Shown one piece after another: positions 1 to 64,000 of a stretch of 64,000 nucleotides of DNA (positions are counted from its first letter, which is position 1; every line of letters begins with the position of its first letter). The position numbers and the translations under genes are program-made. Location: positions 1 through 64,000 of IMG/VR virus record IMGVR_UViG_3300021185_003145; one strand, written 5' to 3'. The stretch is from a virus. A model generated the notes under the pieces. That model was given only the letters and a program-made list of their open reading frames with translations. It was not told the origin of the DNA and searched no databases.

Positions 1-373
1 CGTCAGTGTAGTGGTCAAGAATAGCGTCGTCATAATAACCTTTTTCAATATTTGTTTTAACTGTTTGCAGTAGAGGCCAAGGAACAAAACTATCGTATAC
101 GTTCTTACGTAGGTGATAGTTAATTAAACGTCCTGCTACCCATTGATAATTAGGATTTTCTTCGCTAATTAAATCAGCGGCACTTTTAATAAGTGTTTCT
201 TGTATTTCAGTAGAAGTAATACCGTTGTAAAATTGTAAATGACTTTTAATCTCAACTTCACTTGCACTGACACCTGTAATGCCTTCACAGGCATAAAATA
301 CAACTTTGTGCATTTTTTCAATGTCTAATGGTTCGTCTGTATTATTACGTTTCTTTACTTGAATATCACTCAT
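1..373 (-). CDS. nrdA: Ribonucleotide reductase class Ia alpha subunit, 5' part (runs off window)
   Basis: Manual translation from ATG 373: MSDIQVKKRNNTDEPLDIEKMHKVVFYACEGITGVSASEVEIKSHLQFYNGITSTEIQETLIKSAADLISEENPNYQWVAGRL, a typical NrdA ATP-cone N-terminus. Confidence 0.93.
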   Translation of the reverse strand, partial: MSDIQVKKRNNTDEPLDIEKMHKVVFYACEGITGVSASEVEIKSHLQFYNGITSTEIQETLIKSAADLISEENPNYQWVAGRLINYHLRKNVYDSFVPWPLLQTVKTNIEKGYYDDAILDHYTD

Positions 374-391
374 TAATCGATAGTCCTATTG

Positions 392-832
392 TTATAGATA
401 GTTTACTGCGTTTAGATCGTTTGCATCAAAAGTACGATACTGATCTGTGTTATTGATCGACGTTGTATTTACGACATCTTGGTAGTGAATATTAAGAGCA
501 TATTTCTCACATACTACTACAGCCACGTCGTAACCCGACTTACTGTTATATATTACTACACTTAGGTCCCGTTTGTCAAATCTTTCTGTTAAAAAAAGTG
601 TATAAAACATACCTAAAGCTCTTGCCGCTTCGCAGTACATGTTATCCACTAGTAGTGTCCATGGATCTGGCCAGTTTTCACAACTGTCAATATCCAAATA
701 ATGATTTACCAACGGAGCCATTTTCCATAAATCCGTTGTTTTTTGAAGCATATCCATCCTATCAAGATGCTGAATGCTTTTCCTGAATTTACGCCATTCA
801 GATATACGATCCTCAGGCCTTAAATCAAACAT
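392..832 (-). CDS. Hypothetical phage protein
   Basis: 146-aa ORF, co-directional and tightly packed. Confidence 0.7.
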   Translation of the reverse strand: MFDLRPEDRISEWRKFRKSIQHLDRMDMLQKTTDLWKMAPLVNHYLDIDSCENWPDPWTLLVDNMYCEAARALGMFYTLFLTERFDKRDLSVVIYNSKSGYDVAVVVCEKYALNIHYQDVVNTTSINNTDQYRTFDANDLNAVNYL

Positions 833-852
833 AGTAGCCTTTTAGTTTACTT

Positions 853-2427
853 TTATTTTAATGTCTCGATACGATAATGTAACGTTGGTGCAGTACCTGT
901 ACTTGTTGAAGTATACTGTATAGTACCTGTTGTTCCATCAATAGTGAATCCAACTCCAACATCAGCATTTTCAACTCTTTCTTCATCTAAACTGTAACCA
1001 CCAGTATTATTACCAGTTACTGTTAATGAACCTGTTGCACTTGCTACTCCACGGTTAATAGTAAAGTATATTCTACTGTTACTAAGAACTGCTTGATCAA
1101 AGTCGATAGTTGTATTAGTTGGCGTAGAAGTATTATCTGCTAGTGCTTCTTGTACACCTGGTTGTTGAAAGTGTGTTCCGTAAACAATATGTTCACCTGA
1201 AACTAACCCATATACTCTTTTGTTGTTTGTTTCAATTCTGGCGTGTGATGCTGCATCAGTGTCATTACGCTCAAAACTGTCACCAATACTGTAATTGTTA
1301 TCACTACTAATATCGATGACTGGTGCTATTGGTCCACCTGCTCCAGTTGTTCCACTTGCAGTCATTACTTTAAATGTATTAAAACTACTTACAAAGTCAC
1401 TAACTGCAACTACTTTAATTGCTGAATGATGAATATCATTAAACAAGGAATTATTAATTTTTACGCCTGCAGGTCCATTGGCTACAACATTTTCTCCAAC
1501 TAGTATACCTTGGTAGAGTAAATGAAAATTACATTTATCTAATACTACGTTGTTTACTTCTGTATCAATAACAAATGCTGTATTTGCTCTTCTATAGTTA
1601 CAACGATTAAATGTTATGTGAGCACTATCATCACCTATTTCTTTTGAAACTTTTACAGCTATACTATTACCAGTTGTACTAGGATAAGTATCATTATTTG
1701 CATGATTACCTGTAAATGTAACATCTTCAAAATGTACATAACTTGCACGTTCAACTAGTACTGATGTGTATGCAGTTGTGTTTTCAAAACTACAATGTGA
1801 AATGGAAATATTTTGTGGAAATGTTGCACCACTTAATCCAATGTTTGTGCCTGTTTGTTGGGCACTATCAGTTGTTCTTGCAACATAGTCTGCTGATGAA
1901 CCTGCATACTTAAATATTGTATGTTCAGATCCTTCACCAATAATAACACAGTTACTTGGAATCTTAATTGCACTTTTTACAACATATGTTCCTGCTGGAA
2001 ATAAAATTCTTTTTAAACTTTTGCTATTTGTACTTTCACGGCAATAAACTTGAAATAACATCCAGTTAATTTTTGCGGCTACATCTGTTGTACCGTCACC
2101 AATAATATCAAAATCTTTTGCACTTACAATATCATCTAGTTTGCTTTGTAATGTTCTTTGTACATTACCACTTCCGCTCTGTGTCTGTGCAGTGTATCCT
2201 ACTTCAGTTCCTTTGTATGTATAAGAACTAATTCCACCTAGTATATCACTATACTGTGTTAGAATCTCTGTATTGCCAACTACAGGCGCACCTTCTTCAA
2301 CTGGTCCATTACCAATATAAAGTTTACGATTATCAATTACCCAACCTAGTTCGGCTGCTGATAATTGAGGAAGATCTTGCAACAGACCACGTCTGTGTTG
2401 CACTCTTGAAATTTGAATTACTGCCAT
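853..2427 (-). CDS. Virion protein with right-handed beta-helix (pectate-lyase-like) domain, possible depolymerase
   Basis: Fibre-type N-terminus (QHRRG...ELGWVIDNRKLYIGNG), GDGTTD..FPAGTY beta-helix entry motif, late TAAATA upstream. Confidence 0.7.
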   Translation of the reverse strand: MAVIQISRVQHRRGLLQDLPQLSAAELGWVIDNRKLYIGNGPVEEGAPVVGNTEILTQYSDILGGISSYTYKGTEVGYTAQTQSGSGNVQRTLQSKLDDIVSAKDFDIIGDGTTDVAAKINWMLFQVYCRESTNSKSLKRILFPAGTYVVKSAIKIPSNCVIIGEGSEHTIFKYAGSSADYVARTTDSAQQTGTNIGLSGATFPQNISISHCSFENTTAYTSVLVERASYVHFEDVTFTGNHANNDTYPSTTGNSIAVKVSKEIGDDSAHITFNRCNYRRANTAFVIDTEVNNVVLDKCNFHLLYQGILVGENVVANGPAGVKINNSLFNDIHHSAIKVVAVSDFVSSFNTFKVMTASGTTGAGGPIAPVIDISSDNNYSIGDSFERNDTDAASHARIETNNKRVYGLVSGEHIVYGTHFQQPGVQEALADNTSTPTNTTIDFDQAVLSNSRIYFTINRGVASATGSLTVTGNNTGGYSLDEERVENADVGVGFTIDGTTGTIQYTSTSTGTAPTLHYRIETLK

Positions 2428-2461
2428 GTTTCCACCTTCGTCTATGTAATGTATTTATACA

Positions 2462-3178
2462 TTAAGAAGTCTTTATATAGTACTGCTCGACACGTTTCCA
2501 CCATTGTTGACGCCAATGTTCAAATAATTCTCCTTCAACAATAAACTCTTGATACTGTGGATCTGTTTGTAACTTACCTTGATCATCCATCTCAGGCTTA
2601 ACACACATTAACACTACACCTTTAGAAATGTTTGTGCCATAGACTTCGTTATGTGCTTCTGCATATGCACACAGTTGTAAGTAATAATCTTCTACCCATT
2701 CTGCTTTCTTAGGCTTATTAGTTTGCTTAAAGTCCATAATAGCATGTTCGCCTTTGTGTACTCCTACTAAGTCAGTTGTACCTGCGTATATGCCAGGAAA
2801 GAACATAGATACTTCTACGCCCCATACTTGATCAACATTACACATTCCTTCACGTATAATAGTTTCAGCCATTGCATGAGATTGATGACTGAATGGATTT
2901 GTGCCACGTTCTTTAATAAAACCGTCAATGCAATAATTTTCAAGGTAGGTATGCATACGAGTACCACGATTGGCTGCCTCAGTCACAACTTCCTGTGCTT
3001 TAACCTCACCAACACGTTTTCGCCAACGTCTTAGACCTTCTTGTTTTTCTTGTGATTGAGTTACACTGAGGATTGTAGTTACACTAGGAACCGCTAATCC
3101 GTCAGGAGTACTGTATAGCCTTTTTCCGTCTACACTCTTTCGAGTCAAGGCTTTGTAGTCAAATTTATCAGTTATCAT
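2462..3178 (-). CDS. PD-(D/E)XK exonuclease
   Basis: PSVTTIL, RGTRMH, E..YAGTTDL..IMDFKQT, YYLQLCAY motifs. Confidence 0.85.
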   Translation of the reverse strand: MITDKFDYKALTRKSVDGKRLYSTPDGLAVPSVTTILSVTQSQEKQEGLRRWRKRVGEVKAQEVVTEAANRGTRMHTYLENYCIDGFIKERGTNPFSHQSHAMAETIIREGMCNVDQVWGVEVSMFFPGIYAGTTDLVGVHKGEHAIMDFKQTNKPKKAEWVEDYYLQLCAYAEAHNEVYGTNISKGVVLMCVKPEMDDQGKLQTDPQYQEFIVEGELFEHWRQQWWKRVEQYYIKTS

Positions 3179-3209
3179 AATATTATTATAACAGAGATTT
3201 TGTTAGAGA

Positions 3210-3560
3210 TCAAGTTCTTTTTTTCAAAGCTCTTTTAGCCATTGAATCAACTTTATCAACAGGTTCTATATCTAAGTCTGCCTTAGTTGCAATAGTTCGT
3301 TCATCACCTGCTAAATTTAGTACTACAGTATCCTGATTATAATCAGAAACAAGAGCTTTAAAGTTTGGGTTGCCTTGTACTAAAGTACTAAAATTATCAT
3401 ATGTTAATGCTACACCTACTGATTGTGCTAACTGCACTAAAGCGGCCATACTAACTTCAGGATTTCCACCTGTTTGCTCAGCACGGTTTTTTAGAAACAC
3501 TAACAAGCTCATAACCTTGTTAGATGAATCTGTTTCTATTACAAATTCATCAAATCTCAT
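3210..3560 (-). CDS. Hypothetical protein, putative head-associated
   Basis: N-terminus MRFDEFVIE; coupled to upstream gene. Confidence 0.65.
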   Translation of the reverse strand: MRFDEFVIETDSSNKVMSLLVFLKNRAEQTGGNPEVSMAALVQLAQSVGVALTYDNFSTLVQGNPNFKALVSDYNQDTVVLNLAGDERTIATKADLDIEPVDKVDSMAKRALKKRT

Positions 3561-4552
3561 TAGATACGTTCTTCTCTGTCTAGTTCTGCGTCGCCTTCTT
3601 GTCCGGCTGGATCTGCATCTAAGTCTAAGTCAGCATCTGTATCGCCACTTATATCTAAGTCTAGTTCTGAATCATCAGCACCTAAATCAACTGCTGGCTC
3701 ATCACTAACTGCAGGCTGTTCGCCAATTAAAATACGACTTGCATTATCCATATCTCCACGAGCAGTTGTAACTGCATCCATGAATGCTTCTAAGGCACCT
3801 TTTGCGGCATTGTTAAATGCTTCTGCTTTTTCATTGCCCATTTCATCACGAATTGAATCTGTTAATGGAAGTAGTTCTTCATTCATCATTTCACCAACAT
3901 CTTCTAACATGCTTTGAATTCTATCAACCATGTCTTTTGATGCTAATACTAATTCAGCACTTTCCATTTCGCCTTCATTAATTTGTGTTGACTCATTAAT
4001 ACCTAATGCTTTTTTAGAACGTCTTTGTACCATTTGTAACATGCGAACATTTGCTATTCCACTTGACATAATTTCATCCATCATATCAATAACTGGCATA
4101 AGTCCAATCATTAGTGTTGGCGGTACAGTTTTACCTTGCTTGTATAATTCCATTGCACGTCTGGCTTTAGCAAAGTTTTGTGTTCCTACTAGCATACGAA
4201 GTGCTTGGTTTCTCTTTGCATCTGCTCCTGGAAGTTCCTGTTGTGGCTCAATAGCACCATCACCTGGCTCTTCGTTAGACTGCTCATCTTTTTCATTAAT
4301 TCCTAAGTCATTTTCAACTAACCATGCTTCAACAGTTTCTTTAGCAAGTTTAGACGCCATATACTTCTTATCTGTTTGATAAGGCCCTGTGCCTTTTTGC
4401 GATTCTGTTAAAGTTTTTTCAATAGCAGATAGTAACTTTGTTGCACGTTTTTCAGTTAACTTTTCTAAGTCAAGAGTCATATTAAAACGTGTTGCTAATA
4501 GTTTATTTAAACTATCACTGTGTTTAACTCTGTTTAAATCATTTAATTCCAT
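3560..4552 (-). CDS. Acidic helical protein, putative prohead core/internal protein
   Basis: 330 aa, acidic tail, several I-N-E/L-V-E sites, late promoter at ~4582. Confidence 0.6.
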   Translation of the reverse strand: MELNDLNRVKHSDSLNKLLATRFNMTLDLEKLTEKRATKLLSAIEKTLTESQKGTGPYQTDKKYMASKLAKETVEAWLVENDLGINEKDEQSNEEPGDGAIEPQQELPGADAKRNQALRMLVGTQNFAKARRAMELYKQGKTVPPTLMIGLMPVIDMMDEIMSSGIANVRMLQMVQRRSKKALGINESTQINEGEMESAELVLASKDMVDRIQSMLEDVGEMMNEELLPLTDSIRDEMGNEKAEAFNNAAKGALEAFMDAVTTARGDMDNASRILIGEQPAVSDEPAVDLGADDSELDLDISGDTDADLDLDADPAGQEGDAELDREERI

Positions 4553-4584
4553 GTGTTTATCCCAAACCTGTTTTGTAAGTGTAT

Positions 4585-5052
4585 TTAGCCTACTTTTAAT
4601 TTTTTAAGAAAATTTGTGAGACGTTCTCTTTTGTTTTTTAACTGACACATACTGTCATCATAACGTATCCACATAAGTTCTTTTTTAAATGGATCAGTTG
4701 TCGTTTTAAATCTTGTTAGAAATACATAAGCGTTTTCAACAAGACGCCCGTAATTAGTATCTTCGTGTAATATTGTTCTAGCATCTATATTATTGTTGCC
4801 AATAGTTGCAATACACCATGCTACTGCACTAGATCGAAGTGTAAACTTTTTTTCTTCACGTTTTTTATAGTACACTACCCAGAAACCATCGTCTTGTTTG
4901 CAAACATAGTTTCCTACTCTTACATTGTCTTGGTTATTAACAATAACTGGAGTTTGATCAAGTCTAGATTTTACAAAGTCTGAAAATTGTTTAAGTTCTG
5001 GTTTCTTTGTAATAGTAGAGGTCACCATTGCGTTTTTTCCTATATAATACAC
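4585..5052 (-). CDS. Hypothetical protein (true start probably ~5028)
   Basis: ORF track; overlaps upstream gene. Confidence 0.6.
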   Translation of the reverse strand: MYYIGKNAMVTSTITKKPELKQFSDFVKSRLDQTPVIVNNQDNVRVGNYVCKQDDGFWVVYYKKREEKKFTLRSSAVAWCIATIGNNNIDARTILHEDTNYGRLVENAYVFLTRFKTTTDPFKKELMWIRYDDSMCQLKNKRERLTNFLKKLKVG

Positions 5053-5197
5053 TCTTATTTACTAACATTAAACATACTTTTATATGCTTTTGTTCAACAT
5101 CAGTTAGTTTTACTGATGTCTTAAAACTATCTAAAAATTCTTCTTCTTCCTTTGATAATGCTACTCTTACACCATCAGAAAATTCAAAATAACTCAT
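4991..5197 (-). CDS. Small hypothetical protein
   Basis: 68 aa, ATGA overlap with upstream gene. Confidence 0.6.
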   Translation of the reverse strand: MSYFEFSDGVRVALSKEEEEFLDSFKTSVKLTDVEQKHIKVCLMLVNKSVLYRKKRNGDLYYYKETRT

Positions 5198-6099
5198 CGA
5201 GTTTTAGTTTTTTCTTTTGCTTTATCAATCCACTGTTGTGCTTTACTGCTAACCGGTGCATTTAAAAATTTCTGTGTGTTATTATATACTTTGTCGAAGT
5301 TCTTTGAGCGAGTTGGGTCTTCAAGACCTCCGCTATTATCGACAATAAAAAATTTGTTGGCTCCAAATATCTGCTGATATTTACCTACGTTTTGTTGCGT
5401 GTCGTCCCATATTTGCTTAACCATTTTAGGAGGTAGTATGCGATCACGTTCTTTGTTTCTTTGTTGTGCAACATCAAGACTAGTGTTGACAAATATCATT
5501 GCACAATCATAGCCTAGTTGCTTAAAAAATTTTACTTGATTTTTATATACGTCTACTTCTTTACCAGTACCATCTACAAGTAAACCAAGTCTACCTGATA
5601 TGTACTGTATACTGCGTTTCTTTGTTAAGTTCTTTGCTTGACCACGGATTTCTTGTCCTTGTGGAGATGCAATAGAGTCTGGATCTAAATCAAGATCTTG
5701 CTTTTTCATTAGCAATTCATATACTTCGTCACTGTTTAGTGGACGTAATCCTGTGCCACCAAGAATGTTCTTAGCAACAAAACTTTTACCACTACCCGGT
5801 CCACCTGCCATAAAAAGTGCTTTAAATATATGCGGGTCGTTAACACCTTCTTCAATAGTGCCTTCTCCAAAACTAACAGTTTGTCCCGGACGAAGTCCAC
5901 CTGCTATCTTTTTCTGACCTGGCTTTTTGGCTTTTATAACTGGATTATTTGGATCTTTATTATCAATATCTACTTGATCTGTATCGATAGTTGTCTCAAT
6001 ACCAGGTTTCTTTGGGTCTGTAAGTGTAACCTTATTACCTGCAACCTTGCTTACTTTTTGCGGTTCTCCACCAAATTCAAATAGATCATTTAAACGCAT
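5194..6099 (-). CDS. Zeta-toxin/polynucleotide-kinase-like P-loop protein with N-terminal extension
   Basis: Walker A GGPGSGKS, NSD, LLVDGTG, lid motif AQQRNKERDR. Confidence 0.8.
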   Translation of the reverse strand: MRLNDLFEFGGEPQKVSKVAGNKVTLTDPKKPGIETTIDTDQVDIDNKDPNNPVIKAKKPGQKKIAGGLRPGQTVSFGEGTIEEGVNDPHIFKALFMAGGPGSGKSFVAKNILGGTGLRPLNSDEVYELLMKKQDLDLDPDSIASPQGQEIRGQAKNLTKKRSIQYISGRLGLLVDGTGKEVDVYKNQVKFFKQLGYDCAMIFVNTSLDVAQQRNKERDRILPPKMVKQIWDDTQQNVGKYQQIFGANKFFIVDNSGGLEDPTRSKNFDKVYNNTQKFLNAPVSSKAQQWIDKAKEKTKTR

Positions 6100-6396
6100 T
6101 TATCTGCTTGCCTTGTTCAGTGCCTGTATTCTTTTGCTTACTGGATTTACTCGTTTTGTTCTTTTTGACTTACGAGCCATTTTAGTACCAAGTCTTGCTT
6201 TAGTCATCTTCAACTTCATACGTTTTTTGATATCAGGTGCGGCAAAACATGCTCCAGGAGTACTAACTGTTTTTCCCTTTAAACGTCCAATAGTACATCT
6301 ATACTTCCGTACTACTTGGTTACCACGACGGCCCCAAGCCATTTTGGTTTCATTTATATCTGTTTTTTCGTCACTGAATAGTTCTAATATAAGCAT
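6100..6396 (-). CDS. Small basic protein with acidic propeptide-like N-terminus
   Basis: MLILELF...INE followed by a K/R-rich region; TAAATA 5 nt upstream of ATG. Confidence 0.7.
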   Translation of the reverse strand: MLILELFSDEKTDINETKMAWGRRGNQVVRKYRCTIGRLKGKTVSTPGACFAAPDIKKRMKLKMTKARLGTKMARKSKRTKRVNPVSKRIQALNKASR

Positions 6397-6420
6397 ATTA
6401 GTATTTAGTCCTATTGGATC

Positions 6421-6684
6421 TTATTTAAGAAATAGTTGGTATGCTAAAAAGCCGCAGGTTGTACATAAAGTTGTAATAATACCTACACCCCAGTTAATCA
6501 TTTGTCTGTTACGAACGTCACGGTCACGCACTACACTGTCTCTGATTTCTCCGAGAACAGATTCAATACCTATGACACGCCCTTCCAGGTTGTCTAATTT
6601 TTCTTCCAAACGTGAGTACCTCGCTGCACATAATTCAACGTGAGCTTCTAGGCTTGTTTTTTCAATGTCTCGACTTAAACTCAT
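6421..6684 (-). CDS. Coiled-coil plus C-terminal transmembrane protein (XhlA/holin-like)
   Basis: Heptad LEEKLDNLEGRVIGIE; hydrophobic tail WGVGIITTLCTTCGFLAYQLF; GAGG RBS. Confidence 0.55.
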   Translation of the reverse strand: MSLSRDIEKTSLEAHVELCAARYSRLEEKLDNLEGRVIGIESVLGEIRDSVVRDRDVRNRQMINWGVGIITTLCTTCGFLAYQLFLK

Positions 6685-6825
6685 TGCTTCCTCAGGGTTG
6701 CTTTAACCGATTGATAATATTGGAGCCTTATAGACTTGTGCCTGTGTTTTGTTGCCTGTGTTATGCCTATCGCTTTTACGCTTCAGTTATATTTATGAAC
6801 CAAAGTTAAAAGAATATGTGAATGT

Positions 6826-7518
6826 TTATCTTTGAAACTTTCTTACTGCTACGTTACTTGCCTTTGCTATAGCATCTTTTTTTCGTATTGCTTTGTATCC
6901 TGCAACTGCACCAGCAACTGCACCTACTGCCGCCCATCCTAACTTACTGTTGTACGGACTCTTTGCATTTGGGTTAGCAATACCATTAATACTTTTTATA
7001 TAAGGAGTATGTAAATCACTGCCTCTTGCATAATGATTCATCATAAATCCTAATCGTGTTGCTCCTGCTTTTTGTTCACTTGGTAAAGCACGTGGCCAAT
7101 CTGCAATAATTCTACGCATTGCTTTAAGATTAGGATCTTTAATTCGTAAAGACTTTTCAAGTTGCATTATAGTACGTCTATCTCTGTCAGTAACTTTTAT
7201 ACCATTTTGTATATCTCTAAGCATACGTTTAACTTGTGCATTAGGTACACTAAGAATTCCTTTGTCTTCAATAGTATCAAGGTGTGCCATTAAGTTATGT
7301 AAATCACTAGCACCAGCTCTAACACCATCAAATCCACCAAAACGCATTGTATTTTTTGCATACTTTCCTGCTATGCCTGGATCAGTGTAACGCATAGCCT
7401 GTAAAGAAAGGATGTGTGCGTAAATATTATGTGCTACATCTTCAGCACTCTTAGTTTTAAAAGACGCAGGACTTCTAAATAATTTTGCTTCGACTAATTC
7501 ATCTTTTATAAAATTCAT
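6826..7518 (-). CDS. Hypothetical protein, putative virion-internal, with glycine-rich hydrophobic C-terminal helix
   Basis: N-terminus ..ELVE-A; GWAAVGAVAGAVAGY. Confidence 0.65.
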   Translation of the reverse strand: MNFIKDELVEAKLFRSPASFKTKSAEDVAHNIYAHILSLQAMRYTDPGIAGKYAKNTMRFGGFDGVRAGASDLHNLMAHLDTIEDKGILSVPNAQVKRMLRDIQNGIKVTDRDRRTIMQLEKSLRIKDPNLKAMRRIIADWPRALPSEQKAGATRLGFMMNHYARGSDLHTPYIKSINGIANPNAKSPYNSKLGWAAVGAVAGAVAGYKAIRKKDAIAKASNVAVRKFQR

Positions 7519-8651
7519 TATCTCTGTACCGCTCTGTTTGCTTTTGTAAAGTATTCTCTACCAACTAGTTTTACGTCACCTTTTGGATCTGAAAGAACGT
7601 AACCTTCGCCGCCTTCTCCACTACCAATAGTTGCTTTAACATCTGCATCTTGTTTTTCAAACTGGTCAATAATATCATCTTTAACAATTTGTATACCTCG
7701 TACAATACGCCACATACTTTTAAAACCGTTAATATTTTCATTAATATGTTGCATTATACGAGCTTGTTTAACACCACTAACTTTACTTGTTGACATCCAC
7801 TTTTCAAAATCATCACCTAAGCCGTCCATAGTTGTATCAACTTTACTGTTTATGTAAGCATAGAATATTTTGCTTAAATCTTTCATCTTAAGTTGTTCTA
7901 GTACTGCCTTGTCTAATAACTTGTCAATTTCAGTTGCACTACTATTTACTACTGATTCGAGTTGTTTAATTTTTGAATCATCGATACTTGGTGCTTTTTG
8001 TACTGTTACCGGTGGTATTACTAATACTTCGTTACCTTGCATAGTGTTCATATCTGCTTGTGTTAGTTTACGATCAATACCGTTTTCATCCATGTGTAAG
8101 TGTATAACAATACCGTATGTACTTTGTGCTATTCTTTTACCAATATCACTGTCTGCTTTAACTGTATATGTTACAATATTTGGAGTAAACACAAACGAGT
8201 CTTGTTTTTTAGGAGGCATTGTAAAATATAATAAATCACCTTTGTAGTACCCACGAAAGTCTTCAGGCATTGCTTTTTCAAAAGCCATAAAAGCATTTTT
8301 CATTGCACCTGCTAATTGTTTAAAGCCGTCTGCTTTTTCAGGAATTTTTGCACCAGGTCTGTTTAGTATCATTTGTGCTACTGCATCACCACTTTTTGCT
8401 TTGCCATCATAACCTTTTGCTACAAATCCGCCTTTGTCTGTTAGGATAAAATCACCAGACTCATCACGACCGAATATAATAGCAGGGCTTCCATCCCATT
8501 TAATTGTGACATCACTATGCCCTCCTTGTTCGAGTCTTTTTAATGACTCTAAAGTACGTTTAGCACCCTTACTACCTTCCCAAAAGATAATATCTTCTGC
8601 ATGTTGTATACGGGCCTCAACTGCTTCAATTATAAATTCAAGTGCTTTCAT
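7518..8651 (-). CDS. Ligase-like covalent nucleotidyltransferase (DUF6267-like)
   Basis: Motif I-like KWDG, III-like YKGDLLY, IV-like EGYV, V-like VKLV. Confidence 0.7.
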   Translation of the reverse strand: MKALEFIIEAVEARIQHAEDIIFWEGSKGAKRTLESLKRLEQGGHSDVTIKWDGSPAIIFGRDESGDFILTDKGGFVAKGYDGKAKSGDAVAQMILNRPGAKIPEKADGFKQLAGAMKNAFMAFEKAMPEDFRGYYKGDLLYFTMPPKKQDSFVFTPNIVTYTVKADSDIGKRIAQSTYGIVIHLHMDENGIDRKLTQADMNTMQGNEVLVIPPVTVQKAPSIDDSKIKQLESVVNSSATEIDKLLDKAVLEQLKMKDLSKIFYAYINSKVDTTMDGLGDDFEKWMSTSKVSGVKQARIMQHINENINGFKSMWRIVRGIQIVKDDIIDQFEKQDADVKATIGSGEGGEGYVLSDPKGDVKLVGREYFTKANRAVQR

Positions 8652-9490
8652 ACGCCTGCCAATTCTAATGTTCTATTGAACTCTTCGTTAAGTTCTGGAG
8701 GTATTCCAGCATCTTTAATAACACCGTTTTCTTCAAAACCTTTTCTAATTTTTTCTACTACATCTGCTGGATAGTTCTTTTTAACTGCATTCCATAATGT
8801 TTCAAAACTATTTAAATCTTTTGGTCCATCTAATCCTAATGCTTTAGCAATACCTTTAGGATCTTTAATAGGATCTATAATTTTTTCGTTACTGTTTTTC
8901 TTAGTATATCCATCTCCGCTTTTCTTTGGAACCGGTGTTCTTCTGATACGGATTAAGCCATCTGTAGGTGACCACATCCAACGTTCACTTGTAACCGAAC
9001 GCCCGTCATCAATTTTTTCGTCACTATCCTTACGTTGATATACTGCGGCAATTGATGCTATCATAATATTACGATAAACACCTTTGTATTTGGACTCTGT
9101 CTCACTAGGTGAGTGGTAATAAGTCTTTAACCAACCTGGATCTCCAGGCATAAAATCTACTTGTACATAACCTGTACGTGGTCTTCCATCTGACTTAGAT
9201 TTGTCAAAATCTTCTATTTTTATCTTTGTCATTATAACACTAGACTTTGCTAAGTCTAATACTTCTGGCATTGCTTTTAATTTTTCTACAAATGCAGGAA
9301 TGTCGTCAGCAGGTATGTTTAGTGCAACATCAATGTCGCCACTGAATTGTCTTTTACCTACACTGCCAAGTACATTATTTTCTAGGTCAATACCAAGTTT
9401 ACTTTGTAGTAACTTTAATGTTGGTTCAATTTCATCTATATGAATTGCACCTACACCGGGCATTGCACCTCCTTCACTTAGTCTTTTCAT
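8648..9490 (-). CDS. Pol-beta superfamily nucleotidyltransferase
   Basis: LGSVGK...SGDIDV signature plus downstream VQVDFM aspartate. Confidence 0.75.
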   Translation of the reverse strand: MKRLSEGGAMPGVGAIHIDEIEPTLKLLQSKLGIDLENNVLGSVGKRQFSGDIDVALNIPADDIPAFVEKLKAMPEVLDLAKSSVIMTKIKIEDFDKSKSDGRPRTGYVQVDFMPGDPGWLKTYYHSPSETESKYKGVYRNIMIASIAAVYQRKDSDEKIDDGRSVTSERWMWSPTDGLIRIRRTPVPKKSGDGYTKKNSNEKIIDPIKDPKGIAKALGLDGPKDLNSFETLWNAVKKNYPADVVEKIRKGFEENGVIKDAGIPPELNEEFNRTLELAGV

Positions 9491-10101
9491 TCAACTAATC
9501 CGTCATCTATCGCTTTTTGTGTTGCTGGACCTTGCTCTGCTTTAGGTAGTGGTTGTTGCCTTGCATCAACCCACATAGCACCTTTCCAAGTAATTTTGCC
9601 TTTACCTGGCCATTCCATTTCAGCACCTATTTTAACTGTACTAGAAAAGTCTTTTGGATCAAAATCTGGTTCTTTATCGTCAACAAATTTACCATATAAT
9701 TTTTCAATCATTGCTACTGATTTTGGGTCTTTCTTAAAAATTAATGGTGCTATTTGTAATAATGACTTTCCTCCAGCAAAACCTGTTTTAGGCTTTAAGT
9801 AAGTGTTTTGACAACCAAGTAAAACAAAAATTTTAATAAGTTTATCCATTGTGTTGTTAGTAACTTTACTATAAATTGCAGGGGCGTCTATTACTCTTGA
9901 TAAAGGTCTATCAAAGTAATGCTCATACCATTGTTCAAAGGCTACTTTTGGTTGCTTACTAAAAGCATCTCCGTTTTGAGCAATAACATTTTCAAGGTTT
10001 TCCATTGCTTTCGCATAAAAAAGTTTTGTTTTCTGAGCAAGAGCTTTTACTTCTTTTTCGTCATCACTTGAAAATAATCCAAATAGTTCATTTAAATTCA
10101 T
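9487..10101 (-). CDS. Hypothetical protein
   Basis: MNLNELF N-terminus; ATGA overlaps. Confidence 0.65.
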   Translation of the reverse strand: MNLNELFGLFSSDDEKEVKALAQKTKLFYAKAMENLENVIAQNGDAFSKQPKVAFEQWYEHYFDRPLSRVIDAPAIYSKVTNNTMDKLIKIFVLLGCQNTYLKPKTGFAGGKSLLQIAPLIFKKDPKSVAMIEKLYGKFVDDKEPDFDPKDFSSTVKIGAEMEWPGKGKITWKGAMWVDARQQPLPKAEQGPATQKAIDDGLVE

Positions 10102-10337
10102 TTTAATTTTTTCAACCCGTTTGTAAATTTTTTGCTGTCTTGTCTTTTAATTGCCAACAATAACTTGCGTTCCATGTCTTCGGCTATTTGATTATCGTAA
10201 CTATTACGAATTAATTCTATCAAATTCTTCGCACTGGCAATTAAATGCTCTGCACGTGATTCGATTAAATGTACACGGTCTCTTGGTATTGCAATGCTAT
10301 CTAATTCTTCTAATAGTTTGCGTGTTTTACGTTGCAC
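10098..10337 (-). CDS. Hypothetical helical protein
   Basis: GGAG RBS before GTG start; late TAAATA at ~10364. Confidence 0.7.
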   Translation of the reverse strand: MQRKTRKLLEELDSIAIPRDRVHLIESRAEHLIASAKNLIELIRNSYDNQIAEDMERKLLLAIKRQDSKKFTNGLKKLK

Positions 10338-10419
10338 TTTTAATAATCTCCGTTCGTTATATGTTATTTATGTAAATTTTTGTTAAATACAACTAGCACA
10401 AACTAGAGGTAATTACGAT

Positions 10420-11184
10420 ATGAAAGCAGATTTCCACCATTCCACACTAGCATCTTTGGCATATCAAGACCAAAGTCCTGAAATAGATGCACAATTTAAA
10501 GAACTTGGCTATGAGGATATTAGATTTATTAATATCGACGGTGCTCAAGTATACTTAGTTAGCAATAAAAACCATGTTGCAATAGCATTTAGAGGAACAG
10601 AAGTTACTCAAATGAGTGATGTTGTTGCAGACTTAAAAGCCTGGAAGAAAAGAAGTAAAGTAGCAGGTAAAGTACATGACGGATTTTATGATGAAGTTGA
10701 AAAAGTTTGGAAATCATTAATATTTGAATTGACAACTTTAGGTGTAGGAAAGTCTCTATCTATTTGTGGACATAGTTTAGGTGCTGCAATGGCAACTATA
10801 TGTGCGGCTCGTTTGTGTGCTTTAGATTATAAATTAGTACTATATACATATGGTTCTCCAAGGGTAGGTAATAGGACTTTTGTTAAAAGTATCACATGTT
10901 GTCACCATAGATGGGTAAACAATAATGATGCAGTTACCAAAGTGCCTATGGCAATAATGTTTTTTAAACATCATGGAAAACTACATTATTTAAATCACTA
11001 TGGACTTGTTCGTAACGGACTTAATCCATGGCAAAGATTTAAAGACGGCTGGAGAGGTAGACTGGCTGCTTGGAAAAAATGTGAACCTTTTGATGGTGCA
11101 AGAGATCATTCTATTGGCAAATACGTTGATAATATCGGCAAGCCAGAAAATGATATTGAACTAAAAAGTAGTTGCACTAACTAG
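10420..11184 (+). CDS. Class 3 lipase (alpha/beta hydrolase)
   Basis: AFRGTE, VHDGF, GHSLG nucleophile motif, YGSPRVG, NNNDAV, C-terminal DH. Confidence 0.92.
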   Translation: MKADFHHSTLASLAYQDQSPEIDAQFKELGYEDIRFINIDGAQVYLVSNKNHVAIAFRGTEVTQMSDVVADLKAWKKRSKVAGKVHDGFYDEVEKVWKSLIFELTTLGVGKSLSICGHSLGAAMATICAARLCALDYKLVLYTYGSPRVGNRTFVKSITCCHHRWVNNNDAVTKVPMAIMFFKHHGKLHYLNHYGLVRNGLNPWQRFKDGWRGRLAAWKKCEPFDGARDHSIGKYVDNIGKPENDIELKSSCTN

Positions 11185-12559
11185 ACTTTATACCTGCTAA
11201 CATATCTTTTAACTTACTACTTTGTACACTTGCAGTAACTTTTGCTTCAGGTTGATAATCCTGTGTATTATCTGCTCCTGACTTAATCTTGTTCATCATA
11301 GAAGTTGCAACTGGTTGTTGTCCTCCATCATCTTCTGCTAAGTCTCTAATTCTTAAACTGTTAATATCAAATTCTAAATCAACTTTTTGTCCGACACCGC
11401 TACTACTTCTAGTTTTCATAAACTGTATTTGATATCTTCCACGTTCACGCATTGCTCTACTTGTAAAAATACCAATAACATTATCAGCAGTATTAATCTT
11501 ACTAATACCACCAGCAATATGCGAATGATCAAACTCTATTTCTTCAACTGCCGCTCTGTTTAACTGCGAAGCAGTTACCATAATAATATTAAACTCTCTT
11601 GCTAAGTTACGCAATTCTTCACTAACATACTTGTCTTTAATAAACTGATCGTTTGGCGATACTTTAGCACTAACTGGCATCAATAAATCCAAGTAGTCAA
11701 CACATATAAAATCAATTTGCTTTCCTGTTTGTATTTGTAACTCTTTTAAGTATGCTCGCATATCATTAATGTTACTTTGTGCTGGCATATATTTTATTCT
11801 TAAACTACCTGCTTTTTTACTAGTCATTCCTAGTTTCATTTCAAGTGTATCAATATCTTTAAAAATGTCTTTACTTGGAATATCTGTAACCATGCTATCT
11901 AGTCTCATAGCACATAAGCCTTCACTAAGTTCAAGTGTTACATACACTCCTGTAAGTCCTGCTAGTGCCCAATTAATAGATAAGTTTTGCATAAACAAAC
12001 TCTTACCACTACCACTACCACCTGCAAATATATTAAGTTCACCTTTGTTAAATCCACCAAACAATTTCCTATCTAGTGCAGGCCAGCCTGTGCTAATTTG
12101 TCCATTACCATCTTTTAAGCTCATTAGTCGATCACGTGGATTCTCCCAATACTCAATACCCAAGTCATTTGTTAAACTAATTTGTACTGCATCTTTAATA
12201 AGTTTCTCAACTGGCTCATACTCACCTTTTTCAATCATATCTGCACTTTTTAAAATAGCACGTTCTAGTTCTTGCTTTTTAGTAAACTGCTCAAACTCTG
12301 TCATGAACCATTCATAGTGTCCATCATTTAAGTTTTCAACTGGCTTCAGTTGCATATTACATGCCGCATTTACTTGTTCATACGCAGGCATAGTTGCATG
12401 ATCTGTTGTGTGTTTTTCTATAAACTTTGCCGCTTCTCTTAGACTCCTATCAAAGTTTTCTGCATTAAAAATGTTTTGCACTCTAACAAATGTTTGTGCA
12501 TCATTTAACATCATTTCTAAAAATAATCTTTGTAAGTCTGTTGTGTAATTAGTTGCCAA
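11177..12559 (-). CDS. gp41: Replicative DnaB-like helicase (T4 gp41-like)
   Basis: GGSGSGKS, VTLELSE, VDYLDL, TASQLNR, MKTRSS. Confidence 0.92.
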   Translation of the reverse strand: MATNYTTDLQRLFLEMMLNDAQTFVRVQNIFNAENFDRSLREAAKFIEKHTTDHATMPAYEQVNAACNMQLKPVENLNDGHYEWFMTEFEQFTKKQELERAILKSADMIEKGEYEPVEKLIKDAVQISLTNDLGIEYWENPRDRLMSLKDGNGQISTGWPALDRKLFGGFNKGELNIFAGGSGSGKSLFMQNLSINWALAGLTGVYVTLELSEGLCAMRLDSMVTDIPSKDIFKDIDTLEMKLGMTSKKAGSLRIKYMPAQSNINDMRAYLKELQIQTGKQIDFICVDYLDLLMPVSAKVSPNDQFIKDKYVSEELRNLAREFNIIMVTASQLNRAAVEEIEFDHSHIAGGISKINTADNVIGIFTSRAMRERGRYQIQFMKTRSSSGVGQKVDLEFDINSLRIRDLAEDDGGQQPVATSMMNKIKSGADNTQDYQPEAKVTASVQSSKLKDMLAGIKSS

Positions 12560-13559
12560 GTTTCTTCCTCATCAATTCTATCTTTATTCTACTACTTTGT
12601 TTAGTGTTTACAATACTCCATAAAGTATATAACTTTCCATACTTGTCTATTGCATCACTAACATCTTTTACATCATCGTCCCAGTCTGGATATGCTACAT
12701 TCCATCTATATTGTAGTGCAGCATCTACTAACTTTTTTCCTGCTTCATCTTTGTCAGGTACAACTATAACTTCCTTTGCTAAGTTATCAATAATGTCTGC
12801 TTGTGTTTCACTAATAGTGTTACTCAATACTGCAACACCACCAATTTTTAGTGCATCAAATGGACCTTCAACTACAATGACAAACTTATTTTCTTTGTCT
12901 TGTGCTTCTGTGTTATACACATATCCAGGTTCCATAGCATTAAAATATTTTGGACTAACATCTTGATCTATAGCACGACCACAAAATCCTATTGTTTGCC
13001 CTTTCCAATTAAACGGAATAATAAGTCTACGATTCATATTTGCCGCTCGACTAGGACTCCACATAAGTTTATCTAAGTTATCTTCCAATCCTCTGCTTAG
13101 TGCATACTCGGCAGTTCTATTTGCAAAATCTTGTGTACCATCATGTAACCAATCCATTATACTTTTACTATCTTGTGGCAATTGCCTAGTTTTAAAAACT
13201 ACTTCTTCTTTAACTTCTTTAACTGGATTAAGTATTTCATAATCTTGCTTTATACGAAGTGCTTCTATAACAAGTCCACGTATTTCTGCTTCTTCGGCAC
13301 CTAACCATTCTAACAGTTGACGAAACTTAAATCCTACTGGTAATCCAGGAGCCCAACCAGTTTTAAAACCACAATTAAAGCAATGATAACTTGCACTACC
13401 ATCACCATTCATAATGGTACCTGCACGTCCTTTAGTGTCCGCTCTTCTTTCACCATTGTGTACACAACATGGCCCGCTGAAACTAGTCCATTCACTTGGA
13501 CTACTTCTCTTGTCAGCAGGTAGATGTGCTACCAATACATCTTGTATATTGTTTTGCAT
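12549..13559 (-). CDS. gp61: DNA primase (T4 gp61-like)
   Basis: Zn-binding PCC..HCFNC; TOPRIM VEGPFDA and VPDKD. Confidence 0.9.
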   Translation of the reverse strand: MQNNIQDVLVAHLPADKRSSPSEWTSFSGPCCVHNGERRADTKGRAGTIMNGDGSASYHCFNCGFKTGWAPGLPVGFKFRQLLEWLGAEEAEIRGLVIEALRIKQDYEILNPVKEVKEEVVFKTRQLPQDSKSIMDWLHDGTQDFANRTAEYALSRGLEDNLDKLMWSPSRAANMNRRLIIPFNWKGQTIGFCGRAIDQDVSPKYFNAMEPGYVYNTEAQDKENKFVIVVEGPFDALKIGGVAVLSNTISETQADIIDNLAKEVIVVPDKDEAGKKLVDAALQYRWNVAYPDWDDDVKDVSDAIDKYGKLYTLWSIVNTKQSSRIKIELMRKKLGN

Positions 13560-13581
13560 AATAATTCATTATAACACAGAG

Positions 13582-14364
13582 TTACGGGCGATACAAGACT
13601 TTTTCTATAGTTCCTGCAGTTTTTGAACTTTTAAATCTAACTGCTGTGTAATTGCCTGTAAAGTTAACTGAAACACTACCTGATTGTGCAGTATATGTAG
13701 TGCTGGATAAATCAACCCAATCACTATCAAGTAGTGAACTTGGATCTGCATCTACTGTAATTTGTACTGTAATGGTGCCTGTATAAGCATCTAAGTAGTA
13801 CTGTGCAGTATGTAATGAGTCTGTGTCTAAGTGTGCGTGTGATAATGCGTATGAACTGTTATCGTCTGTTGTAGAACTAGTCATTGTACTAAATGTTACT
13901 TCTGTACTTGCAGTAAATCCAACATATGGAGAGTCAAATATTTGTAATTGCCCGTCAGCATCATAATCATCATCACTATAAATTATAGTTTTTGATGAAT
14001 CGCCGTTCAGTTCATAGATGCTATAAATAAAACGTCCTGCGTTAGTCGAGGACATATCAGTGCTAGTTAGTTCAAAATCCACTTTACCTGCTTGACTTTG
14101 AGTCGTATTTCCTAGGGTGGTGGTTTTACTTTTGATAACTAAGTGTGTAGTCGGATCGACAATGTTAAGAACAAATGTTTTGGTGCTTACATCTACGCTT
14201 TTTTGATCGTTATTTAACAATCGTAATTGCAAGGTGTTATCAATACCACGGTAAAGTTTTATAGGTCGAGCATACACTGTTCTACTCCTGTTTACAGTTG
14301 ATGTATCTGGAGAGTAAAGTACGCTCAGATACTGTGTTTCTATATAGCCATTTAGTTTTTGCAT
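13582..14364 (-). CDS. Beta-rich hypothetical protein, probably structural
   Basis: S/T-rich; late TAAATA at ~14393. Confidence 0.6.
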   Translation of the reverse strand: MQKLNGYIETQYLSVLYSPDTSTVNRSRTVYARPIKLYRGIDNTLQLRLLNNDQKSVDVSTKTFVLNIVDPTTHLVIKSKTTTLGNTTQSQAGKVDFELTSTDMSSTNAGRFIYSIYELNGDSSKTIIYSDDDYDADGQLQIFDSPYVGFTASTEVTFSTMTSSTTDDNSSYALSHAHLDTDSLHTAQYYLDAYTGTITVQITVDADPSSLLDSDWVDLSSTTYTAQSGSVSVNFTGNYTAVRFKSSKTAGTIEKVLYRP

Positions 14365-14406
14365 TGTTTTTATGAATCCACATTATATAGAGTATTTATG
14401 CCATAG

Positions 14407-14781
14407 ATGGAAGAATTAATAACAAAATTACTAGATAAGTTTCCGTTTATGAGTCACATCAAATACGGTCAAAACGAGTATATCGGAATTGTACAAAACA
14501 GAGATGCACATTGTACGAGCTTTTACAACTACGAAAAGATTACAGAATCACACTTAAAACAGTTGTTTCTTAAACTTGGTGACGATTGGTGGTGGGAATC
14601 AAACAGAATGATTCCTATTAACATTTTTCTTAAAGAAGATTGGGTACCTTTTCGTCCATATTTAACTACATTTGTAACAAAAGACTGTGAAATTATTGCA
14701 GGTCCAAATGTAAGTTTAAGCGATCTTAGTAAAAAGCGAACAAAAAGACGAAGTATTCAATTAATTAAAAAAGTAGACTAG
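14407..14781 (+). CDS. Hypothetical phage protein
   Basis: 124 aa filling the gap between minus-strand genes; [15 protein letters not shown]. Confidence 0.75.
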
Positions 14782-15140
14782 TCACCTTTACCTGGTGTTT
14801 CATCTAATAGATCACGTTTGTCTGGTACATCTGGATTTAACTGTCTATTATTTGCATCAGCATCTGGCAATGGATCTCTTTGTTCTGTTATTACTGGCCA
14901 TGCACCTTCACTATACTTTGTATTAATATTCATCCAGTATTTTAATTCTTCACCTACAACATCAGTATCAGGAATAATAGCACCTGCAGGACATTCAGGC
15001 TCGCATACTCCACAATCAATACATTCATCTGGGTTTATAACTAATGTGTTTAATCCTTCATAAAAACAATCTACAGGACATACACTTACACAGTCAGTGT
15101 ACTTACAGTTAATGCAGTTGTCAGTTACAAGATATGTCAT
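14778..15140 (-). CDS. fdxA: 7Fe (FdxA-type) ferredoxin
   Basis: [18 protein letters not shown] and [12 protein letters not shown]. Confidence 0.93.
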
Positions 15141-15715
15141 TTGTATTCCTCAGATAATAAGTTAATGTGTACTGCTACTAAATGTGCATAAGCAACAGCG
15201 TGTGCTTTTTTAAAATAGTAACTACCGTCTGCTGGTTTTTGCCAAACAGTTTCTGCTATTTGATTCCAAGGCTTGTATTGTAAATTTGCTTTACCAGGTC
15301 TAATAATACTTAGTAACATTGCCATTTGCGGTATGCTTGTAGGCTTTTTCTTTACAATTAAATCATAGTAATTACTAATATGTATTACTTTTTCGCAGAA
15401 CTCTTTGCTTTCCCAAAGTAAGTTCCATTGTGGCTCTTGTGCCATTAATCTATCAAGATGTGCTTCATCTTTAACATTACGATATACTGCTACATTAAGT
15501 AAGTCAAGTTTAAAGTAACCTCTATCTTCAGCAGTTTTATAATCTAATGTTGCAACCCCTGTTACTGGATCACTTGGAATATCCGTGTAGTAAACACCTG
15601 TATTATGCTTTGTAAGAACACCATGCTCTTTCATCATAGCAGGTGTACAATCAATTAAATCAATTGCTTTTTGTCTATCAGAGAAGTCAATGTCTACGTC
15701 AGGCAAATCACTCAT
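15137..15715 (-). CDS. Miniature DNA polymerase III alpha (DnaE)-like catalytic core
   Basis: [35 protein letters not shown] in DnaE order. Confidence 0.8.
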
Positions 15716-16443
15716 AGCCCTGCTTCCTTTAATGCACTTTTTACAATAGCAGTTTCATTATGATACTTAATAAAGTTTTTCTTCCAAAAGTCTGGATCAA
15801 TATATTCGTATATCATAGTAAGTTGTTCTTCACTAACTTTACTTAAAAAGTCAATACCAGTATCACAATTAAATATTACCCAAGTACTAACTCTGCCATT
15901 AACAATATGTTGACATATTTTATTTTTATTAGCGGCAAAGAAATAACTATTTAATTGTACTTGATTTTCATCGGCCCATGCTTCCATAGTTGTTAAACTT
16001 CTTGTAATAGCATCTTGCCAACTTTCAACTTTTAAGTGTGATGTTAAGTATGCTTGATAATGTTTATCTTGGCACCATTGGTCCAACTTAGTATTGTTAT
16101 TAATTACATAATCAATAAACTTACTAACATTAATTGCTTTTATGTTAACTAGGTGTTTGCCAAACTTTACAAATGCATTATAATATGGGCTATTAACAAA
16201 GTCTCCATATGTTTTCTTAGACCCATTAGCACCTTGTGTTTTTTCATAAAACCTTAAATATGCTTGTAATCCTAATTGTACTTGTTTATCTTTTTCTTGC
16301 AACCATCTACGTTTTTGCTCACACGTATGACTAAACAAAGTTTTCTCTTTACTAAAAGCTCTGTCGCAATACTTACAAACAAATGGCTTATCACTCATAT
16401 GTGCTTCTGCCGTTTGTTTTGCTATTGACATCAATGTGTTCAT
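15712..16443 (-). CDS. Protein with N-terminal C2H2-like zinc finger
   Basis: KPFVCKYCDRAFSKEKTLFSHTC. Confidence 0.7.
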   Translation of the reverse strand: MNTLMSIAKQTAEAHMSDKPFVCKYCDRAFSKEKTLFSHTCEQKRRWLQEKDKQVQLGLQAYLRFYEKTQGANGSKKTYGDFVNSPYYNAFVKFGKHLVNIKAINVSKFIDYVINNNTKLDQWCQDKHYQAYLTSHLKVESWQDAITRSLTTMEAWADENQVQLNSYFFAANKNKICQHIVNGRVSTWVIFNCDTGIDFLSKVSEEQLTMIYEYIDPDFWKKNFIKYHNETAIVKSALKEAGL

Positions 16444-16904
16444 AATAGTTCTTTAAGTTGCTTATCGTCATATCCTAAATCTTCAAGGTACTTTTTAACA
16501 TCTGCTTTAGTGTTAACTTGCTCAAGTAACGCAATTTCATCTGCTTTGGCATTTGGGTATATATGGTTTAGTGCTTTACCAATTTTATTCTTACTAGCCA
16601 CTTTCTTTTTGTTTGCAATCCATTCATGAAATGCAGTACCCATGCCTGGACTTGCACTTGTAAGTAACAACCATTGTAACTTAGGATGCTTACCTAAGTC
16701 AAAGAAATGTGTGTTAACACGTTTGTTTGTAGCAATAAGCCACCACTCTTGTAACTCACTTTGTCCTTTTACACTACTCGCGTAACGATTCATTAAGAAA
16801 GGACTAAATGCTTTACGTTCTTCATCAGTGAGGCTATCGTAAAACTTTCTGTCTTTACGATCCATTGCACCTAACACTTTGTTTAGCGGAAGTTTACTTG
16901 CCAT
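16440..16904 (-). CDS. Putative clamp loader small subunit (gp62-like)
   Basis: FSPFLMNRY..S and HPKLQW; size and replication context. Confidence 0.6.
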   Translation of the reverse strand: MASKLPLNKVLGAMDRKDRKFYDSLTDEERKAFSPFLMNRYASSVKGQSELQEWWLIATNKRVNTHFFDLGKHPKLQWLLLTSASPGMGTAFHEWIANKKKVASKNKIGKALNHIYPNAKADEIALLEQVNTKADVKKYLEDLGYDDKQLKELL

Positions 16905-16906
16905 AA

Positions 16907-17179
16907 TTAAAAATACTCTGCATATGTTATTTCAAAAAGTGTAGCATCATCAATGTTTTCAAAACTAATATGATACCAGCGATTATTCTGTGCGTCCCAG
17001 TCAATTGTAATGTTTACTCCAGCATTAACCATTTCTCTATCATTAAAAAAATTAACGACATTTTCAATTAATGGTCTTTGTGTTGTATTCCACGTTCGTT
17101 GATTATCTCCACTAAGACTTAAACTATAGCACAGATTAGAAGTTTTTACAATATAATTATTACCAGACTTTTTCAACAT
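16907..17179 (-). CDS. Hypothetical protein
   Basis: ORF track; fills the gap. Confidence 0.55.
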   Translation of the reverse strand: MLKKSGNNYIVKTSNLCYSLSLSGDNQRTWNTTQRPLIENVVNFFNDREMVNAGVNITIDWDAQNNRWYHISFENIDDATLFEITYAEYF

Positions 17180-17660
17180 CTACAATTTCTGAAGCTCTAC
17201 TAATTTCTTCTACAAAATAAGCACATTTTGGTTTTTCACCGTCGTGTAACGGTACTGCTAATAACTGTCCTGGTTTCAACTTTGGAAAGTACCAACGTAC
17301 ATCTTGATATACATCTACAATTTCTACAGGAGCAAACTCGGGCCTAAAGTCACTACGTGGATTGTATAAGAATGCATGAAATCCTCTGTCATTTAAACTT
17401 GTAAGTGGAATAACTTCTAAGTCTCCGTGATCTGGTTCGCCAATAAGCATCATCCAATCACGTGGCATTCTAACTGTGTGTTTACCAATTTTCAATACTA
17501 GTGCAGGACTGTTAAAACTTTGTAAAAATATTAATGGTATAAAAAAGTAATCAGGTTCCTTTGGATTACTGTTATCTAATACTGCAAACCTCATATCATC
17601 TACTTCTTCAGGTAGATCATTCATTGAGAATGTTGTGTTCTCTAAAGTTAATATCTGCAT
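17160..17660 (-). CDS. Hypothetical phage protein
   Basis: 166 aa, TAATG coupling. Confidence 0.75.
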   Translation of the reverse strand: MQILTLENTTFSMNDLPEEVDDMRFAVLDNSNPKEPDYFFIPLIFLQSFNSPALVLKIGKHTVRMPRDWMMLIGEPDHGDLEVIPLTSLNDRGFHAFLYNPRSDFRPEFAPVEIVDVYQDVRWYFPKLKPGQLLAVPLHDGEKPKCAYFVEEISRASEIVDVEKVW

Positions 17661-18250
17661 TAATAAACACTCTTTATTTTGTCAGCAATGCCATACTTAA
17701 CTGCCTCTTTGGCACTAAGCCATTTATCTTCCGGTGGAAGAAGTATTTCACGAATAACTTTTTCTTTGAGTCCTGTACATTTTTTATAATGTTCTAGCAT
17801 ACGTTCTGTACTAAGTTCAAACTCACGTACTCTTGCAAATAGTTCATGTTCTTTACCACTACTGCCCCAACTATATTGGTGTGATAAGATACTTGTATTT
17901 GGCGTAAGTATGCGTCTGCCTTTTTCACCTGCCATAAATGTTAATACGCCACAACTTGCAATAAGTCCTAACCCAACTGTTTTAATTGGAATAGCACTGC
18001 CTTTCATTGTGTCAATAAGGGCAAAGGCTGCATGAACACTACCGCCAGGACTATTAATAATCAGTGTTAGTTCCTTTGGACGTTCGTTACTTGGAAGTAA
18101 ATTCTTTTCTATAATCCATTGTACAATAGGCTTGGTAGAGTCAAATGTAAACCCGTCTGCCATGTAATAGATTCCTGTATTCCACATAAGTTCGCCAGGC
18201 TGACGTGACTGTGGAGATGATGCTGGTGCTTTTGCTTTGTTTTTACTCAT
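17660..18250 (-). CDS. clpP: ClpP-family serine protease
   Basis: INSPGGSV, GLIASCG (Ser), LSHQ (His), EDKWLSAKEAVKYGIAD (Asp). Confidence 0.9.
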   Translation of the reverse strand: MSKNKAKAPASSPQSRQPGELMWNTGIYYMADGFTFDSTKPIVQWIIEKNLLPSNERPKELTLIINSPGGSVHAAFALIDTMKGSAIPIKTVGLGLIASCGVLTFMAGEKGRRILTPNTSILSHQYSWGSSGKEHELFARVREFELSTERMLEHYKKCTGLKEKVIREILLPPEDKWLSAKEAVKYGIADKIKSVY

Positions 18251-18256
18251 TTTATT

Positions 18257-19717
18257 TTATTTCCAATCTGTTTTTTGTAGCACAAATGGATATTTGGCCT
18301 CTTTATAAAATTGTTTTCTCTTAGTTAGGTGTCTTTTTGCATATTTACAAGTTGATGTTATGTCCCATATTTGGACGTGGTCTTTATCTTGGGCTTTACG
18401 AATACCTCGTCCAATACTTTGTATTACCCTTACAAAACTCTTGCCTGGTTCTAATAAGACAAGATTAAATATACGTGGTATGTTAATACCAACTGCCGCA
18501 ACTCCGTATGTAGCAACAATAACTTTGTTATCTACGTCTGCGATTTCGTCATAGTGTTCTTTTCTGTCTCCGGCTTTAGTTGCTCCGCTAATGAATACTG
18601 CACTGTCTCCTATCTTTCTTACTAAGGATTTGCCCGATTCAACACGATCAACTAGTATTAATGTATTACCCGAATCTCCAATAGTGTTAAACAATGAAGC
18701 AAGATAATCTAAACGTTTTTCATCTGTAAGTAAATATTTTAATTCACTTTGATAGTTGCTATAATCTCCATGATCAATTAGTTGTACAACATTAACTTCA
18801 CAGTTACTAAGCACACCCATATCTTGTAGTTCACTAGCACTTTTACGTCCTACAACTTCTCCCAAACTTACCAATAGACTCATAAATTCAAAGTCTTCTT
18901 TTGGTATTGTTCCTGTAAGTCCCCAACGAATTGGTATCTGACTCATTACTCCTGTAAGTAATGTTTTAAGTGCATCTGCTTTTGCTTGGTGTACTTCATC
19001 TACCATCACACATACTACCCCATCAATAAACTCTTGTATAGTAATTGGTGCTTCGGCGTTACGAGTGTTCTTTAATAGTATATTCAAACTTTGCCAAGTA
19101 CATATAGTATGCGTCTTGCCAAATTCTTTTCTGTCACCATACCATACACCAACATCTAAACCTAAATTAATATAATCTTCTTCAGTTTGTGTTACTAGAC
19201 TCTTGTTTGGTACAATAACAATACTACGGCCATATGGTTCTACTAATTTACTAAGAGCCGCAGTCATAATTGTTTTTCCGGCGCCTGTTGCAATTTCTTG
19301 TAGGCTTTGCGGATTACTTATAAAGTTATTTATTATATCTATTTGATAGTCTCTTAGCACAACAGGCTCTCCTGCAACAGGATGTCCTTCGGGCCATGTT
19401 TTATCTGCAAATGTATCAGCATCTACAGGTTCAAATGTAAAGTCTGTTTGATACTCTCTATGGTCACTAACTTCAAAATCATATCCCATACTATCAAGTA
19501 CAGGTAATATTTTTGGAAGTAAATTAATAAACGAACTACCACCTAACTGAAAGTAACTAACCTTACCATCCCAACGTCCTAATCGTACTGCTGGCAAGTA
19601 ACGGGCATAAGGGACTTCGTACTTAAACATCTGTGAAAGTTTCTTCCTTGCCTCAAGGTCAAGGTTTTCTATCTTGACGTTTACTTCGTCCTTAATTACT
19701 AGTTTAGCTGTTTTCAT
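18257..19717 (-). CDS. uvsW: UvsW-like SF2 helicase
   Basis: LRDYQ, ATGAGKT, DEVH, GLTGT, QSIGRGIR. Confidence 0.92.
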   Translation of the reverse strand: MKTAKLVIKDEVNVKIENLDLEARKKLSQMFKYEVPYARYLPAVRLGRWDGKVSYFQLGGSSFINLLPKILPVLDSMGYDFEVSDHREYQTDFTFEPVDADTFADKTWPEGHPVAGEPVVLRDYQIDIINNFISNPQSLQEIATGAGKTIMTAALSKLVEPYGRSIVIVPNKSLVTQTEEDYINLGLDVGVWYGDRKEFGKTHTICTWQSLNILLKNTRNAEAPITIQEFIDGVVCVMVDEVHQAKADALKTLLTGVMSQIPIRWGLTGTIPKEDFEFMSLLVSLGEVVGRKSASELQDMGVLSNCEVNVVQLIDHGDYSNYQSELKYLLTDEKRLDYLASLFNTIGDSGNTLILVDRVESGKSLVRKIGDSAVFISGATKAGDRKEHYDEIADVDNKVIVATYGVAAVGINIPRIFNLVLLEPGKSFVRVIQSIGRGIRKAQDKDHVQIWDITSTCKYAKRHLTKRKQFYKEAKYPFVLQKTDWK

Positions 19718-20883
19718 TAATTACCTACGGAATTAGAATATAAACAAAGCCACGGTGCTTTAGTTTCTATGTAGTCACTTGATCTTAATTTTGTTATTCC
19801 ATTAGTATGAATAACAAAATCTGGTTTCCAGTCAGTTTGAGACTTGTTGTGCGAAAACCTTTGTATACTATCTAGTATAGCAAACTTTGTGTCAGAAGTA
19901 AACCTACGATTTGCATTAATAGTAATATTTAAATGCTTAACTAGACAAACTGCATTATTATGTCCTACTGCATCAATTACTTCAGTGAACTGTGGTACTT
20001 GTTCAGACTGTATTGTTCTGCCATCTACAATATATGCAATACGTTTAAAGCCTAACTCTTGTGCTCCTTCAACTAGTTCATTAATTGTACAGTCATCAAA
20101 TCTAAACTCACTACCTCTGCCTGTTAAAATTTTGTTTGCAATATAATTCAGTTTAAATGTACTACTACGATTAACTACATCTATATTTTGATCCGCAGCT
20201 TTTACTACTTGATCAATAATAGGTTTGTCTTGTACATTATTTTTCCACCAATCACTTAAACTATCTGGAGCATTAACTAGTTCACAATCATTTTCATTTA
20301 CTATTAATTGAATAGCATATTTTGACCTGTTACTAATCATACTTTTAAACTTGCTTACTAATGAAGTTACTTCAGTACTATACTTAAACCTATAATTTTT
20401 AGTCCATTTATCTATTTGTAATAAGTTATATTCATTATAATCAACTTCGTATCTACGTTCTTCTTTACTCCAGCCACTAGTAGTTGAATGCAACGACTTG
20501 TTTAGTAATGCTTTAAAACTAGTAATCATTTCCTTATTATATGGAAACTTGATATAAATTCTATCTTGTGTTATTTCAATCGTCCTTGTTCTATCAACTT
20601 GTCGTAACGGACTACTAAATGTAGGATTTTGAACAATAACTGAAACATCAATTCCTAACTTTTTATACTGCCTAACATACTTTGCAACTAACTTTACACT
20701 TAGATCTCTTTGCTTATCACTAAGTCCGTCTCCGCTGTTAATACTGCGAACTACATTATTAACAAAACTAACATCATAATTAGCAAGACTAATAGGCTTA
20801 TTTTTAAAACGAGGAGGAATAGGAGTTGGAATCAAACCTATTGCAAACTTCATACAATCTTCAATATCTAATGGTTGTAACAT
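19717..20883 (-). CDS. Hypothetical protein
   Basis: 388 aa, TAATG-coupled to uvsW. Confidence 0.7.
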   Translation of the reverse strand: MLQPLDIEDCMKFAIGLIPTPIPPRFKNKPISLANYDVSFVNNVVRSINSGDGLSDKQRDLSVKLVAKYVRQYKKLGIDVSVIVQNPTFSSPLRQVDRTRTIEITQDRIYIKFPYNKEMITSFKALLNKSLHSTTSGWSKEERRYEVDYNEYNLLQIDKWTKNYRFKYSTEVTSLVSKFKSMISNRSKYAIQLIVNENDCELVNAPDSLSDWWKNNVQDKPIIDQVVKAADQNIDVVNRSSTFKLNYIANKILTGRGSEFRFDDCTINELVEGAQELGFKRIAYIVDGRTIQSEQVPQFTEVIDAVGHNNAVCLVKHLNITINANRRFTSDTKFAILDSIQRFSHNKSQTDWKPDFVIHTNGITKLRSSDYIETKAPWLCLYSNSVGN

Positions 20884-20902
20884 ATAGCACCTTTAATAAA
20901 AT

Positions 20903-20933
20903 GAGAGTGTAGCCCGACCAAAGACTACACTCC
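20903..20933 (-). terminator. Terminator-like hairpin after ATPase gene
   Basis: GAGTGTAG...CTACACTC inverted repeat followed by a weak U-rich tract. Confidence 0.5.
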
Positions 20934-20961
20934 TTTTGCCTGCAACGAGGAGGTTCACTTA

Positions 20962-21993
20962 TTATACTCTTTTCATACAAGTATTCGAAGCCAGGCTTTT
21001 CCAATTTGTAGGACTTAGTTTTTTCAAGTCACCTATCTTAAGTGCCATTCTAAGACTCATTTCTCTAAGTTTCTTTCTGTTAGAAAACATAAACTCAAGA
21101 ATATCTTCTTCATCTTGTTTCTCAAATTTATATCCTTCAAACAAATCACCTTTTCTTGCAATTTGTTTAATCCTTAAAAAGCAATCTCTAGCAGTATCAA
21201 GTGTTAAGTCAATGTAATGACATCTTGACATAAGTGCATCTAAATGATCTTTAAGTTTTTTACTTCTAACATTATCAAATTTAATGTTAGTTACAAAACA
21301 AACACTACCTTTGAAATCAAAGTAATTAGGAATACCTTCAGTTCTTAGTTTACTACTATCTGCATTCCAGTATATACGTCTACGTTTACCACTATCAAGT
21401 GCCGCTTTAAGTATGTTTAAGGATAAATCGTCCATTAGCACACTATCACAATCATCAAATACTAGTACATCACCAGTTTGACTATATTCAAATAGTTTAG
21501 CATAAAGTCCAATTGGTGTCATTGCACCTTTACAAACTTCATATCGTGTAACACCAGCAAGTGCATCAAAACCACTTTGTTCTTCAAGTGTAGTTTCAAC
21601 ACCATATGATTTACCAACACCTGGAGGTCCAGTAACAATCATTGCTCGTACATCACCATTTTTTAGTGCAGAAGCCATTTCATTAAGTATCTCAAATCGC
21701 TCTTCAATTTCTACCATACGTTTTTCATCTTTTTCAGTAATAACTGAAGATTCTGCTTCAACTGGTATTGCTATGCTACCTGCATTTGGCTTATAAGCAT
21801 CTGCATCTACCATTTCAAGTTGCATAGGGCTAGTAACTTTAACACGGATTTTATCCATGCCAAATCCATTGCTACCATCTACAGTAACAAACATTCCGCT
21901 TTTGCCTTGTTTGAGATCTGATACTAGTGGAAACACAGTATCTTTAATTGCTTGGTTTCTGTAAAAACCTTCTTTAACTAAAACGTAACTCAT
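20962..21993 (-). CDS. AAA+ ATPase
   Basis: GPPGVGKS, VLVFDDCD, LKAALD, ALMSRC. Confidence 0.8.
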   Translation of the reverse strand: MSYVLVKEGFYRNQAIKDTVFPLVSDLKQGKSGMFVTVDGSNGFGMDKIRVKVTSPMQLEMVDADAYKPNAGSIAIPVEAESSVITEKDEKRMVEIEERFEILNEMASALKNGDVRAMIVTGPPGVGKSYGVETTLEEQSGFDALAGVTRYEVCKGAMTPIGLYAKLFEYSQTGDVLVFDDCDSVLMDDLSLNILKAALDSGKRRRIYWNADSSKLRTEGIPNYFDFKGSVCFVTNIKFDNVRSKKLKDHLDALMSRCHYIDLTLDTARDCFLRIKQIARKGDLFEGYKFEKQDEEDILEFMFSNRKKLREMSLRMALKIGDLKKLSPTNWKSLASNTCMKRV

Positions 21994-22030
21994 ATTGTAA
22001 TCCTTTTCATCGTTTTATGTTTATATTATT

Positions 22031-22058
22031 AATGTAGCATATCTATAGGATAAGTCAA
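22031..22058 (-). promoter_or_regulatory. Early sigma70-type promoter
   Basis: GG-TTGACT-N16-TACATT with extended TG. Confidence 0.65.
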
Positions 22059-22061
22059 CCT

Positions 22062-22205
22062 TTATTTTGTTGCTTTATAGATATCTTCAGCAGTTTGGTT
22101 AATAGTAGATTTTACATCATCTACTATTCCATCTACATTTCCGGGTGTTTGGTACACATACATTCCATATGCTCCAACTGCCATAAAAATAAGTGCTTTA
22201 ATCAT
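22062..22205 (-). CDS. 47-aa membrane-anchored protein (not in ORF track)
   Basis: MIKALIFMAVGAYGMYVYQTPGNVDGIVDDVKSTINQTAEDIYKATK; TAATG overlap with upstream stop. Confidence 0.65.
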   Translation of the reverse strand: MIKALIFMAVGAYGMYVYQTPGNVDGIVDDVKSTINQTAEDIYKATK

Positions 22206-22552
22206 TAGTCTAACCTACTTCCTGCATAAGCACGAAAACCGTACTTTTTAAATACATCAGCAGCCGCAATAGCACCTGCTTCTAATGTATCAACATTTTG
22301 ACATCCGTATCTTGAAGGATTCCACATATTAATTGAACCAGTATAATCCTTAGTTAAACCTGCTTCTTTAAAAGCCTTACCCATTTTAGTATTCATCTTA
22401 ATACCATAAATGTTAACCCAAGCAAAACCACATGCATAAGCATCTTCACCACCAAGTTCTTTCTTAAAAAACTTATCAGCGGCAATATAAGCGGCATCTT
22501 TTGCTTCTTGTATAATAGTTGGAATTTGATTTTCTGTAACTGAAACTGTCAT
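22205..22552 (-). CDS. Early hypothetical protein
   Basis: AGGAG RBS and own promoter; ACGFAWV motif. Confidence 0.8.
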   Translation of the reverse strand: MTVSVTENQIPTIIQEAKDAAYIAADKFFKKELGGEDAYACGFAWVNIYGIKMNTKMGKAFKEAGLTKDYTGSINMWNPSRYGCQNVDTLEAGAIAAADVFKKYGFRAYAGSRLD

Positions 22553-22583
22553 TGTCGACTCCTTTTGTTTAACTTACTATTAT

Positions 22584-22611
22584 ATAATAGCATCTATATA
22601 CAATCTGTCAA
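22584..22611 (-). promoter_or_regulatory. Early promoter
   Basis: AAAAAGG-TTGACA-N16-TATTAT with extended TG. Confidence 0.8.
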
Positions 22612-22669
22612 CCTTTTTCTGTCAGAAAAATGCCTAATATGTAAGAAAAATACATACTAGGCACTATTT

Positions 22670-22984
22670 CTATGATAAAGGAATTATCAAACCTTTTTGC
22701 TTCATAACAGCAGTGGCTTTTGCTGCTTCAAGTTTAGCATTAGACGGATCATTTTGGTCACCGTTATACTTTTTTGAAGTTTTGTTGTAATTCTTATTTT
22801 GCATAAGAGTGTATACAAACAAGTTATTAATATCTTGTCGGGTAACTAATTTACCCCCAAAAGTATTAACAATAGCAGATAACACAGGACCGAGCCTACT
22901 ATTATCCATTGTTGGTATGGTACTCTTTACAGTATTAATATTATTACAAACTGTTACAACTTCGTTCTTCTTTGATTTAGACAT
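22670..22984 (-). CDS. Early hypothetical basic protein (start reassigned to MSKSKK)
   Basis: AAAGGAG RBS 6 nt before ATG 22984. Confidence 0.7.
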   Translation of the reverse strand: MSKSKKNEVVTVCNNINTVKSTIPTMDNSRLGPVLSAIVNTFGGKLVTRQDINNLFVYTLMQNKNYNKTSKKYNGDQNDPSNAKLEAAKATAVMKQKGLIIPLS

Positions 22985-23004
22985 TTCTGTCTCCTTTATA
23001 TACA

Positions 23005-23055
23005 GGGCGATAATAAGGAAATAAGTTATGATGTCGCCCAAAAGCATCTAACTTA
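23005..23055 (-). ncRNA. Candidate H-type pseudoknot 5' leader
   Basis: Stems TAAGTTA-GATG / CATC-A-TAACTTA and GGGCGA / TCGCCC are interleaved. Confidence 0.55.
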
Positions 23056-23062
23056 CTGTTTT

Positions 23063-23090
23063 ATAATAACATCTTTGCTATATTTGTCAA
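23063..23090 (-). promoter_or_regulatory. Early promoter
   Basis: AAAAGG-TTGACA-N16-TATTAT. Confidence 0.8.
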
Positions 23091-23593
23091 CCTTTTATTT
23101 GCTTTTGTGCTATTTTAAATAAAGGTGTTTGTTTAACAGTATCTAACATACCGTTAAGTATCAGTTGCTTTTCTAAAAAATACACTTTTGCAAAGCCTGG
23201 ATCGTTTTTACCAATGCAAGCCGTGTTATCTACCAAATCTGCTAGTTTGATAATTTGTGCTTCTATCGGTGCAGACAATATATGCTTACGATCTATTGCT
23301 TTACGAACTGCACGATTACCATCTTCAAGTGTACTTTGATCAGTTAACCAATAAACCAAGTCAGCAATAGTAGTTCCAAACTTAATGCAAATATCATCTA
23401 GTGTAAAATCTGTATCTTCAACTACATCATGTAACAATGCCGCGGCAACTTGCTCAGTTGTTCCACCGTGATCATATACTAATTGAGCAACATCAATAGT
23501 GTGTGTTACATATGGAAGACCAGTATACTTACGTTTCTGATCTCCGTGGGCAACTACAGCAAATTTTAATGCTTTAGTTACTATTTTATCCAT
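23087..23593 (-). CDS. HD-domain (SpoT/Mesh1-like) small alarmone hydrolase
   Basis: AHGDQKRKYTGLPYVTH, ALLHDVVEDT, IKLADLVDN; start probably MDKIV at 23593. Confidence 0.85.
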   Translation of the reverse strand: MDKIVTKALKFAVVAHGDQKRKYTGLPYVTHTIDVAQLVYDHGGTTEQVAAALLHDVVEDTDFTLDDICIKFGTTIADLVYWLTDQSTLEDGNRAVRKAIDRKHILSAPIEAQIIKLADLVDNTACIGKNDPGFAKVYFLEKQLILNGMLDTVKQTPLFKIAQKQIKG

Positions 23594-23958
23594 TATGCAA
23601 TTCCTGTCCAACGTACAACTGATGTGTTCTTTGCATCAGTAAAAACATTACCACGTTTAAAGTTTGTTGCTGGTGCATTCCAACCGGCTGCTTTAAGCAT
23701 ATCGCCTTCTACAAAGCCTTTAGTTGCTTCTTTAACAATAAAGCCACTAACACTACCACCACCAAATGAACTTTTGTGGTCTTTTTTAATAAGTTTAATA
23801 TACTTTTGACCTTCTTTAATTTCAACTTCCCAATTATCAACAACTTCTTGCATGTATCCTGACAATGGTTTTGCACCACTATGTGTTGCCCAATCAATAT
23901 AACTTTGCTTCATTGTTTCAACTACTGTTTCACATGCTTCTAAAAGTTCTGCGTTCAT
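23593..23958 (-). CDS. Early phage protein
   Basis: GQKYIKL..GDMLKAAGWNAPA..RGNV motif typical of small phage proteins; own promoter. Confidence 0.8.
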   Translation of the reverse strand: MNAELLEACETVVETMKQSYIDWATHSGAKPLSGYMQEVVDNWEVEIKEGQKYIKLIKKDHKSSFGGGSVSGFIVKEATKGFVEGDMLKAAGWNAPATNFKRGNVFTDAKNTSVVRWTGIA

Positions 23959-23992
23959 AATGTTTACTTCCTTTTTGTTAACTTACTATTAC

Positions 23993-24020
23993 ATAATAGC
24001 ACTATTACAAGTTTTGTCAA
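23993..24020 (-). promoter_or_regulatory. Early promoter
   Basis: AAAAAGG-TTGACA-N16-TATTAT. Confidence 0.8.
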
Positions 24021-24033
24021 CCTTTTTAGTCAC

Positions 24034-24057
24034 AAAAAAACCCTTGTAAAACAAGGG
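24034..24057 (-). terminator. Intrinsic terminator
   Basis: CCCTTGT/ACAAGGG stem followed by T7 on minus strand. Confidence 0.7.
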
Positions 24058-24077
24058 CTTAAAAAGTTTTTTATTTT

Positions 24078-24269
24078 TTAATAATCTAGTTCAAATTTTT
24101 TGTTAGTATTTGCTTCACAGATGCTAATAATTTGTAACTTTTCTTCAAAATCATAATACTCAGCAAGTAGTACTTTTGCAACTTCTGTCTTATCTTCTGC
24201 CATCATTAACACACTTCGTTCGTCTGTGTTTTTATCAGTATTAAAGTTTACAATGTATCTGTTTTTCAT
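24078..24269 (-). CDS. Small early hypothetical protein
   Basis: GAGGAG RBS; TTGACA-N17-TATAGT promoter at 24296-24324. Confidence 0.75.
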   Translation of the reverse strand: MKNRYIVNFNTDKNTDERSVLMMAEDKTEVAKVLLAEYYDFEEKLQIISICEANTNKKFELDY

Positions 24270-24327
24270 ACTATTCTCCTCTATGTATAAGTTATACTAT
24301 ACATTAGAAAAACACAGATGTCAAGAC

Positions 24328-25188
24328 CTAAATTGGATTTATTGGCTTTTGTCTTAACTTTATATTATTCATAACTCTTTTGTACATTTTTTGGTATGTA
24401 TCATCAAATCCTTCAACAGGTTCAAGTACACCATCTAATTCATATATTGGTGTTTTTTCTCTTGGTCCGCAAAATATGTCAATAATACCACCATTTGAGA
24501 ATATGTTTACTCTGTTGCCAAAAAAGTTAGTTGGATTATAATTACGAACTGGTAGCCACCACATTAAGTAATCTAACTCGTCTAATAAGTTCCACATAAA
24601 CTCTAAATGTGTTTTACTATTATTAATTTCTACTAACATTTGCGGTCTGCATCTTTTTATAGTTTCTTGACATCCTGTTAGTACTTCTTTCTCGTAACCT
24701 TCAACATCAATTTTTATAAAATCACAACGTCCAAAGTTTAAACTATCAATCCTAACCATTGGCTTTGCTTCGTACAAACCTCCTGGATTTGCTTCTAGTA
24801 CACTACACTCTCCGTAGTTGCCAGGAATGCTTGGATTAAACGAACTAATAAAACTGCTACCATTACGGTCACCAACAATGTTTCCGTATACTTGTACATT
24901 CTTACATTGATTCTGATCAATGTTTTTTATTAGTAAATTTCTATTAAACTCATTTGGCTCAAATGCGGCTACTTGACCTTTAAAAGCATGTTTGGCAAAC
25001 CATACAGTATGCAAACCAAGATTAGCACCAATGTCTAAAACAAAGTCTCCAGGTTGAACTACATGATTAAGTAATAAAAACTCATTTTCTGCATATTCGC
25101 CGTACAACTCTAAGCTCTTACCAATGATAATATCATTTGTAAAATAACTAAACAATCCGTGCTTACATAATTTAGTTTGTATTCCCAT
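24328..25188 (-). CDS. FkbM-family methyltransferase
   Basis: LDIGANLG, AFEPN, FIKIDVEGYE. Confidence 0.9.
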   Translation of the reverse strand: MGIQTKLCKHGLFSYFTNDIIIGKSLELYGEYAENEFLLLNHVVQPGDFVLDIGANLGLHTVWFAKHAFKGQVAAFEPNEFNRNLLIKNIDQNQCKNVQVYGNIVGDRNGSSFISSFNPSIPGNYGECSVLEANPGGLYEAKPMVRIDSLNFGRCDFIKIDVEGYEKEVLTGCQETIKRCRPQMLVEINNSKTHLEFMWNLLDELDYLMWWLPVRNYNPTNFFGNRVNIFSNGGIIDIFCGPREKTPIYELDGVLEPVEGFDDTYQKMYKRVMNNIKLRQKPINPI

Positions 25189-25946
25189 TAATCTCTTCGT
25201 TCAATATCGTCTTCTGTACATTGTGTACCAATTTGTACTTCAATTACTTTGCATGGCTCATTTGTTTGATTACTAGCCTGATGCCATACTTTTTTACTAA
25301 CTGTGTATGCACGATCGTGTGCAGTTAATGTAATAACATCTTGCACCTTGTTGTACTCCGTAGTCATCTGACACGATCCTTGTACTACATTCCAACGTTC
25401 ATCTCTATGTTGATGTAGTTGCATACTTAAACTTTTACCCGGTAATATCTCTAATTCTTTTACTTTATAATCATGTCCTTGGTCAATAGTTCTATACCAT
25501 CCCCAATCTCTGTAAACTCTGTCGCCGTTCCATTTTGCTAATAGTATTGAACTACTATTTTGCTTATCTTGGCCGCCAACTCCAAACTCAAAGGATAATT
25601 TTTCATCTTCCATTTTCATCTCCGGTATGTTTTCTGCAGTTCTATCACCGCCATTTGCAAATATAATTTCACTATCAGGCCAAGTTTCTCTAACTTGTTT
25701 AATGGCATCTATTGCAGAATTGTCCGAGTCGTCAAAAAGTACATAATCATCAACCATTCTCAAGTTTTGTATAATACCTACTCTATCAAGTATTGGCATA
25801 AACGGCTTGCCTTTCTTATTGGCTAACCACTCATCACTATTAATGCCTACTACTAGTTTGTCGCCAAGTTGCTTTGCTGACGTAAGGTATGACAAATGCC
25901 CAGAATGTAGTGGATCAAATCCACCTGTTACTAAAACAATCTTCAT
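25188..25946 (-). CDS. Cytidylyltransferase-like domain fused to type II mannose-6-phosphate isomerase cupin
   Basis: GGFDPLHSGH, ANGGDR; R.WG.Y, LSMQLHQHRDERW, IEVQ.G..EDDIER. Confidence 0.88.
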   Translation of the reverse strand: MKIVLVTGGFDPLHSGHLSYLTSAKQLGDKLVVGINSDEWLANKKGKPFMPILDRVGIIQNLRMVDDYVLFDDSDNSAIDAIKQVRETWPDSEIIFANGGDRTAENIPEMKMEDEKLSFEFGVGGQDKQNSSSILLAKWNGDRVYRDWGWYRTIDQGHDYKVKELEILPGKSLSMQLHQHRDERWNVVQGSCQMTTEYNKVQDVITLTAHDRAYTVSKKVWHQASNQTNEPCKVIEVQIGTQCTEDDIERRD

Positions 25947-25980
25947 TACTAATAGTTATCCTGTCTGTAGTTTATTCATA

Positions 25981-26001
25981 AAAAAACTGGCTAAAGCCAG
26001 T
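25981..26001 (-). terminator. Intrinsic terminator
   Basis: ACTGGC-TTTA-GCCAGT followed by a T-run. Confidence 0.65.
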
Positions 26002-26005
26002 AATT

Positions 26006-26758
26006 CTAAATTTTGGAATAATCAATTAACGTACCGTCGATCCAGTACAATAGCAAATTCTTGTTAGTTAAATATCCATATCTGTTTAGTTGTTTTTTGC
26101 ATGATTCAGGTAACAATTCATCATACTCGTATAGTGTTTTATCCCCGTAATTGTATAGTTCTTCTGAATCTTTGTATACTAGTGCATTAATAACATTTGA
26201 ATTTGGTTGTTTAATAAAGTAACCTTCGTTACAATTAAAACCACTTAATACTAACATATGTATAAGATCAACAATAGTAATACTATTAGTTGCCTGCGAA
26301 TACACTCTGTAATCAGGTTCCCCATAAAAAGTGTTTATAGTAGTTGGAAACGTTAAACACAACATACCACCTAAGTTGGTACATTTATTCATCTTGTGCA
26401 AGAAACCTAACGGATCTATTGCTTCATGTAAAACACTATGAGCCCAAACTACATCAAATGTGTCTTTTGGTTCATAGTTGTATATGTCTTCATTAATAAA
26501 AGTTATACGTTCGTGTTTATATTCTTCTTTAAAATCATTCTTAATGTCAATAGCAGTTACGTTAATATCTAAAGATACCGGTGCGTCTTCATCACCATCA
26601 TCAACTTCTGCCCACCAGTAACTGTCAGATCCTTGTCCGCAACCTACATCAAGTACATTATCAATACTTTCCATCATTGTTGGATATTGTCTTAGTAGTT
26701 CAAGAAATCCGTAACTGTGTAGTCTACTATTTGCCGGGTTACTTAGTAAAAAATCCAT
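26006..26758 (-). CDS. Class I SAM-dependent methyltransferase
   Basis: VLDVGCGQG, FDVVWAHSVLH. Confidence 0.85.
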   Translation of the reverse strand: MDFLLSNPANSRLHSYGFLELLRQYPTMMESIDNVLDVGCGQGSDSYWWAEVDDGDEDAPVSLDINVTAIDIKNDFKEEYKHERITFINEDIYNYEPKDTFDVVWAHSVLHEAIDPLGFLHKMNKCTNLGGMLCLTFPTTINTFYGEPDYRVYSQATNSITIVDLIHMLVLSGFNCNEGYFIKQPNSNVINALVYKDSEELYNYGDKTLYEYDELLPESCKKQLNRYGYLTNKNLLLYWIDGTLIDYSKI

Positions 26759-27005
26759 CGTTTAACATACCTTTTAACAAATCTATGTGTAACTCTTCCA
26801 AACACACTTTAGCATTATTTACTTTATTTTTAAGTTGGTTGGGATGAATACGACTATGATTTTCTAAATCGTTAAAAAGTTGATCTAAAACAAACTTTTT
26901 TTGCTTCATTACACCAATACTTTTAAAGTTTACAATATGTGCATCAAAGTCTTTACAGAATGTTTTATATTCTCTTGTTAATTTATTAATATTATAATGT
27001 GACAT
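26739..27005 (-). CDS. Hypothetical protein
   Basis: ORF track; fills the gap. Confidence 0.55.
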   Translation of the reverse strand: MSHYNINKLTREYKTFCKDFDAHIVNFKSIGVMKQKKFVLDQLFNDLENHSRIHPNQLKNKVNNAKVCLEELHIDLLKGMLNDGFFTK

Positions 27006-27447
27006 CTTCCATACCGGCTGTTCTTAGCCTAACAATATGGCCCATTTGCCATTGCTTTGCTTCCAAACCTTTCATAATACCAAGCCATCTGTTTCGTGCT
27101 AGTGCAACTTCATTGACTAGTGTTTCAAAGTCGATTACTTCATCTTCACCGTCAACATATTTTTCAGCATCACGACTTGATAATGCACGTTGATAGCCTT
27201 CCAAGTATTTCTGAAAGTGCTTACGTCTTATTTTTCTAAGTTGTATGTTAAGATAGTTAAGCACTGCTTCAATCTCTTGTAGTTGATTAAAACGGTGCTC
27301 TGTTATACCTGGCAAATCTCTTAGATGACGTTCTACACTTCCGTTGATGCCAGTTTCTTTTTTGGCTTCAGTTAACTCTTTTTCATAATATAAAATAAAG
27401 TCAGGAAGTGTAGATAAGTCTTTGGTTATTTTACCATACCAACTCAT
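26992..27447 (-). CDS. uvsY: Recombination mediator UvsY
   Basis: KYLEGYQRALSSRDAEKYVDGE; near uvsX. Confidence 0.8.
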   Translation of the reverse strand: MSWYGKITKDLSTLPDFILYYEKELTEAKKETGINGSVERHLRDLPGITEHRFNQLQEIEAVLNYLNIQLRKIRRKHFQKYLEGYQRALSSRDAEKYVDGEDEVIDFETLVNEVALARNRWLGIMKGLEAKQWQMGHIVRLRTAGMEDVTL

Positions 27448-27686
27448 TAGTCGTCATCATATCCGTAGTCGTCGTCATCATAGACTTCTTCTTCTTCATC
27501 TTCACCTAATTGATCTGCTACTGCTTGTGCCATATTTTTATCGCAACCTTTTAGTGCATATAAAATATCATCACTTGCACCAGCATCAATTAGAATACTA
27601 ATTGAATGATCTGCGGCTGTTTGTCTTTCTTTTGCCGGAACATACTCTTTTATTGTGTTCCAGAACTCTGCAAACATTTCGTCCAT
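27447..27686 (-). CDS. Small acidic hypothetical protein
   Basis: 79 aa with D/E-rich tail. Confidence 0.7.
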   Translation of the reverse strand: MDEMFAEFWNTIKEYVPAKERQTAADHSISILIDAGASDDILYALKGCDKNMAQAVADQLGEDEEEEVYDDDDYGYDDD

Positions 27687-27689
27687 TGC

Positions 27690-28787
27690 TTATCCTTCTG
27701 CTACTTCTTTTTCTGTATCAATAACATCAACAACTGGTTGATCAGTTGCTTCTTCTTCAGTACTTAGTGTATCACCACCAAGTGCAATATCTTCCATTAC
27801 TGTATCAAGTTTTTCACCAATCCAATTTTTACGGAATTCAATAATAACTTCACCAGTACGTTTGCTTGTGTATTCAAGTCTGTTACCACTTTTCTTTAGT
27901 AGTCCTGCTTTTTCAAAAATGTCAACAAGTCCACTATATGGATCCATACCTGTTTCATATGGAATTTCTACTTGTACACCTTCAAACGGTTTTGCATAAC
28001 GTGTTTTCATAACTTTACAAGCGGCTCTAATACCATGTACTTGCGAAGTCTTAACACCGTTTGCGTCAACTTTAAGTTTAAGTTTTTTCATTGCAACAAC
28101 AATACTTGATGCATATACAAAACCTTGTCCACCTGATATCTTATCATCAGGATCAAACATGTCTTGCGATTGATAAGTGTGGTTAGTTGCTACTAAACCT
28201 ACATTATAACTACCAAACATATTAACACAATTTGTTACTAGTGCTTTAAGTGCCTTAGCCTTACGACCCATATCACCTTTCATGTCACCTGCATCAAACT
28301 GATTGAGTTCAGTTGGTGTCATCATCATACCTAATGAGTCAATTACAAATAATACCTTAGGACGTTCACCGTCGGGCATTGCTTTATAATCTTTCATAAA
28401 AGTACTAACTGTTTTTGCTACATCATCTAACATTGCCATGTTAAGTTTAAGAAGTTTTTCATCACTTGTATCAACATTTAATGCTTGTAACCAACTTTCA
28501 TCAAGTGCATTCTCTGAGTCAATTAATACTACAAAGATACCTTGATCTTGTGCGGCTTTAATAATATTACCACTTGCTATATAACTTTTACCAGCACCAG
28601 ATTCTCCAGCAAATACTGTAACTTTACCTAAAGGAATTCCTTTGTGAAAGTCACCACTTACTAGATAGTTTAATGCATAGTTACCAGTGCTGATCCAATC
28701 TGTAGGGTCATTAAAACCAACAGACAGGCCATCAATACTTTTTGTTATATCTTTTCTAAATTTACTTACGTCGAATGGTCTTGCCAT
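27690..28787 (-). CDS. uvsX: RecA-like recombinase UvsX
   Basis: GESGAGKS, IDSENA, VIDSLG, TNHTY, SGG.GF.YASS. Confidence 0.93.
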   Translation of the reverse strand: MARPFDVSKFRKDITKSIDGLSVGFNDPTDWISTGNYALNYLVSGDFHKGIPLGKVTVFAGESGAGKSYIASGNIIKAAQDQGIFVVLIDSENALDESWLQALNVDTSDEKLLKLNMAMLDDVAKTVSTFMKDYKAMPDGERPKVLFVIDSLGMMMTPTELNQFDAGDMKGDMGRKAKALKALVTNCVNMFGSYNVGLVATNHTYQSQDMFDPDDKISGGQGFVYASSIVVAMKKLKLKVDANGVKTSQVHGIRAACKVMKTRYAKPFEGVQVEIPYETGMDPYSGLVDIFEKAGLLKKSGNRLEYTSKRTGEVIIEFRKNWIGEKLDTVMEDIALGGDTLSTEEEATDQPVVDVIDTEKEVAEG

Positions 28788-28812
28788 TTGTTTAATCTCC
28801 AGTCATTGAAAA

Positions 28813-28835
28813 GTAGGGGGCTGTAACCCCCCACT
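28813..28835 (-). terminator. Terminator after gp32
   Basis: GC-rich GGGGG/CCCCC stem followed by ACTTTT. Confidence 0.6.
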
Positions 28836-28843
28836 ATATAGTT

Positions 28844-29875
28844 TTACTTGTTGCTTTGACGTGATCTGATCATTGCTAGAATGTCTTCAGCACGTTGATT
28901 TCCACCTTCTTCGGCTGCTGGTGCAGTTGCACCCATTTCTGCCGGAGTTGCAACTGGAGCCGGTTGCATAACAGTTTCAGCAACTGGTTGAGCGACCGGA
29001 GCAGGAGACGATTCTGCTACTGGTGCCACAGGTGCCGCTGTTGCAACTGGAGTAGGTGTTGGAGCATTTGAGCCTTCAGGTCTAGCCATTCCAGCAGGAC
29101 GATAGTATGATGCATACTTGTCCGGATCATATGCTTTTCCATCTACACTATCTTCAAACATTTGTTTAATAATAGCCAGTTCTGTTTCAGATGGTTTCTT
29201 TGGCAAGAAGTCATTCAAGTCAAACAATCCGTTTGTATCTACTGCTGACTGCTCTTCTTCAGTAATTGCAGTCTCTTTACGAGCCCAATTACTTGTTGAA
29301 TAGTCTGCATAGCCACCTTTTGATGTCTTTACAACACGGAAGTCTAAACCTTTTGAGTAATCAGTTGGCATTTCTTCCATATCCGGGTCCATTAAACTTG
29401 CTTTAATAATATTAAACAGTTGTGGTCCCATAATGAATCTACGAACTGGATTCTCAGGAGATGTTTCTTCTAATGGATTATCACGAACAAAACCTTGGAA
29501 TAAGTAAGATTTCTTTTTCCAGTATTTTCTACCCATATCTTCTAAAGAACTATCTTTAAACCATGGACGTACTTCTGCAAGAATTGGGCAAGAACCAGTT
29601 GGCTCCCACATTTCCATACATGGTACTTGTACTACTGTAGTTTTTGTTTCGTTATCACCTACAATACCTTGAAATGGTAAACGAATCATTGCTCGCTCTA
29701 CCCAAAAGAATGTATTGTTAGGATTAGAGTCTGGAAGGAAACGAATAGTGGCTGTTTCGCCTTCGTTAATATTCCAGTGTGGATAAATGGCGTTGTCGCC
29801 ATATGTATTGGAGTTACCGTTTGAACGGGTTTCTTGTGCTTGTAATTTTGCACGGATTTCTGCTAATGATGCCAT
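28844..29875 (-). CDS. gp32: Single-stranded DNA binding protein (T4 gp32-like)
   Basis: IRFLPD, CPIL, KYWKKKSY, GGYADYSTSNW; adjacent to uvsX. Confidence 0.88.
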   Translation of the reverse strand: MASLAEIRAKLQAQETRSNGNSNTYGDNAIYPHWNINEGETATIRFLPDSNPNNTFFWVERAMIRLPFQGIVGDNETKTTVVQVPCMEMWEPTGSCPILAEVRPWFKDSSLEDMGRKYWKKKSYLFQGFVRDNPLEETSPENPVRRFIMGPQLFNIIKASLMDPDMEEMPTDYSKGLDFRVVKTSKGGYADYSTSNWARKETAITEEEQSAVDTNGLFDLNDFLPKKPSETELAIIKQMFEDSVDGKAYDPDKYASYYRPAGMARPEGSNAPTPTPVATAAPVAPVAESSPAPVAQPVAETVMQPAPVATPAEMGATAPAAEEGGNQRAEDILAMIRSRQSNK

Positions 29876-30089
29876 AATAATTTGCCTCTTTCTGTTTAGC
29901 CATAATGGTTAGTTGTTGTTTTAATGCCTCGATAGCACATACAAGATCTACTTGTACTGCTAACAATTATATTTACCTTTGTAGTCAAAGTCAACCACTT
30001 TTTTTAAAATAAACATAATGTCTTGTTCTCTAAGCATGTACTTAATATAACATACTATATTAGTAAAGGTCAAGAGAAATCTGCATTTT

Positions 30090-30171
30090 TTTTGCATATA
30101 GTAGCGAATTATATACAAAAGGTAAGCAGACAACCTCTGACGCCTGTCGCTGTAACAGCGGTCCTAAGCGT
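30090..30171 (-). ncRNA. Candidate three-hairpin structured RNA
   Basis: Three consecutive inverted repeats in an intergenic gap. Confidence 0.4.
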
Positions 30172-32577
30172 TTACTTTAATCCGGCTAAGCCGAGTATTC
30201 TATCTATTTCTGATTGGTAATCAATATCTTCATTTTTTACTGCAAGATCATCATCACCATCACCATCTAAATCTACCATAATCCAGTTTTCACCTTTTGG
30301 ATCTTGACTATCATGTTGACAATCTGTAGTTGGCTCGCCTAACATATCACCACACTCTTTACATTTTAGGCTACATGCTTCGTTAATACTTTCGTCCATT
30401 GGCTCTTCTGAATCTTCGTCTACTTTGTCTTCTTTTTTAGGAAGTTTATCTTTAATTAGACCTGCAATCTTCAGCATAGTTTCAAGTTCTTTATCACCTA
30501 GTGCGTTTTTCTGACTTTGTAAATCTGCTTCTGCTTTTTTAAGTGATTGTTCTAAATCTTCATCTACTTCTACTACTTTTTCATCCATTAGTCCAAGCTC
30601 GTCTAGCTCATCACTTATATACTGTACTGGATCTCCATCTCTGGCTTTCATAGTATCGTATGGCATATCTTCTGAATAGTAATCAAACAAATCCATATAC
30701 AAATCAGTATCGTATACTGACATTAAATCATTACTCATTTGCATCTTTTTAGTTTCTGCAGGATGTTTTTTAAGTATATTAATAACATTTTCTTTGTCAG
30801 TATTTCTGGCTACTACTTGTGGGTAATCAGTATCATCTTCACTAACTGAACCAGCGTCATAATCAACTGCTACCATTAGCCTTTTTATTAATTGTTCATC
30901 AATATCATAACGTTGAATATTTGCTAATACCCATCTTTGTATGATTGGTCTTGCATCTGCATTTGGATCTTCGTCGCTTAACTCTCCAAGATCGTCATAT
31001 AACTCATCATCACCTACAATGTTGCCTAATGCATTACTGGCATTTTGTGCATCTGCTCCAACTGGTAAAGGTTTTTGCATAAGTTTTTCTAATTCTTCTG
31101 CAGCCTCTTCTGTATCTGGAATTGCCCAAGTACCTTCAATTAGATTGTTAGCCCAACTTTCTAATTGATTGTCTTCAGTTTTTAATTTTTTCTTTGCTTT
31201 TGGTTCTGACATCTTAACGTTGCCTTTGAGATACTTTAGTGCAAGACCCATTGCCGCATTATATTGCTTGGCATTATCAGTATCAAGATCACCTAACGCA
31301 TTAGCAAGTTCACTATCTACAGCGTTTAACTCTAAATAGTCAATTATCTTCATAATTATGCTTCTATTTTTTTGATCTTTTTCCTGGCCACTGCTCTTAA
31401 CTATTTCAAGCTCTGCATTAAGTTCTGCTTGTGCTCCTGGATTATTTTGTACTTCAATAGCATCTGATGATTTTGCAAACTTCATTAAGTTATCTGCTCT
31501 GTTGGCAAGTTTTGCATCTTGCTCTTTTTCAAATTCATCATAATCCTTATCTGCTTGTGATACAGCCGGCTCTGCTTCTGCTACTGCTTCGTTATCATGT
31601 TTTTCATTCATTGCTTTAATTCCTTGGGCTAAACTTGGTAAAACAGAATCCACAATATTGTCTCTTTCAATGCGAATTAGTTTACTACGAATATCATCTA
31701 AGTCGGCTTGTTCAATAGTTGACTCTGTAGGCTCATATTGCTGTACATAAGTCTTATATCCTTTTGGACCTGATAATGTTTTTAAAGTTGCAACTAAACC
31801 AGTTGCACGTTGCTTTGCTTGTTCAATAATATTTTGTGCTTCATCTTGCTCTGCAAAATTATCTGCACGTTTAAATGCTTTTACAAACTTTTTAAGATCA
31901 ATAACTTCCTGATTCATTTCATGTATGTGTTGTCCAAGTTCATCTACTTGATTTCCACCATGATTAACATGTTGTGCCATTGCTCTTGCACCTGCTAAAA
32001 ATCTAAAAGGAAACTTTGTGCGTTCTTTTGCTGAATTTTCAATAAACAAACTGTGTATTTGTCTTGTTCTTGAACCACGTTTTTCTTCGTCTACTGGCTT
32101 AGAGTGCTTTATAACTAAACGTACTTCACCAATGTTTTGATAACTGGTTTTAAGACTTCCGTGTAGTTTGCTCTCGTTAACATCTTCAACTGTGTCACTT
32201 ACATCATTTGTTTTAATATAAGCATAATCTTTTTTATCTAATTGTTGCTTGCCGATATTTCTAACATCAAAACCCATTAAGTTTCTTTTTGCAAAATATC
32301 TTAATTCTTTTAAAAATGTGTACCAATCTTTTTTATCATCATAACGCATGTCTTCAGTGATGTTATTGTTGTAATATACAACTAGTGCATCTGGATCAAC
32401 AATGTTAACTGTAACACTTCCATATGTTTTTCCACTACCTGTATACTCAAGTGTAAAAATTCTACCTGCGTCTGGCTCGATAGTACTCTGTGCCTGTTCG
32501 TTTGCAATAGTTAACTTGTCAAACTTCTTGGCTAATATACTGCTTAAATCTGTCGCTATTTTATTGTGTATTTGCAT
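30172..32577 (-). CDS. Large acidic multi-domain protein, putative prohead core/internal protein
   Basis: 801 aa; repeated x-x-E putative cleavage sites; ends RILGLAGLK; leaderless late start. Confidence 0.7.
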   Translation of the reverse strand: MQIHNKIATDLSSILAKKFDKLTIANEQAQSTIEPDAGRIFTLEYTGSGKTYGSVTVNIVDPDALVVYYNNNITEDMRYDDKKDWYTFLKELRYFAKRNLMGFDVRNIGKQQLDKKDYAYIKTNDVSDTVEDVNESKLHGSLKTSYQNIGEVRLVIKHSKPVDEEKRGSRTRQIHSLFIENSAKERTKFPFRFLAGARAMAQHVNHGGNQVDELGQHIHEMNQEVIDLKKFVKAFKRADNFAEQDEAQNIIEQAKQRATGLVATLKTLSGPKGYKTYVQQYEPTESTIEQADLDDIRSKLIRIERDNIVDSVLPSLAQGIKAMNEKHDNEAVAEAEPAVSQADKDYDEFEKEQDAKLANRADNLMKFAKSSDAIEVQNNPGAQAELNAELEIVKSSGQEKDQKNRSIIMKIIDYLELNAVDSELANALGDLDTDNAKQYNAAMGLALKYLKGNVKMSEPKAKKKLKTEDNQLESWANNLIEGTWAIPDTEEAAEELEKLMQKPLPVGADAQNASNALGNIVGDDELYDDLGELSDEDPNADARPIIQRWVLANIQRYDIDEQLIKRLMVAVDYDAGSVSEDDTDYPQVVARNTDKENVINILKKHPAETKKMQMSNDLMSVYDTDLYMDLFDYYSEDMPYDTMKARDGDPVQYISDELDELGLMDEKVVEVDEDLEQSLKKAEADLQSQKNALGDKELETMLKIAGLIKDKLPKKEDKVDEDSEEPMDESINEACSLKCKECGDMLGEPTTDCQHDSQDPKGENWIMVDLDGDGDDDLAVKNEDIDYQSEIDRILGLAGLK

Positions 32578-32581
32578 AAAG

Positions 32582-32977
32582 TTATTTATCCGAATTGTTG
32601 GTTCTTGCTTTAGTTAAAATAGCCAGATCTTGTTGTATGAGAACAGGAATTGGAGTACTATGTCCACCGTAACACGGATGACTGTACAACCATTCTTCAT
32701 GCAATCTGCACTCGTTTAACCTATTGTGTATCTTACACAACAGTCTGCCACTAGAATGCCAGTGTATCCACATTCTAGCAACATAGTTATTTAACGGTGT
32801 AATATTGTGTTCTCCTTTCCATTGCTGTACGTCTATCTGTTGCTTTCGCCAGTAAGACTTACTCCAAGGACAAACACTAACAATTGAAGCGAAATACTCA
32901 CTCCAATCTATATTACTTTCTTTTGCCGCCTTTTCCGCCACGTTTTGCCATTTTAAAACTCCTTGTTTGTTACACAA
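32582..32977 (-). CDS. Hypothetical protein, start uncertain
   Basis: Open frame (DWSEYFASIVSVCPWS..WLYSHP); annotated TTG lies next to the promoter. Confidence 0.55.
   Translation of the reverse strand: MCNKQGVLKWQNVAEKAAKESNIDWSEYFASIVSVCPWSKSYWRKQQIDVQQWKGEHNITPLNNYVARMWIHWHSSGRLLCKIHNRLNECRLHEEWLYSHPCYGGHSTPIPVLIQQDLAILTKARTNNSDK
32913..32951 (-). CDS. 12-aa basic micro-ORF MAKRGGKGGKRK
   Basis: AAGGAG 7 nt before ATG; late TAAATA upstream. Confidence 0.55.
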   Translation of the reverse strand: MAKRGGKGGKRK

Positions 32978-32986
32978 ATATTTATC

Positions 32987-34552
32987 CTACATCAATATAA
33001 AAGGCATTGGTTCTATTATATCATCAAGGTGATCTTTCATTCGTTCTTCAATACTAGCATCATAATTACGAACTACATTTGTCATTCGTATTGCTAGTAA
33101 TAAACTCATTACTAAATCATCTTTCTCTCCAGGCTTTGCACTATAACTATTTCCAGTGGCAACAAAGCATTTCATTTCACTAATAAGACTTTTACTATTA
33201 AGATTAAGTCGTTTAGTTTCTATTAAAGATTTCATTTTTGCACAAGCAGATAACTTACTTCGATGTGTTGTATTAAACCCTTTACGGAATCTTTTTGCAT
33301 TTCCGTGTGCTCGCGGTTCGCTCAAAAATACTCCAGGTATATTTTCTTCTCCAATTTCAGCAATACTAACAAGTGCAGCCTCTCCTAGTGTATTATTTTC
33401 AACACTATAATAGACATCATTTGGCTCGCCGATGCACTCAGCCAAGTATCCACATATTTCTCTCATAATTGCTACTTGTTGTGTTATTGGTGTTTTATTA
33501 TGCATCCACTCGGCTACTTGTACTAAATTAGGCAATTCAAGTATTTGTATTGCACTATTGTCCCCTCCTGTTCCTAAACTAGGATCTAGTGCAACCATAT
33601 AAGTTTGTCCTTTGACTGGCTTTTTATACCAACGTACTTGTCCTTGCTTTTCAATTGGATCTGAGCCATCAAGTTCTGCTAGTCTAACTGGATTAATTAA
33701 TGTTTCTTCGTAGATAATAGGTTCGCATTCCATTTCACGTCTGAAACGTTCATCGCCAATTCTACCACGTTCTTCTATTGCCCACTGCTCATCTCTGTCT
33801 GGGTGCTCTTGCCACAAGCATTTGTAAGGAGCAAATCCGTTTGTTCCTGAATCACTTTCGTTACCATACTCATCAATGTTATCGTTTGCTTGTGTCCACA
33901 ACAACCAAAACTGATCTTCATCACTGTTAGGTGTACTTGTAATAATTGCACTACCACCTGTTGCTAGTGTAGGAGATATTGATGTCCAAAATTCTGTAGC
34001 AATAGTATTACGAACAAATGCAAACTCATCACAGTATAATAATGTTATGGACATACCACGTCCGGTATTTTCTGTTGTTGCTTGTGCTACAATTCTACTT
34101 CCGTTTTCAAATTCAATTGAACCTTTGTTGTAGTTTGTAACACCTGCTCTAATATGATCAGGGCATAGTTCATATGCATAACGTATACGTTGCATAATCT
34201 CTTGAGCTCCACTAAACTTATGTGCCGCAATAAGTATTGTACTATCAGCAATAAACATTGCATGCCATAACAAGTAACCAGCGGCAGTAGTTGTTTTACC
34301 CATTTGTCGACTCAGTAAATTAATACTGAAACGATTTTTGTGATAACTATTAACGAGAGACTCTTGAAACTCAAAAGGCTTGTACAACATTTTTCCTTGG
34401 ACTGGATGTTGTATGTGAAAATAATTTGACATAAAATAGTTAGGACCGTTATCAGTGTTTGCACACTTTATAAATTCTTCTAATTGTCCTTCAGAAAACT
34501 TCTGGCTTTGGTGGGCTCTTTTTACTAAAACGCCATCTAAACTCTTGCTCAT
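32987..34552 (-). CDS. gp17: Terminase large subunit (gp17)
   Basis: SRQMGKTT, LYCDEFAF, TSTPN, ALDPSLG, KDDLVM. Confidence 0.95.
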   Translation of the reverse strand: MSKSLDGVLVKRAHQSQKFSEGQLEEFIKCANTDNGPNYFMSNYFHIQHPVQGKMLYKPFEFQESLVNSYHKNRFSINLLSRQMGKTTTAAGYLLWHAMFIADSTILIAAHKFSGAQEIMQRIRYAYELCPDHIRAGVTNYNKGSIEFENGSRIVAQATTENTGRGMSITLLYCDEFAFVRNTIATEFWTSISPTLATGGSAIITSTPNSDEDQFWLLWTQANDNIDEYGNESDSGTNGFAPYKCLWQEHPDRDEQWAIEERGRIGDERFRREMECEPIIYEETLINPVRLAELDGSDPIEKQGQVRWYKKPVKGQTYMVALDPSLGTGGDNSAIQILELPNLVQVAEWMHNKTPITQQVAIMREICGYLAECIGEPNDVYYSVENNTLGEAALVSIAEIGEENIPGVFLSEPRAHGNAKRFRKGFNTTHRSKLSACAKMKSLIETKRLNLNSKSLISEMKCFVATGNSYSAKPGEKDDLVMSLLLAIRMTNVVRNYDASIEERMKDHLDDIIEPMPFILM

Positions 34553-34608
34553 TTGTTTCTCTCATTGTATAATGTATACATATTATAACTTATTTATCGG
34601 TAAAAATT

Positions 34609-35163
34609 GTGAGTGATTGCTTAGTATTAAATGGTAACTATCAGCCGTTGAGTTTACTACCATTAAGTGTAGTAGGCTGGCAACAGGCTGTTAAATTATA
34701 TTTCTTAGATCGGGTTAGGATCATTGAAACGTATGATGACTGGCAAGTACACAGTCCTAATATGGATTTTAAAGTACCTGCTCTTGTGGCATTACGAAAA
34801 TACTACCCTGTGCAAAAACAAATAAGATTCACTCGTTATAATTTATTTTTACGTGATATGTATCAGTGTCAATATTGTGCTGATACTTTTCCTACTATTG
34901 AATTAACTGTTGACCATGTACTTCCACTAAGCAAAGGTGGAAAAACAAATTGGCAAAATTGTGTTAGTGCTTGTAAAAAATGTAATACAAAAAAAGGTAA
35001 TACTGTTGGGCAAATGATTCCTATCAGAAAAACGTTTACACCGGATTACTTTAACTTATCTAGTATTAGACGCAAGAGACCATTTACTGTACGACACAGT
35101 AGTTGGTTAGAATATATTGGAAACGTAGATGACTTTAAGTTTAGTAAGGATTCTCACCAGTAA
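34609..35163 (+). CDS. HNH endonuclease
   Basis: RD...CQYC...TVDHVLP...GG...W.N.V.AC..CN..K. Confidence 0.92.
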   Translation: MSDCLVLNGNYQPLSLLPLSVVGWQQAVKLYFLDRVRIIETYDDWQVHSPNMDFKVPALVALRKYYPVQKQIRFTRYNLFLRDMYQCQYCADTFPTIELTVDHVLPLSKGGKTNWQNCVSACKKCNTKKGNTVGQMIPIRKTFTPDYFNLSSIRRKRPFTVRHSSWLEYIGNVDDFKFSKDSHQ

Positions 35164-35347
35164 GATGTGTTTGTGCAAACCATAATTTAAACCATTCAGG
35201 TGTTCCTGGTTTAATATTTTTCTTCTTCATATGTTTAGATTTTTTATCTCCCACATAAGAGAGATTCTCACTATAAGGGGTCAAACCTTTATACGATTCA
35301 ACCCCTGCTAGTTTTTTTAAATTTTTTAACTCTTCTTCAAAAGTCAT
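35141..35347 (-). CDS. Small hypothetical protein
   Basis: ELKNLKKLAGV...IKPGTPEWFKLWF. Confidence 0.7.
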   Translation of the reverse strand: MTFEEELKNLKKLAGVESYKGLTPYSENLSYVGDKKSKHMKKKNIKPGTPEWFKLWFAQTHLTGENPY

Positions 35348-35348
35348 T

Positions 35349-36503
35349 TTACTTCGACATAAGTGCCTGTAGTTGGTCTGCCAATTTTGCTGCCAGTGGG
35401 TTATCCCCCGGACCCTCTTTTCTAGTGTGGGCTTTTGGCCCGTTTAGTCCTCCGGACAATTTGTTTAATTGCATATCCGCATCCATGTAATCTTCGTCTG
35501 GTGAGTTAGAATACTCGTCCAGTGCTTTTGTTGCCTGTGTATCTGCCTGTAAGCCCGCTAAGGACATAAGTGATGCTAAGTCATCGACTGCAACTTCTAC
35601 TGTTTCTTGTACGTCTGCTTCTTCAACAGTTTCTGCTTCTTCTACAGATTCACCAATGCCGTACATAAACAACTTGCTGTATACTTCTGGATGATCTTGT
35701 TTGATTGCATATTTAATGTCTTGCATAAATTTTTCTCTCATTGCGGTATCACCTGAAGAAGCCATAGCGACAATATCATCACCATCAGCATTAGCATTTT
35801 TCATAAGATTTTCTAATGCTTCGATTGAATCCTCAATATCATCAATCATAATATATGAATAATCATACGGGTCACCTTGCATTAATTCTCTTTCTACTTC
35901 TTCGTCACTCATGCCTTTTGCTTTGAGTTCTGCTTTAGCCTCAGCCTCTCCATCATAGTACTCTTTTTGATCTGCTTTATAAGACATTAAAAGTTTTTTT
36001 AAGGCAGGTGCAACCATATCAAGTGTTACACTATCTCTATCAATATTTGATAATTCTTCTTCACGACCAGTGTTAGTAACTTCTTCAGATGCTTCATCAA
36101 CAACTTCTTCTGTTGCTACTTCATCAGATTCAAAACTAGCATTCATCTCATGGTGTCTACGATAGTCATCTACAAACTCTTTTATTTGATCTGCATCTAA
36201 GAAACGTACTATTTCTTGGAATATAGGATGATCTGGATCGCAACCTACTTCATCACATAAGTCCATAATAGGATCAGCGGCAGTACCTACTGCTTCTGTT
36301 TCAACGCTTTCATTTGATTCATTTGCTTCTTTAGAATCGTCCCAAAATTTGCCGGCTTCTTCAGCACTACCAAATGTTTTTGAATGCATGTCAATAAAAT
36401 CTTTTCTGCTATTATCTTGTGCTTCAATATCTAAATCAGACATTCTACTTTCAGATACATCTTTTTCCATGCCTGAATATTTTAATAAGGTTTCTAAATC
36501 CAT
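35349..36503 (-). CDS. Highly acidic protein, putative prohead core/internal protein
   Basis: 384 aa, E/D-rich, internal LMSLAGL. Confidence 0.65.
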   Translation of the reverse strand: MDLETLLKYSGMEKDVSESRMSDLDIEAQDNSRKDFIDMHSKTFGSAEEAGKFWDDSKEANESNESVETEAVGTAADPIMDLCDEVGCDPDHPIFQEIVRFLDADQIKEFVDDYRRHHEMNASFESDEVATEEVVDEASEEVTNTGREEELSNIDRDSVTLDMVAPALKKLLMSYKADQKEYYDGEAEAKAELKAKGMSDEEVERELMQGDPYDYSYIMIDDIEDSIEALENLMKNANADGDDIVAMASSGDTAMREKFMQDIKYAIKQDHPEVYSKLFMYGIGESVEEAETVEEADVQETVEVAVDDLASLMSLAGLQADTQATKALDEYSNSPDEDYMDADMQLNKLSGGLNGPKAHTRKEGPGDNPLAAKLADQLQALMSK

Positions 36504-36504
36504 G

Positions 36505-37014
36505 TTACTTTCCTGCTTTTTCTTTTTTGGCTATTTCTACTTCCGGAGTACCACGCTCTAATTCTTTAAGCATGTTCTCGTTATATTTGTCACCAAATGT
36601 TGGGTCATCTTTACTATCTTCATAGTCGCTATCAAGTAAAGGCTCATATTCTTTTTCTTTGGCATTAGCCGCTTCTTCACGTGCAATTTCTTCCGGGTGC
36701 TCAGCGTTAATAACAACTAAGTGCGACCCTGAAAGTCCAGCATATTCGGCTAACTCATTTCTTAATATTGCAGAAGTACAAGGATAATTTACAGTAACGT
36801 CAATCATGCTAACTTCTGAATTCTTTAATGTTTGGAAATCCATTGGATGTTCCTGAATAGGAGTTGTTTTTGGCTTACTCATGTCAGTTACACTGTACTT
36901 TCCGAGCACCATTTCAATTCTATCAATGTGCTGATCTTCAAGAGTGCCGGCATATTTTATACGGAATTTGTATTCTTTTTTACTTTCCGTTAAGTATTGT
37001 TGAAATGTTTTCAT
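36505..37014 (-). CDS. Putative head protein with T4 CTS-like N-terminus
   Basis: MKTFQQYLTE-S; late promoter at ~37043. Confidence 0.7.
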   Translation of the reverse strand: MKTFQQYLTESKKEYKFRIKYAGTLEDQHIDRIEMVLGKYSVTDMSKPKTTPIQEHPMDFQTLKNSEVSMIDVTVNYPCTSAILRNELAEYAGLSGSHLVVINAEHPEEIAREEAANAKEKEYEPLLDSDYEDSKDDPTFGDKYNENMLKELERGTPEVEIAKKEKAGK

Positions 37015-37041
37015 TTTATCCAGACCTCTATGTAATATAAG

Positions 37042-37530
37042 TTATTTATCGTTTTTCATTAGTTTTTCTAATAAAGCATTTCTATCTAAAACCACTGCAT
37101 CACCGTCGGATTCGCTGGTTCCGTCATGTCTTGCTTGTACTTGATCAATTCTTGCTTTCTTTAATTGCAAATCAATCATTTTTAATTTTCTATCAATTTT
37201 TGCACCTTTGGCATTTAACGCAGTATCAAGCATTCTGGCTGCAGTACTAAAAATATCGCCGGCATATCTTGCTTCTACGTTCATACCTAAATCCATTAGG
37301 TCTTTAAATGTATCTTTGGCAGTATCTGCAATATCGTCCATTTCGCCATCACTTGCTTCAAGGTTTTCTACCATTGGCAGAGCGGCGTCAATTTTGTCTG
37401 CTTTGCTCATTGCATTTTGATAAGTTTCAGCGTCAGGCACAGGAATAACGTCCTGTTGTTCTGTGACTTTTTCTTCTTCTACTTTATCAGCAGGTGCTAA
37501 ATTTAATAAATCTTCTAATTTTTTTGTCAT
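37042..37530 (-). CDS. Helical protein, possible terminase small subunit
   Basis: Size, coiled coil, C-terminal DRNALLEKL; near gp17. Confidence 0.45.
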   Translation of the reverse strand: MTKKLEDLLNLAPADKVEEEKVTEQQDVIPVPDAETYQNAMSKADKIDAALPMVENLEASDGEMDDIADTAKDTFKDLMDLGMNVEARYAGDIFSTAARMLDTALNAKGAKIDRKLKMIDLQLKKARIDQVQARHDGTSESDGDAVVLDRNALLEKLMKNDK

Positions 37531-37538
37531 ACAATTAC

Positions 37539-37976
37539 TTACCTTGCTTTACCTTTGTGGAAAATATCTTCTTCAGTAACAACTCTAAACTTAATACGTT
37601 GTTGTTTACACCATCTACTAGCGGCTTCCCATTTTGCCATATTAACAATAACTCGGGCTTGTGCCATTTGACTTTTACCTGCACTTTCCATTGTTGTTTC
37701 TTTTTTTGGCTTTACTTCAATGAGTTCTGCACTTTGTCTACCGTTTTTGTCTGAATATACAACTAAAAAGTCTGGAAGATATATTGATGCTTTTCCTGTA
37801 AGTGGATTTTTATACGGTATTTTTACACTTTCGCTTGACCATTGTGTTATGCCTGGATGATTATCACAAAATTGCATAAATGCCCATTCCCAACTACTAC
37901 GATAAGTAGGTTCTTTTAATCCAACATACTTTTCTGGAGACTTTAAAGTAAATTTACCTTGTGCAAATTTTGCCAT
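37539..37976 (-). CDS. gp4: Head completion nuclease (gp4-like)
   Basis: YRSSWE, WSSE..IPY, Y.PDF, IEVKP, N.AKWEAA. Confidence 0.88.
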   Translation of the reverse strand: MAKFAQGKFTLKSPEKYVGLKEPTYRSSWEWAFMQFCDNHPGITQWSSESVKIPYKNPLTGKASIYLPDFLVVYSDKNGRQSAELIEVKPKKETTMESAGKSQMAQARVIVNMAKWEAASRWCKQQRIKFRVVTEEDIFHKGKAR

Positions 37977-37980
37977 CGGG

Positions 37981-38343
37981 CTAACTTAATATGTTACGAG
38001 CAACTAAATTGTTTGGAGATTGACTCTTGTTAAATCCTAGCATACTTGTATCGTTGCGTGTTTGGTTGAGTAAACTAATAATACTTTGTTGTATATCGTT
38101 TAATCCGTATTCTCTTAATTCATCAACAATTATCATTGGAGAATTACCTGTGTTAGTAGCAATGCTAATTACTGTGTCTGTTAAACTATTTGCAATCTCA
38201 TTGTTTCCTTCAGTTTTATCTAAAAAGAAACCTAGCACTGCATCATACTCACCCGAAGTAACTGTAACGTTCTCGTTGGTATTATACGAGTTAAACACAT
38301 CTGTTTCTGTTACTGTTGTTGTATTTGCTGGTAAATTAGCCAT
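37981..38343 (-). CDS. Hypothetical protein
   Basis: GAGG RBS; lies in tail operon. Confidence 0.7.
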   Translation of the reverse strand: MANLPANTTTVTETDVFNSYNTNENVTVTSGEYDAVLGFFLDKTEGNNEIANSLTDTVISIATNTGNSPMIIVDELREYGLNDIQQSIISLLNQTRNDTSMLGFNKSQSPNNLVARNILS

Positions 38344-38352
38344 TTATACCTC

Positions 38353-39762
38353 TTATGTTGCTACTGCTGTTGGTAAGCCTTTAGTTACTTTTGTAACTCC
38401 TTTAGGACTTGCACCAAGATTTTTGCCAAATGCTTTTCCTAGTTCACCTTTAAACGATCCTGGTCCACTACCACTCATAAAATCTTGTGCTTTTCCTAAG
38501 TCATTTTGAAAGTTTGTTTGAAAGTCTGGATTGTCAACAAATCCACTTAAATTACCAAAGGACTTAGGTAAAGATCCTGTTACTTTTCCAACTAAACTAA
38601 ATGCCTGCGAGGACATATCTTCTAAAGACTGTAAATTAAACTTTCCAAGTGCGTTTGCTAATGGTTGCTTTAAGTTAGCACCTACTTTAACACCGTTACT
38701 TGCTATCTTGTTCTGTGATGGTGGAATAAAGTTACCTGCAACTGTTCCAACTTTAGGTACGTTAGGTAAAGGATTGGCTCCGCCTGTTGATCCTGAACCG
38801 CTACTTGGAAACTTAAAATCACCTATTGGATTATTTCCTCTAAGTGCGTTTGTTGCCATACCTGTTAATTCTGATTTTAGCATACTTTTAAGATTAGCAC
38901 CTTTAAGATTTTGAGCTCCTCTTAAACCAGTAACAACTGCTCCTGCTATATTTCCGCCTGATAAATCACTTCCTATACTACCTACCGCATCAACAACTCC
39001 ACCAGGACCAAATACACTAGTAGTACCGCCTCCTTGTGGTGTTAATGGACTAGAAGCCTTATCATAATGCATTTCACCAAAACCTGCTGGGCCATCGCCT
39101 GCTACAAGTCCTGACTTGTATTTAACAGTTTCAAACTTTACAGTCATTGAATTTTCCATTAATCCTTGACTGTCTGCATAATCGTGCCTATCGTGTTCAA
39201 AACTTTGAATTATAGGATTAACTAACCAATATTCTGTGTACTTCTTTTGGTAGATACTATAAATTTTTATGTGACTAAAAAACTGTCCACTGTTACGATC
39301 TAGTCCCCAGTTTCTTGCTGAGTTTGGCATCTTTGTGTATGTGTCTTTTAGAGAATAAGTTCCGCCACTTTCATAGTTTGGATCGTTATTGTAAAAGGCA
39401 TAATACGCATACCACATATTACGAATAATATCACTGTTATCATCGTGAAATGTTAAACGTACAGGGTCATAGTTTATTTTATTATATGTATAACGCTTTC
39501 TGTTATACTGATTGTGTTCTGCTAACTCATAGGAGTATTTGGGCAAGTCTACGTTTTTTACGAGAAAACTTGCCTCTAATTGCTCACTTCCTGAAAAGGA
39601 AAATCCTAGTCCTGGGTTAATTCCAAAAGTACAATGGAATAAAAATCTATGCTTTGGAGCAAGACGGTAATTACCGTCAACAAAGGTTTTGGATGCATGT
39701 CGAAAATCTCGAACATTATCCCCAGTTGAAAGAGCGGTTAGAAAAGAGTTTAATACACTCAT
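38353..39762 (-). CDS. Tail-tube-fold baseplate/tube initiator protein
   Basis: LVKNVDLPK, NQYNRKR, YDPVRLTFHDD; adjacent to tube gene. Confidence 0.65.
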   Translation of the reverse strand: MSVLNSFLTALSTGDNVRDFRHASKTFVDGNYRLAPKHRFLFHCTFGINPGLGFSFSGSEQLEASFLVKNVDLPKYSYELAEHNQYNRKRYTYNKINYDPVRLTFHDDNSDIIRNMWYAYYAFYNNDPNYESGGTYSLKDTYTKMPNSARNWGLDRNSGQFFSHIKIYSIYQKKYTEYWLVNPIIQSFEHDRHDYADSQGLMENSMTVKFETVKYKSGLVAGDGPAGFGEMHYDKASSPLTPQGGGTTSVFGPGGVVDAVGSIGSDLSGGNIAGAVVTGLRGAQNLKGANLKSMLKSELTGMATNALRGNNPIGDFKFPSSGSGSTGGANPLPNVPKVGTVAGNFIPPSQNKIASNGVKVGANLKQPLANALGKFNLQSLEDMSSQAFSLVGKVTGSLPKSFGNLSGFVDNPDFQTNFQNDLGKAQDFMSGSGPGSFKGELGKAFGKNLGASPKGVTKVTKGLPTAVAT

Positions 39763-39780
39763 TACAAAATCCTGACTCTA

Positions 39781-40398
39781 TTAACCAGTAACAACCTCAC
39801 CAATTGTTCTTGCCACTGTAGCACCAACGCCAGCACCAATTGGTGTCTGTACTGCATTATCAAATCTAATTGTTAAGGCAATAGTTGCGGCTTCACTGCT
39901 TGAATAGTTTAAATCACCGTAGTTTACGTTTGAAATAAAGCAACCGTATAATTCCCAAGTCTCAAGTACGTTTGGTGCACTTGCTCCATTACCACCGTCT
40001 AATACTTCACAACGTGTGATAAACTTGAAATCAATACCAGATGCTGCACTTGACTGTTCCATCATATCAAACTGCTTTTGTGTTTGCTCACCAACTAGTT
40101 TTGCAACTTGACCTGATGCATCATCACGTAAGTTAACTGTTGTTGGATCCCAAGTGTGTTTACCTTGGATGTACACTTTACTGTTGTAGATATCAATCGG
40201 AACATCTTCAAATGTTACGGCTGGACGAGTAAAATCAATTACTTGTTTTGTTAATTCGCTACGTGGAGTTGAAACACCAAAGTTTTCAAAACTTACACGG
40301 AAGCGATACTTTAATTTTGGCATTAACAGGCCTTGAGCTGATGCGGACTGATCCGATGCTAAAGGTACTGTAAACTTGCTTAATGAACTTACTGACAT
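39781..40398 (-). CDS. gp19: Tail tube protein (gp19)
   Basis: YRFRVSF, GKHTW, ETWELYGCF..VNYGDLNY; follows sheath gene. Confidence 0.85.
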   Translation of the reverse strand: MSVSSLSKFTVPLASDQSASAQGLLMPKLKYRFRVSFENFGVSTPRSELTKQVIDFTRPAVTFEDVPIDIYNSKVYIQGKHTWDPTTVNLRDDASGQVAKLVGEQTQKQFDMMEQSSAASGIDFKFITRCEVLDGGNGASAPNVLETWELYGCFISNVNYGDLNYSSSEAATIALTIRFDNAVQTPIGAGVGATVARTIGEVVTG

Positions 40399-40464
40399 AT
40401 TTTTTGCTCCTGCTTATTAGTATTTAGTCACTTTTTTTACTGCTAATTCATACATCACAGACTC

Positions 40465-43400
40465 TTAAATAGAGCCTGTGTTTTGTATACGAACTGGAAT
40501 ATAAATGTATTCAACTGCCTTAACAGGTTCAACTGCAATATCAATATACAATTCGTTACGATCAATTCTATCGTTTGTGTTGTTTGATTCATCACAAACT
40601 ACTAGGTAATCGTATAAGCCTCTTTTTGCAACTAAGTCATTCATTAACTGTTCAACTACTTGTTTAACTTCATCTCTTGTTAACTTGTCGTTTGGTTCGA
40701 AAACAAACGGCTTAGTAATAACTGCTAGTCTTTCACGTACATATGCAACTAAACGTGCAACGTTAATACGATCTAATGCACTTGCAGTTGCTGTGCGTGT
40801 TTTGTTACCGTAGTTAAGTATTCCGTTACCCGGGAAGAATGATACTGGGTTAATACTGTTATCATACAATGTATCACGTAAACTTTCACGTACACCTGTT
40901 GCAACAAACTCACCTGTTACTGTATCTAAATATCCAAGTCCAGTAGCATTATCTACTACACCACGTCTTGTACCTGCTGGTGCAAACCATGGAAAACTTG
41001 CTTCATCGGAACGTATTAGTGTTCTTAAAATCATATGACTTGCTGGAACCATAATACTGTTTCCATCTAAGTCAGTTGAAATACCATGTGGATAAAACAC
41101 ACCCATATATGTATCTGCACTAACTAATCCGTCATCACCGTTATCTGATGCTAAGTTACTGTTTAACGCCCAGTTCTGGATATCAGTACTGTTTGCCGCT
41201 AATCTAAATGGTGTATCACCAATTATAAAGCCTGTGTTACGTCTATCATTGTTTAATGCAATCATGTTAGCCATTAGCTCTGGATAACCTGGTGCTGCCA
41301 TTACGTTAAAGTTTCTTTGATCTTCACGTAACTCACCACTTGTATCAATTACTGATTTCATTTTTTCTACAATAACTTGACGTACTGCGTTTCTACCCAT
41401 ATAAGGTGAACCATCAGTTTTGTTACCTGCAATACTTACCCATGCATCTGTTTCTGCTGGTAATACTTTACCTGGAAAATCATCTGCGTTAAAGTAATCT
41501 CTTCTAAACTCTTTAACATTGTAACTACTACGTCTTGTGTTAAACAATAGTGTACCACGTGGATAAAGTGCATTACTCGGTGCGTCTAAATCAACATCGT
41601 TATCTGTTAATAAACTTGCAATACTAGTAACTGTTCCTGTAACAACGTCTGTTGTTGTATCGCCCATATAACGTGCATCAGCAAATAAAATACCATCACT
41701 ACTTGTTTGATCGCCTTTATCAATTGCTACCCATTTGTTTTCACCATCAACTAGTTGATAACGTTTAATAAACGGATAGTTTTCTAAATCGCTTGTGTCA
41801 ATCCATAAATCACCAACTACTAATGCTGACTTGTCGCTTTGCTCTGTTGGAGCACTTGCACTTACAAACGGACCTTCTGGATTAGTTTGACTTAAATCAA
41901 AGCCTCTAGCATCTACAGTTACGTTTTGGTAACCTTTCCAGTCTGTACCATCGTGTATCATAATATCTACTTCGTTAGTAATATTCTGGTACCACATACG
42001 ACCGTTATCTGGATTTGCAGTAGGTTGTGTTGCACCTACAACGTATGTTAATGCTTGGAAATTACTTATAATAATTTCACCAGTTGTAACATCGTCTCTT
42101 GCATAACTGTTTGCACTAACTATGCCTGCATCTGCAATCGGTGTTCCTGTAGTTTCGTCTAATTTTACAAAACCACCTAAACTGTGTGTAATTGTAATTG
42201 CACCAGTATCTTCTAACTTTGCAGTAACATATGGAACAGCCGCTGCATTAAATTCTTGTACAAATAACTCTTTAGTTGTACCACTTAATGTAACTGATGC
42301 ACTTGATGTTGCTATTGTGTTTTTACCACTTGCAATAATTGTAAAGGCATCACTTGCAGTAAATGTTGGGCTAGTTAAGTTACCTGTAAGTACTGTTTCG
42401 CCTTTTACTTTACGCTCATATAACTTATATGTTATTTCACCTAATGTTGACTTTTCTGCTAACGCAATTACTTTGCCTGTAGCAACGTTTAATCCGCCGC
42501 CAATAGCATCAACGTCATACATTGCAGCCTCTTCTGACTTGTATAACTTAACACTTTTATCTGCAAATAAATCTGTTATTGAACTATATGCACTTACATC
42601 AATGTCTGCACCTGTGTTAGAATTTGTTGTTTTAATCCAAATACTTCCAGTTGGTCTTGATGCTGCATCACCGCTTCTCCATTCTGGAATTGAAGTGTGT
42701 GGATCAATGTTAATTGCTGGAATGTAAAAATCTCCTGCTGACATACCAATATCTGCTAATAATGTACCTGTTCCGCTAATAGCAATTTTTCCTGAAGCTG
42801 TACTTGCAGTTCCAAACAAACGAATGTTTCCTTCACTACTAAGTTGTGAAGTAACACCTGTAACAGCCGCTGCATTAATATCTGCTACCACTTGAGAAGC
42901 AGATGTGCCTGTCATTGATATAACATTACCATTAATTGTAATAGTATGTCCTATTGTTACTGTTGGATTTGTTTCTGTACCTTGTACTGCTGACCATGTG
43001 TTGTACCATGAATTAACACCAACAACTTGCCAACCTGCACTTGTCTTTAAGAAAAGTTTGTTGTTTGTTGTTGTAGTGTCAATGGCATAATCTGCTATTG
43101 AACCAATATGTGCTTTTGGAATACCACCATCCATATCAGTTGCCGCAGTAATTACTACCGGTACTTTATTAGTAAATGTTTGTGTACTTGAAGACCATTG
43201 AAAAATTCCCCATTTAGACTTTGTAGTGTTAAGCCAGTGTGTTCCGTTAGCCGGGTCACCTGCAGGACGTCCTGCACTTCCTGTTAACTGTCCTAAATCA
43301 ATGTCTGCACGAACGATATATGCTCTATTACTAACGCCTAATAAACTGTATGCTGACATTAAGCCATGCTCGTTTAGTTCATAGCCATGTAAAGCAGTTC

Positions 43401-43641
43401 CGCTTGTACTCTGATAATATGATGGTTCACCAAATGTAGAAACTAGTTCTCTTTGTGAGCCAATTAAATATGCCTTTTCAGCATTTGCTTTTGTAGTTCC
43501 ACTAGCAGTATTGCCTGTGGTTGGATCTTTCTTGTCTTGTGCAGATGCTATCACCAACATTGGTACCGTACCAACTGCCGTACTTGCGTACTGTGATTCA
43601 TCTATAACTTTGACCTCGATACCGGGTGAAATAAGTGCCAT
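40465..43641 (-). CDS. gp18: Tail sheath protein (gp18), extended
   Basis: LISPGIEVKVIDES; PWFAPAGTRRG, DRINVARL, FVFEPND. Confidence 0.95.
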   Translation of the reverse strand: MALISPGIEVKVIDESQYASTAVGTVPMLVIASAQDKKDPTTGNTASGTTKANAEKAYLIGSQRELVSTFGEPSYYQSTSGTALHGYELNEHGLMSAYSLLGVSNRAYIVRADIDLGQLTGSAGRPAGDPANGTHWLNTTKSKWGIFQWSSSTQTFTNKVPVVITAATDMDGGIPKAHIGSIADYAIDTTTTNNKLFLKTSAGWQVVGVNSWYNTWSAVQGTETNPTVTIGHTITINGNVISMTGTSASQVVADINAAAVTGVTSQLSSEGNIRLFGTASTASGKIAISGTGTLLADIGMSAGDFYIPAINIDPHTSIPEWRSGDAASRPTGSIWIKTTNSNTGADIDVSAYSSITDLFADKSVKLYKSEEAAMYDVDAIGGGLNVATGKVIALAEKSTLGEITYKLYERKVKGETVLTGNLTSPTFTASDAFTIIASGKNTIATSSASVTLSGTTKELFVQEFNAAAVPYVTAKLEDTGAITITHSLGGFVKLDETTGTPIADAGIVSANSYARDDVTTGEIIISNFQALTYVVGATQPTANPDNGRMWYQNITNEVDIMIHDGTDWKGYQNVTVDARGFDLSQTNPEGPFVSASAPTEQSDKSALVVGDLWIDTSDLENYPFIKRYQLVDGENKWVAIDKGDQTSSDGILFADARYMGDTTTDVVTGTVTSIASLLTDNDVDLDAPSNALYPRGTLLFNTRRSSYNVKEFRRDYFNADDFPGKVLPAETDAWVSIAGNKTDGSPYMGRNAVRQVIVEKMKSVIDTSGELREDQRNFNVMAAPGYPELMANMIALNNDRRNTGFIIGDTPFRLAANSTDIQNWALNSNLASDNGDDGLVSADTYMGVFYPHGISTDLDGNSIMVPASHMILRTLIRSDEASFPWFAPAGTRRGVVDNATGLGYLDTVTGEFVATGVRESLRDTLYDNSINPVSFFPGNGILNYGNKTRTATASALDRINVARLVAYVRERLAVITKPFVFEPNDKLTRDEVKQVVEQLMNDLVAKRGLYDYLVVCDESNNTNDRIDRNELYIDIAVEPVKAVEYIYIPVRIQNTGSI

Positions 43642-43766
43642 TTTATACCTCGCGAATATATAATATATATTAATATTTTGTAGTTGTATTTATACTTTTG
43701 CAACAAAAAGGCGTCTATTAGACTCAGATACCAGGTACCCTTTAAAGGGCACCGCTAAATATTTGT

Positions 43767-44114
43767 ATGGAAAAACGACCTATATGTACTAAATGCAAGA
43801 AAAAATTTGCAGCCTTTAACTATCGTAAAGGGGAAAAGGTTTACTATCGCAAAAAATGTGATAGTTGCAATCGTAAGCACAAAGCAGACGGTAAAAAAAG
43901 TCCGTGGGCAAAAGCAGGTTATAAAAAGAAAACTGTTTGCGAAAAATGTGGATTTAAAAGTAAGTACTACGAACAAATAGAAGTGTACTATATAGATGGT
44001 AATATGATTAATATAAAACACACTAATCTTAAATCAGTGTGTTTAAACTGTTTAACTGAATTGGGACACGAAGGATGGAATACTAAGCAAGGTGACTTAA
44101 TACCTGACTTTTAA
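43767..44114 (+). CDS. Multi-CxxC zinc-binding protein, degenerate HNH-like
   Basis: Four CxxC pairs; YYIDGN...NL...CLNC; leaderless late start. Confidence 0.7.
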   Translation: MEKRPICTKCKKKFAAFNYRKGEKVYYRKKCDSCNRKHKADGKKSPWAKAGYKKKTVCEKCGFKSKYYEQIEVYYIDGNMINIKHTNLKSVCLNCLTELGHEGWNTKQGDLIPDF

Positions 44115-44715
44115 GATCTTCTAACGTACTATTATTTTTGATAATTGCATCAAATTTATCATCATTTGCAACCCAGGCCCATTCACTTATGTGTACTTCT
44201 GGAAAAATTACTGCCATTGAATTATGTTCAACGTAAGTTGCATCGGCTTCATTAATACCTACGGCAGTTACAAACCACATAGGTTTTTCTCCTCTACACA
44301 CTTGCCAAACTTCTCCATCTAATTCTTTTATTAGATTAATCTCGTTTGAAAAACGTACATCTGGTATTACAAAATTTTTAGTAGGATTTTGTATTAGTTG
44401 TTGCTTAACTAAACTTACCCATATACCATCAAAGAATCCACTTCGCATACAGTCAGTACCAAACAACTGAAGAACAAGACGAGGAGTAATATCTTTTCCT
44501 GTTTCCTTACTCCAGAATGTATCTTGTGTTTCACGCCATTGTCTGCTGTCATCAGTATCTCCTTCAAGCATATTTCTGTCCCAACCAAATACAGTTGCAA
44601 CTCCGTCTTTTAACTTATCAGCAAAACTAATCTTAGTAAAGTCGTGATCTTGTACCAGCATATCAGCCACGGTTCCTTTACCGCTACCGATGAGACCACA
44701 TACTCCGATTATCAT
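44083..44715 (-). CDS. gp1: Deoxynucleoside monophosphate kinase (gp1)
   Basis: GLIGSGKGT, SFADKLKD, TPRLVLQLFGTD, IPDVRFSNE. Confidence 0.9.
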   Translation of the reverse strand: MIIGVCGLIGSGKGTVADMLVQDHDFTKISFADKLKDGVATVFGWDRNMLEGDTDDSRQWRETQDTFWSKETGKDITPRLVLQLFGTDCMRSGFFDGIWVSLVKQQLIQNPTKNFVIPDVRFSNEINLIKELDGEVWQVCRGEKPMWFVTAVGINEADATYVEHNSMAVIFPEVHISEWAWVANDDKFDAIIKNNSTLEDLKSQVLSHLA

Positions 44716-44740
44716 AAAGTACCTCTTTTTATTTTAAGGG

Positions 44741-45484
44741 TTAGCCCATGACCCATGTCATTGGCATTTGTCCGTCAACTAAATTCATTAAATCTGTTTC
44801 AAGTTTGTCAAGTTCTGTTTGTGCTTCTACTTTAAGAGCATCACCATTTAAACTTGTTCCACCTTGTGGACCGGCAATAGTTGCAAATTTAGAACGTGCT
44901 TCACCTAACATATACTTACTTCTTGCTAGTGCATAGTCGTATACCCATGGCTTACAACGTGTATCTGTTAGCAATGACGTATCAGGTCTTACATTATACA
45001 TCCATAACATAACTGTTTCGCCATCTGATCTAACATTTCTAATTATTGTTAATTTTTTTGTAACAGGATTAAAAGTAAAGTTAATATATGCTCCAAACAT
45101 ACGTCCAGCCATTTCTTGATACTGCTTGTAGAAATCGTAAGTAGCAAGACCACCCATCTTTCCTGCAGTTAACATATATGTGTTCATGTAACCTGCTTCA
45201 AAAGGCTCAAACACACTACCAACATTACCTGTTGTACTACGAAATACTTGTCTAACATTTTCTACTTCATTAGGTAATGTATACTCTGTCTGTCCTGTAA
45301 CTAGTGCTAAAAAGCCATAACTTTCTTCAACGGCATTACTGCTTTTTTGACGATACACATCTAGTGCTTTTTGCAAAGCCATTTCATAGTGTGCTGCATC
45401 AAGCTCAACATCAACCATACCTCCACCGAGACTAAGTTCAATATAATCAAAAAGTTTTTGTTTTTCAGTTGTTAAGTCAGACAT
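44741..45484 (-). CDS. gp13: Neck protein (gp13-like)
   Basis: LGGGMVDVEL, LGEARSKF..GPQGGTSLNG. Confidence 0.8.
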   Translation of the reverse strand: MSDLTTEKQKLFDYIELSLGGGMVDVELDAAHYEMALQKALDVYRQKSSNAVEESYGFLALVTGQTEYTLPNEVENVRQVFRSTTGNVGSVFEPFEAGYMNTYMLTAGKMGGLATYDFYKQYQEMAGRMFGAYINFTFNPVTKKLTIIRNVRSDGETVMLWMYNVRPDTSLLTDTRCKPWVYDYALARSKYMLGEARSKFATIAGPQGGTSLNGDALKVEAQTELDKLETDLMNLVDGQMPMTWVMG

Positions 45485-45507
45485 GTACTAAATCCTTTAT
45501 ATTACTA

Positions 45508-46749
45508 CTATTTAGTCACTTTCAATAGTATTGTCTGATCATTGATTCTGCCATTTAGTTTAGTTTCAGTAGTTTTTATACTATCCATAAACTTCCTAAC
45601 AAATACTTTATTACCTTTATTAAAACTTGCTAACTGCTCTAATGGCTTCCTAAGTGTTTTTTGTACACTTTGTTTTTCATCAAAGTATAATATTGTTGTT
45701 CCTTTAACTTGTAATGTAGCATGTTCTTCAGCAACATACTTTCCTAACTTACGAGTTTTTACATTGTATACCCATAACTCTGCACTTTCAAGTATATCAA
45801 TAGGATTAACACTTGCAATTTTTAGTGTTGTATCCTCTTTTTGATACTTCAATCTTGCAACAATTTTATCCTTAGCAACAGGCTTTTTTGTTCTAGTTTG
45901 ATTTGCTTTTTGGCTCGTAATAATCATATCACATGCACTTACTATTGCATTGTATATTTCAGCAATTTTCTTTTGTTGCTTTGTTGAAAAATGTGCATAT
46001 CCTTCAACTAATTGATCATACATATCATCATCTTTTTTCTTAGGCCCTATAAGTTCAGAAAACTCTTGTGCTACCGGCTTAAAGTACTCTCTAATAATAC
46101 GAGCATGATTACCTTTAACTTCTAACTTTCGTAATGAAGAAACAGGATTAAAACTTTTTAAATCAAACTTATCAATATTATCTAATGCTTCGTCAACTTC
46201 TTCTTCAATCTTTGTTGCATATACCATACTAGCATTTTTTAACTTTTGTTGTATGCTTAATACAGGTGCAGTATTCTTTGCTTTTTCTTCTTTTTTAATT
46301 TCGTCAACTATTAAAGATCCTGCCGCAATGGCTTCTTCAACTCTTGGCTTAATAAATTCTGTGATAGGTCGCATACTATCCATTGTCCCAGGACATGATT
46401 CCCAATATTCATTATGTGGTTCAAAGTAATCAGGACATCCTGTTAATAGTAACTTGGCGTATATTGCAACAGTTGGGCTTATTTGTCCTTTCTTAGCACT
46501 AGAAATATCTTTCTTAGTGTATTGCTCTTGTTTCATCCATTCGTAAATAAAAGGAACAACATCACTTGTTTTATAGTTCTGATAATAAAACTCTACTGCT
46601 TGTTGCCTTAACCTGTGGAATTCATATCCAGACAGTTTTTCAAAATCAGCAAAACTAGGTCCTGTTAATTTAGCACCTCTTTTAAGTCTAGGTGCACCTT
46701 TTACTACTTTTTTCTTAGGCTTTTTAGTAAGTGATCTTGCAGTAGCCAT
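45508..46749 (-). CDS. Early hypothetical protein
   Basis: 413 aa; AAGGAG RBS; early promoter at 46775-46802. Confidence 0.75.
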   Translation of the reverse strand: MATARSLTKKPKKKVVKGAPRLKRGAKLTGPSFADFEKLSGYEFHRLRQQAVEFYYQNYKTSDVVPFIYEWMKQEQYTKKDISSAKKGQISPTVAIYAKLLLTGCPDYFEPHNEYWESCPGTMDSMRPITEFIKPRVEEAIAAGSLIVDEIKKEEKAKNTAPVLSIQQKLKNASMVYATKIEEEVDEALDNIDKFDLKSFNPVSSLRKLEVKGNHARIIREYFKPVAQEFSELIGPKKKDDDMYDQLVEGYAHFSTKQQKKIAEIYNAIVSACDMIITSQKANQTRTKKPVAKDKIVARLKYQKEDTTLKIASVNPIDILESAELWVYNVKTRKLGKYVAEEHATLQVKGTTILYFDEKQSVQKTLRKPLEQLASFNKGNKVFVRKFMDSIKTTETKLNGRINDQTILLKVTK

Positions 46750-46774
46750 ATTATTCTCCTTTGTTTATATTACT

Positions 46775-46802
46775 ATAATACACTGTTTTGTTTGTATGTC
46801 AA
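46775..46802 (-). promoter_or_regulatory. Early promoter
   Basis: AAAGG-TTGACA-N16-TATTAT. Confidence 0.75.
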
Positions 46803-46842
46803 CCTTTATCTTTATATAAATATAGTATAACAAGGATTTCAC

Positions 46843-48027
46843 ATGCCCAGACTATCACTATGGAAGCCAGAACGCAACAAAGACTTTACGTTTTTTGACA
46901 ATAGAATACGTGAAATGTTTACTATTGGCGGTACTGGTATTAATATACACAAGTACTTAGGTCCTGATACATCTAACAATGATGGCAAGGATGCTACACA
47001 ACCAAATTATGCCAGTCAAAGTGCAACAAATATACAAGATTTGTTGTTTTTAGAAAACCGTGATCGTAAGTACGATTCAAGTATATATCAACTTAGAGGT
47101 ATTTATAACGTAAGTGATATTGATTTTGATTTAACACAGTTTGGTTTATTCTTACAGAACGATACATTGTTTGTCAGTTTTCATATACAAGATATGGTAA
47201 ACGCACTTGGAAGAAAACTTATTAACGGTGACGTATTTGAATTACCTCATTTGCGAGACTTTTACCCATTAGATAGTGCATTACCGGCTTCTCTACGTAG
47301 GTACTATGTAGTACAAGATGCAAGTAATAGTGCTGAAGGATTTAGTCCAACATGGTATCCACATATTTGGCGTGTTAAGTGTACACCATTAGTCGACAGT
47401 CAAGAGTACAAAGACATCTTTGACGATACTGCTAAAAAACAAGATGGTACTGACGCTGATAGAACACTAAAAGATTTACTTAGTACATACAAAAAAGAAA
47501 TTGAAATTAATACTGCAATAATTCAAGAGGCTGAAAACGAAGTTCCAAAAAGTGGTTACGACACTGATAAATTTTTTGTTGTACCAACTGAACCAGATGG
47601 AACACCAGCAGACGGTGAAGAAACAGAAAGTGCTGATAATACCGGTGTTAAAGCAAGTAGCACACTGGTTACAGTGGATGAAGTTCCAACAACGCCAACA
47701 AGTAACGGTTATGATGGTTACTTAGTAGGCGACGGCTTAGCACCAAATGGATTTCCAGTAACTCCTGGAATAGCGTTTACAAATAACCCTAGCGTTGGAG
47801 ATTATGTTTTACGACTTGACTTTACTCCAAATAGACTATTTAGATTTGATGGTAATAGGTGGGTTAAAATTGAAGATTCAGTTCGTACAAGTACAACAGG
47901 TGGTGCAGGTACTACACAAAAAGATTCATTTGTTGAAAATACTAAGCAGTACACAGATGATGAAAATAATACATTTAATAGTAGACAAACACTTAGTGAT
48001 GCACTAAAACCAGAGGCAGATGATTAA
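46843..48027 (+). CDS. gp14: Neck/head-closure protein (gp14-like)
   Basis: IQDLLFLENRDRKY, LTQFGLFL, GDVFELPHL; paired with gp15. Confidence 0.65.
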   Translation: MPRLSLWKPERNKDFTFFDNRIREMFTIGGTGINIHKYLGPDTSNNDGKDATQPNYASQSATNIQDLLFLENRDRKYDSSIYQLRGIYNVSDIDFDLTQFGLFLQNDTLFVSFHIQDMVNALGRKLINGDVFELPHLRDFYPLDSALPASLRRYYVVQDASNSAEGFSPTWYPHIWRVKCTPLVDSQEYKDIFDDTAKKQDGTDADRTLKDLLSTYKKEIEINTAIIQEAENEVPKSGYDTDKFFVVPTEPDGTPADGEETESADNTGVKASSTLVTVDEVPTTPTSNGYDGYLVGDGLAPNGFPVTPGIAFTNNPSVGDYVLRLDFTPNRLFRFDGNRWVKIEDSVRTSTTGGAGTTQKDSFVENTKQYTDDENNTFNSRQTLSDALKPEADD

Positions 48028-49418
48028 TGGCAAGACAATTTTTCTATGATAATCAAATAAGAAGATTCCTCTTACAATTTGTTAGAATGTTTAGTAACTT
48101 TCAAATTGAGATAGGAGCCCCGGATTCAAGTGGCAATAGAACGCTTTTGACCGTCCCTGTGCGTTATGGAGATATGAGTCGTAATGCAGCTGCTATACTT
48201 AGAGAAAATAGTGAAAATAAAGTCTTAGGTGCTCCGATGATGAGTTGCTATATTAGTAGTTTAAAGTATAGTAGAGATCGTGTACAGGAACCAAATCATA
48301 TTAATAAAATGCAAGTTAGACAACGAAAATATAATGCAAGTACAGAAACTTATAGTCGTACACAAAGTAATGCAATTACAGTTGAACGACATATGCCAGT
48401 ACCTTACGATTTAACAATGAATTTAGATGTATGGACTACTAATACTGAAATGAAGTTGCAGTTACTAGAGCAAATGCTATGCTTGTTTAACCCTAGTTTA
48501 GAAATACAAAGTACAGATAACTATGTCGACTGGACAAGTTTAAGTTTAGTAGAATTAACAGACGTTAACTTTACAAGTAGAACAGTTCCAACTGGTACAG
48601 AAGATACAATCGATGTTGCTACATTAACATTTGATATGCCTATATGGATGTCATTACCTGCTAAAGTTAAAAAGATGGGTGTTATACATAAAATTGTTAA
48701 TAGCATTTATGACGGTAACGGAGACTTAGTAAGTTCTATTGGAAAAGATGACTTAGTACTAGGACAACGATTAGTTGTTACTCCAGGACGTTATGGAGCA
48801 ATACTACTTAACGGACAAGCAGAACTAGTAGATTATGATAATGAGCCCACGTCCGATACCTTACATACTAGTCAAATACTTAAGAAGTCAGCAAGTAAGC
48901 CAAAATGGAGATCAGTACTTGAACAATACGGTGCAGTAAATCCTGGAATTACACAATTACGATTTATACAACCTGACGATAGTGAAGTTATTGGAACAGT
49001 TGCATATCATCCTACAGATGATCAAATACTTTTAATAACTATTGACGCTGATACTATTCCAACTAATAGTTTAACTGCCATAGATGCAATTATTAAGCCT
49101 AGTAGTGTTAACGTAGATACATTTGTTAAAAATACAAACTCAAGATACTTGATACTTGAAGATATTGGAAAATCAACTAACACAGATGGTAGTGATTTTT
49201 GGAAAAGTACTAGTGATGTTGACTTTATTGCTAGTGCAAACGATATTATTGAATGGGATGGTACACAATGGACTGTAGCATTTGATAGTTCTGCAATTAG
49301 TGTTGCAAACTACGTTACAAACGCAACAACAGGTATACAGTATAAATGGAACGGTAGTGCTTGGCTAAAAAGTTTTGAAGGCGAGTATCAACCTCAGGAC
49401 TGGCGAGTAGTTATCTAA
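48027..49418 (+). CDS. gp15: Tail sheath stabiliser/terminator (gp15-like)
   Basis: FFYDNQIRRF, VPVRYG, PVPYDL, QLLEQMLCLFNP. Confidence 0.8.
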   Translation: MARQFFYDNQIRRFLLQFVRMFSNFQIEIGAPDSSGNRTLLTVPVRYGDMSRNAAAILRENSENKVLGAPMMSCYISSLKYSRDRVQEPNHINKMQVRQRKYNASTETYSRTQSNAITVERHMPVPYDLTMNLDVWTTNTEMKLQLLEQMLCLFNPSLEIQSTDNYVDWTSLSLVELTDVNFTSRTVPTGTEDTIDVATLTFDMPIWMSLPAKVKKMGVIHKIVNSIYDGNGDLVSSIGKDDLVLGQRLVVTPGRYGAILLNGQAELVDYDNEPTSDTLHTSQILKKSASKPKWRSVLEQYGAVNPGITQLRFIQPDDSEVIGTVAYHPTDDQILLITIDADTIPTNSLTAIDAIIKPSSVNVDTFVKNTNSRYLILEDIGKSTNTDGSDFWKSTSDVDFIASANDIIEWDGTQWTVAFDSSAISVANYVTNATTGIQYKWNGSAWLKSFEGEYQPQDWRVVI

Positions 49419-50149
49419 CCTATATCAAGTTGGCTAATAAAATCTCTATAATCTTTAAGGTGTAAATTACTACACCATCTCCATGATTCAGGACAAACAT
49501 AATCTGCATTAGGATGAACGAAGTGAAAATTTACCTGATAGTAAGCCTTGAATAATCTTGTCATATTTGCTTCCCACTTACTTCCGTTGACATGCTCATT
49601 TCTTTCCTTGTAGGCATTTGTACCTGCATATATGTTACTGTTGTAACCTTCTGCTTGTTGATTATCAAATCCAATAAGATAAATGTCTTTGTGTCCGTGA
49701 TAGGCCGCTAAGTATGTTGCTACTGCACCAGCATTCATTATATAATTTTGAGGAACCAAGTGAAACTTACCAGGGTACTTAACCATTAAAGCCGCACTAC
49801 TGTAAACAATATTATTATCACAGTAATCAGTTTCTATAATTTCTTCCATCATAACTTCAGTATTGCAGATTAAAAAATCTGGAGACATATCTCTATAAAG
49901 TGCATTGCATCCGTAAGTTTGACACTTTAAACTAGCAAATAAACCGCCTTTGTGATTTGTTAGCAAACTAAGTCTAAACTTTTGTCTACTATCACCGTTA
50001 CCAATAATAACTGCATTACCTCTATGATCACTGTTATTAACAGTAACAGGTACCCATTCACGTTCTTCTTGACGCTTACCGGCTTCTATAGTTGTGTGAT
50101 GAATAATAAATTCACCTTCATATTCAGTGGCGTAAAAAGGAAGTTTCAT
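49415..50149 (-). CDS. Maf/DUF115-like (glycosyltransferase-like) protein
   Basis: AVIIGNGDS, TYGCNALYRD..PDFL, NAG..A, IYLIGFD. Confidence 0.6.
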   Translation of the reverse strand: MKLPFYATEYEGEFIIHHTTIEAGKRQEEREWVPVTVNNSDHRGNAVIIGNGDSRQKFRLSLLTNHKGGLFASLKCQTYGCNALYRDMSPDFLICNTEVMMEEIIETDYCDNNIVYSSAALMVKYPGKFHLVPQNYIMNAGAVATYLAAYHGHKDIYLIGFDNQQAEGYNSNIYAGTNAYKERNEHVNGSKWEANMTRLFKAYYQVNFHFVHPNADYVCPESWRWCSNLHLKDYRDFISQLDIG

Positions 50150-51642
50150 TACACTACTATCTCTGCTATCTTAATTCCTGAATCTAAATTTTCTTCTATT
50201 GCTTTTCCTATAACGCAAACTGCGTTAGGCATAGCACTTTCTTTTGCCAATGCAACGCCTGTTCCTGCAACAGGTCCTGAAACAATTATGTCGCCTTTGC
50301 GTATTGGTCCATCAATCTTGCAAGGTACTCTACCTCTTAATGCTACTGCTATACCATCAGCATCACTATTCATTAAATGTGCAGGATTAGTTGATACAAC
50401 TCCTGCAACTCTGTGATCATGCATTATATTAGTTGTAGTGACTTCTTTATCTCCACCAAATATTAAAACAGTGCCTGGTTCATAATCTTCATCGCTAGTA
50501 TAAATTTCTGCCAAGTCAGCATATTGAGCCGATGTTGCAGTTCCACTAAACACACCACTTGCTAAAGTAATACCACTTGAATTAAATGTTGTATGTGTTG
50601 CGTTGTCTAAAACTAATGTGGCTACTCCTGTGCCAGAGTCTGTTACTGAAAGTGAACTGTCTCCTTGTGATATTGAGTTTGTAGCAATACCTGATAGCCC
50701 ACTGCCATCACCTGTGTATGAAGTTGCATCTACAGTGCCATTAACACTTACACCTGTTGCTGTTGTTTCAAATTTAGTAACATTATTATATCGTAACTGC
50801 ACTTGTGCATCTGCGTAAAATATAGCCATATATTCAGCTGCATTTTTCTTACTTAAATATATGTTTCCATCTGTTTGAACCCAAGTATTATGAGCATTGG
50901 TGCCTCTTATAATATTATTTGAACCATCATGATGTATTGTAAAATCACCACCGGTACCAAGTTTAATCGTATCATTGTCACCCATATTAAGATGAGATTC
51001 TAAAGTGGTTTCACCAGCCACTTCCAATCCTGTTCCGTTAATTAATTTAAGATCTGTGCTTGTGAATCTTGCACTAATGTTATTACTGCCTGCTTTCTTG
51101 TGTGCAATTTCAATAATACCGTCTTCAGTACCATCACTTGCATCATCAATTTTTGCAGTAATTTTTGCAAATACTTGACTAGAGCCTGCGTCATTGTCGC
51201 CTTTAAATTTAATTTGTCCAATATAATCAGCATCTGATCCAGCATTGTCTGACGGATTTCTTGTTAGTGTAATTACCGGTCCTGCACTATTTCCTGTTGA
51301 TGTATCTGTTAGACTTGCTCCGTCACTCTCGGCAGTAAAAGCACCACTAACTCCTGTTAAGTTGCTTCCATCACCATAAAATGCATTGGCTTTAATATCT
51401 GCGTAACTTGTTATAGTGACATTACCACTAGTTGTTCCAACTTCATCTGTATTAATTACTGCAAAATGATTTGCACTCTCATCATATATTAACGCAACAT
51501 TACCATCACTACCTCGTTCCATAACGATACCAGTATCTTTATCAGCACTTCCTGATTCTCCGCTATTGATTCTTATTAAAGGATCTGTTATATTTGTTAC
51601 ATCAAAATTTACCTGGGCGGCCTTAGGTCTTGTTAATGGCAT
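50149..51642 (-). CDS. Tail fibre-like protein with C-terminal chaperone-like domain
   Basis: G/S/T-rich; C-terminal YADLAEIY...GVVSTNPAHLMN...ALRGRVP. Confidence 0.75.
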   Translation of the reverse strand: MPLTRPKAAQVNFDVTNITDPLIRINSGESGSADKDTGIVMERGSDGNVALIYDESANHFAVINTDEVGTTSGNVTITSYADIKANAFYGDGSNLTGVSGAFTAESDGASLTDTSTGNSAGPVITLTRNPSDNAGSDADYIGQIKFKGDNDAGSSQVFAKITAKIDDASDGTEDGIIEIAHKKAGSNNISARFTSTDLKLINGTGLEVAGETTLESHLNMGDNDTIKLGTGGDFTIHHDGSNNIIRGTNAHNTWVQTDGNIYLSKKNAAEYMAIFYADAQVQLRYNNVTKFETTATGVSVNGTVDATSYTGDGSGLSGIATNSISQGDSSLSVTDSGTGVATLVLDNATHTTFNSSGITLASGVFSGTATSAQYADLAEIYTSDEDYEPGTVLIFGGDKEVTTTNIMHDHRVAGVVSTNPAHLMNSDADGIAVALRGRVPCKIDGPIRKGDIIVSGPVAGTGVALAKESAMPNAVCVIGKAIEENLDSGIKIAEIVV

Positions 51643-51690
51643 TTTTAAATTCCCGTTCTTACTTGAATAATTATATAAACATATTTAGTC

Positions 51691-51718
51691 AAAAAGAAAG
51701 GCCCCGGAGGGCCTTTCT
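51691..51718 (-). terminator. Intrinsic terminator
   Basis: AGAAAGGCCC/GGGCCTTTCT stem plus T-run. Confidence 0.8.
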
Positions 51719-51738
51719 AAGTTAGTTTTTTGCGTAAA

Positions 51739-54700
51739 TTACATACGGCCTACAACAACTTCAATAACGCCTTCTGCGCCGTCAAAGTCTTCTAAAGCCT
51801 TACCAATTACTTGACCCATTTTTGGATCTGCTTCTGCACGAGCACAACCGTTACCAGCCGCTACAAGCATATCACCTTTAGCAATTTTACCTGTAACTTT
51901 AGCAGGTACACGACCTGTTAATGCAACTGCAACACCATCAGCGTCACTGTTCATTAAGTAAGCAGGGTTAGTTGATACTACACCAGCAACTTTTTTGTCG
52001 CCGTCTTCCATACATGTTGTTACTTCTGCGTCACCGCCAAAGCATACAACTGTACCAGGTGCAATTTCACCGTCTGCTTTATAGATCTCAGCCAAGTCAG
52101 CGTATTGTGCCGAAGTTGCTGTACCACTAAATGTACCAGCGTTAGTAATGTCGTTTCCGCCCATGTTAATGTCACCACTCATAGTGCCACCTGTTAAGGA
52201 TAACTTACCATTTATGGATGCATTAATAGTAGCTGCGAAGTTGGCGTCATCACCTAGTGCTGCCGCTAACTCGTTAAGTGTGTCTAATGTACCAGGTGCA
52301 CTATCTACTAGTCCGTTAATTTCATCATCAACATATTTCTTTGTTGATAAGTCATAATCTTGACTAGGGGAATATGAACCACCTGCGTATATACTTCCAG
52401 CACTTAAAGTTAGTACTGCAGCATTATCTACTGTTAACGCAATGTTTCCTGAACCTGTGTCTGTAACTGTAACACCTGTGTCTGCAACAGAAATAGCACT
52501 TGAGCTAATCTCTTGTAAACCACCACTTGTAAATGTAGCAACAGTTGAACCACCAACTTTAATTAACACTCTATCATTAGCAGTATCCATAACGATTGAT
52601 TCTTCACCGTTTGTACCTGTAATAGATGTAACTGTTGATGTTGTTGTTAATACACGAGCATCAATAACATCGCCAGTTGCCGGAGCCTCTGTAAACGTTA
52701 ATGTTGTTCCACTGATCGCATAAGCAGTTGTTGGAATCTGTACAACACCGTTTAATGCAACGATTGTTGTAGCAGTTGTACCACTTACTGATAATGTAAA
52801 TGCAGTTGTTGTATCATCACCTGCGAAAGCGTCTGCTGTAATAACTGTAAAGTCAGTACCTGCGTTCCACTCACCACCTGTGTATACTTCAATAGCACCA
52901 GTTGAACTGTTAAAACGGAACATACCTGCTACGCCAGTTCCCGGACGTTGTGCAGTTGTACCAACTGGAATCATCATACTGTCTGTACTGTCAACTTTAA
53001 AAGTTACGCCAGTAGTTGCAGTTGTTGAGCCAATAATACCTGATGCCGCTGTAACCGCGCCACCAAATGCTGCCGCTGTGTCACTGATTGTTAACTGTGT
53101 ACTTGTACCATTATCATCAATACCAGTTGATGCGAAAGTAGAAATTGTTCCACCATGTATCTTATCACCTGAGATTTGATCATCTGCTAATGTTAATGTA
53201 CCGCCACTTACATCAATAGTTTTACCTGAACCTGCAGTTACACTACCTGTTAAGTCACCAGTTACGTCACCAGTTACATCACCAGTTACGTCACCTGTAA
53301 TTGTACCACTTGCCGCTATTGTTGTAAATGCACCTGAAGCCGGAGTTGTTGCTCCAACTGTACCATTTAATGCACCTGCAAAGCCAGTGTTTGCTGTAAT
53401 AGTTGTACCAGTTACGGCTGCTGGAGTGTTTCCACCTACAACGCCGTCTAATGCACCAGCAAAACCAGTGTTTGCAGTAATAGTTGTACCTGTTACAGCA
53501 GCTGGAGTTGTTCCACCTACGATACCATCAACATTACCTGTTACATTACCTGTTACGTTACCTGTTACGTTACCTGTTAAGTTACCAGTTAAACTTGAAC
53601 CATCCCATGCAGGACCGTCTGTAAGTTCACCGTTTGCGCCGACTAATACTAAGTCACCGTTTGTTAAGTCTTCAACTCTCATACTTCCAAAAGCTGCACC
53701 ACCTAATGAACCGCTCATAACAGCCGCTGTATCTGTAACGTCTGGAATATAAACGAACTCACCAGCACCACTTAGTTCTGACATGTCAGCACCAAAGTAA
53801 CCTGCTTTTGCAGAGCCATCGTTATGTAAGTATTTGATACCTCTGTCTAAACTATCGTTTGAGTCAGCACCAACCTGGAAGATTGGATCTGCAATAGTTA
53901 CAACAGTTGAATCAACAGTTGTTGTTGTACCTTGAACTGTTAAGTTACCAGCAACAATTAATGTTCCACCAGTTCCGTCTGGAGATGGATCAATTGTTAA
54001 GTCACCAGTTGTTGAACTAATTTCGTTACCATCAATGTTGATGTTACCCATTGTTAGTCCGTTAGCATCAATTTTACCTTCTTCAGCACCTTCAATGTTA
54101 AATGCTATAGTACCGTCTGAACCTGTGTCAGTTACAGTAACGTTTGAGTTGCCTTGTAAAATTGAGTTTTCTGCACCACTTAACTGATCGTCAACATATT
54201 TCTTTGTTGCCGCGTCTTGGTTTGCAGTTGGATCTACAACGTTTACAATTTTGTTTGAACCAGCATCAATTGTACTAGAAGCATCAAATGTAATACCAGC
54301 CGCAGTAAAGTTACCATTAATGTCAACAGTGTTAAATGTACTTGTACCTGTTGCCGCTGTAACGTTACCAGTTAAGTCACCAGTTACGTCACCAGTAATT
54401 GTACCGGATGCGCCGATTGTTGTAAATAGACCAGCAGCTGCCGTTGTTGCACCTACTGTACCGTTTAACGGTCCAGCAAATCCTGTATTTGCTGTAATTG
54501 TTGTACCAGTAACGGCAGCCGGTGTGTTTCCACCCACGATACCATCTATGTTACCAGTTACGTTTCCTGTTAAAGCACCTGCAAAGTTTGTGTTTGCAGT
54601 AATTACTGTACCAGTTACGGCTGCAGGTGTTGTTCCACCTACGATACCATCCTGTGTACCTGTATGAGCACCAGCAGATGCACCTGTTAGGTCACCTGTG

Positions 54701-55131
54701 AAGCCAGTACTTGCAGTAATTGTTGTACCTGTTATTTCTTTTGCCTTCATGTCGGCATAAGCTGCGATTGTAACGTTACCAGCAGTGGTACCGTCATCAG
54801 TTGTTGTTGCGAATGCGAATTCGTCTTCGCTTTCATCGAAAATAACAGCCGCGTTTGCGTCGTCACCACGGTTGATGATAAAACCACCATCAACTGATGG
54901 TGAACCCGTTGCACCACTACTTAATAGTAAAAATGGGTCTGCGATTGTTGTGTTTGTTGTGTCTACAGTAGAGGTTGTACCACTAACGGTTAAATTTCCG
55001 CTAACAGTAAGGTTACTACCGTAAGTTAAATTATCAACCAATTTTCCAGCAGTAACCGATTGGTTGGCAAGTTTTGCCGTGGTTACATTTAAATCTGTAA
55101 TCTGGTTGGTTTTTATACGAGTAACAGCCAT
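51739..55131 (-). CDS. Long tail fibre-like protein
   Basis: G(N/D)VT repeats, DAATKKYVD, APGTLDTLNELAAALGDD, shared C-terminal domain. Confidence 0.8.
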   Translation of the reverse strand: MAVTRIKTNQITDLNVTTAKLANQSVTAGKLVDNLTYGSNLTVSGNLTVSGTTSTVDTTNTTIADPFLLLSSGATGSPSVDGGFIINRGDDANAAVIFDESEDEFAFATTTDDGTTAGNVTIAAYADMKAKEITGTTITASTGFTGDLTGASAGAHTGTQDGIVGGTTPAAVTGTVITANTNFAGALTGNVTGNIDGIVGGNTPAAVTGTTITANTGFAGPLNGTVGATTAAAGLFTTIGASGTITGDVTGDLTGNVTAATGTSTFNTVDINGNFTAAGITFDASSTIDAGSNKIVNVVDPTANQDAATKKYVDDQLSGAENSILQGNSNVTVTDTGSDGTIAFNIEGAEEGKIDANGLTMGNINIDGNEISSTTGDLTIDPSPDGTGGTLIVAGNLTVQGTTTTVDSTVVTIADPIFQVGADSNDSLDRGIKYLHNDGSAKAGYFGADMSELSGAGEFVYIPDVTDTAAVMSGSLGGAAFGSMRVEDLTNGDLVLVGANGELTDGPAWDGSSLTGNLTGNVTGNVTGNVTGNVDGIVGGTTPAAVTGTTITANTGFAGALDGVVGGNTPAAVTGTTITANTGFAGALNGTVGATTPASGAFTTIAASGTITGDVTGDVTGDVTGDLTGSVTAGSGKTIDVSGGTLTLADDQISGDKIHGGTISTFASTGIDDNGTSTQLTISDTAAAFGGAVTAASGIIGSTTATTGVTFKVDSTDSMMIPVGTTAQRPGTGVAGMFRFNSSTGAIEVYTGGEWNAGTDFTVITADAFAGDDTTTAFTLSVSGTTATTIVALNGVVQIPTTAYAISGTTLTFTEAPATGDVIDARVLTTTSTVTSITGTNGEESIVMDTANDRVLIKVGGSTVATFTSGGLQEISSSAISVADTGVTVTDTGSGNIALTVDNAAVLTLSAGSIYAGGSYSPSQDYDLSTKKYVDDEINGLVDSAPGTLDTLNELAAALGDDANFAATINASINGKLSLTGGTMSGDINMGGNDITNAGTFSGTATSAQYADLAEIYKADGEIAPGTVVCFGGDAEVTTCMEDGDKKVAGVVSTNPAYLMNSDADGVAVALTGRVPAKVTGKIAKGDMLVAAGNGCARAEADPKMGQVIGKALEDFDGAEGVIEVVVGRM
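53250..54720 (-). repeat. Intragenic repeats: DG(I/V)VGG(T/N)TPAAVTGT(T/V)ITANT x4 and 12-nt G(N/D)VT tandem units
   Basis: e.g. (ttacctgttac[ag])n at ~53534-53590. Confidence 0.85.
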
Positions 55132-55239
55132 AAGTGAATCACTCCTCTTTATTATGGTTTATTGGTTTGGTCGGACCAACTGTATTTATAAAGGAAGTGC
55201 GGTTTTTTACTACTATGTTAATGTTTTAGGTCAGAAACT

Positions 55240-56526
55240 TTAATGGAAATCTACCCAGGTACTATTTGCATAACCTTGGAATTTATTGTCTGTTGTGTTG
55301 TAGATAACCATTCCGTTAGTCGCTGTAAGAGCGTTACGTTGTGTTGTTGTCATACTTGCTAACTGTACTGCATTACTAAATGCACTTTTACTATTTTCTA
55401 ATGCAAGTACTTCAGTACCGGCTGCATCAAAACGTATTGTATCGTCATCAGCGGATTCTTCAACTTGTATTCTAGTATCACTATCTGAATCTGACAATCC
55501 TCTTATAGTTGTCACAAGTCCAAGTTTTCTAACTTCAATTCTATCTCCAGTTACCGGTGCTCCAGTAAATGTTAATGTTGTTCCGCTAACGCTATACGCT
55601 TGTGTTGGCTCTTGTACTACACCATTAAGTGTTACCATAACTGTTGCACTATCCGCCGCACTGTTAAGAGTAAATGCAGTTGTGGTTCCATCTCCTGCAA
55701 ATGCTTGTGTACTAATAGCACCTGTACTTGCTCCGACTTGTACCCAATCAACACCGTCATATACTTCAACCTTGTCATCATCATCGTTGAATCTTATCAT
55801 TCCGTCTAACGGAGTTCCTGGACGTTGTGCTGATGTTCCTACTGGAATAATTAGTGCCGTAGTTGCATCAATATCAACTACACCTGTTCCTTGCGGTTGT
55901 AATACAATATCATCACCACTGTTAGTTGGCGTAATTGTTGATCCGCTAATATCTAACTCTGCTACTTGTGTATCTGCACCAGGACTAGATCCTACACCAA
56001 AATCACCTATGTATCTTGCACCAGTAATATAAACACTTGCTCCGGAAAAGTTTTTACCTGCTGGTAAATTTGTACCAATAAAGTGTAACACACCTGCTTG
56101 ATAATCAAAGAACCATTCATCATTACTACCACTACCACCGGCAAAAACTTTATTGCTAATTACTGCGGAATTGCCGGCATCACTAGCAGTATGTACATAA
56201 ACACTTACCAAGTAAGTACTTCCAAACTCAGGTGGTATCCAATCAGTTGAACCAGTTTTCCAAGTTCTATTTGCAGTTGCAGTTACATCTTCAGTACATT
56301 CAACTGGAGCACTATTTCCATATACCTGTACAGTACTACTACTCGAAGTAGGAATAACTGCTGGTATGTCTCCTGCCTGTTGCCATACTTTATCTCCACG
56401 AAGTAAAAGCGGACTTGCTATTGATTCGTTTGCGGCTGACTTTTGTGAATTTGTATCAGTTTTACTAACTGCAAAACCTAATTTTTTAAATAAGTAGTCA
56501 ACTTTTTGGGTGTCTGAAATAGCCAT
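55240..56526 (-). CDS. Virion structural protein (fibre/baseplate-associated)
   Basis: IPVGTSAQRP and FAGDGTTTAFTL..LNGVVQEP modules. Confidence 0.7.
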   Translation of the reverse strand: MAISDTQKVDYLFKKLGFAVSKTDTNSQKSAANESIASPLLLRGDKVWQQAGDIPAVIPTSSSSTVQVYGNSAPVECTEDVTATANRTWKTGSTDWIPPEFGSTYLVSVYVHTASDAGNSAVISNKVFAGGSGSNDEWFFDYQAGVLHFIGTNLPAGKNFSGASVYITGARYIGDFGVGSSPGADTQVAELDISGSTITPTNSGDDIVLQPQGTGVVDIDATTALIIPVGTSAQRPGTPLDGMIRFNDDDDKVEVYDGVDWVQVGASTGAISTQAFAGDGTTTAFTLNSAADSATVMVTLNGVVQEPTQAYSVSGTTLTFTGAPVTGDRIEVRKLGLVTTIRGLSDSDSDTRIQVEESADDDTIRFDAAGTEVLALENSKSAFSNAVQLASMTTTQRNALTATNGMVIYNTTDNKFQGYANSTWVDFH

Positions 56527-59500
56527 TAACTTGCCTCCCCTATACTAAGCGAGGTAATACTTTGTCCACTTGTTAATGCAATTCTAACTAATACAACATT
56601 TCCTGTTGCGTTTGACATATTCTCACTACCCAATGTCATTGTGTATCCGCCACTTAAACTACTACCAGTTGGTATAACGTCTGCACCTGTACTTGCACCG
56701 CCGTCTACTCCGTTACCGCCGTTGCCTGTATCACTTCCAGGAACACCTGCACCTGCATACTGTGCCGTACCTGGAATCCAACCGTTTAATCCACTTGCAC
56801 TATCAATTCCTGTTCCTGGTGCTGCAAACCAGACACCTGCTATACCAGAACTAGTGATGTTAAGATCAAAATTAGCAACAACTTTTCTACGGAATGCAAA
56901 AGTAAAGTATTGCGTACCAGTATCGCCACTTCTATCAGGCCCTGCTGGTAAGTTAGTACTATGGTCAGTTACATCATATTTTAATGTTCCAAAAATAACA
57001 CTTGCTTCTTTAGTTCCGCTAACTGTAGTTGCTCCTGCTGATGTGTACGGACTATTTGTATAAAAGTTTGTACTACCTGTATATGATGGAGTGTCAGTTG
57101 TATCACTTAAAAAGTCTTTAATTCTTACACCATCATCAGTAAGGTCACCATTACCTAAACTATCAGCAACTGGAATAGAAAACTCACTAATACCACTTGG
57201 TGTTTCACTTACTAATGTTATGACTTTATTTAATTCTGCGTAACTTCCATTACCATTTACATTGGTTGCTCTAAATTGGAGTTTTCTACTTGCAGTTACA
57301 TTTGAACTTGTAAGTGTAATTGTTTGATCGCCTATTGCATATTTGCTACTACTGTTTAATCCTGTGTTTGCAGTTGGAACACTACTTACTAAGTAAGTAC
57401 TTGCTCCTTCAAGATTAGCATATGATTTATACTGTGTTGAAATGATACTATCACTTGTACCACCAACTGATGTACCATTAGCAATAGTAAAAACACTACT
57501 TGTATCTCTATACGTTTGCCCAATCCAGTTGTAAAGTTGAACACCACTTAATGTAAGTGTACTACCTGCACTGTAATAAGGAATACCTGAAATATAATTA
57601 TATGTAACTGATCCTTCTGTAAGTGTTGCTCCACTTAAATCAACTGTTGGTGTACTAGTTACATTATCAATAACAACAGATACATAATTTGTGTTTCCTG
57701 TTGTTGTGTGTTCAAGTCTTTGATCGTTTACACCAGCACTATAACTACCTGTTGCTTGTGTAATCTTTGCATCAAATGTTTGATAAAAACCTGTTGGGTA
57801 TGTTGAACTACTAATTGTATCGTGTGCATCTCTTTGATCTGAAACTATAAGAGCACCTGTTGTACCTGTCTGATTAAGTGCAGTACTAAATGTTCTATTA
57901 CCAGCATCTGCACCGTTTATAGTTGCAGTAAGTGTACCTGCAGTTCCATCATAGACGTTAGTAACATTGTTAGTATCTATTGTTCCACTTGTATACCTTC
58001 TAGCAGTAGTTGTTGTTAGACTTGCTCCTGCACTTAGTGGATTGGTTGCACTATTATCTGTAAAGCCGTGTGCTAGTTTTGGACTTGTTCCTTGATAACT
58101 ATCTTGTAATGTTAAACTTTCTGCACTTAATCCGTTTGGAGCAGACGGTACTGCATTAACTTGAAATACTAAACTATCAGTATCTGTTTGTGCTGAAATA
58201 TCCGGTGTTCCGTTTGCAGTAAAGTTTAATGTTTTGTTTCCTGTGCTTACTCCAGTAAAATCGTGTCCTAATGTTGCACCAATTGATCCAGCACTTGAAC
58301 CGTCTTCAGTTACTGTATCGTTTGAACTGCCATCATTCCAGTTATAAACATAGTCATCTGCGTTTTGTGTTGTGTTAGTAACTGTAACTAATGCATGATT
58401 TACACCGTCATAAGTTACACCATCATATACGTCATATTGATTGTCACCGCTTCTATCACTAACTCTGTTAGCAGTTCCGCTAATGTTTGCTCTTACATCG
58501 GGCTCAACATGTACTGTAAAGTTTGTGCTTATAAACGGACTACCTGTATGGTTACTAGTAACACGCAAGTTACCTGTATAATCTTGTGGTGTTCCACTTG
58601 CTTGATCTGAACCACTTAGTGTATAAGTGTGACTTATTGTTCGCCCTGTATCGCCACTACCGTTGTTTCCTGTGTTTACTGTTTGTGTTGTGCCATCGCC
58701 CCATGTATACACATATTGAATTCCGTATGTACTATAGTTGCCTATTGTATTTTCTGTATTGTTTGTAAACGTAACCGGTAAGCCACTGGTTGCACTTTCG
58801 TTAATTCCTGTTGTGACACTTAATCCTACTGTTGGTGTGTGATCATCATATATTTTTACAACTGCTGAATCGTCAGTCGGTACTGCACTTGGTAACGCAG
58901 TACTATGAGAATCAAGTGTTAATTCAACTGTTCTACTTACTTCTGTTTCTGTGCTTGTAGCAAATGTATGTGCTAATCGTGTTCCTGTTACGCCACCTGC
59001 ATCACTATCTGATGTTACAACATCATCACTTGAACCGTCGCCCCATGCGTATGTATACTGAACAGTTGCTCCAGTTGTATTTGTTGTATTGTTTTGAAAA
59101 TATACTGTAGCACCATCGTCCCAATATGTAATTGGACTTCCGCCACTTGCCGCGGCATAGGCTGCAAAACTAACTACTGGGTCAGCAGTATAGATTGTAA
59201 CATAACTTGTTCTTGCCTTTTGTGATGAACTTCCTGCACCTTCACCGCTGGTGTTACTTGCCGTAACCGTAACTGTAAAAGGGCTTCCGGTGTTAGTTGC
59301 GTAAACGTGACTAGGAGTAGTAGACGAAGTTGTTGTATTAGATGTTCCGTCTCCCCAATCAATTACATATTGATTTGCATTACCATCTGAACTAATATTA
59401 AGAGTAACGTTCATACCAGCACCGCCGGTTAAAGGACTTCCTGTAAAATCTGCGTCTATCACTGCTGTATTATTAATAACGTTACGAGATAATTCATTTA

Positions 59501-59954
59501 AATCGTCAATTGAATTAGTAACTTTAGTTGCAGTAGTCCAACTATTAATTGCACCGTATTGTGTTAAACTTGAATCTGATGGTGTAGATAAATTAATATC
59601 CATTCCAGTAAAGGCTCCAGAGCCTCCGCCACCGCTTGTTGCTAAATTACCTAATGAATCCCAAGTTAAATTACCCGAGCCATCAGTGGTTAAAACATAG
59701 TCTGCACTTCCGCCACCAATAGTAATATTAGTTGCGTCTGTACCTAAGTCTAAGTCACCGGATACACTTCTAATTGCAGATCCGCTAATCGTTACATTGT
59801 CTGCTTGTAATGTTGTTGTGGGGGTTGATGTTCCTATACCTATTCGACTGTTTGCTACGTCGAGGTATAATAAATCTGTTTCAAATGATAAATCTGTGCC
59901 TAATCTCTCAAGATTATTCTTGAGCATAGCACCAGAAATTCTTCCTATTGCCAT
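56526..59954 (-). CDS. Large virion protein with PKD/Ig-like repeats
   Basis: Repeated Y..(D/A/T)WGDG...(A/S)H motifs. Confidence 0.75.
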   Translation of the reverse strand: MAIGRISGAMLKNNLERLGTDLSFETDLLYLDVANSRIGIGTSTPTTTLQADNVTISGSAIRSVSGDLDLGTDATNITIGGGSADYVLTTDGSGNLTWDSLGNLATSGGGGSGAFTGMDINLSTPSDSSLTQYGAINSWTTATKVTNSIDDLNELSRNVINNTAVIDADFTGSPLTGGAGMNVTLNISSDGNANQYVIDWGDGTSNTTTSSTTPSHVYATNTGSPFTVTVTASNTSGEGAGSSSQKARTSYVTIYTADPVVSFAAYAAASGGSPITYWDDGATVYFQNNTTNTTGATVQYTYAWGDGSSDDVVTSDSDAGGVTGTRLAHTFATSTETEVSRTVELTLDSHSTALPSAVPTDDSAVVKIYDDHTPTVGLSVTTGINESATSGLPVTFTNNTENTIGNYSTYGIQYVYTWGDGTTQTVNTGNNGSGDTGRTISHTYTLSGSDQASGTPQDYTGNLRVTSNHTGSPFISTNFTVHVEPDVRANISGTANRVSDRSGDNQYDVYDGVTYDGVNHALVTVTNTTQNADDYVYNWNDGSSNDTVTEDGSSAGSIGATLGHDFTGVSTGNKTLNFTANGTPDISAQTDTDSLVFQVNAVPSAPNGLSAESLTLQDSYQGTSPKLAHGFTDNSATNPLSAGASLTTTTARRYTSGTIDTNNVTNVYDGTAGTLTATINGADAGNRTFSTALNQTGTTGALIVSDQRDAHDTISSSTYPTGFYQTFDAKITQATGSYSAGVNDQRLEHTTTGNTNYVSVVIDNVTSTPTVDLSGATLTEGSVTYNYISGIPYYSAGSTLTLSGVQLYNWIGQTYRDTSSVFTIANGTSVGGTSDSIISTQYKSYANLEGASTYLVSSVPTANTGLNSSSKYAIGDQTITLTSSNVTASRKLQFRATNVNGNGSYAELNKVITLVSETPSGISEFSIPVADSLGNGDLTDDGVRIKDFLSDTTDTPSYTGSTNFYTNSPYTSAGATTVSGTKEASVIFGTLKYDVTDHSTNLPAGPDRSGDTGTQYFTFAFRRKVVANFDLNITSSGIAGVWFAAPGTGIDSASGLNGWIPGTAQYAGAGVPGSDTGNGGNGVDGGASTGADVIPTGSSLSGGYTMTLGSENMSNATGNVVLVRIALTSGQSITSLSIGEAS

Positions 59955-60035
59955 TTTATTCTCTTCCTACACCACTGTTCATTCCCGGGTGTGCCTGGGT
60001 ATAATGTTATTTATACTTAGAAAACAAAAAGAAAT

Positions 60036-60479
60036 TTATATAGCAGTTACACTATCAAAACCTACAATGCCGTAGATTCTATGTCCATTTGGTGGTGGAC
60101 TTGTAAATGTAAGTGTTGTTGTGCCGGAAGTTGTATATGCTTGTCCTGGCTCTTGTACTACGTTTCCAACTACTATAACAACTGCTTGATCACTAATAGG
60201 TGCAGTTGCAAAGAAACTTGTAAATGCAGTTGTAGTTCCATCTCCTGTTACTACTGATGTTTTTGTAATTGCGGCATTTCCTGCGCCGGCTACGTTAGTG
60301 TATTGCGTTCCGTCATAAACTTCTAATACAGTATTATCGGTATTATATCTAATTTCTCCAATTAGAGGATCTGAACTTCTTTCTGCCGATGTACCAACTG
60401 CAAGTTGTGTACCTGCATCCAAAGGTCCTTTAATTAAATTAGATGATGGAATTGAAAACTGCTTTATAAAGTTTGCCAT
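60036..60479 (-). CDS. Small virion structural protein
   Basis: GEIRYNTD..LEVYDG and GDGTTTAF..NVVQEP modules. Confidence 0.7.
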   Translation of the reverse strand: MANFIKQFSIPSSNLIKGPLDAGTQLAVGTSAERSSDPLIGEIRYNTDNTVLEVYDGTQYTNVAGAGNAAITKTSVVTGDGTTTAFTSFFATAPISDQAVVIVVGNVVQEPGQAYTTSGTTTLTFTSPPPNGHRIYGIVGFDSVTAI

Positions 60480-60480
60480 T

Positions 60481-60789
60481 TTATATACCTACATGACTTA
60501 CAGTTGCAGTTACGGCAGTACCTGCACTTGCTTTTGCATGAATACTATCGCCATTTGCTAACACAATCTTTTCTAAGTTTAACATATATGTGTCTTTACC
60601 ATTGATTGATAATTCTGAAATAAGTTGTGTAGTAGCCGATGCCGCTCCTGCATTTGGAACTGCATAAACATCAACTGTTACTGCTGATGCACTTGTATTA
60701 CAAAAGAATATTACAGTTGTTGCAGTGTTTCCGGTACTGGTGTAAATTGCGGCAGTACTTGTTGTTAATTGAGCTTGTGCTAATGCCAT
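60481..60789 (-). CDS. Small beta-rich virion protein
   Basis: A/T-rich 102 aa; AAGG RBS. Confidence 0.7.
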   Translation of the reverse strand: MALAQAQLTTSTAAIYTSTGNTATTVIFFCNTSASAVTVDVYAVPNAGAASATTQLISELSINGKDTYMLNLEKIVLANGDSIHAKASAGTAVTATVSHVGI

Positions 60790-60801
60790 TATTGTTACCT
60801 T

Positions 60802-61599
60802 TTAAAATATTAATCCAAAAGCAATCGCTTTTGATTTCGTTACTAGTTCGTCTGTTGAATCCTGATTGGCAACAAAAATGCCACTTCCGCCATCACCTGG
60901 TGTTTTAGCATATAATCTTGTTTCACCTGCTTGTGCAGTCGGATTTGAACCTTGTTCAGTTAATGTTAGTACTTCAGCAGTTTTTACTTCACCTGTTCCG
61001 GTTGTTGCTAAAATTAAATCTTCATCTGTTGCACTATTACTAATGGTGTTTCCAGATATAGATACGTTTGCATAAGAAAGCGTAGTACTTGTAACTTCCA
61101 TTACTTGTGTTGCATCAAGTTCAAGAAAGAGCCTTATATCAACGCCTGCATCAACAATTTCTAGTTTACTGTCACCTTCATTAATTTTATCAACTACTGC
61201 TCCGCCACCACCTACTTGTGTGTCAACGTAACTCTTTGTTGCTACGTGAGCTGCCGCGGTTGGATCTAATGCCTGTATGTTTATATATGCACTTCCAAGT
61301 TTAGCATCAAATGTATCGTCTGTTTCGTTAAACTGCCACGTTGCATTGTCAGATGTTCCTCTGTCAATTTCAATACCTGCAGTTCCTGATGTAACAACTG
61401 CACCTGATTCTCCACTGTTTAATATAAGTGTGTTATCTGTAACGGCAGTATCTGTTGTCGATACTGTAGTTTGTGTACCAATTACATCTAAATTTCCGTT
61501 AATAGTTACTGTTCCAGAATCAATTAATACTGTTCCAGTTGTGCCATCATTTGTGATTAAATCATAATCACCATTAATTCTTTTAGTCGTTTTTGCCAT
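60802..61599 (-). CDS. Virion fibre-like protein
   Basis: GNLDVIGTQTTV, AGIEIDRG, ATKSYVD. Confidence 0.7.
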   Translation of the reverse strand: MAKTTKRINGDYDLITNDGTTGTVLIDSGTVTINGNLDVIGTQTTVSTTDTAVTDNTLILNSGESGAVVTSGTAGIEIDRGTSDNATWQFNETDDTFDAKLGSAYINIQALDPTAAAHVATKSYVDTQVGGGGAVVDKINEGDSKLEIVDAGVDIRLFLELDATQVMEVTSTTLSYANVSISGNTISNSATDEDLILATTGTGEVKTAEVLTLTEQGSNPTAQAGETRLYAKTPGDGGSGIFVANQDSTDELVTKSKAIAFGLIF

Positions 61600-61665
61600 T
61601 GTAATTCAGTCCTATATGCTATTTAGCATCTTATGACACGTTGTCTATATTACTTATGCTAAAAT

Positions 61666-61690
61666 AAAGTTGCCCCCGAAGAGGCAACTC
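61666..61690 (-). terminator. Intrinsic terminator
   Basis: AGTTGCC..TTCG..GGCAACT followed by TTT. Confidence 0.7.
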
Positions 61691-61708
61691 TAAGTTATCT
61701 ATTATAGA

Positions 61709-62167
61709 TTAAGCGTCTTCTGTAAAGTCGTCATCATCTGTGTTAGCAACGTCATCGTCACCTGCTTCTTCAAGTTTTACTTTACCTGCTGATGCAGCGG
61801 CAAAGTCCCACTTTAATGATAAACCGTCTAATGCATTAGAACCTGTTGCACTTGGTTGTGCGGCTGTTATCTTACGAGCAGTAATTTTACTTACGCCATA
61901 AGTTTCACTGTCGTTACCTGCAACTGAAATTGACATTTCACCTGCCGCTAGTGCAGATGCTAATTTACCAGTTGTTAAAGTACAAGTGTGTGTTGTATCA
62001 GCAGTACCTGTTTCTGCACATACAAATTTCTTTGAACCTTTTTGCTTAATAATTGTACCTTCAACAACAGATGAACCGTTATGAAAGTTTACTTTAATTT
62101 CGTTTTTACCAGCAGTTGCACCTGCAGCCGCAGTTGTAAAAAGTCTTTTATTTAGTGGACGTCCCAT
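61709..62167 (-). CDS. Virion protein, possible capsid decoration
   Basis: Immediately downstream of gp23; AAGGAG RBS; own late promoter. Confidence 0.6.
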   Translation of the reverse strand: MGRPLNKRLFTTAAAGATAGKNEIKVNFHNGSSVVEGTIIKQKGSKKFVCAETGTADTTHTCTLTTGKLASALAAGEMSISVAGNDSETYGVSKITARKITAAQPSATGSNALDGLSLKWDFAAASAGKVKLEEAGDDDVANTDDDDFTEDA

Positions 62168-62254
62168 TTGTTTCTCCTTAGTTACGTTCTATGTAATACG
62201 GGGTTGGTTTCCCCATAAGTAAATGCTTGTGCATTTACAACTATATTTAGTCAC

Positions 62255-62281
62255 AAAAAAGCAGGGCCTAAGCCCTGCTTT
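62255..62281 (-). terminator. Terminator after major capsid gene
   Basis: AAGCAGGGC-TTAG-GCCCTGCTTTTTT. Confidence 0.85.
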
Positions 62282-62302
62282 ATGTTTAACATATCTTAGT
62301 TA

Positions 62303-63526
62303 TTAACTGAATGATAGGTTAGCAACTGAAATGCTACCTAAGTAATCAGCCGCGTTACCAAGAGAGTTTGATGTGTTTGTTAGTGTCTGATAACCATAAC
62401 GTGTCATGAAACCAACTACTGGCTCTAGACTTGCTGGATCAAGCACAACACCTGAACTCATTAGTGGAACGTATGGGCAGTAAAATGCTGCTGCATCTGT
62501 TTCACTTGAACCTTTGTAACCAACTAGTACTGCTGTACTGTCGCCTGCATATGAGTCTACATAGATTCTCATTGAAGAGTTTAATGTACCAACCATCTTT
62601 GTGTTAGTTGGTGCTTCAAAAGTACCTTCTGTAGTTCTAGCAAATGCTGATGTTGATGCACTTTGTAGTACTGTAAGTGCCTGTGGACTTACAACTGCCC
62701 AGTTACCTGCGCCTCTACGTGTTCTTTGTGCAATCTTGTTACCTACACGATTCATTAATACTGCTAATGCGGCATGCTCATCACCTACGTATGTAGCTGT
62801 ACCACTTACTGCAGCCTGATCGTATGCGGCTGTGTTGGCGCCAAATGCGGAACCTGTACCAGCAGCTGCTAATGCTCTTAGACTTACAAGAATCTCTTGG
62901 TCGATTTCAGCAGTAATTTCTTGTGCTAATGCAGCCATAATTTCTGCTTCTACATCGATACCGTGGATGCTTTGTGCGTCTTGAGCTGATTCAAAAGTCC
63001 AACGAGCTGATAACTTACGAGTTTTCGCAGTTACTGTCTCTTTTAGAATTTCGATACTCATTGTGTTACCTGCTTTACCTTCTAAGTTAGCAGTTGCATC
63101 TGGGGCACCACTTGTACCACTATCGATACCTGAGTAACCTGCTGCGATTGCAGCTGGTGATAATGCTTCATCACCTGCACCTAGGTTTCCACCTGTTGAG
63201 TCTTGTAATTGTGTACCAGCATGGTCTGCCGCTGCATTGTACTTAACTCTTAGTGTGTGGATCTGTGAAACAGGTCCTGCCATTGGCTGAACACCAACGA
63301 TTTCGTTAGCAATAACAGTTGGCATTACACGTCTGATTACAGGTAAAATTACCTTGTTTAGTACACCAATGTCGCCGGCTGCAGTTGCACCTGCTGTTGC
63401 TGCTTCACTGATATATCTTTTGGTGTTTTCAAGAACAACACCCATATTCTTTCGCTTAGAACCTGCGAGGCCTTCTAAAAGGGCATCTTTTGTTTCGTCC
63501 CAGCGACTTTCGATTAAGTTAGACAT
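62303..63526 (-). CDS. gp23: Major capsid protein (gp23)
   Basis: IVGVQPMAGP, AKTRKLSARWT.E.AQD...HG, EITAEIDQE, FYCPYVPL, GFMTRYG. Confidence 0.97.
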   Translation of the reverse strand: MSNLIESRWDETKDALLEGLAGSKRKNMGVVLENTKRYISEAATAGATAAGDIGVLNKVILPVIRRVMPTVIANEIVGVQPMAGPVSQIHTLRVKYNAAADHAGTQLQDSTGGNLGAGDEALSPAAIAAGYSGIDSGTSGAPDATANLEGKAGNTMSIEILKETVTAKTRKLSARWTFESAQDAQSIHGIDVEAEIMAALAQEITAEIDQEILVSLRALAAAGTGSAFGANTAAYDQAAVSGTATYVGDEHAALAVLMNRVGNKIAQRTRRGAGNWAVVSPQALTVLQSASTSAFARTTEGTFEAPTNTKMVGTLNSSMRIYVDSYAGDSTAVLVGYKGSSETDAAAFYCPYVPLMSSGVVLDPASLEPVVGFMTRYGYQTLTNTSNSLGNAADYLGSISVANLSFS

Positions 63527-63552
63527 TTTTATCGTCTCCTAGTTAAAATGTA

Positions 63553-63999
63553 TTATAAACCTGCTAAACGCTTGATTTCGATGATTTTGCCCTCATCTGA
63601 ATCCTGCTTGGTTTCTTTTTTATTACCAGTTACTTCTTTAGTTTCTGCTAAAACTTTATTAGTTGTTTTAGTGTCATTCTTAAGAACTGCTGGCAAATAC
63701 TTGTTAAATGATGCATCTAAGCGATCAGTTGTAATTGACTCAAGTAATGAACCCATTACTTCTTTTTGATCTTTATTTAAAGGTGCCATCATCTTTGATA
63801 ACATTGAATCGCGGGCAATACGATCTTTAATTCTACGAATTTCGGCTTCTTTACTTTCAACTAGTACTGATTTCTCATCAATAGTTTTTGTAGATTCTGC
63901 CAACTTTGCATTTACTTCTTCAACTTGCTTTTGTAAGTCTTTGATATCTGCGTTTTCATTTAGATGTGAAGTTGCAAACTCTGCCGCAAAAGTTTCAAA
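63553..63999 (-). CDS. gp22: Prohead core scaffold protein (gp22-like), 3' part
   Basis: Frame open to window end (FETFAAEF...); coiled coil; directly upstream of gp23. Confidence 0.8.
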   Translation of the reverse strand, partial: FETFAAEFATSHLNENADIKDLQKQVEEVNAKLAESTKTIDEKSVLVESKEAEIRRIKDRIARDSMLSKMMAPLNKDQKEVMGSLLESITTDRLDASFNKYLPAVLKNDTKTTNKVLAETKEVTGNKKETKQDSDEGKIIEIKRLAGL

Positions 64000-64000
64000 T

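Follow-up and report, generated by a model that had tools for sequence, protein, structure and literature searches.

A minimal family X polymerase coupled to a ligase-fold DUF6267 protein in a late gene block of a marine jumbo phage

The DNA analyzed here (the window, 64,000 nucleotides) is a fragment of an uncultured marine jumbo phage of the Rak2/PA5oct type. The core of the locus is a two-enzyme unit, composed of a minimal family X polymerase and a divergent ligase-fold enzyme of the DUF6267 family, and its late block is placed between replication genes and an exonuclease. Because the Pol X and ligase-like genes are joined within a late block that bears leaders, they look like a break-repair pair and may be candidate virion cargo. 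A nearby kinase is an occasional extra, not an obligate partner of the pair. The three genes named in a preliminary description of this DNA were all found in the window, on the minus strand, with matching coordinates and motifs.

The first enzyme (8648-9490, minus strand, 280 aa) has, according to its model, the minimal fold of a family X (Pol beta-like) DNA polymerase/nucleotidyltransferase (NTase), with palm and thumb as in ASFV Pol X and a short C-terminal helical part that ends in LELAGV. Pfam and NCBIfam searches gave no model that names it. The motif residues G42-S43, D52-I-D54 and D112 are invariant or almost so among 57 homologues of 25-93% identity, and G42, K46, D52, D54, Q110, D112 and R140, which include the three catalytic Asp, are invariant in this family. 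The AF2 model (pLDDT 94.7) matched Pol beta/lambda in Foldseek (E 2.5e-5, prob 1.00). In VIA it reached Z 9.1-9.7 against Pol beta, Tth PolX, Pol lambda and TdT; against ASFV Pol X the score was Z 8.4, and the alignment paired 157 residues with that chain of 176 residues. The best PDB match of the family profile pairs GS...GDxD with the same motif in Pol lambda. The best VIA matches and the thumb are specific to primer/template-dependent polymerases; RNA-specific NTases align to the palm only (~85 residues) and leave the thumb unmatched, while cGAS/CD-NTase, MenT and aminoglycoside NTases gave lower scores, also restricted to the palm. The combination of thumb and palm thus points to templated gap filling. 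The preliminary description had listed CCA-adding, AMPylating and cyclic-nucleotide enzymes among the Pol-beta NTases, classes that are rejected here given the family X palm and thumb, and tRNA tailing or protein nucleotidylation is likewise disfavored. The structure prediction and fold search proposed there did recover a ligase fold for the partner and a Pol X fold for the NTase, but none of the NTase classes listed.

The second enzyme (7518-8651, minus strand, 377 aa) was assigned to DUF6267 (PF19782, Pfam E 9.7e-35). It carries the motifs K51-W-D-G, G138-D-L, E349-G-Y-V and V360-K-L and keeps the family motifs KxDG, EG[YF]V and K-h-V, with K51, D53, G54, E349, G350, V352 and K361 invariant among 35 homologues. 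Motifs I, IIIa, IV and V align across DUF6267 and the ligase-like proteins of cyanophages, PA5oct and Atu_ph07, and the lysyl-AMP ligase motifs are intact in this alignment. The AF2 model (pLDDT 86.4, residues 1-14 disordered) is predicted to adopt a divergent covalent-nucleotidyltransferase (ATP-dependent ligase) fold, in which a ~110-residue helical insert separates motifs IIIa and IV. Its structural matches are ATP-dependent RNA/DNA ligases only. The best 50 VIA matches were all RNA/DNA ligases (Z 5.1-6.6), with NgrRnl at the top (Z 6.4-6.6), and the closest annotated folds, which among viral proteins are RNA ligases, are Rnl1, Rnl2 and Rnl5 enzymes. These scores are modest, Z being at most 6.6, and sequence profiles of DUF6267 do not reach T4 Rnl2 or gp30. 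Together with the aligned motifs, the structure search supports the ligase fold of the modeled protein as real, as had been supposed from its motifs. To our knowledge, an OB domain is present in every DNA ligase; DUF6267 has none, and thus appears to have an RNA-ligase-like build. Almost all T4-like cyanophages have DUF6267 (368 and 61 records, compared with 377 and 61 for gp41); in them it lies among replication genes and has no leader. Fusion of DUF6267 to cytidylyltransferase-like domains is frequent, and a Nudix domain is additionally present in one large homologue. A canonical ATP-dependent DNA ligase is also encoded on a related jumbo-phage fragment, so DUF6267 is not the sole ligase there.

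The NTase and ligase-like genes are tightly coupled and encode an enzyme pair that is sometimes fused, in agreement with the coupling noted previously. The stop of the NTase gene and the start of the DUF6267 gene overlap in ATGA, and 77 of 79 informative related loci have Pol X as the immediate upstream neighbor of DUF6267, the two genes mostly sharing 4 nt. A single fused ORF occurs in four loci; in representative fused proteins the order is Pol X, DUF6267 and sometimes then a cytidylyltransferase-like domain. Pol X is missing and DUF6267 kept in the other two informative loci (L071 and L073) and in three loci of a sister lineage. In Atu_ph07, a PF09414-like RNA ligase gene overlaps a Pol X-like gene, and in P0252 such a ligase stands in for DUF6267 beside the Pol X-like gene. 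PA5oct has a distant DUF6267-like gene two genes away from its Pol X-like gene.

The kinase (5194-6099, minus strand, 301 aa) starts 1.4 kb downstream of the ligase-like gene. Its PNK/Zeta-type P-loop domain (residues about 85-300, P-loop GGPGSGKS) follows an 80-aa N-terminal extension with the leader MRLNDLFEF. The Zeta/Pnk-like assignment was borne out by AAA_33 (44.6 bits, cut-off 27), by Zeta_toxin (37.7 bits, cut-off 22.3) and by hhalign to the T4 PseT kinase domain (prob 88.6%, E 2.7e-6), in which D124 aligns to T4 D35. Judged by sequence, the kinase is a homologue of the T4 Pnk kinase domain, without the 3'-phosphatase half, which speaks against the T4 Pnkp-like end healing proposed for it. 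Its homologues fall into more than 7500 clusters, most of ~225 aa and without the extension. None of the 80 related loci contained the kinase, and in leader-bearing form it recurs only in close relatives, in Atu_ph07 and in the sister lineage, which has kinase and DUF6267 but no Pol X. The NTase, the ligase-like gene and the kinase are therefore not a conserved three-gene set, and gene co-occurrence across relatives upholds the pair but not the single kit first envisaged.

The remaining genes of the block are also on the minus strand. The first operon opens with a 79-aa protein (10098-10337), which matches phrog_11854 "virion structural protein" (E 2.7e-17), occurs in 63 of 80 related loci and is conserved in Rak2/PA5oct-type jumbo phages (69 phage records by tblastn, including PA5oct, RaK2, K64-1 and XaC1). 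It is followed by a lineage-specific 204-aa leader protein (9487-10101, MNLNELF...), which had no match in family searches, is in 0 of 80 related loci and occurs only in kinase-bearing lineages. After the NTase and DUF6267, the third gene of the coupled run, joined by a TAATG overlap, encodes a 230-aa protein (6826-7518, MNFIKDELVEA...) whose C-terminal segment is hydrophobic and rich in Gly/Ala; 20 of 80 loci have a detected homologue, and ORFs of ~290 aa beginning M[ED]F[IL].[ED][IL].EAR fill its position in many more. From the second operon onward there are an 87-aa coiled-coil protein with a hydrophobic C-terminus and no leader (6421-6684, 37 of 80 loci), a 98-aa basic protein with leader MLILELF (6100-6396, 50 of 80 loci), the kinase, a 68-aa protein (4991-5197, MSYFEF...) whose start overlaps the kinase stop in ATGA, and a 155-aa protein without match in family searches (4585-5052). 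Next come a 330-aa acidic protein with leader MELNDL (3560-4552; phrog_14154 "virion structural protein", 53 of 80 loci) and a 116-aa protein with leader MRFDEF (3210-3560). A PD-(D/E)XK exonuclease without leader (2462-3178; phrog_298 "exonuclease", E 2.6e-50) closes the conserved block, a position it holds in 36 of 80 loci.

Both operons are preceded by NATAAATA late-promoter motifs, as expected from their earlier description as late. One T4-type late-promoter-like motif, CATAAATA (10365-10372, minus strand), precedes the GTG start of the 79-aa gene by 28 nt; the other CATAAATA motif (6790-6797, minus strand) is in the 140-nt gap ahead of the second operon, 106 nt upstream of the 87-aa gene. 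The record has 21 ATAAATA sites, 15 of them intergenic although non-coding DNA makes up 7%, and 13 of the 21 are within 120 nt upstream of a same-strand start. The leader-like N-termini were also confirmed. Most products of the block open with a short M-[KR]-[ILF]-x-[ED]-[ILF] leader (MKALEFIIEA in DUF6267), while the NTase has a weak form only (MKRLSE-GG; family version MxLNEGG). The motif M-x-[LIFM]-x-[DE]-[LFI], defined post hoc, begins 7 of the record's 100 ORFs, where 0.59 would be expected (p = 2.5e-6), with five of the seven at 3.2-10.1 kb; in related loci it begins 40% of ORFs within the block and 2.9% outside (Fisher p = 1.6e-34). The leader resembles the N-termini of the T4 prohead-protease substrates Alt, gp24, gp67 and gp68, and the genome encodes an S77 (gp21-type) prohead protease and an internal-head-protein-like gene (36505-37014). 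The jumbo-phage DUF6267 and kinase have N-terminal extensions that are missing from cyanophage or free-standing homologues. The NTase does have the LAGV tail noted on it, and across the genome LAG[VLI] is concentrated at C-termini (4 of 9 occurrences within the last 9 residues of a protein), but the tail is found in 28 of 120 close and 1 of 149 distant homologues, and DnaB, which is not a virion protein, bears a tail of this type. In PA5oct, the Pol X-like protein is annotated as a virion protein by ESI-MS/MS, as are the leader-bearing 0230, 0237 and 0238; the 330-aa protein matches EST35_0237 in tblastn. The apparent packaging claimed for the module thus finds a parallel in the NTase homologue, but the PA5oct DUF6267-like protein is not among the MS-detected proteins of that phage. 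From these data we infer that the pair is packaged, and by extension it could be injected before transcription.

We give about even credence to a virion-carried Pol X/DUF6267 pair that repairs nicks and gaps, with the kinase as a lineage-specific extra. The leader would draw both enzymes into the prohead, where the gp21-type protease may trim them, and they would accompany the DNA in the virion and on entry. At a gap or nick the polymerase may add nucleotides, perhaps ribonucleotides, to the 3'-OH, and the ligase would then join the 3'-OH and 5'-phosphate ends of the nick by way of a Lys51-AMP intermediate, mending damage to the phage genome caused by sunlight, oxidation or host nucleases. Where present, the kinase could be additional cargo that phosphorylates 5'-OH ends. 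The substrate would be DNA, RNA or a ribo-patch on DNA, and a module for RNA (tRNA) repair comparable to RlaP-RNA ligase or T4 Pnkp-Rnl1 has to be weighed. In such a module, which we consider somewhat unlikely, the NTase would restore lost tRNA nucleotides, the ligase seal RNA and the kinase heal 5'-OH ends, countering anticodon nucleases. The OB-less build of DUF6267, its nearest annotated folds, its replacement by PF09414-like RNA ligases in Atu_ph07 and P0252, the homology of the kinase to T4 Pnk and the known theme of Pol-beta NTases paired with RNA ligases (PMC7824862; RlaP preprint) are all consistent with it. However, the NTase is not RlaP (PF10127 matched 0 of 57 family members scanned), its thumb is unmatched by RNA-specific NTases, a 3'-phosphatase or 2',3'-cyclic phosphodiesterase partner was not detected, the 80 related loci lack the kinase, and the surroundings are DNA replication and recombination genes with late promoters. 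Nothing specifically ties the module to the anticodon-nuclease rescue suggested earlier.

It is unlikely that the pair is an unpackaged intracellular replication/repair accessory, with DUF6267 as a ligase for replication or repair (the one "missing" from T4-like cyanophages), Pol X as gap filler and leaders of another role. The wide occurrence of leaderless DUF6267 amid cyanophage replication genes agrees with such an accessory, as does the absence of PF01068 and PF01653 ligases from four complete T4-like genomes that bear DUF6267 (those of Melnitz and three cyanophages), gp30 being reported as a non-cyanophage core gene (PMC5349666). Against it, DUF6267 gained a leader in the jumbo-phage clade, PA5oct homologues of the late block are virion proteins, and DUF6267 coexists with a canonical DNA ligase. 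A non-nucleic-acid target, such as protein nucleotidylation, synthesis or degradation of a nucleotide signal, or a part in morphogenesis such as T4 Rnl1/gp63 has in tail-fibre attachment, is highly improbable: Pol-beta superfamily and ligase-fold enzymes are versatile, RnlA is annotated as a tail-fibre attachment catalyst in the T4 record, and DUF6267 has the cytidylyltransferase-like and Nudix fusions, but the thumb and best matches of the NTase belong to primer/template polymerases, cGAS/CD-NTase, MenT and aminoglycoside NTases match the palm only, and the lysyl-AMP ligase motifs are intact.

The proposed nick-gap repair pair has several known counterparts. African swine fever virus virions package a repair pathway of Pol X, ligase and AP endonuclease (PMC6505686), in which a minimal palm-and-thumb Pol X (pO174L) is likewise paired with a ligase and carried in the particle for use at entry, as we infer here for packaging. 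In contrast, our virus is bacterial, no AP endonuclease was identified, the NTase has ~50 extra C-terminal residues and the partner is an OB-less, RNA-ligase-like DUF6267 instead of a DNA ligase. The PolX-ligase fusion of Phaeocystis globosa virus functions in base excision repair and has the N-terminal Pol X core followed by ligase, the order of our fused homologues (PMC5537341). However, its ligase half is of the NAD+-dependent type and its Pol X has dRP-lyase activity, whereas the 8-kDa lyase domain is absent here. In bacteria and jumbo phages, RlaP (PF10127)-RNA ligase pairs also tie a Pol-beta NTase, predicted to restore 3' nucleotides ahead of sealing, to an ATP-dependent RNA-ligase-type gene; our NTase has no PF10127 match but a Pol X fold with thumb, in a late-expressed, leader-bearing block. 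The nick-sealing Rnl5/Rnl2 ligases (NgrRnl, DraRnl, T4 Rnl2) are the best structural matches of DUF6267, and a PF09414-like ligase has the equivalent position in Atu_ph07, although DUF6267 shows no sequence-level membership, has the ~110-residue helical insert and lacks the OB domain that Rnl5 has at its N-terminus as well as the C-terminal domain of Rnl2. Deinococcus Rnl5 was proposed to seal ribo-patches on DNA, where a repair polymerase adds ribonucleotides and the RNA ligase seals, PolX being one plausible gap filler (PMC5397189). With T4 Pnkp and Rnl1 the locus shares the homologous kinase domain, with aligned P-loop and catalytic Asp, and a ligase-fold partner in the same region. However, the phosphatase domain is missing, kinase and ligase genes are not co-conserved, and the conserved partner of the ligase is Pol X, which T4 does not have. 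The capsid-targeting sequences of T4, with its internal proteins and Alt, likewise are short leaders that contain an (I/L)-x-E site and are carried at the N-terminus of enzymes and small proteins; a gp21-type protease is present in both, and cargo sets vary among relatives. Here the leaders are known from sequence, and the putative cargo consists of nucleic-acid repair enzymes.

The nucleotidyltransferase gene (8648-9490, minus strand, 280 aa) overlaps the ligase-like gene that follows it (7518-8651, minus strand, 377 aa; DUF6267, PF19782) by an ATGA. Of 80 related viral loci examined with a profile search, 79 had sufficient flank, and in 77 of these DUF6267 is directly preceded by an ORF resembling family X DNA polymerases (Pol X), usually with a 4-nt overlap. 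Four related loci carry a single fused Pol X-DUF6267 ORF of 791-1094 aa, and representative proteins confirmed the fusions, the order being Pol X, DUF6267 and then sometimes a cytidylyltransferase-like domain. In the window, a cytidylyltransferase-like protein (HxGH; 25188-25946, minus strand) whose C-terminal half is cupin-like lies 16 kb from DUF6267, to which domains of this type are fused in other phages. Pol X and DUF6267 are strongly coupled, though with exceptions: DUF6267 occurs without Pol X in two related loci and in a sister lineage. The sister lineage (L092, L094) retains the whole block, including the kinase gene and the 204-aa gene (9487-10101 in the window, minus strand), and its DUF6267 is divergent (420 aa, leader MIINEI). 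In Atu_ph07 a PF09414-like RNA ligase (E 0.002, full profile) overlaps with its end the start of the Pol X-like gene. In PA5oct, two genes away from the Pol X-like gene, there is a distant DUF6267-like protein (BFVD E 3e-5; over motifs IV and V, hhalign E 7e-4). EST35_0227 of PA5oct was rejected as a DUF6267-like protein. A 79-aa protein did not match EST35_0230, its PA5oct tblastn match falling in EST35_0225. Pol X-likeness was not detectable in the genes upstream of DUF6267 in P-TIM40, S-RSM4, P-HM1 and Melnitz.

The preliminary description had noted the coupling of nucleotidyltransferase and ligase, which the overlap, the adjacency and the fusions confirm, and had interpreted these genes and a Pnk-like kinase as a kit of three. 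This interpretation is partly supported. Gene co-occurrence holds for Pol X and DUF6267 and fails for the kinase, which was found in 0 of the 80 related loci, even with phmmer at E up to 10, so its co-conservation with the pair was dropped. The real unit is the Pol X-ligase pair within a late block marked by leaders.

The window covers the opening 64 kb of an IMG/VR virus record of 91.7 kb, whose completeness CheckV puts at about 25%. Homologues of the window's genes are carried by contigs of 346-370 kb. The gene content places the phage among Rak2/PA5oct-type jumbo myophages. The head module is T4-like, including an S77 prohead protease (Peptidase_S77 match E 6.7e-27), and replication genes of T4 type are present (primase, DnaB, UvsX and SSB). 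Small conserved virion genes are common to this phage, PA5oct, RaK2, XaC1 and Atu_ph07. The Pol X, DUF6267 and kinase genes are all on the minus strand, in two tight runs flanked by DnaB (11177-12559) and a PD-(D/E)XK exonuclease (2462-3178). An esterase/lipase gene (10420-11184, plus strand; phrog_21992) separates DnaB from the late block as a lone plus-strand insertion and is oriented divergently to the late promoter. At least 13 studies, dated 2018-2025, have DNA near-identical to positions 3200-10420 in their seawater or marine metagenomes; the phage is widespread and abundant in the ocean. The same stretch is found in contigs of six metatranscriptome libraries, a contig presence that is not proof of transcription; in four libraries the contigs cover most of the block, and such contigs can show neither transcription, strand nor transcript ends.

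Structure prediction and fold search, a check proposed in the preliminary description, returned a Pol X fold for the nucleotidyltransferase and a ligase fold for DUF6267. No Pfam, PHROG or NCBIfam model matches the nucleotidyltransferase, and the Pfam DNA_pol_B_palm/thumb models give none at E up to 1. PF14792 matches 4 of 57 family members, all below threshold (best E 0.023), and 624 representative clusters belong to the Pol X-like family (E up to 1e-3). Across 57 homologues (25-93% identity), residues G42, K46, D52, D54, Q110, D112 and R140 are invariant, and the Pol-beta signature hG[GS]x9-13Dh[DE]h is present as G42-S43...D52-I-D54, with D112 as the third carboxylate. In the family profile, GS...GDxD lines up with the corresponding motif of Pol lambda. 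For an AlphaFold model based on the 57-homologue alignment (pLDDT 94.7), the leading Foldseek matches were exclusively to Pol beta, Pol lambda and Leishmania Pol beta (E 2.5e-5, prob 1.00), and its alignments to family X polymerases span 228-252 columns. An independent VIA search gave Z 9.1-9.7 for Pol beta, Tth PolX, Pol lambda and TdT (156-175 residues aligned, rmsd 3.0-4.1) and Z 8.4 for ASFV Pol X (157 residues aligned of a chain of 176), while TUTases, poly(A) polymerases, CD-NTases, MenT and CCA enzymes had lower Z and aligned over about 85 residues, on the palm only. In the model a single helix (residues 18-32) is N-terminal to the palm, and the 8-kDa dRP-lyase and fingers (HhH) domains are absent, as they are from ASFV Pol X. 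The Foldseek and VIA matches, with the other nucleotidyltransferases aligning on the palm only, identify the protein as a minimal Pol X made of palm and thumb, to which some 50 helical residues are added at the C-terminus. Identity with RlaP was ruled out, since PF10127 matched neither the window protein nor the 57 family members at E up to 5. In one giant metagenomic homologue, P0335 (1802 aa), the Pol X-like domain shares a chain with a Nudix domain, a cytidylyltransferase-like domain and a palm like that of poly(A) polymerases.

The ligase-like protein is matched by PF19782 (E 9.7e-35) and by none of PF01068, PF09414 and PF09511, and over 1200 homologue clusters (90% identity) were found in metagenomes. 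NCBIfam has a name for neither this family nor the Pol X-like protein, and a literature search under 'DUF6267' returned no paper. PDB sequence searches with the Pol X-like protein, the DUF6267 protein or the DUF6267 profile gave nothing useful, and hhalign of that profile against T4 Rnl2, T4 gp30 and the ligase-like half of the protein P0252 gave no significant match. The DUF6267 model (pLDDT 86.4, pTM 0.82) has a disordered stretch at residues 1-14 and a helical insert at about 225-333. Its Foldseek matches in the PDB are weak (E ~0.05), with T4 Rnl1 and other ligases leading the list, and VIA alignments have a modest Z of 5.1-6.6 over 160-199 residues (rmsd 4.1-5.5). The best 50 rows of a second VIA search were all ATP-dependent RNA/DNA ligases, the Naegleria Rnl5 enzyme being first; a wide VIA search again returned ligase families, with a few helical bundles interspersed. 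Among predicted viral structures, the closest annotated folds beyond the DUF6267 family are RNA ligases. Motif I (K51-W-D-G) is invariant and aligns with KWDG, KIDG and KLDG of the cyanophage, PA5oct and Atu_ph07 proteins. The window DUF6267 was aligned with PA5oct EST35_0228, the 'RNA ligase' of Atu_ph07 and the copies of four T4-like phages, of which three are cyanophages and one is Melnitz. All seven keep KxDG, GDL, PN-x-V-x-Y, EG[YFV]V and K-[LIF]-[VF]-x-[RK]. We infer that GDL, PN-x-V-x-Y, EG[YFV]V and K-h-[VF]-x-[RK] correspond, in order, to the canonical ligase motifs III/IIIa, IV and V. No OB-fold domain is present in the model, and the chain stops about 15 residues past motif V. ATP-dependent DNA ligases carry an OB fold after the nucleotidyltransferase domain, whereas the window protein has the helical insert instead. 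The conserved motifs, the missing OB domain and profiles that fall short of the canonical families, together with the predicted fold, lead us to read DUF6267 as a putative new divergent branch of covalent nucleotidyltransferases, built like an RNA ligase.

In T4-like cyanophages DUF6267 is practically a core gene: it was found in 368 Synechococcus-phage records and 61 'Cyanophage' records, compared with 377 and 61, respectively, for gp41. Its cyanophage copies (for example in L001, 5998-7188; L088, 3477-4679; and L090, 3477-4682) are always in the gp41-mazG...gp61 replication region, with a cytidylyltransferase-like gene following them or fused to them. PF01068 and PF01653 ligases are absent from four complete DUF6267-bearing T4-like genomes (three cyanophages and Melnitz), and DUF6267 is a candidate for the 'missing ligase' of T4-like cyanophages. 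As the sole ligase of the jumbo clade it was rejected, because PF01068 ligases are present in the related jumbo fragment G002 and in PA5oct. A related jumbo fragment encodes a canonical ATP-dependent DNA ligase as well as the pair, which argues that DUF6267 in this clade is a specialised ligase. A PF09414 RNA ligase was not found in PA5oct, in two cyanophages or in our record, which is about 25% complete, so that absence there proves nothing.

For the kinase (5194-6099, minus strand, 301 aa), the matches to AAA_33 and Zeta_toxin are above the Pfam cut-offs. An hhalign comparison of its family profile with the kinase domain of T4 Pnk gave prob 88.6% and E 2.7e-6 over 153 columns. PSTK, adenylate kinases and Zeta toxin reach similar scores, which makes a 5'-OH polynucleotide one possible substrate among several. 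The GGPGSGKS motif falls on GCPGSGKS of T4 Pnk, and the invariant D124 on T4 D35, the catalytic base. T4 Pnkp has a C-terminal HAD 3'-phosphatase, whereas the window protein stops with the kinase domain and has no HAD 3'-phosphatase match. The family has over 7500 clusters, mostly of about 225 aa; the window kinase has an extra 80-aa N-terminal extension, which opens with a leader. At the equivalent place the gene occurs only in near-identical relatives and in the sister lineage (copy about 60% identical), and it and the 204-aa gene occur only together. In Atu_ph07 the same kinase domain lies within a larger leader-bearing protein (778 aa as annotated, leader MKWNDLNE), about 10 kb downstream of the ligase-Pol X pair and in the same leader-bearing gene run. 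We read the kinase as a recurrent but optional cargo. In the Atu_ph07 run (L091, 13588-24564) the RNA-ligase/Pol X-like pair is succeeded by about eleven genes whose products all open with M[RK]W.QL[TN]E. Most encode paralogues of about 255 aa, followed by the 778-aa kinase-domain protein, and the run looks like an expanded family of leader-bearing cargo.

The leader-like N-termini of the preliminary description were borne out. The motif M-x-[LIFM]-x-[DE]-[LFI] was observed 7 times in the record against 0.59 expected. In the relatives it marks the block from DUF6267 to the exonuclease, with the consensus M-[KR]-[ILF]-[NR]-E-[ILF]: it is present at 188 of the 467 distinct ORF starts within that block and at 8 of the 272 beyond it (p = 1.6e-34). 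Cyanophage DUF6267 proteins and free-standing kinases have no leader, which suggests that it is an add-on. T4 N-termini read for comparison are of like style (Alt MELITELF, gp24 MAKINELLRE, gp67 MEGLIEA); these three proteins are gp21 substrates, cut after (I/L)-x-E. Two features of T4-type cargo are present: leaders at the N-terminus that contain an (I/L)-x-E site, and a gp21-type protease encoded by the phage. PA5oct proteins starting MRLDEI, MFLKDV and VKIKDI, and the PA5oct Pol X-like protein, are annotated as ESI-MS/MS virion proteins. The motif NATAAATA, with 21 sites in the whole record (e.g. 43687-43694, 55183-55190 and 60008-60015), is about ten-fold concentrated in intergenic DNA and is found just upstream of structural genes and ahead of both operons. 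It is a late promoter motif of T4/cyanophage type and offers a way to map the phage's late regulon. From the leaders, the T4-style N-termini, the PA5oct annotations and the late-promoter motifs, we infer that the enzymes of the leader block are probably packaged in the virion. A 169-aa protein starting MKTFQQYLTE (36505-37014, minus strand), whose first 43 residues match phrog_2667 'internal head protein', looks like T4 internal-protein-type cargo with a capsid-targeting sequence. The LAG tail, also pointed out earlier for the nucleotidyltransferase, stood in part. There are 9 occurrences of LAG[VLI] among about 28,000 residues, with an enrichment at C-termini. Four of the 9 fall within the final 9 residues of their proteins, namely the Pol X-like protein (8648-9490), DnaB (11177-12559), an 801-aa virion protein (30172-32577) and a scaffold-position protein (genome 63553-64635). 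However, one of these carriers is DnaB, and the LAG[VL] tail is poorly conserved among Pol X homologues.

The substrate of the pair may be DNA or RNA. The Pol X thumb and the replication/recombination context favour DNA, as do the ASFV and PgV precedents and the missing canonical ligase in DUF6267-bearing T4-like cyanophages. RNA is favoured by the OB-less, RNA-ligase-like build, by the PF09414-like proteins that substitute at the same position and by the analogy with RlaP. For the Rnl5 ligase of Deinococcus a 'ribo-patch' model has been put forward, in which PolX is one of the candidates for the repair polymerase (PMC5397189). Ribo-patch repair by Pol X and DUF6267 is the mechanism we prefer, speculatively, because it would reconcile both lines of evidence. 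Phage genomes damaged by sunlight or nucleases would be patched on entry by the packaged pair, possibly with a ribonucleotide patch. The reading as a whole, in which T4-like leaders load the Pol X-ligase pair into the capsid, in some lineages with a PNK-like kinase, for the patching of genomes, and DUF6267 is also the cyanophage ligase, is tentative, and we consider it rather doubtful that all its parts hold together.

The analysis offers a testable function for two unnamed families, DUF6267 and the phage Pol X-like proteins, and DUF6267 may fill a known gap, as T4-like cyanophages have no recognisable DNA ligase. If packaging is confirmed, repair carried in the virion would matter for how phages stay infectious despite sunlight damage and host nucleases. 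The short leader could serve as a tool for loading proteins into capsids. ASFV is a eukaryotic giant virus with a virion-packaged repair system. If the reading is true, the pair would be the first bacterial-virus counterpart of the ASFV system, and, with packaging confirmed, virion-carried genome repair would reach from a eukaryotic giant virus to abundant ocean phages.

Follow-up and report, generated by a model that had tools for sequence, protein, structure and literature searches.

A scaffold C-terminal helix recurring in unrelated late proteins of a T4-type jumbo phage: a candidate prohead-docking tag

The gp22-like scaffold of an uncultured jumbo phage ends in a short peptide, IIEIKRLAGL, and the same 10-mer recurs in four further late gene families, those of a 384-aa, a 68-aa, an 801-aa and a 280-aa protein, being kept in the orthologues of each. 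As the first-pass annotation had anticipated, only late or virion gene families have the motif, and mass spectrometry places its carriers or their orthologues in the virions of two cultured relatives, PA5oct and RaK2. Taken together, its portability, its late and virion restriction, the presence of carriers in virions and the alternation of the tail with a leader in one enzyme family fit a prohead-loading tag copied from the scaffold. We accordingly favor, with a probability of roughly 0.55, the reading that the motif is a prohead-docking helix borrowed from the scaffold, which would act as an address label into the young capsid.

The scaffold tail and its conservation

The window (the whole stretch of 64,000 nucleotides analyzed) is part of a 91.7-kb contig of a jumbo phage with a T4-type capsid, kin of PA5oct, RaK2 and 121Q. 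The habitat of the phage is the ocean. The 3' part of the scaffold gene lies within the window (63553..64000, minus strand; PHROG 10922), the whole gene occupying contig positions 63553-64635 and encoding 360 aa. Its tag (63556-63585, minus strand) is directly followed by the stop codon, and the protein is 39% identical to the PA5oct scaffold, whose C-terminus reads VEELRRLAGIK. The major capsid protein, of the gp23 type (62303..63526, minus strand; Pfam Gp23, E=3.6e-93), is 64% identical to the PA5oct major head protein and is one candidate partner for the helix.

The scaffold tail follows the pattern hydrophobic-x-x-hydrophobic-basic-basic-L-A/S-G-hydrophobic, with zero to three residues thereafter; 116 of 120 close homologues retain it. 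A more distant set of 150 representatives (31-88% identity) includes 129 full-length versions (at least 330 aa), of which 107 have [AS]G-hydrophobic within the last 12 residues and 93 the strict form of the tail within the last nine. The tail is also seen in PA5oct, Atu_ph07, RaK2, 121Q and three long uncultured contigs; T4 gp22 ends in ...AKVASRF, without a LAG motif. Judging from these alignments, the LAG tail is a hallmark of the scaffold family.

Recurrence of the motif in unrelated late proteins

The peptides quoted by the first-pass annotation are all present on the minus strand, in the proteins to which it had assigned them. The very acidic 384-aa protein (35349..36503, minus strand) has two copies, an internal LASLMSLAGL (35550-35579, minus strand) and a degenerate N-terminal LETLLKYSGM (36468-36497, minus strand), the N-terminal start of its orthologues being MSDLERILKLSGL. 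It groups with RaK2 ORF050, and its gene has the same position as that of PA5oct gp203, which has two copies as well (INDILRLAGV and LDEISKLAGI). In RaK2 ORF050 and its 121Q homologue, which have a GDNPL C-region in common, both copies stand as conserved islands amid gap-rich acidic sequence; despite the same gene position, PA5oct gp203 has no detectable likeness to these two proteins beyond the motif. The 68-aa protein (35141..35347, minus strand) starts MTFEEE, followed by the tag LKNLKKLAGV (35300-35329, minus strand), which is kept in its homologues (MKLDEIYKLQRLAGI in L044 and LTKLKTLAGI in the 244-kb relative G006).

The 801-aa protein (30172..32577, minus strand; PHROG 13484, 'virion structural protein'), the N-terminal 320 aa of which match PA5oct gp206, bears an internal LETMLKIAGL (30457-30486, minus strand) and a C-terminal IDRILGLAGL (30178-30207, minus strand) with a single K before the stop. 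The C-termini of its orthologues include INKILGLAGLK and QRMLELAGLT, and those of more distant ones, PA5oct gp206 among them, are other amphipathic helices of non-LAG type. The fourth carrier is a 280-aa Pol-beta-like nucleotidyltransferase (8648..9490, minus strand), with a weak NTP_transf_2 Atlas match and, in the alignment, invariant G42 S43 ... D52 I53 D54; its tag, FNRTLELAGV (8651-8680, minus strand), is C-terminal.

The claim that the peptide is portable is thus borne out by N-terminal, internal and C-terminal sites in unrelated proteins. The motif is retained in orthologues at 40-90% identity, and it lies between acidic, low-complexity flanks such as a linear docking motif would have. 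It may be asked whether such a pattern could be structural only, i.e., a helix with a Gly-based C-cap and no addressing function, which recurs via mosaic paralogues and as one of the few ordered elements tolerated in acidic disordered proteins, its likeness to the scaffold being a matter of convergence. Ala-Gly-hydrophobic is a common end for any helix, and the 384-aa family and the C-halves of the 801-aa orthologues do have homologous segments in common; the replacement of the motif by non-LAG helices in relatives also speaks for this account. However, the 280-aa enzyme, the 68-aa protein and the scaffold are related neither to each other nor to the acidic family, yet all bear the motif, which persists as an island where its surroundings have diverged, and the conservation of the scaffold tail is far above that of a mere helix end. 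We therefore regard the structural-only account as unlikely.

Specificity of the motif

The proteome scan proposed in the first-pass annotation, with [LIM]xx[LIMT]xx[LI]AG[LVI], gives five matches in the 107 ORFs of the contig versus 0.19 expected, a count reached by none of 1000 residue shuffles; this excess over chance holds, but the regex was taken from these very sequences and the test is partly circular. Likewise, [LI]AG[LVI] occurs in the last eight residues of four ORFs versus 0.07 expected (0 of 1000 shuffles), one of the four, a helicase, being judged a chance match. The same regex finds three matches in PA5oct versus 0.44 expected, with seven of 300 shuffles reaching three. A sample of related loci, retrieved through two carrier families (1675 ORFs, 385,146 aa), yields 52 strict matches, comprising 45 in the five families, two further clear copies and five chance-like ones; the helicase, primase and other replication genes sampled along with them have none. 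Across the genomes of RaK2 and 121Q, the broad regex stands at chance level (six and eight matches, respectively, per ~108,000 aa each), the motif being carried only by the scaffold and one family, and this want of a genome-wide excess counts in favor of a purely structural helix.

Several look-alikes were set aside. The helicase, of the DnaB type by Pfam DnaB_C, ends in LKDMLAGIKSS (SKLKDMLAGI, 11189..11218, minus strand), and three of the 45 C-termini of its orthologues read AGI or SGL, the remainder being LLNSLKK, KLKSLLNSLKK or similar; we consider it a chance look-alike outside the system, and its internal WALAGL belongs to the folded DnaB core. That a protein with no virion link also ends in a similar amphipathic helix is a further point for the structural-only account. 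The DALAGV of a 343-aa protein is lost in orthologues, the SSGIAGV of a 1142-aa protein is without helix context, and for the QKELAGV of a 777-aa protein a search returned no orthologue by which to judge it.

It is scarcely credible that the recurrence reflects chance or a signal at the DNA level, such as ribosome-binding sites for downstream genes placed in the last codons. The stop codon of the 280-aa gene does overlap the start codon of the next gene (GCAGGCGTATGA), with a weak AGG just upstream of that start. However, the codons differ from one copy to every other, which indicates a peptide-level signal, and the ribosome site downstream of the scaffold gene is a separate one past the stop codon; the shuffle counts, the retention of the motif in orthologues and the conservation of the scaffold tail contradict this explanation as well.

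Late expression and presence in virions

The carrier operons are preceded by TAAATA late-type promoter words, like the structural genes, whereas early genes have TTGACA/TATAAT-type sites. The late operon that holds the 384-aa and 68-aa carriers begins with the gene of a 169-aa protein (36505..37014, minus strand; PHROG 14802, virion structural protein, and PHROG 2667, internal head protein), with TAAATA 34 nt upstream. This protein has the leader MKTFQQYLTE, which resembles the T4 capsid-targeting sequence (CTS), and its place in the operon of the carriers implies that the phage has conventional N-terminal leaders alongside the LAG tag.

For RaK2 ORF050 the annotation is 'virion structural protein'. 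In PA5oct, the carriers gp203, with its two copies, and gp235 are positive by ESI-MS/MS, as are gp206, gp231 and gp202, the orthologues of the 801-aa, 280-aa and 169-aa proteins; such virion data do not tell head proteins from tail proteins, and the list also includes metabolic enzymes, ribonucleotide reductase and thymidylate synthase among them. In total, 93 gene products are given as detected in PA5oct virions in the available text of PMC7318152.

Were the motif a C-terminal tag for Clp-type proteases, for degradation or for an adaptor, the carriers would be expected to meet a different fate. The window does encode a ClpP-like protein (17660-18250; Pfam ClpP, E=2.5e-32), ClpX, ClpA, ClpS and ClpP are annotated in PA5oct, ssrA tags terminate in LAA, and three true copies of the motif lie at, or at most one residue from, the C-terminus. 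An ssrA-like degron acts at a free C-terminus and leads to degradation; here, many conserved copies are N-terminal or internal, and the carriers accumulate in virions rather than being removed. Moreover, the removal of T4-type scaffolds is the work of the prohead protease and not of Clp, according to the text available from PMC9958956. This explanation is hence very improbable.

Somewhat less remote, though still improbable, is the idea that the helix serves the gp21-like prohead protease (contig positions 64641-65276) by recruiting its substrates or flagging them for processing, either as an exosite or as a mark for the clipping of tags, in place of docking to shell or core. T4 gp21 cleaves after L/I-x-E, with the scaffold and internal proteins among its substrates in the available text of PMC9026906, and the protease of this phage itself ends in an amphipathic basic helix, ALRLIKELKLRS. 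A [LIVM]-x-E is found within about 12 residues downstream of 15 of 24 non-terminal copies versus 30% of control windows from the same proteins, an excess that is weak because the copies include non-independent orthologues and the flanks are Glu-rich. On the other hand, the motif has no conserved Glu, nothing cleavable follows it at three C-termini, and an exosite accounts no better than docking for the leader alternation described below.

Alternation of tail and leader in the nucleotidyltransferase family

The 56 unique homologues of the nucleotidyltransferase, which are phylogenetically non-independent, fall into versions with a short N-terminus and a 13-30-aa C-terminal tail helix (37), versions with a long leader (MNLFELTQ...SE-GG) or an N-terminal fusion and no tail (15) and versions with both (4); none of the 56 is without both leader and tail. 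This alternation has a Fisher p of 2e-10, uncorrected for kinship among the 56, and the tree suggests at least three independent switches between tail and leader. By the same comparison, the C-terminal tail is apparently interchangeable with a T4-CTS-like N-terminal leader in this family, a pattern, with 0 of 56 missing both, that runs against a purely structural helix.

Many of these tails are of related non-LAG form, e.g., WFRTLLDIVK, RRLKELLP and YMRKLA, and the LAG letters are thus dispensable. Phage G002 has a scaffold ending in ...IKRLAGL, yet its nucleotidyltransferase homologue has the tail WFRVIMDMIK, and strict co-variation between scaffold and carriers is absent, Ala and Ser forms occurring within one phage. 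The first-pass proposal of a capsid cargo tag stands as regards a portable, late- or virion-confined motif with virion-linked carriers; the LAG letters, however, are not obligatory.

Comparison with known targeting systems

Scaffold C-terminal helices that bind coat protein are known from P22, where gp8 has a helix-turn-helix, and from herpesviruses, where the scaffold tail is also present on the protease precursor. By bearing the scaffold's tail, a second herpesvirus protein gains entry to the procapsid, and engineered P22 capsids load enzymes fused to a segment of the P22 scaffold. The LAG tail resembles these elements in lying at the extreme C-terminus of the scaffold, in being conserved there in close, distant and cultured relatives and in having basic beside hydrophobic residues. 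It differs in that the tail is copied onto separate, unrelated genes, rather than spread by nested genes or engineering, and in that one protein can carry several copies, internal ones included; in this case coat binding is a prediction.

The CTS of the T4 internal proteins IPII and IPIII (Mullaney & Black 1996, as described in the available text of PMC9958956 and PMC9026906) is likewise a short peptide by which unrelated proteins enter the core of a T4-type prohead, with the proteins found in the virion, loading being predicted for the present phage. This phage also bears T4-like leaders (MKTFQQYLTE, MKALEFIIEA and others), and LAG tail and T4-like leader replace each other in one enzyme family. 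However, the T4 CTS, as far as these texts describe it, is a peptide of about 10 residues found only at N-termini, where it ends in a gp21 site and is clipped off, and copying of the scaffold tail is not reported for it there. The LAG helix has another sequence, is the scaffold's own C-terminus and occurs C-terminally (scaffold, 280-aa and 801-aa proteins), internally (384-aa and 801-aa proteins) and N-terminally (68-aa family and 384-aa orthologues). The review PMC9026906, in its available text, raises prohead targeting by terminal propeptides besides the N-terminal CTS, with reference to the C-terminal propeptides of T4 gp21 and Alt, and describes no motif shared with the scaffold; the C-terminus of T4 gp21 (...YMALAEAMKKAL) is non-LAG. 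As a type, the LAG helix would be a new form of T4-style capsid targeting.

The earlier comparison with encapsulin cargo peptides holds in form only. Family 1 encapsulin targeting peptides, e.g., GSLxIGSLK and LTVGSLRR in the available text of PMC10960027, are short and C-terminal, with hydrophobics spaced around small residues and often basic residues thereafter (compare RILGLAGLK), and bind in a pocket lining the inside of an HK97-fold shell, the fold class to which the gp23 shell belongs (Pfam Gp23). By contrast, in that text the encapsulin peptide binds in extended form, encapsulins are scaffold-free and their cargo genes adjoin the shell gene, whereas the LAG motif is predicted to be helical, has the core L-A/S-G-hydrophobic rather than the Gly-Ser order of G-S-L, is not restricted to C-termini and lies in cargo genes ~27-55 kb from that of gp23.

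A proposed role in prohead loading

Under the favored docking reading, the 10-mer would form a short amphipathic helix with an Ala/Ser-Gly-hydrophobic cap, hydrophobic-x-(R/K/N)-hydrophobic-x-x-L-(A/S)-G-(L/I/V/M), which at the extreme C-terminus of the scaffold would be the scaffold's own docking element. A few other late proteins would bear copies at their start, middle or end, namely the acidic 384-aa/gp203/ORF050 family, the 68-aa family, the 801-aa/gp206 family and, in this lineage, also the 280-aa nucleotidyltransferase. During prohead building these copies would bind at the site of the scaffold tail, be it on the inside of the gp23 shell or on the scaffold core, and their carriers would thereby become enclosed, the tag doing the same job as the T4-type N-terminal leader on neighboring genes. 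In this phage, the helical fold, the binding, the choice of partner and the packaging of the carriers are inferred, and the data suit a dock on the scaffold core as well as one on the gp23 inner surface.

A more specific version, which we put forward tentatively and rate well below the general docking reading, would have the LAG helix as the element by which the scaffold fits a pocket on the inside of the HK97-fold gp23 shell, with cargo competing for the same pocket, and as a position-independent, multi-copy element evolutionarily interchangeable with the T4-type N-terminal CTS. Were it true, the helix would be a natural, phage-borne counterpart of the encapsulin targeting peptides, common to the scaffold family of PA5oct, RaK2, 121Q, Atu_ph07 and hundreds of marine lineages.

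The scaffold tail across the family

The window takes in the first 64 kb of a viral contig (91,666 bases), whose gp23-type major capsid protein (62303-63526, minus strand; Pfam Gp23, E=3.6e-93) is 61-65% identical to those of Phosso, PA5oct, GAP32 and other jumbo-phage relatives. BLAST comparison reveals a gene order common to the contig and PA5oct over long stretches, covering the helicase and primase, the virion-protein block, sheath, portal, protease, scaffold and capsid. The 360-aa gp22-like scaffold (contig 63553-64635, minus strand, extending beyond the window end; PHROG 10922), which is 39% identical to that of PA5oct, ends in IIEIKRLAGL, i.e., a peptide of about 10 residues closing with L-A/S-G-hydrophobic (hereinafter the LAG motif).

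This tail is retained throughout the family. The ending [IV][IV]x[IL][KRQ][KR]LAG[LMI], plus 0-2 residues, is shared by 116 of the 120 best matches in a 5.8-billion-protein collection (53-100% identity). A more distant set comprised 150 representatives from a 50%-clustered library (31-88% identity), of which 21 shorter than 330 aa were excluded as fragments; in 107 of the remaining 129, [AS]G-hydrophobic falls within 12 residues of the C-terminus, and in 93 the strict form falls within 9. The commonest endings are LAGI (41) and LAGL (39), preceded mostly by RR, RK, KR or KK. In cultured relatives the tail reads VEELRRLAGIK (PA5oct), INDLKRLAGIKK (Atu_ph07), LEELSILSGIIKK (RaK2) and LKELDVLSGINKK (121Q). 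On this record of conservation, the LAG tail is a hallmark of the scaffold family. The C-terminus of T4 gp22 (...AKVASRF) is without the motif. The T4 prohead core protein gp68 (gene 68) ends in ...LKRRKALGLS, in which A-L-G-L comes after a basic run, loosely recalling [KR][KR]LAGL; T4 gp22 has nothing comparable.

Two further head genes lie outside the window. The gp21-like prohead protease (contig 64641-65276) carries a C-terminal amphipathic basic helix, YLRDEALRLIKELKLRS (SREIIKLISELKK in PA5oct), which resembles the LAG motif in pattern, yet is not LAG, and may serve to load the protease itself. The other gene (contig 65288-66052), situated between those of the portal and the protease, encodes a 254-aa hyper-acidic protein with long stretches of E, D, A and V that is probably an additional core protein; its PA5oct orthologue, gp151, is ESI-MS/MS positive.

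Recurrence of the motif in other proteins

The first-pass annotation had proposed that the scaffold peptide is reused as a cargo-loading tag by unrelated proteins, namely those of 384, 68, 801 and 280 aa (a nucleotidyltransferase). Every peptide it quoted is present in the window, on the minus strand, with coordinates confirmed by translation, and its regular expression, [LIM]xx[LIMT]xx[LI]AG[LVI], finds 5 matches in the 107 contig ORFs against 0.19 expected, with none of 1000 residue shuffles reaching 5. Likewise, [LI]AG[LVI] occurs within the last 8 residues of 4 of these ORFs against 0.07 expected (0/1000 shuffles with at least 4). As the expression derives from the same contig sequences, it is other genomes that provide the real test. 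A position matrix built from scaffold tails alone proved over-specific, retrieving just the scaffold in the contig, and the scaffold, gp235 and gp203 amid weak noise in PA5oct; it was replaced by regular expressions with shuffle controls.

An origin at the DNA level, by which ribosome sites or promoters within the last codons would impose the repeated letters, is ruled out by the different codons in every copy (e.g., TTG GCA GGC GTA, TTA GCC GGA TTA and CTA GCA GGG GTT for L-A-G-hydrophobic). Further, the ribosome site downstream of the scaffold gene sits past the scaffold stop codon, and hence the signal is at the level of the protein.

Retention in orthologues was taken as the criterion for a true copy. 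The LASLMSLAGL copy of the 384-aa protein is present in five relatives, and its orthologues start with MSDLERILKLSGL, where the window phage has a degenerate LETLLKYSGM. Relatives of the 68-aa protein display LKNLKKLAGV, IYKLQRLAGI and LTKLKTLAGI, and orthologues of the 801-aa protein end in INKILGLAGLK or QRMLELAGLT, with an internal LDTLKALSGL in one. The tail of the 280-aa protein is retained in close relatives and several further lineages, LAG-type tails in this family including LELAGL, RIRELAGL, RIQELAGM..., RIKELSGL... and RILQLSGY.... Judged by such retention, the LAG feature is real and conserved. Searches against Pfam, PHROGs and solved-structure sequences gave no match for the 280-aa, 384-aa or 68-aa protein.

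The same criterion led to the rejection of other candidates. The C-terminal copy in the helicase was dropped, with AGI/SGL in 3 of 45 orthologue C-termini and LLNSLKK or similar in the others, and its internal WALAGL was dropped as lying within the folded DnaB core. A conserved C-terminal helix particular to this DnaB-type family (window 11177-12559, minus strand), AKLKSLLNSLKK, presumably serves a replication partner; in the lineage of the window phage it reads LKDMLAGIKSS by chance. DALAGV in a 343-aa protein is not retained in orthologues, and a 243-aa protein ending in KEAGL is a non-member, its PA5oct orthologue ending in TEAKL. For ELAGV in a 777-aa tape-measure-like protein, the comparison yielded no orthologue.

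In three settings, a small Cys-rich module (CxxC ... C.C ... DPKG.NW) is joined to a LAG tail through an acidic linker: the C-terminus of the 801-aa protein (window 30175-30450), the interior of a 675-aa protein in a 244-kb relative, and a standalone 65-aa ORF ending in RMLKLAGLQ (related locus L011:3436-3633).

Restriction to late gene families

The related loci retrieved via the 384-aa and 280-aa proteins comprise 97 loci with 1675 ORFs (385,146 aa). The strict expression matches 52 times, with 25 in the 384-aa and 10 in the 280-aa family, both counts being inflated by the design of the retrieval. Another 6 matches belong to the 68-aa family, 3 to the 801-aa family and 1 to a scaffold; the 7 others are unassigned, and 2 of them are clear copies (LERILNLAGV). 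The informative part of this count is the absence of the motif outside the carrier families: the co-sampled helicase, primase and other replication genes of the 97 loci contain zero strict matches. In the 244-kb relative (326 ORFs), the motif is carried by the scaffold, three times by the acidic 675-aa protein, and by proteins of 130 aa and 80 aa, the latter belonging to the 68-aa family, with one membrane-like chance match in addition; the original expression finds 4 matches there against about 0.5 by chance, an estimate scaled from the residue-shuffle results.

In descriptive terms, without a control, the word TAAATA heads the carrier operons of the contig, as it does the sheath, portal and fibre genes, and early-looking genes have TTGACA...TATAAT-type sites. 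TAAATA lies 25-60 nt upstream of the start codon in structural operons, and near-consensus TTGACA ... TATTAT/TATAAT words precede early-looking genes at window 22552-24300 and 46749-46843. The exact T4 late promoter box, TATAAATA, is not over-represented (7 matches vs 9.4 expected). A ClpP-like gene (window 17660-18250, minus strand; Pfam CLP_protease, E=2.5e-32) lies in a region of replication-type genes, at a great distance from those of the head; ClpP, ClpX, ClpA and ClpS are all encoded by PA5oct.

Carriers in virions of cultured relatives

For PA5oct virions, PMC7318152 reports 93 gene products identified by ESI-MS/MS. The clear non-scaffold carriers of this phage are gp203, which has an N-terminal INDILRLAGV and a central LDEISKLAGI, and gp235, with IDRIKKLAGI. 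Both proteins are flagged as detected in the PA5oct GenBank record, as are gp206 and gp231, the orthologues of the 801-aa and 280-aa carriers, and gp202, that of a 169-aa operon neighbour. A doubtful fourth match, an ATPase, is likewise flagged. With about 20% of PA5oct genes flagged, the chance probability is about 0.04 for two independent matches and about 0.002 for four, both values being optimistic on account of gene clustering.

In RaK2 and 121Q, a genome-wide scan with a broad expression gives no excess (6 and 8 matches), and the motif is confined to the scaffold and one family. The RaK2 member, ORF050 (PHROG 15988), is annotated as a virion structural protein and is the only convincing non-scaffold carrier in that phage. 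It and its 121Q homologue retain two copies (ARMMELAGQ/SRMLALAGQ and LKRMTQLSGI/FSRMLSLAGI) as islands within gap-rich acidic sequence, and both have in common with the 384-aa protein of the window a GDNPL-containing C-terminal region. The very acidic protein with two tags is hence a component conserved across the whole clade.

Exchange of leader and tail in the nucleotidyltransferase family

Across 34 aligned homologues, the 280-aa protein has invariant G42 S43 ... D52 I53 D54, a pattern that fits a Pol-beta-type nucleotidyltransferase; an Atlas lead to that family is weak. [quoted passage not shown] Most products of the late-gene block (window 2462-10337, minus strand) start with such leaders, including MELNDLNRVK and MNFIKDELVEA, and a ligase-like KWDG motif is present in a 377-aa member (7518-8651). 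PA5oct gp226-gp241 follow the same gene order and are mostly ESI-MS/MS positive.

Leaders and tails were classed in 56 unique homologues around a conserved EGGAMPGVG. In 37, at most 13 residues precede this anchor and a predicted C-terminal helix of 13-30 residues is present, of the L-x-G type in 14 and other types in 23. A further 15 have at their N-terminus either a leader of 17-33 residues (MNLFELTQSKAAQSEVISE, for example) or a fused domain, with at most 8 residues after the core. Four have both leader and tail, and none has neither (Fisher p 2e-10 over these 56 homologues, which are related sequences). A quick tree placing 50 of the 56 suggests at least three switches; the other 6, which did not match the anchor pattern, were assigned by visual inspection. 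The strongest case for the tail doing the job of a capsid-targeting leader comes from this exchange. Alignable tails in the family also include NRIVELMRAMQ, LRRLKELLP and DWFRTLLDIVK, and one compared genome (G002) combines a scaffold ending in ...IKRLAGL with a nucleotidyltransferase-homologue tail WFRVIMDMIK, showing that the letters LAG themselves are inessential. A search for strict co-variation between scaffold and cargo tails was negative.

A putative docking tag and its analogues

In P22 and herpesviruses, the scaffold tail docks at the inner face of the coat. We consider it somewhat better than an even bet (roughly 0.55) that the LAG peptide is a scaffold-derived prohead-docking tag; such a putative tag would represent a novel form of T4-type capsid targeting. 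It would form an amphipathic helix with a small-Gly-hydrophobic cap within acidic disordered sequence, and tagged proteins would dock where the scaffold tail does. The P22 and herpesvirus scaffolds suggest, by analogy, the inner face of the coat as that site; docking to the scaffold core would fit the data equally well. Downstream of non-terminal copies, [LIVM]-x-E occurs within about 12 residues in 15 of 24 cases vs 30% of control windows, which hints weakly at clipping of the N-terminal and internal tags.

The localization of proteins to the T4 scaffolding core "remains mysterious" according to a recent head review (PMC9958956); in the accounts given there and in PMC9026906, it is unexplained save for the N-terminal CTS of IPII and IPIII, and the terminal propeptides of gp21 and Alt are raised as possible targeting elements. 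The first-pass comparison with encapsulin cargo peptides stands in respect of form, RILGLAGLK resembling the GSLxIGSLK and LTVGSLRR described in PMC10960027, but the likeness ends there.

A literature search yielded no description of the LAG motif, its literal strings matching only drug names and unrelated proteins. The present analysis adds the breadth of the motif over the scaffold family, the removal of a false helicase member, the tie to cultured phages characterized by mass spectrometry, and the leader-or-tail rule in the nucleotidyltransferase family. A 10-residue peptide common to the scaffold tail and virion proteins provides a concrete handle on core localization, and PA5oct, RaK2 and 121Q are growable phages in which its binding partner, deletion and transfer to a reporter could be studied. 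If the docking-tag reading is true, the peptide could offer a compact cargo-loading tag for large T4-type capsids, and sequence alone would mark which enzymes and unknown proteins in uncultured giant phages probably travel inside the capsid and enter the host, the candidates here including the nucleotidyltransferase and its ligase-like neighbour with a CTS-like leader.

What the first reader, a model, noticed from the sequence alone, without database searches (positions are those of the whole stretch)
22985..23058. H-type pseudoknot leader with a built-in anti-Shine-Dalgarno: candidate translational switch
Seen in the mRNA just after the promoter: UAAGUUAGAUG-CUUUU-GGGCGA-CAUCAUAACUUA-UUUCCUUAUUA-UCGCCC-UGUAUAU-AAAGGAG-acagaa-AUG. 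Stem 1 is 11 bp with one bulge. Stem 2 is 6 bp, GC-rich and stacks directly on stem 1. Loop 3 contains UUCCUU, complementary to the AAGGAG RBS, so opening stem 2 could hide the RBS. Established: preQ1 and SAM-II/V riboswitches, the T4 gene 32 operator and type III antitoxin RNAs are compact H-type pseudoknots. Inference: a riboswitch or protein-binding operator for an unknown 104-aa basic protein located next to an alarmone hydrolase.
Basis: partly seen in the sequence, partly recalled or inferred. Interest (0 to 1): 0.7.

Follow-up and report, generated by a model that had tools for sequence, protein, structure and literature searches.

The report
Folded leader on a phage early gene
One early gene of an uncultured marine giant phage carries an unusually long RNA leader that can fold into a compact knot touching both its 5' end and its ribosome-binding site; it most likely tunes that gene's translation or mRNA stability, and nothing suggests it senses a small molecule.

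Summary
The leader lies between a near-consensus sigma-70 early promoter and the SD of a 104-aa gene. A pseudoknot scan of the whole 91.7-kb record found only this site. Forty shuffled genomes gave none as strong.

The context changes the reading. The 5' arm of S1 is the conserved +1 motif AGTAAGTTA of a promoter/leader cassette found about 79 times in related marine phages. Those leaders are 23-36 nt; this one is 73 nt, the longest. The extra 51 nt carries complements to the 5' motif and to the SD, plus the GC clamp.

Only one relative could be fetched (93% identical). Its stems are unchanged, and all three of its leader substitutions fall in loop 1. One of them puts a stop codon in the upstream frame, so the leader is non-coding. 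No covariation test was possible.

There is no Rfam match.

Best reading: a lineage-specific cis-acting leader that masks the SD and/or protects the 5' end. The riboswitch and protein-operator readings remain unproven.

The scan had already noted the cassette array on this window.

The parts
23063..23090 (-). Early promoter: -35 TTGACA (23090..23085), 16-nt spacer with TG at 23071..23070, -10 TATTAT (23068..23063). It overlaps the stop codon of the upstream HD gene.
   Evidence: The same module occurs at 24020, 22611 and 579, and 70 times in IMG/VR.
23045..23057 (-). Predicted transcript start (A23057 or G23056) and S1 5' arm (23055..23045). Positions 23057..23049 are the conserved +1 motif AGTAAGTTA.
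   Evidence: The start is inferred from the distance to the -10 element. The motif is shared by about 79 promoter modules. An RNA contig in run X18 ends at 23046.
23040..23044 (-). Loop 1, CUUUU. It reads CCAUA in the 93%-identical relative.
23034..23039 (-). S2 5' arm, GGGCGA, inside the S1 hairpin loop.
23022..23033 (-). S1 3' arm, CAUCAUAACUUA, with one bulged A. It is the complement of the conserved 5' motif.
23011..23021 (-). Loop 3, UUUCCUUAUUA. UUUCCUU (23021..23015) is the anti-SD and can pair with AAGGAGA (helix S3).
23005..23010 (-). S2 3' arm, UCGCCC.
22982..22997 (-). SD AAAGGAG (22997..22991), spacer, and AUG (22984..22982). A small AGACA/UGUCU hairpin lies around the AUG.
22670..22984 (-). 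Gene for a 104-aa basic protein (pI 9.9) with no Pfam or PHROG family. The AlphaFold model has pLDDT 88.8, with only weak winged-helix/RRE-like fold matches (Z 5-7).
22612..22681 (-). Strong terminator hairpin followed by a U run, then the next early promoter. This is a PeSL-like junction.
   Evidence: (-29.2 kcal/mol, z -5.7).

Best explanation
This is a lineage-specific, cis-acting structured mRNA leader.

The phage family uses a standard early cassette: promoter, then AGUAAGUUA-AACAA-AAGGAG, then AUG. Here a 51-nt insert splits that cassette. The insert carries three things: (i) a complement to the transcript's conserved 5' motif, (ii) a complement to the SD, and (iii) a GC-rich 6-mer pair linking the two regions.

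The RNA therefore folds from its first nucleotides into a 5'-terminal 11-bp hairpin. That hairpin is clamped by S2 into an H-type pseudoknot, or into a three-helix kissing fold that also includes anti-SD:SD.

The likely effect is gene-specific tuning. The 5' end would be protected from 5'-end-dependent decay, and ribosome access to the SD would be reduced or conditional. A gene driven by the same strong promoter as its neighbours would then be expressed differently.

Shown: the sequence anatomy, its rarity, its position, and that it is non-coding and kept in one relative. Inferred: the fold, the transcript start and every functional effect.
For: - Anatomy: helices and coordinates were verified.
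- Rarity: it is the only H-type site in the 91.7-kb record, and 0 of 40 shuffled genomes gave one as strong.
- Outlier length: among 79 distinct promoter+AGTAAG modules, 71 have 23-36 nt from +1 to ATG. This one has 73 nt and is the longest. The extra 51 nt is single-copy.
- Double complementarity: complements to both the 5' motif and the SD, each as good as observed, occur together in 0.75% of shuffled inserts.
- Independent analogue: one other long leader (L157, 60 nt) also pairs its +1 motif GUAAGU with a downstream ACUUAC. It has three G.U pairs and its own SD-masking hairpin. This points to an RNA-level, recurring design.
- Conservation: in the relative (92.8% identical over 6.3 kb, about 4% divergent locally), all 3 leader substitutions lie in L1. 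They create ATG-CCA-TAG, so the upstream in-frame ORF is not conserved.
- SD masking: nested ensemble SD unpaired 0.045, anti-SD:SD pair probability 0.58.
- Transcript: a metatranscriptome contig runs from the CDS through the leader to 23046, about 10 nt short of the predicted start.
Against: - No covariation: only one relative could be read, and its stems are simply identical. With about 4% local divergence, 69 unchanged positions have p of about 0.06.
- Taken singly, the anti-SD (8% of shuffles) and the 5' complement (7%) are weak.
- Pseudoknot and kissing energies are hand sums with generic penalties, not a validated prediction.
- The transcript start is inferred, not mapped.
- A DNA contig of a diverged relative (run X7) matches only 22896..22990. 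Its 30 nt upstream of that are different and lack UCGCCC. So the leader may not travel with the gene family.
Confidence: 0.45

Rival explanations
1. It is a protein-binding operator. The knot, or the S1 hairpin with its GGGCGA loop, is bound by a phage protein, possibly the basic 104-aa product itself. Binding would repress or activate translation, as T4 gp32 and RegA act on their own leaders.
For: The product is basic (pI 9.9). Its confident model gives mostly winged-helix/RRE-like matches such as MukF, JetA, PerR and E2F-DP (Z 5-7). The gene is a self-contained promoter-leader-ORF-terminator unit. L1 varies while both stems are kept.
Against: Z of 5-7 lies within the noise range stated by the tool, and Foldseek found nothing. 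No nucleic-acid-binding family was hit in Pfam or PHROGs. A diverged relative appears to lack this leader.
Confidence: 0.15
2. It is only a 5'-terminal stabiliser hairpin. S1 protects the mRNA from 5'-end-dependent RNase E/RppH decay, as the ompA-type 5' stem-loops do. S2 and the anti-SD would then be fortuitous.
For: S1 begins 0-2 nt from the predicted transcript start. A second long leader (L157) also sequesters the same 5' motif. The anti-SD alone is matched by 8% of shuffles.
Against: The S1+S2 combination was not reached in any of 40 shuffled genomes. A perfect 6-bp helix with five G-C pairs in a 36% GC genome is unlikely to be idle. S2 is unchanged in the relative.
Confidence: 0.15
3. 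It is a non-functional by-product. The insert is a scar of cassette-mediated recombination, and its complementarities are tolerated rather than selected.
For: The leader is confined to one lineage, the window and a 93% relative. Early cassettes of T4-type phages are known recombination substrates (PMC2839356, PMC4122927). No covariation is available.
Against: It is statistically rare. The insert is single-copy with no donor found. All leader substitutions avoid the stems, L3 and the SD. L157 shows a parallel design.
Confidence: 0.12
4. It is a ligand-sensing riboswitch of the compact pseudoknot type, like preQ1 or SAM-II/V. A metabolite would stabilise S2 and change SD access.
For: It has a compact H-type topology with an anti-SD nearby. 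SD accessibility differs 10-fold between the modelled states.
Against: No Rfam family matched, even at E up to 10. L1, which would line the S2 groove and form the pocket in known pseudoknot riboswitches, has 3 of 5 positions changed in a 93% relative. Only two sequences exist. The downstream gene has no metabolic annotation. The knot is predicted to be stable without any ligand.
Confidence: 0.05
5. It is a DNA-level operator, or a put-like cis-antiterminator RNA. Either the S1 inverted repeat is a repressor site at +3..+36, or the promoter-proximal structure modifies RNA polymerase so that it reads through the strong terminator at 22629.
For: The inverted repeat overlaps the start region. An RNA contig spans the terminator into the next gene.
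Against: Interleaved repeats make no sense for a DNA site. The L157 analogue uses G.U pairs. A contig spanning two genes does not show a single transcript, because the next promoter lies in between. There was no Rfam hit.
Confidence: 0.05

Closest known systems
SD-sequestering mRNA leaders of phage and bacterial genes (for example the inhibitory leader hairpins of T4 late genes e and soc, and fourU/ROSE-type elements)
   Same: A pyrimidine anti-SD (UUUCCUU) inside the leader can pair with the gene's own AAGGAGA. In the nested ensemble the SD is almost always paired.
   Different: Here the anti-SD sits in loop 3 of a possible pseudoknot, between two other helices. A GC clamp may either free it or lock it. 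There is no sequence homology, and the effect is untested.
5'-terminal stabiliser stem-loops (E. coli ompA 5' UTR type)
   Same: The hairpin starts within about 2 nt of the predicted 5' end.
   Different: The 5' arm is a motif shared by all early transcripts of this phage family, and only this leader and L157 supply the complement. The transcript start and mRNA half-life were not measured.
T4 gene 32 autoregulatory leader pseudoknot
   Same: It is an H-type pseudoknot with coaxially stacked stems at the extreme 5' end of a phage mRNA leader, in a T4-related myovirus.
   Different: The gene 32 knot is followed by a long unstructured AU-rich tract that gp32 coats, whereas here only 7 nt separate the knot from the SD. 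The regulated gene is not the SSB; the SSB homologue is at 28844..29875.
PeSL promoter-terminator cassettes of T4-type phages (PMC2839356, PMC4122927)
   Same: A near-consensus sigma-70 early promoter is repeated before small early genes. A terminator hairpin plus the next promoter follows directly after the 104-aa gene.
   Different: The feature in question is an insert inside the cassette's leader, which is not part of the PeSL definition. This promoter has no stem-loop directly upstream.
preQ1-I/II/III, SAM-II and SAM-V pseudoknot riboswitches
   Same: Small H-type topology next to an SD.
   Different: No covariance-model match. Loop 1 is not conserved. There is no related metabolic gene downstream.

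Membership tests
H-type RNA pseudoknot (structural class) | Two helices with interleaved arms (A-B-A'-B'), the second formed between the hairpin loop and downstream sequence | tested here: met
   S1 has 11 bp plus a bulge, S2 is 6 bp perfect, and L2 = 0.
H-type RNA pseudoknot (structural class) | Base pairs supported by compensatory changes in relatives | tested here: inconclusive
   The only readable relative (L001=L005=L120, 92.8% identical) has identical stems. Its 3 substitutions are all in L1.
H-type RNA pseudoknot (structural class) | Both helices form in the RNA (chemical or enzymatic probing) | not testable with these tools
   Only thermodynamic sums are available: H-type about -13 to -18, kissing fold about -19 to -24.5, nested fold -14.1 kcal/mol.
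preQ1 / SAM-II / SAM-V riboswitches | Match to the family covariance model | tested here: not met
   cmscan of 21500..24500 at E up to 10 found no riboswitch family and nothing overlapping 22985..23058.
preQ1 / SAM-II / SAM-V riboswitches | Conserved loop nucleotides lining the ligand pocket | tested here: not met
   L1 reads CUUUU here and CCAUA in a 93% relative.
T4 gene 32-type translational operator | 5' pseudoknot followed by a long unstructured AU-rich tract up to the start codon | tested here: not met
   Only 7 nt (UGUAUAU) lie between S2 and the SD.
T4 gene 32-type translational operator | The regulated gene encodes the single-strand DNA-binding protein | tested here: not met
   The 104-aa product has no family. 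The SSB homologue is at 28844..29875.
Early promoter/leader cassette of this phage group (PeSL-like) | aaaGG-TTGACA-N16-TATTAT-N5-AGTAAGT, followed by a short leader with AAGGAG | tested here: met
   The promoter, 5' motif and SD are present. However, the leader is 73 nt against the usual 23-36 nt.
Early promoter/leader cassette of this phage group (PeSL-like) | Terminator stem-loop immediately upstream of the promoter | tested here: not met
   The HD gene stop (23087..23089) overlaps the -35 element, and no hairpin lies upstream. A PeSL-type junction lies downstream at 22681..22584.
SD-sequestering leader | Intramolecular anti-SD able to pair with the SD | tested here: met
   UUUCCUU:AAGGAGA forms 7 bp at about -6.5 to -6.8 kcal/mol with pair probability 0.58. 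It is as good in 8% of shuffles.
SD-sequestering leader | Reduced translation that depends on the pairing | not testable with these tools
   This needs reporter or toeprint assays.
5'-terminal stabiliser hairpin | Stem begins within a few nucleotides of the mapped 5' end | tested here: inconclusive
   The start is predicted 6-7 nt after the -10 element, at 23057/23056, and S1 starts at 23055. The RNA contig end at 23046 is compatible with this but does not map the start.
Type III antitoxin RNA (ToxI-like) | Tandem array of about 36-nt repeats next to an endoribonuclease toxin gene | tested here: not met
   The insert is single-copy in the record. No toxin family was hit.

The most novel reading that the evidence does not exclude
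The leader is a true three-state riboregulator built from the phage's own cassette parts. A trans factor would shift it between a knot with a free SD and a kissing fold with a masked SD. That factor could be the winged-helix-like 104-aa product, another early-phase protein, or an 'anti-leader' RNA of the kind noted in related giant phages. The result would be a temporal switch specific to one early gene, and a class of phage regulator not yet described.
Probability: 0.1. Interest if true: 0.6.

Novelty: new member of a known kind. Interest (0 to 1): 0.3.

Why it matters
If the fold is real, it shows how a giant phage with one standard strong promoter/leader cassette can individualise the expression of a single gene. 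It does so by inserting about 50 nt that pairs with the cassette's own 5' end and ribosome-binding site. This would be a compact, testable example of modular RNA control. It would also suggest that the 104-aa orphan protein needs special dosing. The leader does not open a long-standing question, and for now it rests on two nearly identical sequences.

Tried and rejected
The genomic contexts of the 81-86% and 34-56% identical homologues (P0002-P0004, P0006, P0010-P0012, P0015) could therefore not be read. This blocked the covariation test.
- Protein-pattern scans: viral contigs, metagenome contigs and genome contigs gave only the 93% relative and one truncated contig. One search failed for lack of a conserved stretch.
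- BLAST against GenBank phages: blastn with the region and tblastn with homologue P0006 found no match.
- DNA-pattern scans for the promoter, the 5' motif and its complement returned mostly chance hits. Only L120 and L157 carry a -35 element.
- Read laying on 2 RNA and 2 DNA runs showed no variants in the leader. Both RNA runs have no cover over 23060..23147. One RNA contig (X15) starts at 22994, the GGAG of the SD, which might hint at processing but could be an assembly break. Contig depths cannot rank genes.
- Coding reading of the leader (125-aa ORF from ATG 23047): rejected, because the relative has a TAG two codons in.
- RegA and RegB families were not found in the 91.7-kb fragment. This is uninformative, because the controls did not ring either.
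- Function of the 104-aa protein: the ESM Atlas gave only noise-level hits and Foldseek against PDB gave nothing.
- A related 335-kb contig in a MAG lacks hits with the 104-aa and HD protein queries and has only one exact promoter match.
- The SSB leader and the orphan promoter at 579 showed no significant fold.
- RNA thermometer and xrRNA readings were considered and dropped for lack of any support.

Full report
**1. What is there**

The genes in this part of the window run on the minus strand. The minus-strand sequence from 23090 down to 22982 contains these elements in order:
- a near-consensus sigma-70 promoter, TTGACA, a 16-nt spacer ending in TGT, then TATTAT (23090..23063)
- five nucleotides, then AGUAAGUUAGAUG
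- CUUUU, GGGCGA, CAUCAUAACUUA, UUUCCUUAUUA, UCGCCC, UGUAUAU
- AAAGGAG, ACAGAA and AUG (22984)

S1 has 11 Watson-Crick pairs with one bulged A. S2 has six perfect pairs, five of them G-C. No nucleotide separates the S2 5' arm from the S1 3' arm.

The ORF that follows encodes 104 aa with pI 9.9. A very strong terminator hairpin follows it (-29.2 kcal/mol, z -5.7), and then the next promoter. The gene is therefore a self-contained promoter-leader-ORF-terminator unit.

**2. Is it more than chance?**

The nested fold alone is only mildly unusual (z -2.0). I wrote an explicit scan for H-type arrangements. It required a perfect S2 6-mer with at least 4 G/C, an enclosing S1 of at least 7 pairs at -6 kcal/mol or better, and sensible loop lengths.
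- On both strands of the whole 91,666-b record it found exactly one site, this one.
- Forty dinucleotide-preserving shuffles of the record gave a mean of 0.15 sites, and none with an S1 of -9 or better and an S2 of -10 or better.

The site lies precisely between a promoter and an SD, which lowers the chance expectation further.

**3. Context that changes the reading**

The window belongs to an IMG/VR virus record that CheckV rates 25% complete.
- Its major capsid protein is 64-65% identical to those of jumbo myoviruses: Sinorhizobium phage Phosso, Vibrio phage 2.275.O and Pseudomonas phage PA5oct.
- It carries T4-type replication and tail genes.
- PA5oct is reported to rely on the host RNA polymerase (PMC7318152), which fits sigma-70-type early promoters.

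The same promoter recurs at 24020, 22611 and 579 in the window. In each case AGTAAGT(TA) follows five bases after the -10 element. An exact-pattern scan of IMG/VR found 70 such modules in 64 stretches from marine phages. Almost all continue as AGTAAGTTAAACAAAAGGAG, then 5-8 nt, then ATG.

With a relaxed pattern I collected 79 distinct modules.
- In 71 of them the distance from +1 to ATG is 23-36 nt.
- The longer ones are 40, 48 (a tRNA), 55, 60 (L157) and 73 nt.
- The 73-nt leader is this one together with its near-identical copy.

So the S1 5' arm is not a private sequence. It is the conserved start of all early transcripts of this phage group. What is special here is a 51-nt insert (23048..22998) between that motif and the SD. 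The insert is single-copy in the record and in about 220 held loci.

This cassette architecture resembles the PeSL promoter-terminator modules described for T4-type phages (PMC2839356, PMC4122927).

**4. What the insert encodes**

The insert carries three features:
- GAUG...CAUC plus UAACUUA, which together complete S1 against the conserved 5' motif
- UUUCCUU, which can form 7 pairs with AAGGAGA (helix S3; about -6.5 to -6.8 kcal/mol)
- the GGGCGA/UCGCCC pair

Taken singly, a 5' complement or an anti-SD as good as the observed one appears in 7% and 8% of shuffled inserts. Both together appear in 0.75%.

In the nested ensemble of the first 103 nt, the GGAG of the SD is unpaired with probability 0.045, and the anti-SD:SD pairs reach 0.58. 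If S1 is fixed and L3 and the S2 arms are held unavailable, to mimic the H-type knot, the SD is unpaired with probability 0.49.

However, S1, S2 and S3 do not overlap in sequence, so all three could form at once. The result would be a kissing-loop fold: two adjacent hairpins whose loops pair through S2. My rough sums use S1 stacks of -12.6, S2 of -14.3 and S3 of -9.6, with generic penalties of 9 and 12 kcal/mol. They give:
- H-type knot: about -13 to -18 kcal/mol
- three-helix fold: about -19 to -24.5 kcal/mol
- best nested fold: -14.1 kcal/mol

These are hand estimates, not validated predictions. They show only that a tertiary fold is plausible and that the direction of any switch is undetermined.

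**5. Comparative evidence**

Homologues of the 104-aa protein exist at 81-86% and 34-56% identity. Pattern scans of the three DNA collections returned only one usable relative. That relative is L001=L005=L120, 92.8% identical over 6.3 kb and about 4% divergent locally.

In the 111 nt of promoter plus leader it differs at four positions. One is in the extended -10 element. The other three are all in L1, changing CUUUU to CCAUA. S1, S2, L3 and the SD are unchanged.
- This is compatible with selection on the fold, but it has little statistical power (p about 0.06).
- It offers no compensatory change.
- It does settle one rival. In the window an in-frame ATG at 23047 opens a 125-aa reading. In the relative the L1 changes give ATG-CCA-TAG, so the leader is non-coding.
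- The free variation of L1 also argues against a ligand pocket of the preQ1 or SAM-II kind.

A second, unrelated long leader (L157) gives independent support for an RNA-level 5' hairpin. Its GUAAGU start pairs with a downstream ACUUAC in an 11-pair stem with three G.U pairs, and an AUCUU:GAGAU hairpin covers its SD. Among true promoter modules in IMG/VR, only these two leaders carry a perfect complement to the 5' motif.

Against conservation, a DNA contig of a diverged relative in run X7 matches only 22896..22990 and then reads differently upstream, without UCGCCC.

**6. Expression**

The stretch occurs in many seawater metagenomes and in six metatranscriptome runs.
- One RNA contig (X18) runs from 22521 through the CDS and leader to 23046. 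That is about 10 nt short of the predicted start.
- Another (X15) covers 22660..22994.
- Both RNA runs lack cover over 23060..23147, where the DNA runs continue.

These are weak hints that transcription starts at the predicted promoter. Contigs cannot map ends or rank expression.

**7. The downstream protein**

It has no Pfam or PHROG family. AlphaFold2 on a 9-sequence alignment gives pLDDT 88.8. Foldseek against PDB finds nothing. VIA-align gives Z 5-7 matches dominated by winged-helix/RRE-like domains such as MukF, JetA, PerR, E2F-DP and PqqD-like proteins. This is within the tool's stated noise range. A nucleic-acid-binding and possibly autoregulatory role is therefore only a lead.

**8. 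Known families**

Rfam at E up to 10 finds nothing at the site.
- The T4 gene 32 operator shares the 5' knot, but not the long unstructured tract or the SSB gene.
- ToxI-like antitoxins need tandem repeats, which are absent.
- The closest functional kinds are SD-sequestering leaders and 5'-terminal stabiliser hairpins.

**9. Verdict**

The interpretation as a riboswitch or operator is neither shown nor excluded.

I judge the best-supported reading to be a lineage-specific, constitutive or factor-modulated structured leader that tunes the translation and stability of one early gene (0.45). The rivals are:
- a protein operator (0.15)
- a plain 5' stabiliser (0.15)
- a recombination by-product (0.12)
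- a riboswitch (0.05)
- a DNA operator or put-like element (0.05)

Interest is moderate to low, because the case rests on two nearly identical sequences and has no functional data.

Noticed in passing
window 22584..22611, 23993..24020, 550..579 and 46775..46802 (minus strand), plus about 64 IMG/VR stretches (L121-L183): A highly conserved early cassette, aaaGG-TTGACA-N16-TATTAT-N5-AGTAAGTTAAACAAAAGGAG-N5-8-ATG, is shared by a large group of marine phages. The invariant transcript start AGUAAGUUA has no explained function.
   Followed up: partly
L157:2741-2840 (+): A second long leader (60 nt) sits before a P-loop ATPase-like gene. Its conserved +1 motif pairs with a downstream ACUUAC in an 11-bp stem with three G.U pairs, and an AUCUU:GAGAU hairpin covers its SD.
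   Followed up: partly
window 400..579 (minus strand): A cassette-type promoter is followed by AGTAAGTCGGG... with no SD-linked ORF nearby, only a 10-codon frame. It could be a long leader or a small RNA. The fold is not significant (z -1.0), and the transcript runs towards the start of the window.
   Followed up: partly
window 22994/22995 (minus strand): A metatranscriptome contig (run X15) covering the 104-aa CDS begins exactly at the GGAG of the SD, just after the AU-rich UGUAUAUAAA. This may be a processing site or only an assembly break.
   Followed up: no
L183:2307-2420 (+): In a related phage contig the same early promoter module drives a tRNA-like sequence (GGGTGTAGCTCAGCC...) instead of a protein gene.
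   Followed up: no
L228-L231 (contig PBPT01000016.1, 335,231 b, filed as a Candidatus Neomarinimicrobiota MAG): This contig encodes a major capsid protein 72% identical to the window's and carries one cassette-type promoter. It is probably a near-complete related jumbo phage binned into a bacterial MAG. Queries with the window's 104-aa and HD proteins found no match in it.
   Followed up: partly
window 23087..23611 (minus strand): The upstream gene is a stand-alone HD_4 (RelA/SpoT-type) phosphohydrolase of 174 aa (Pfam E 5e-16; phrog_990). Its stop codon overlaps the -35 element of the 104-aa gene's promoter.
   Followed up: partly
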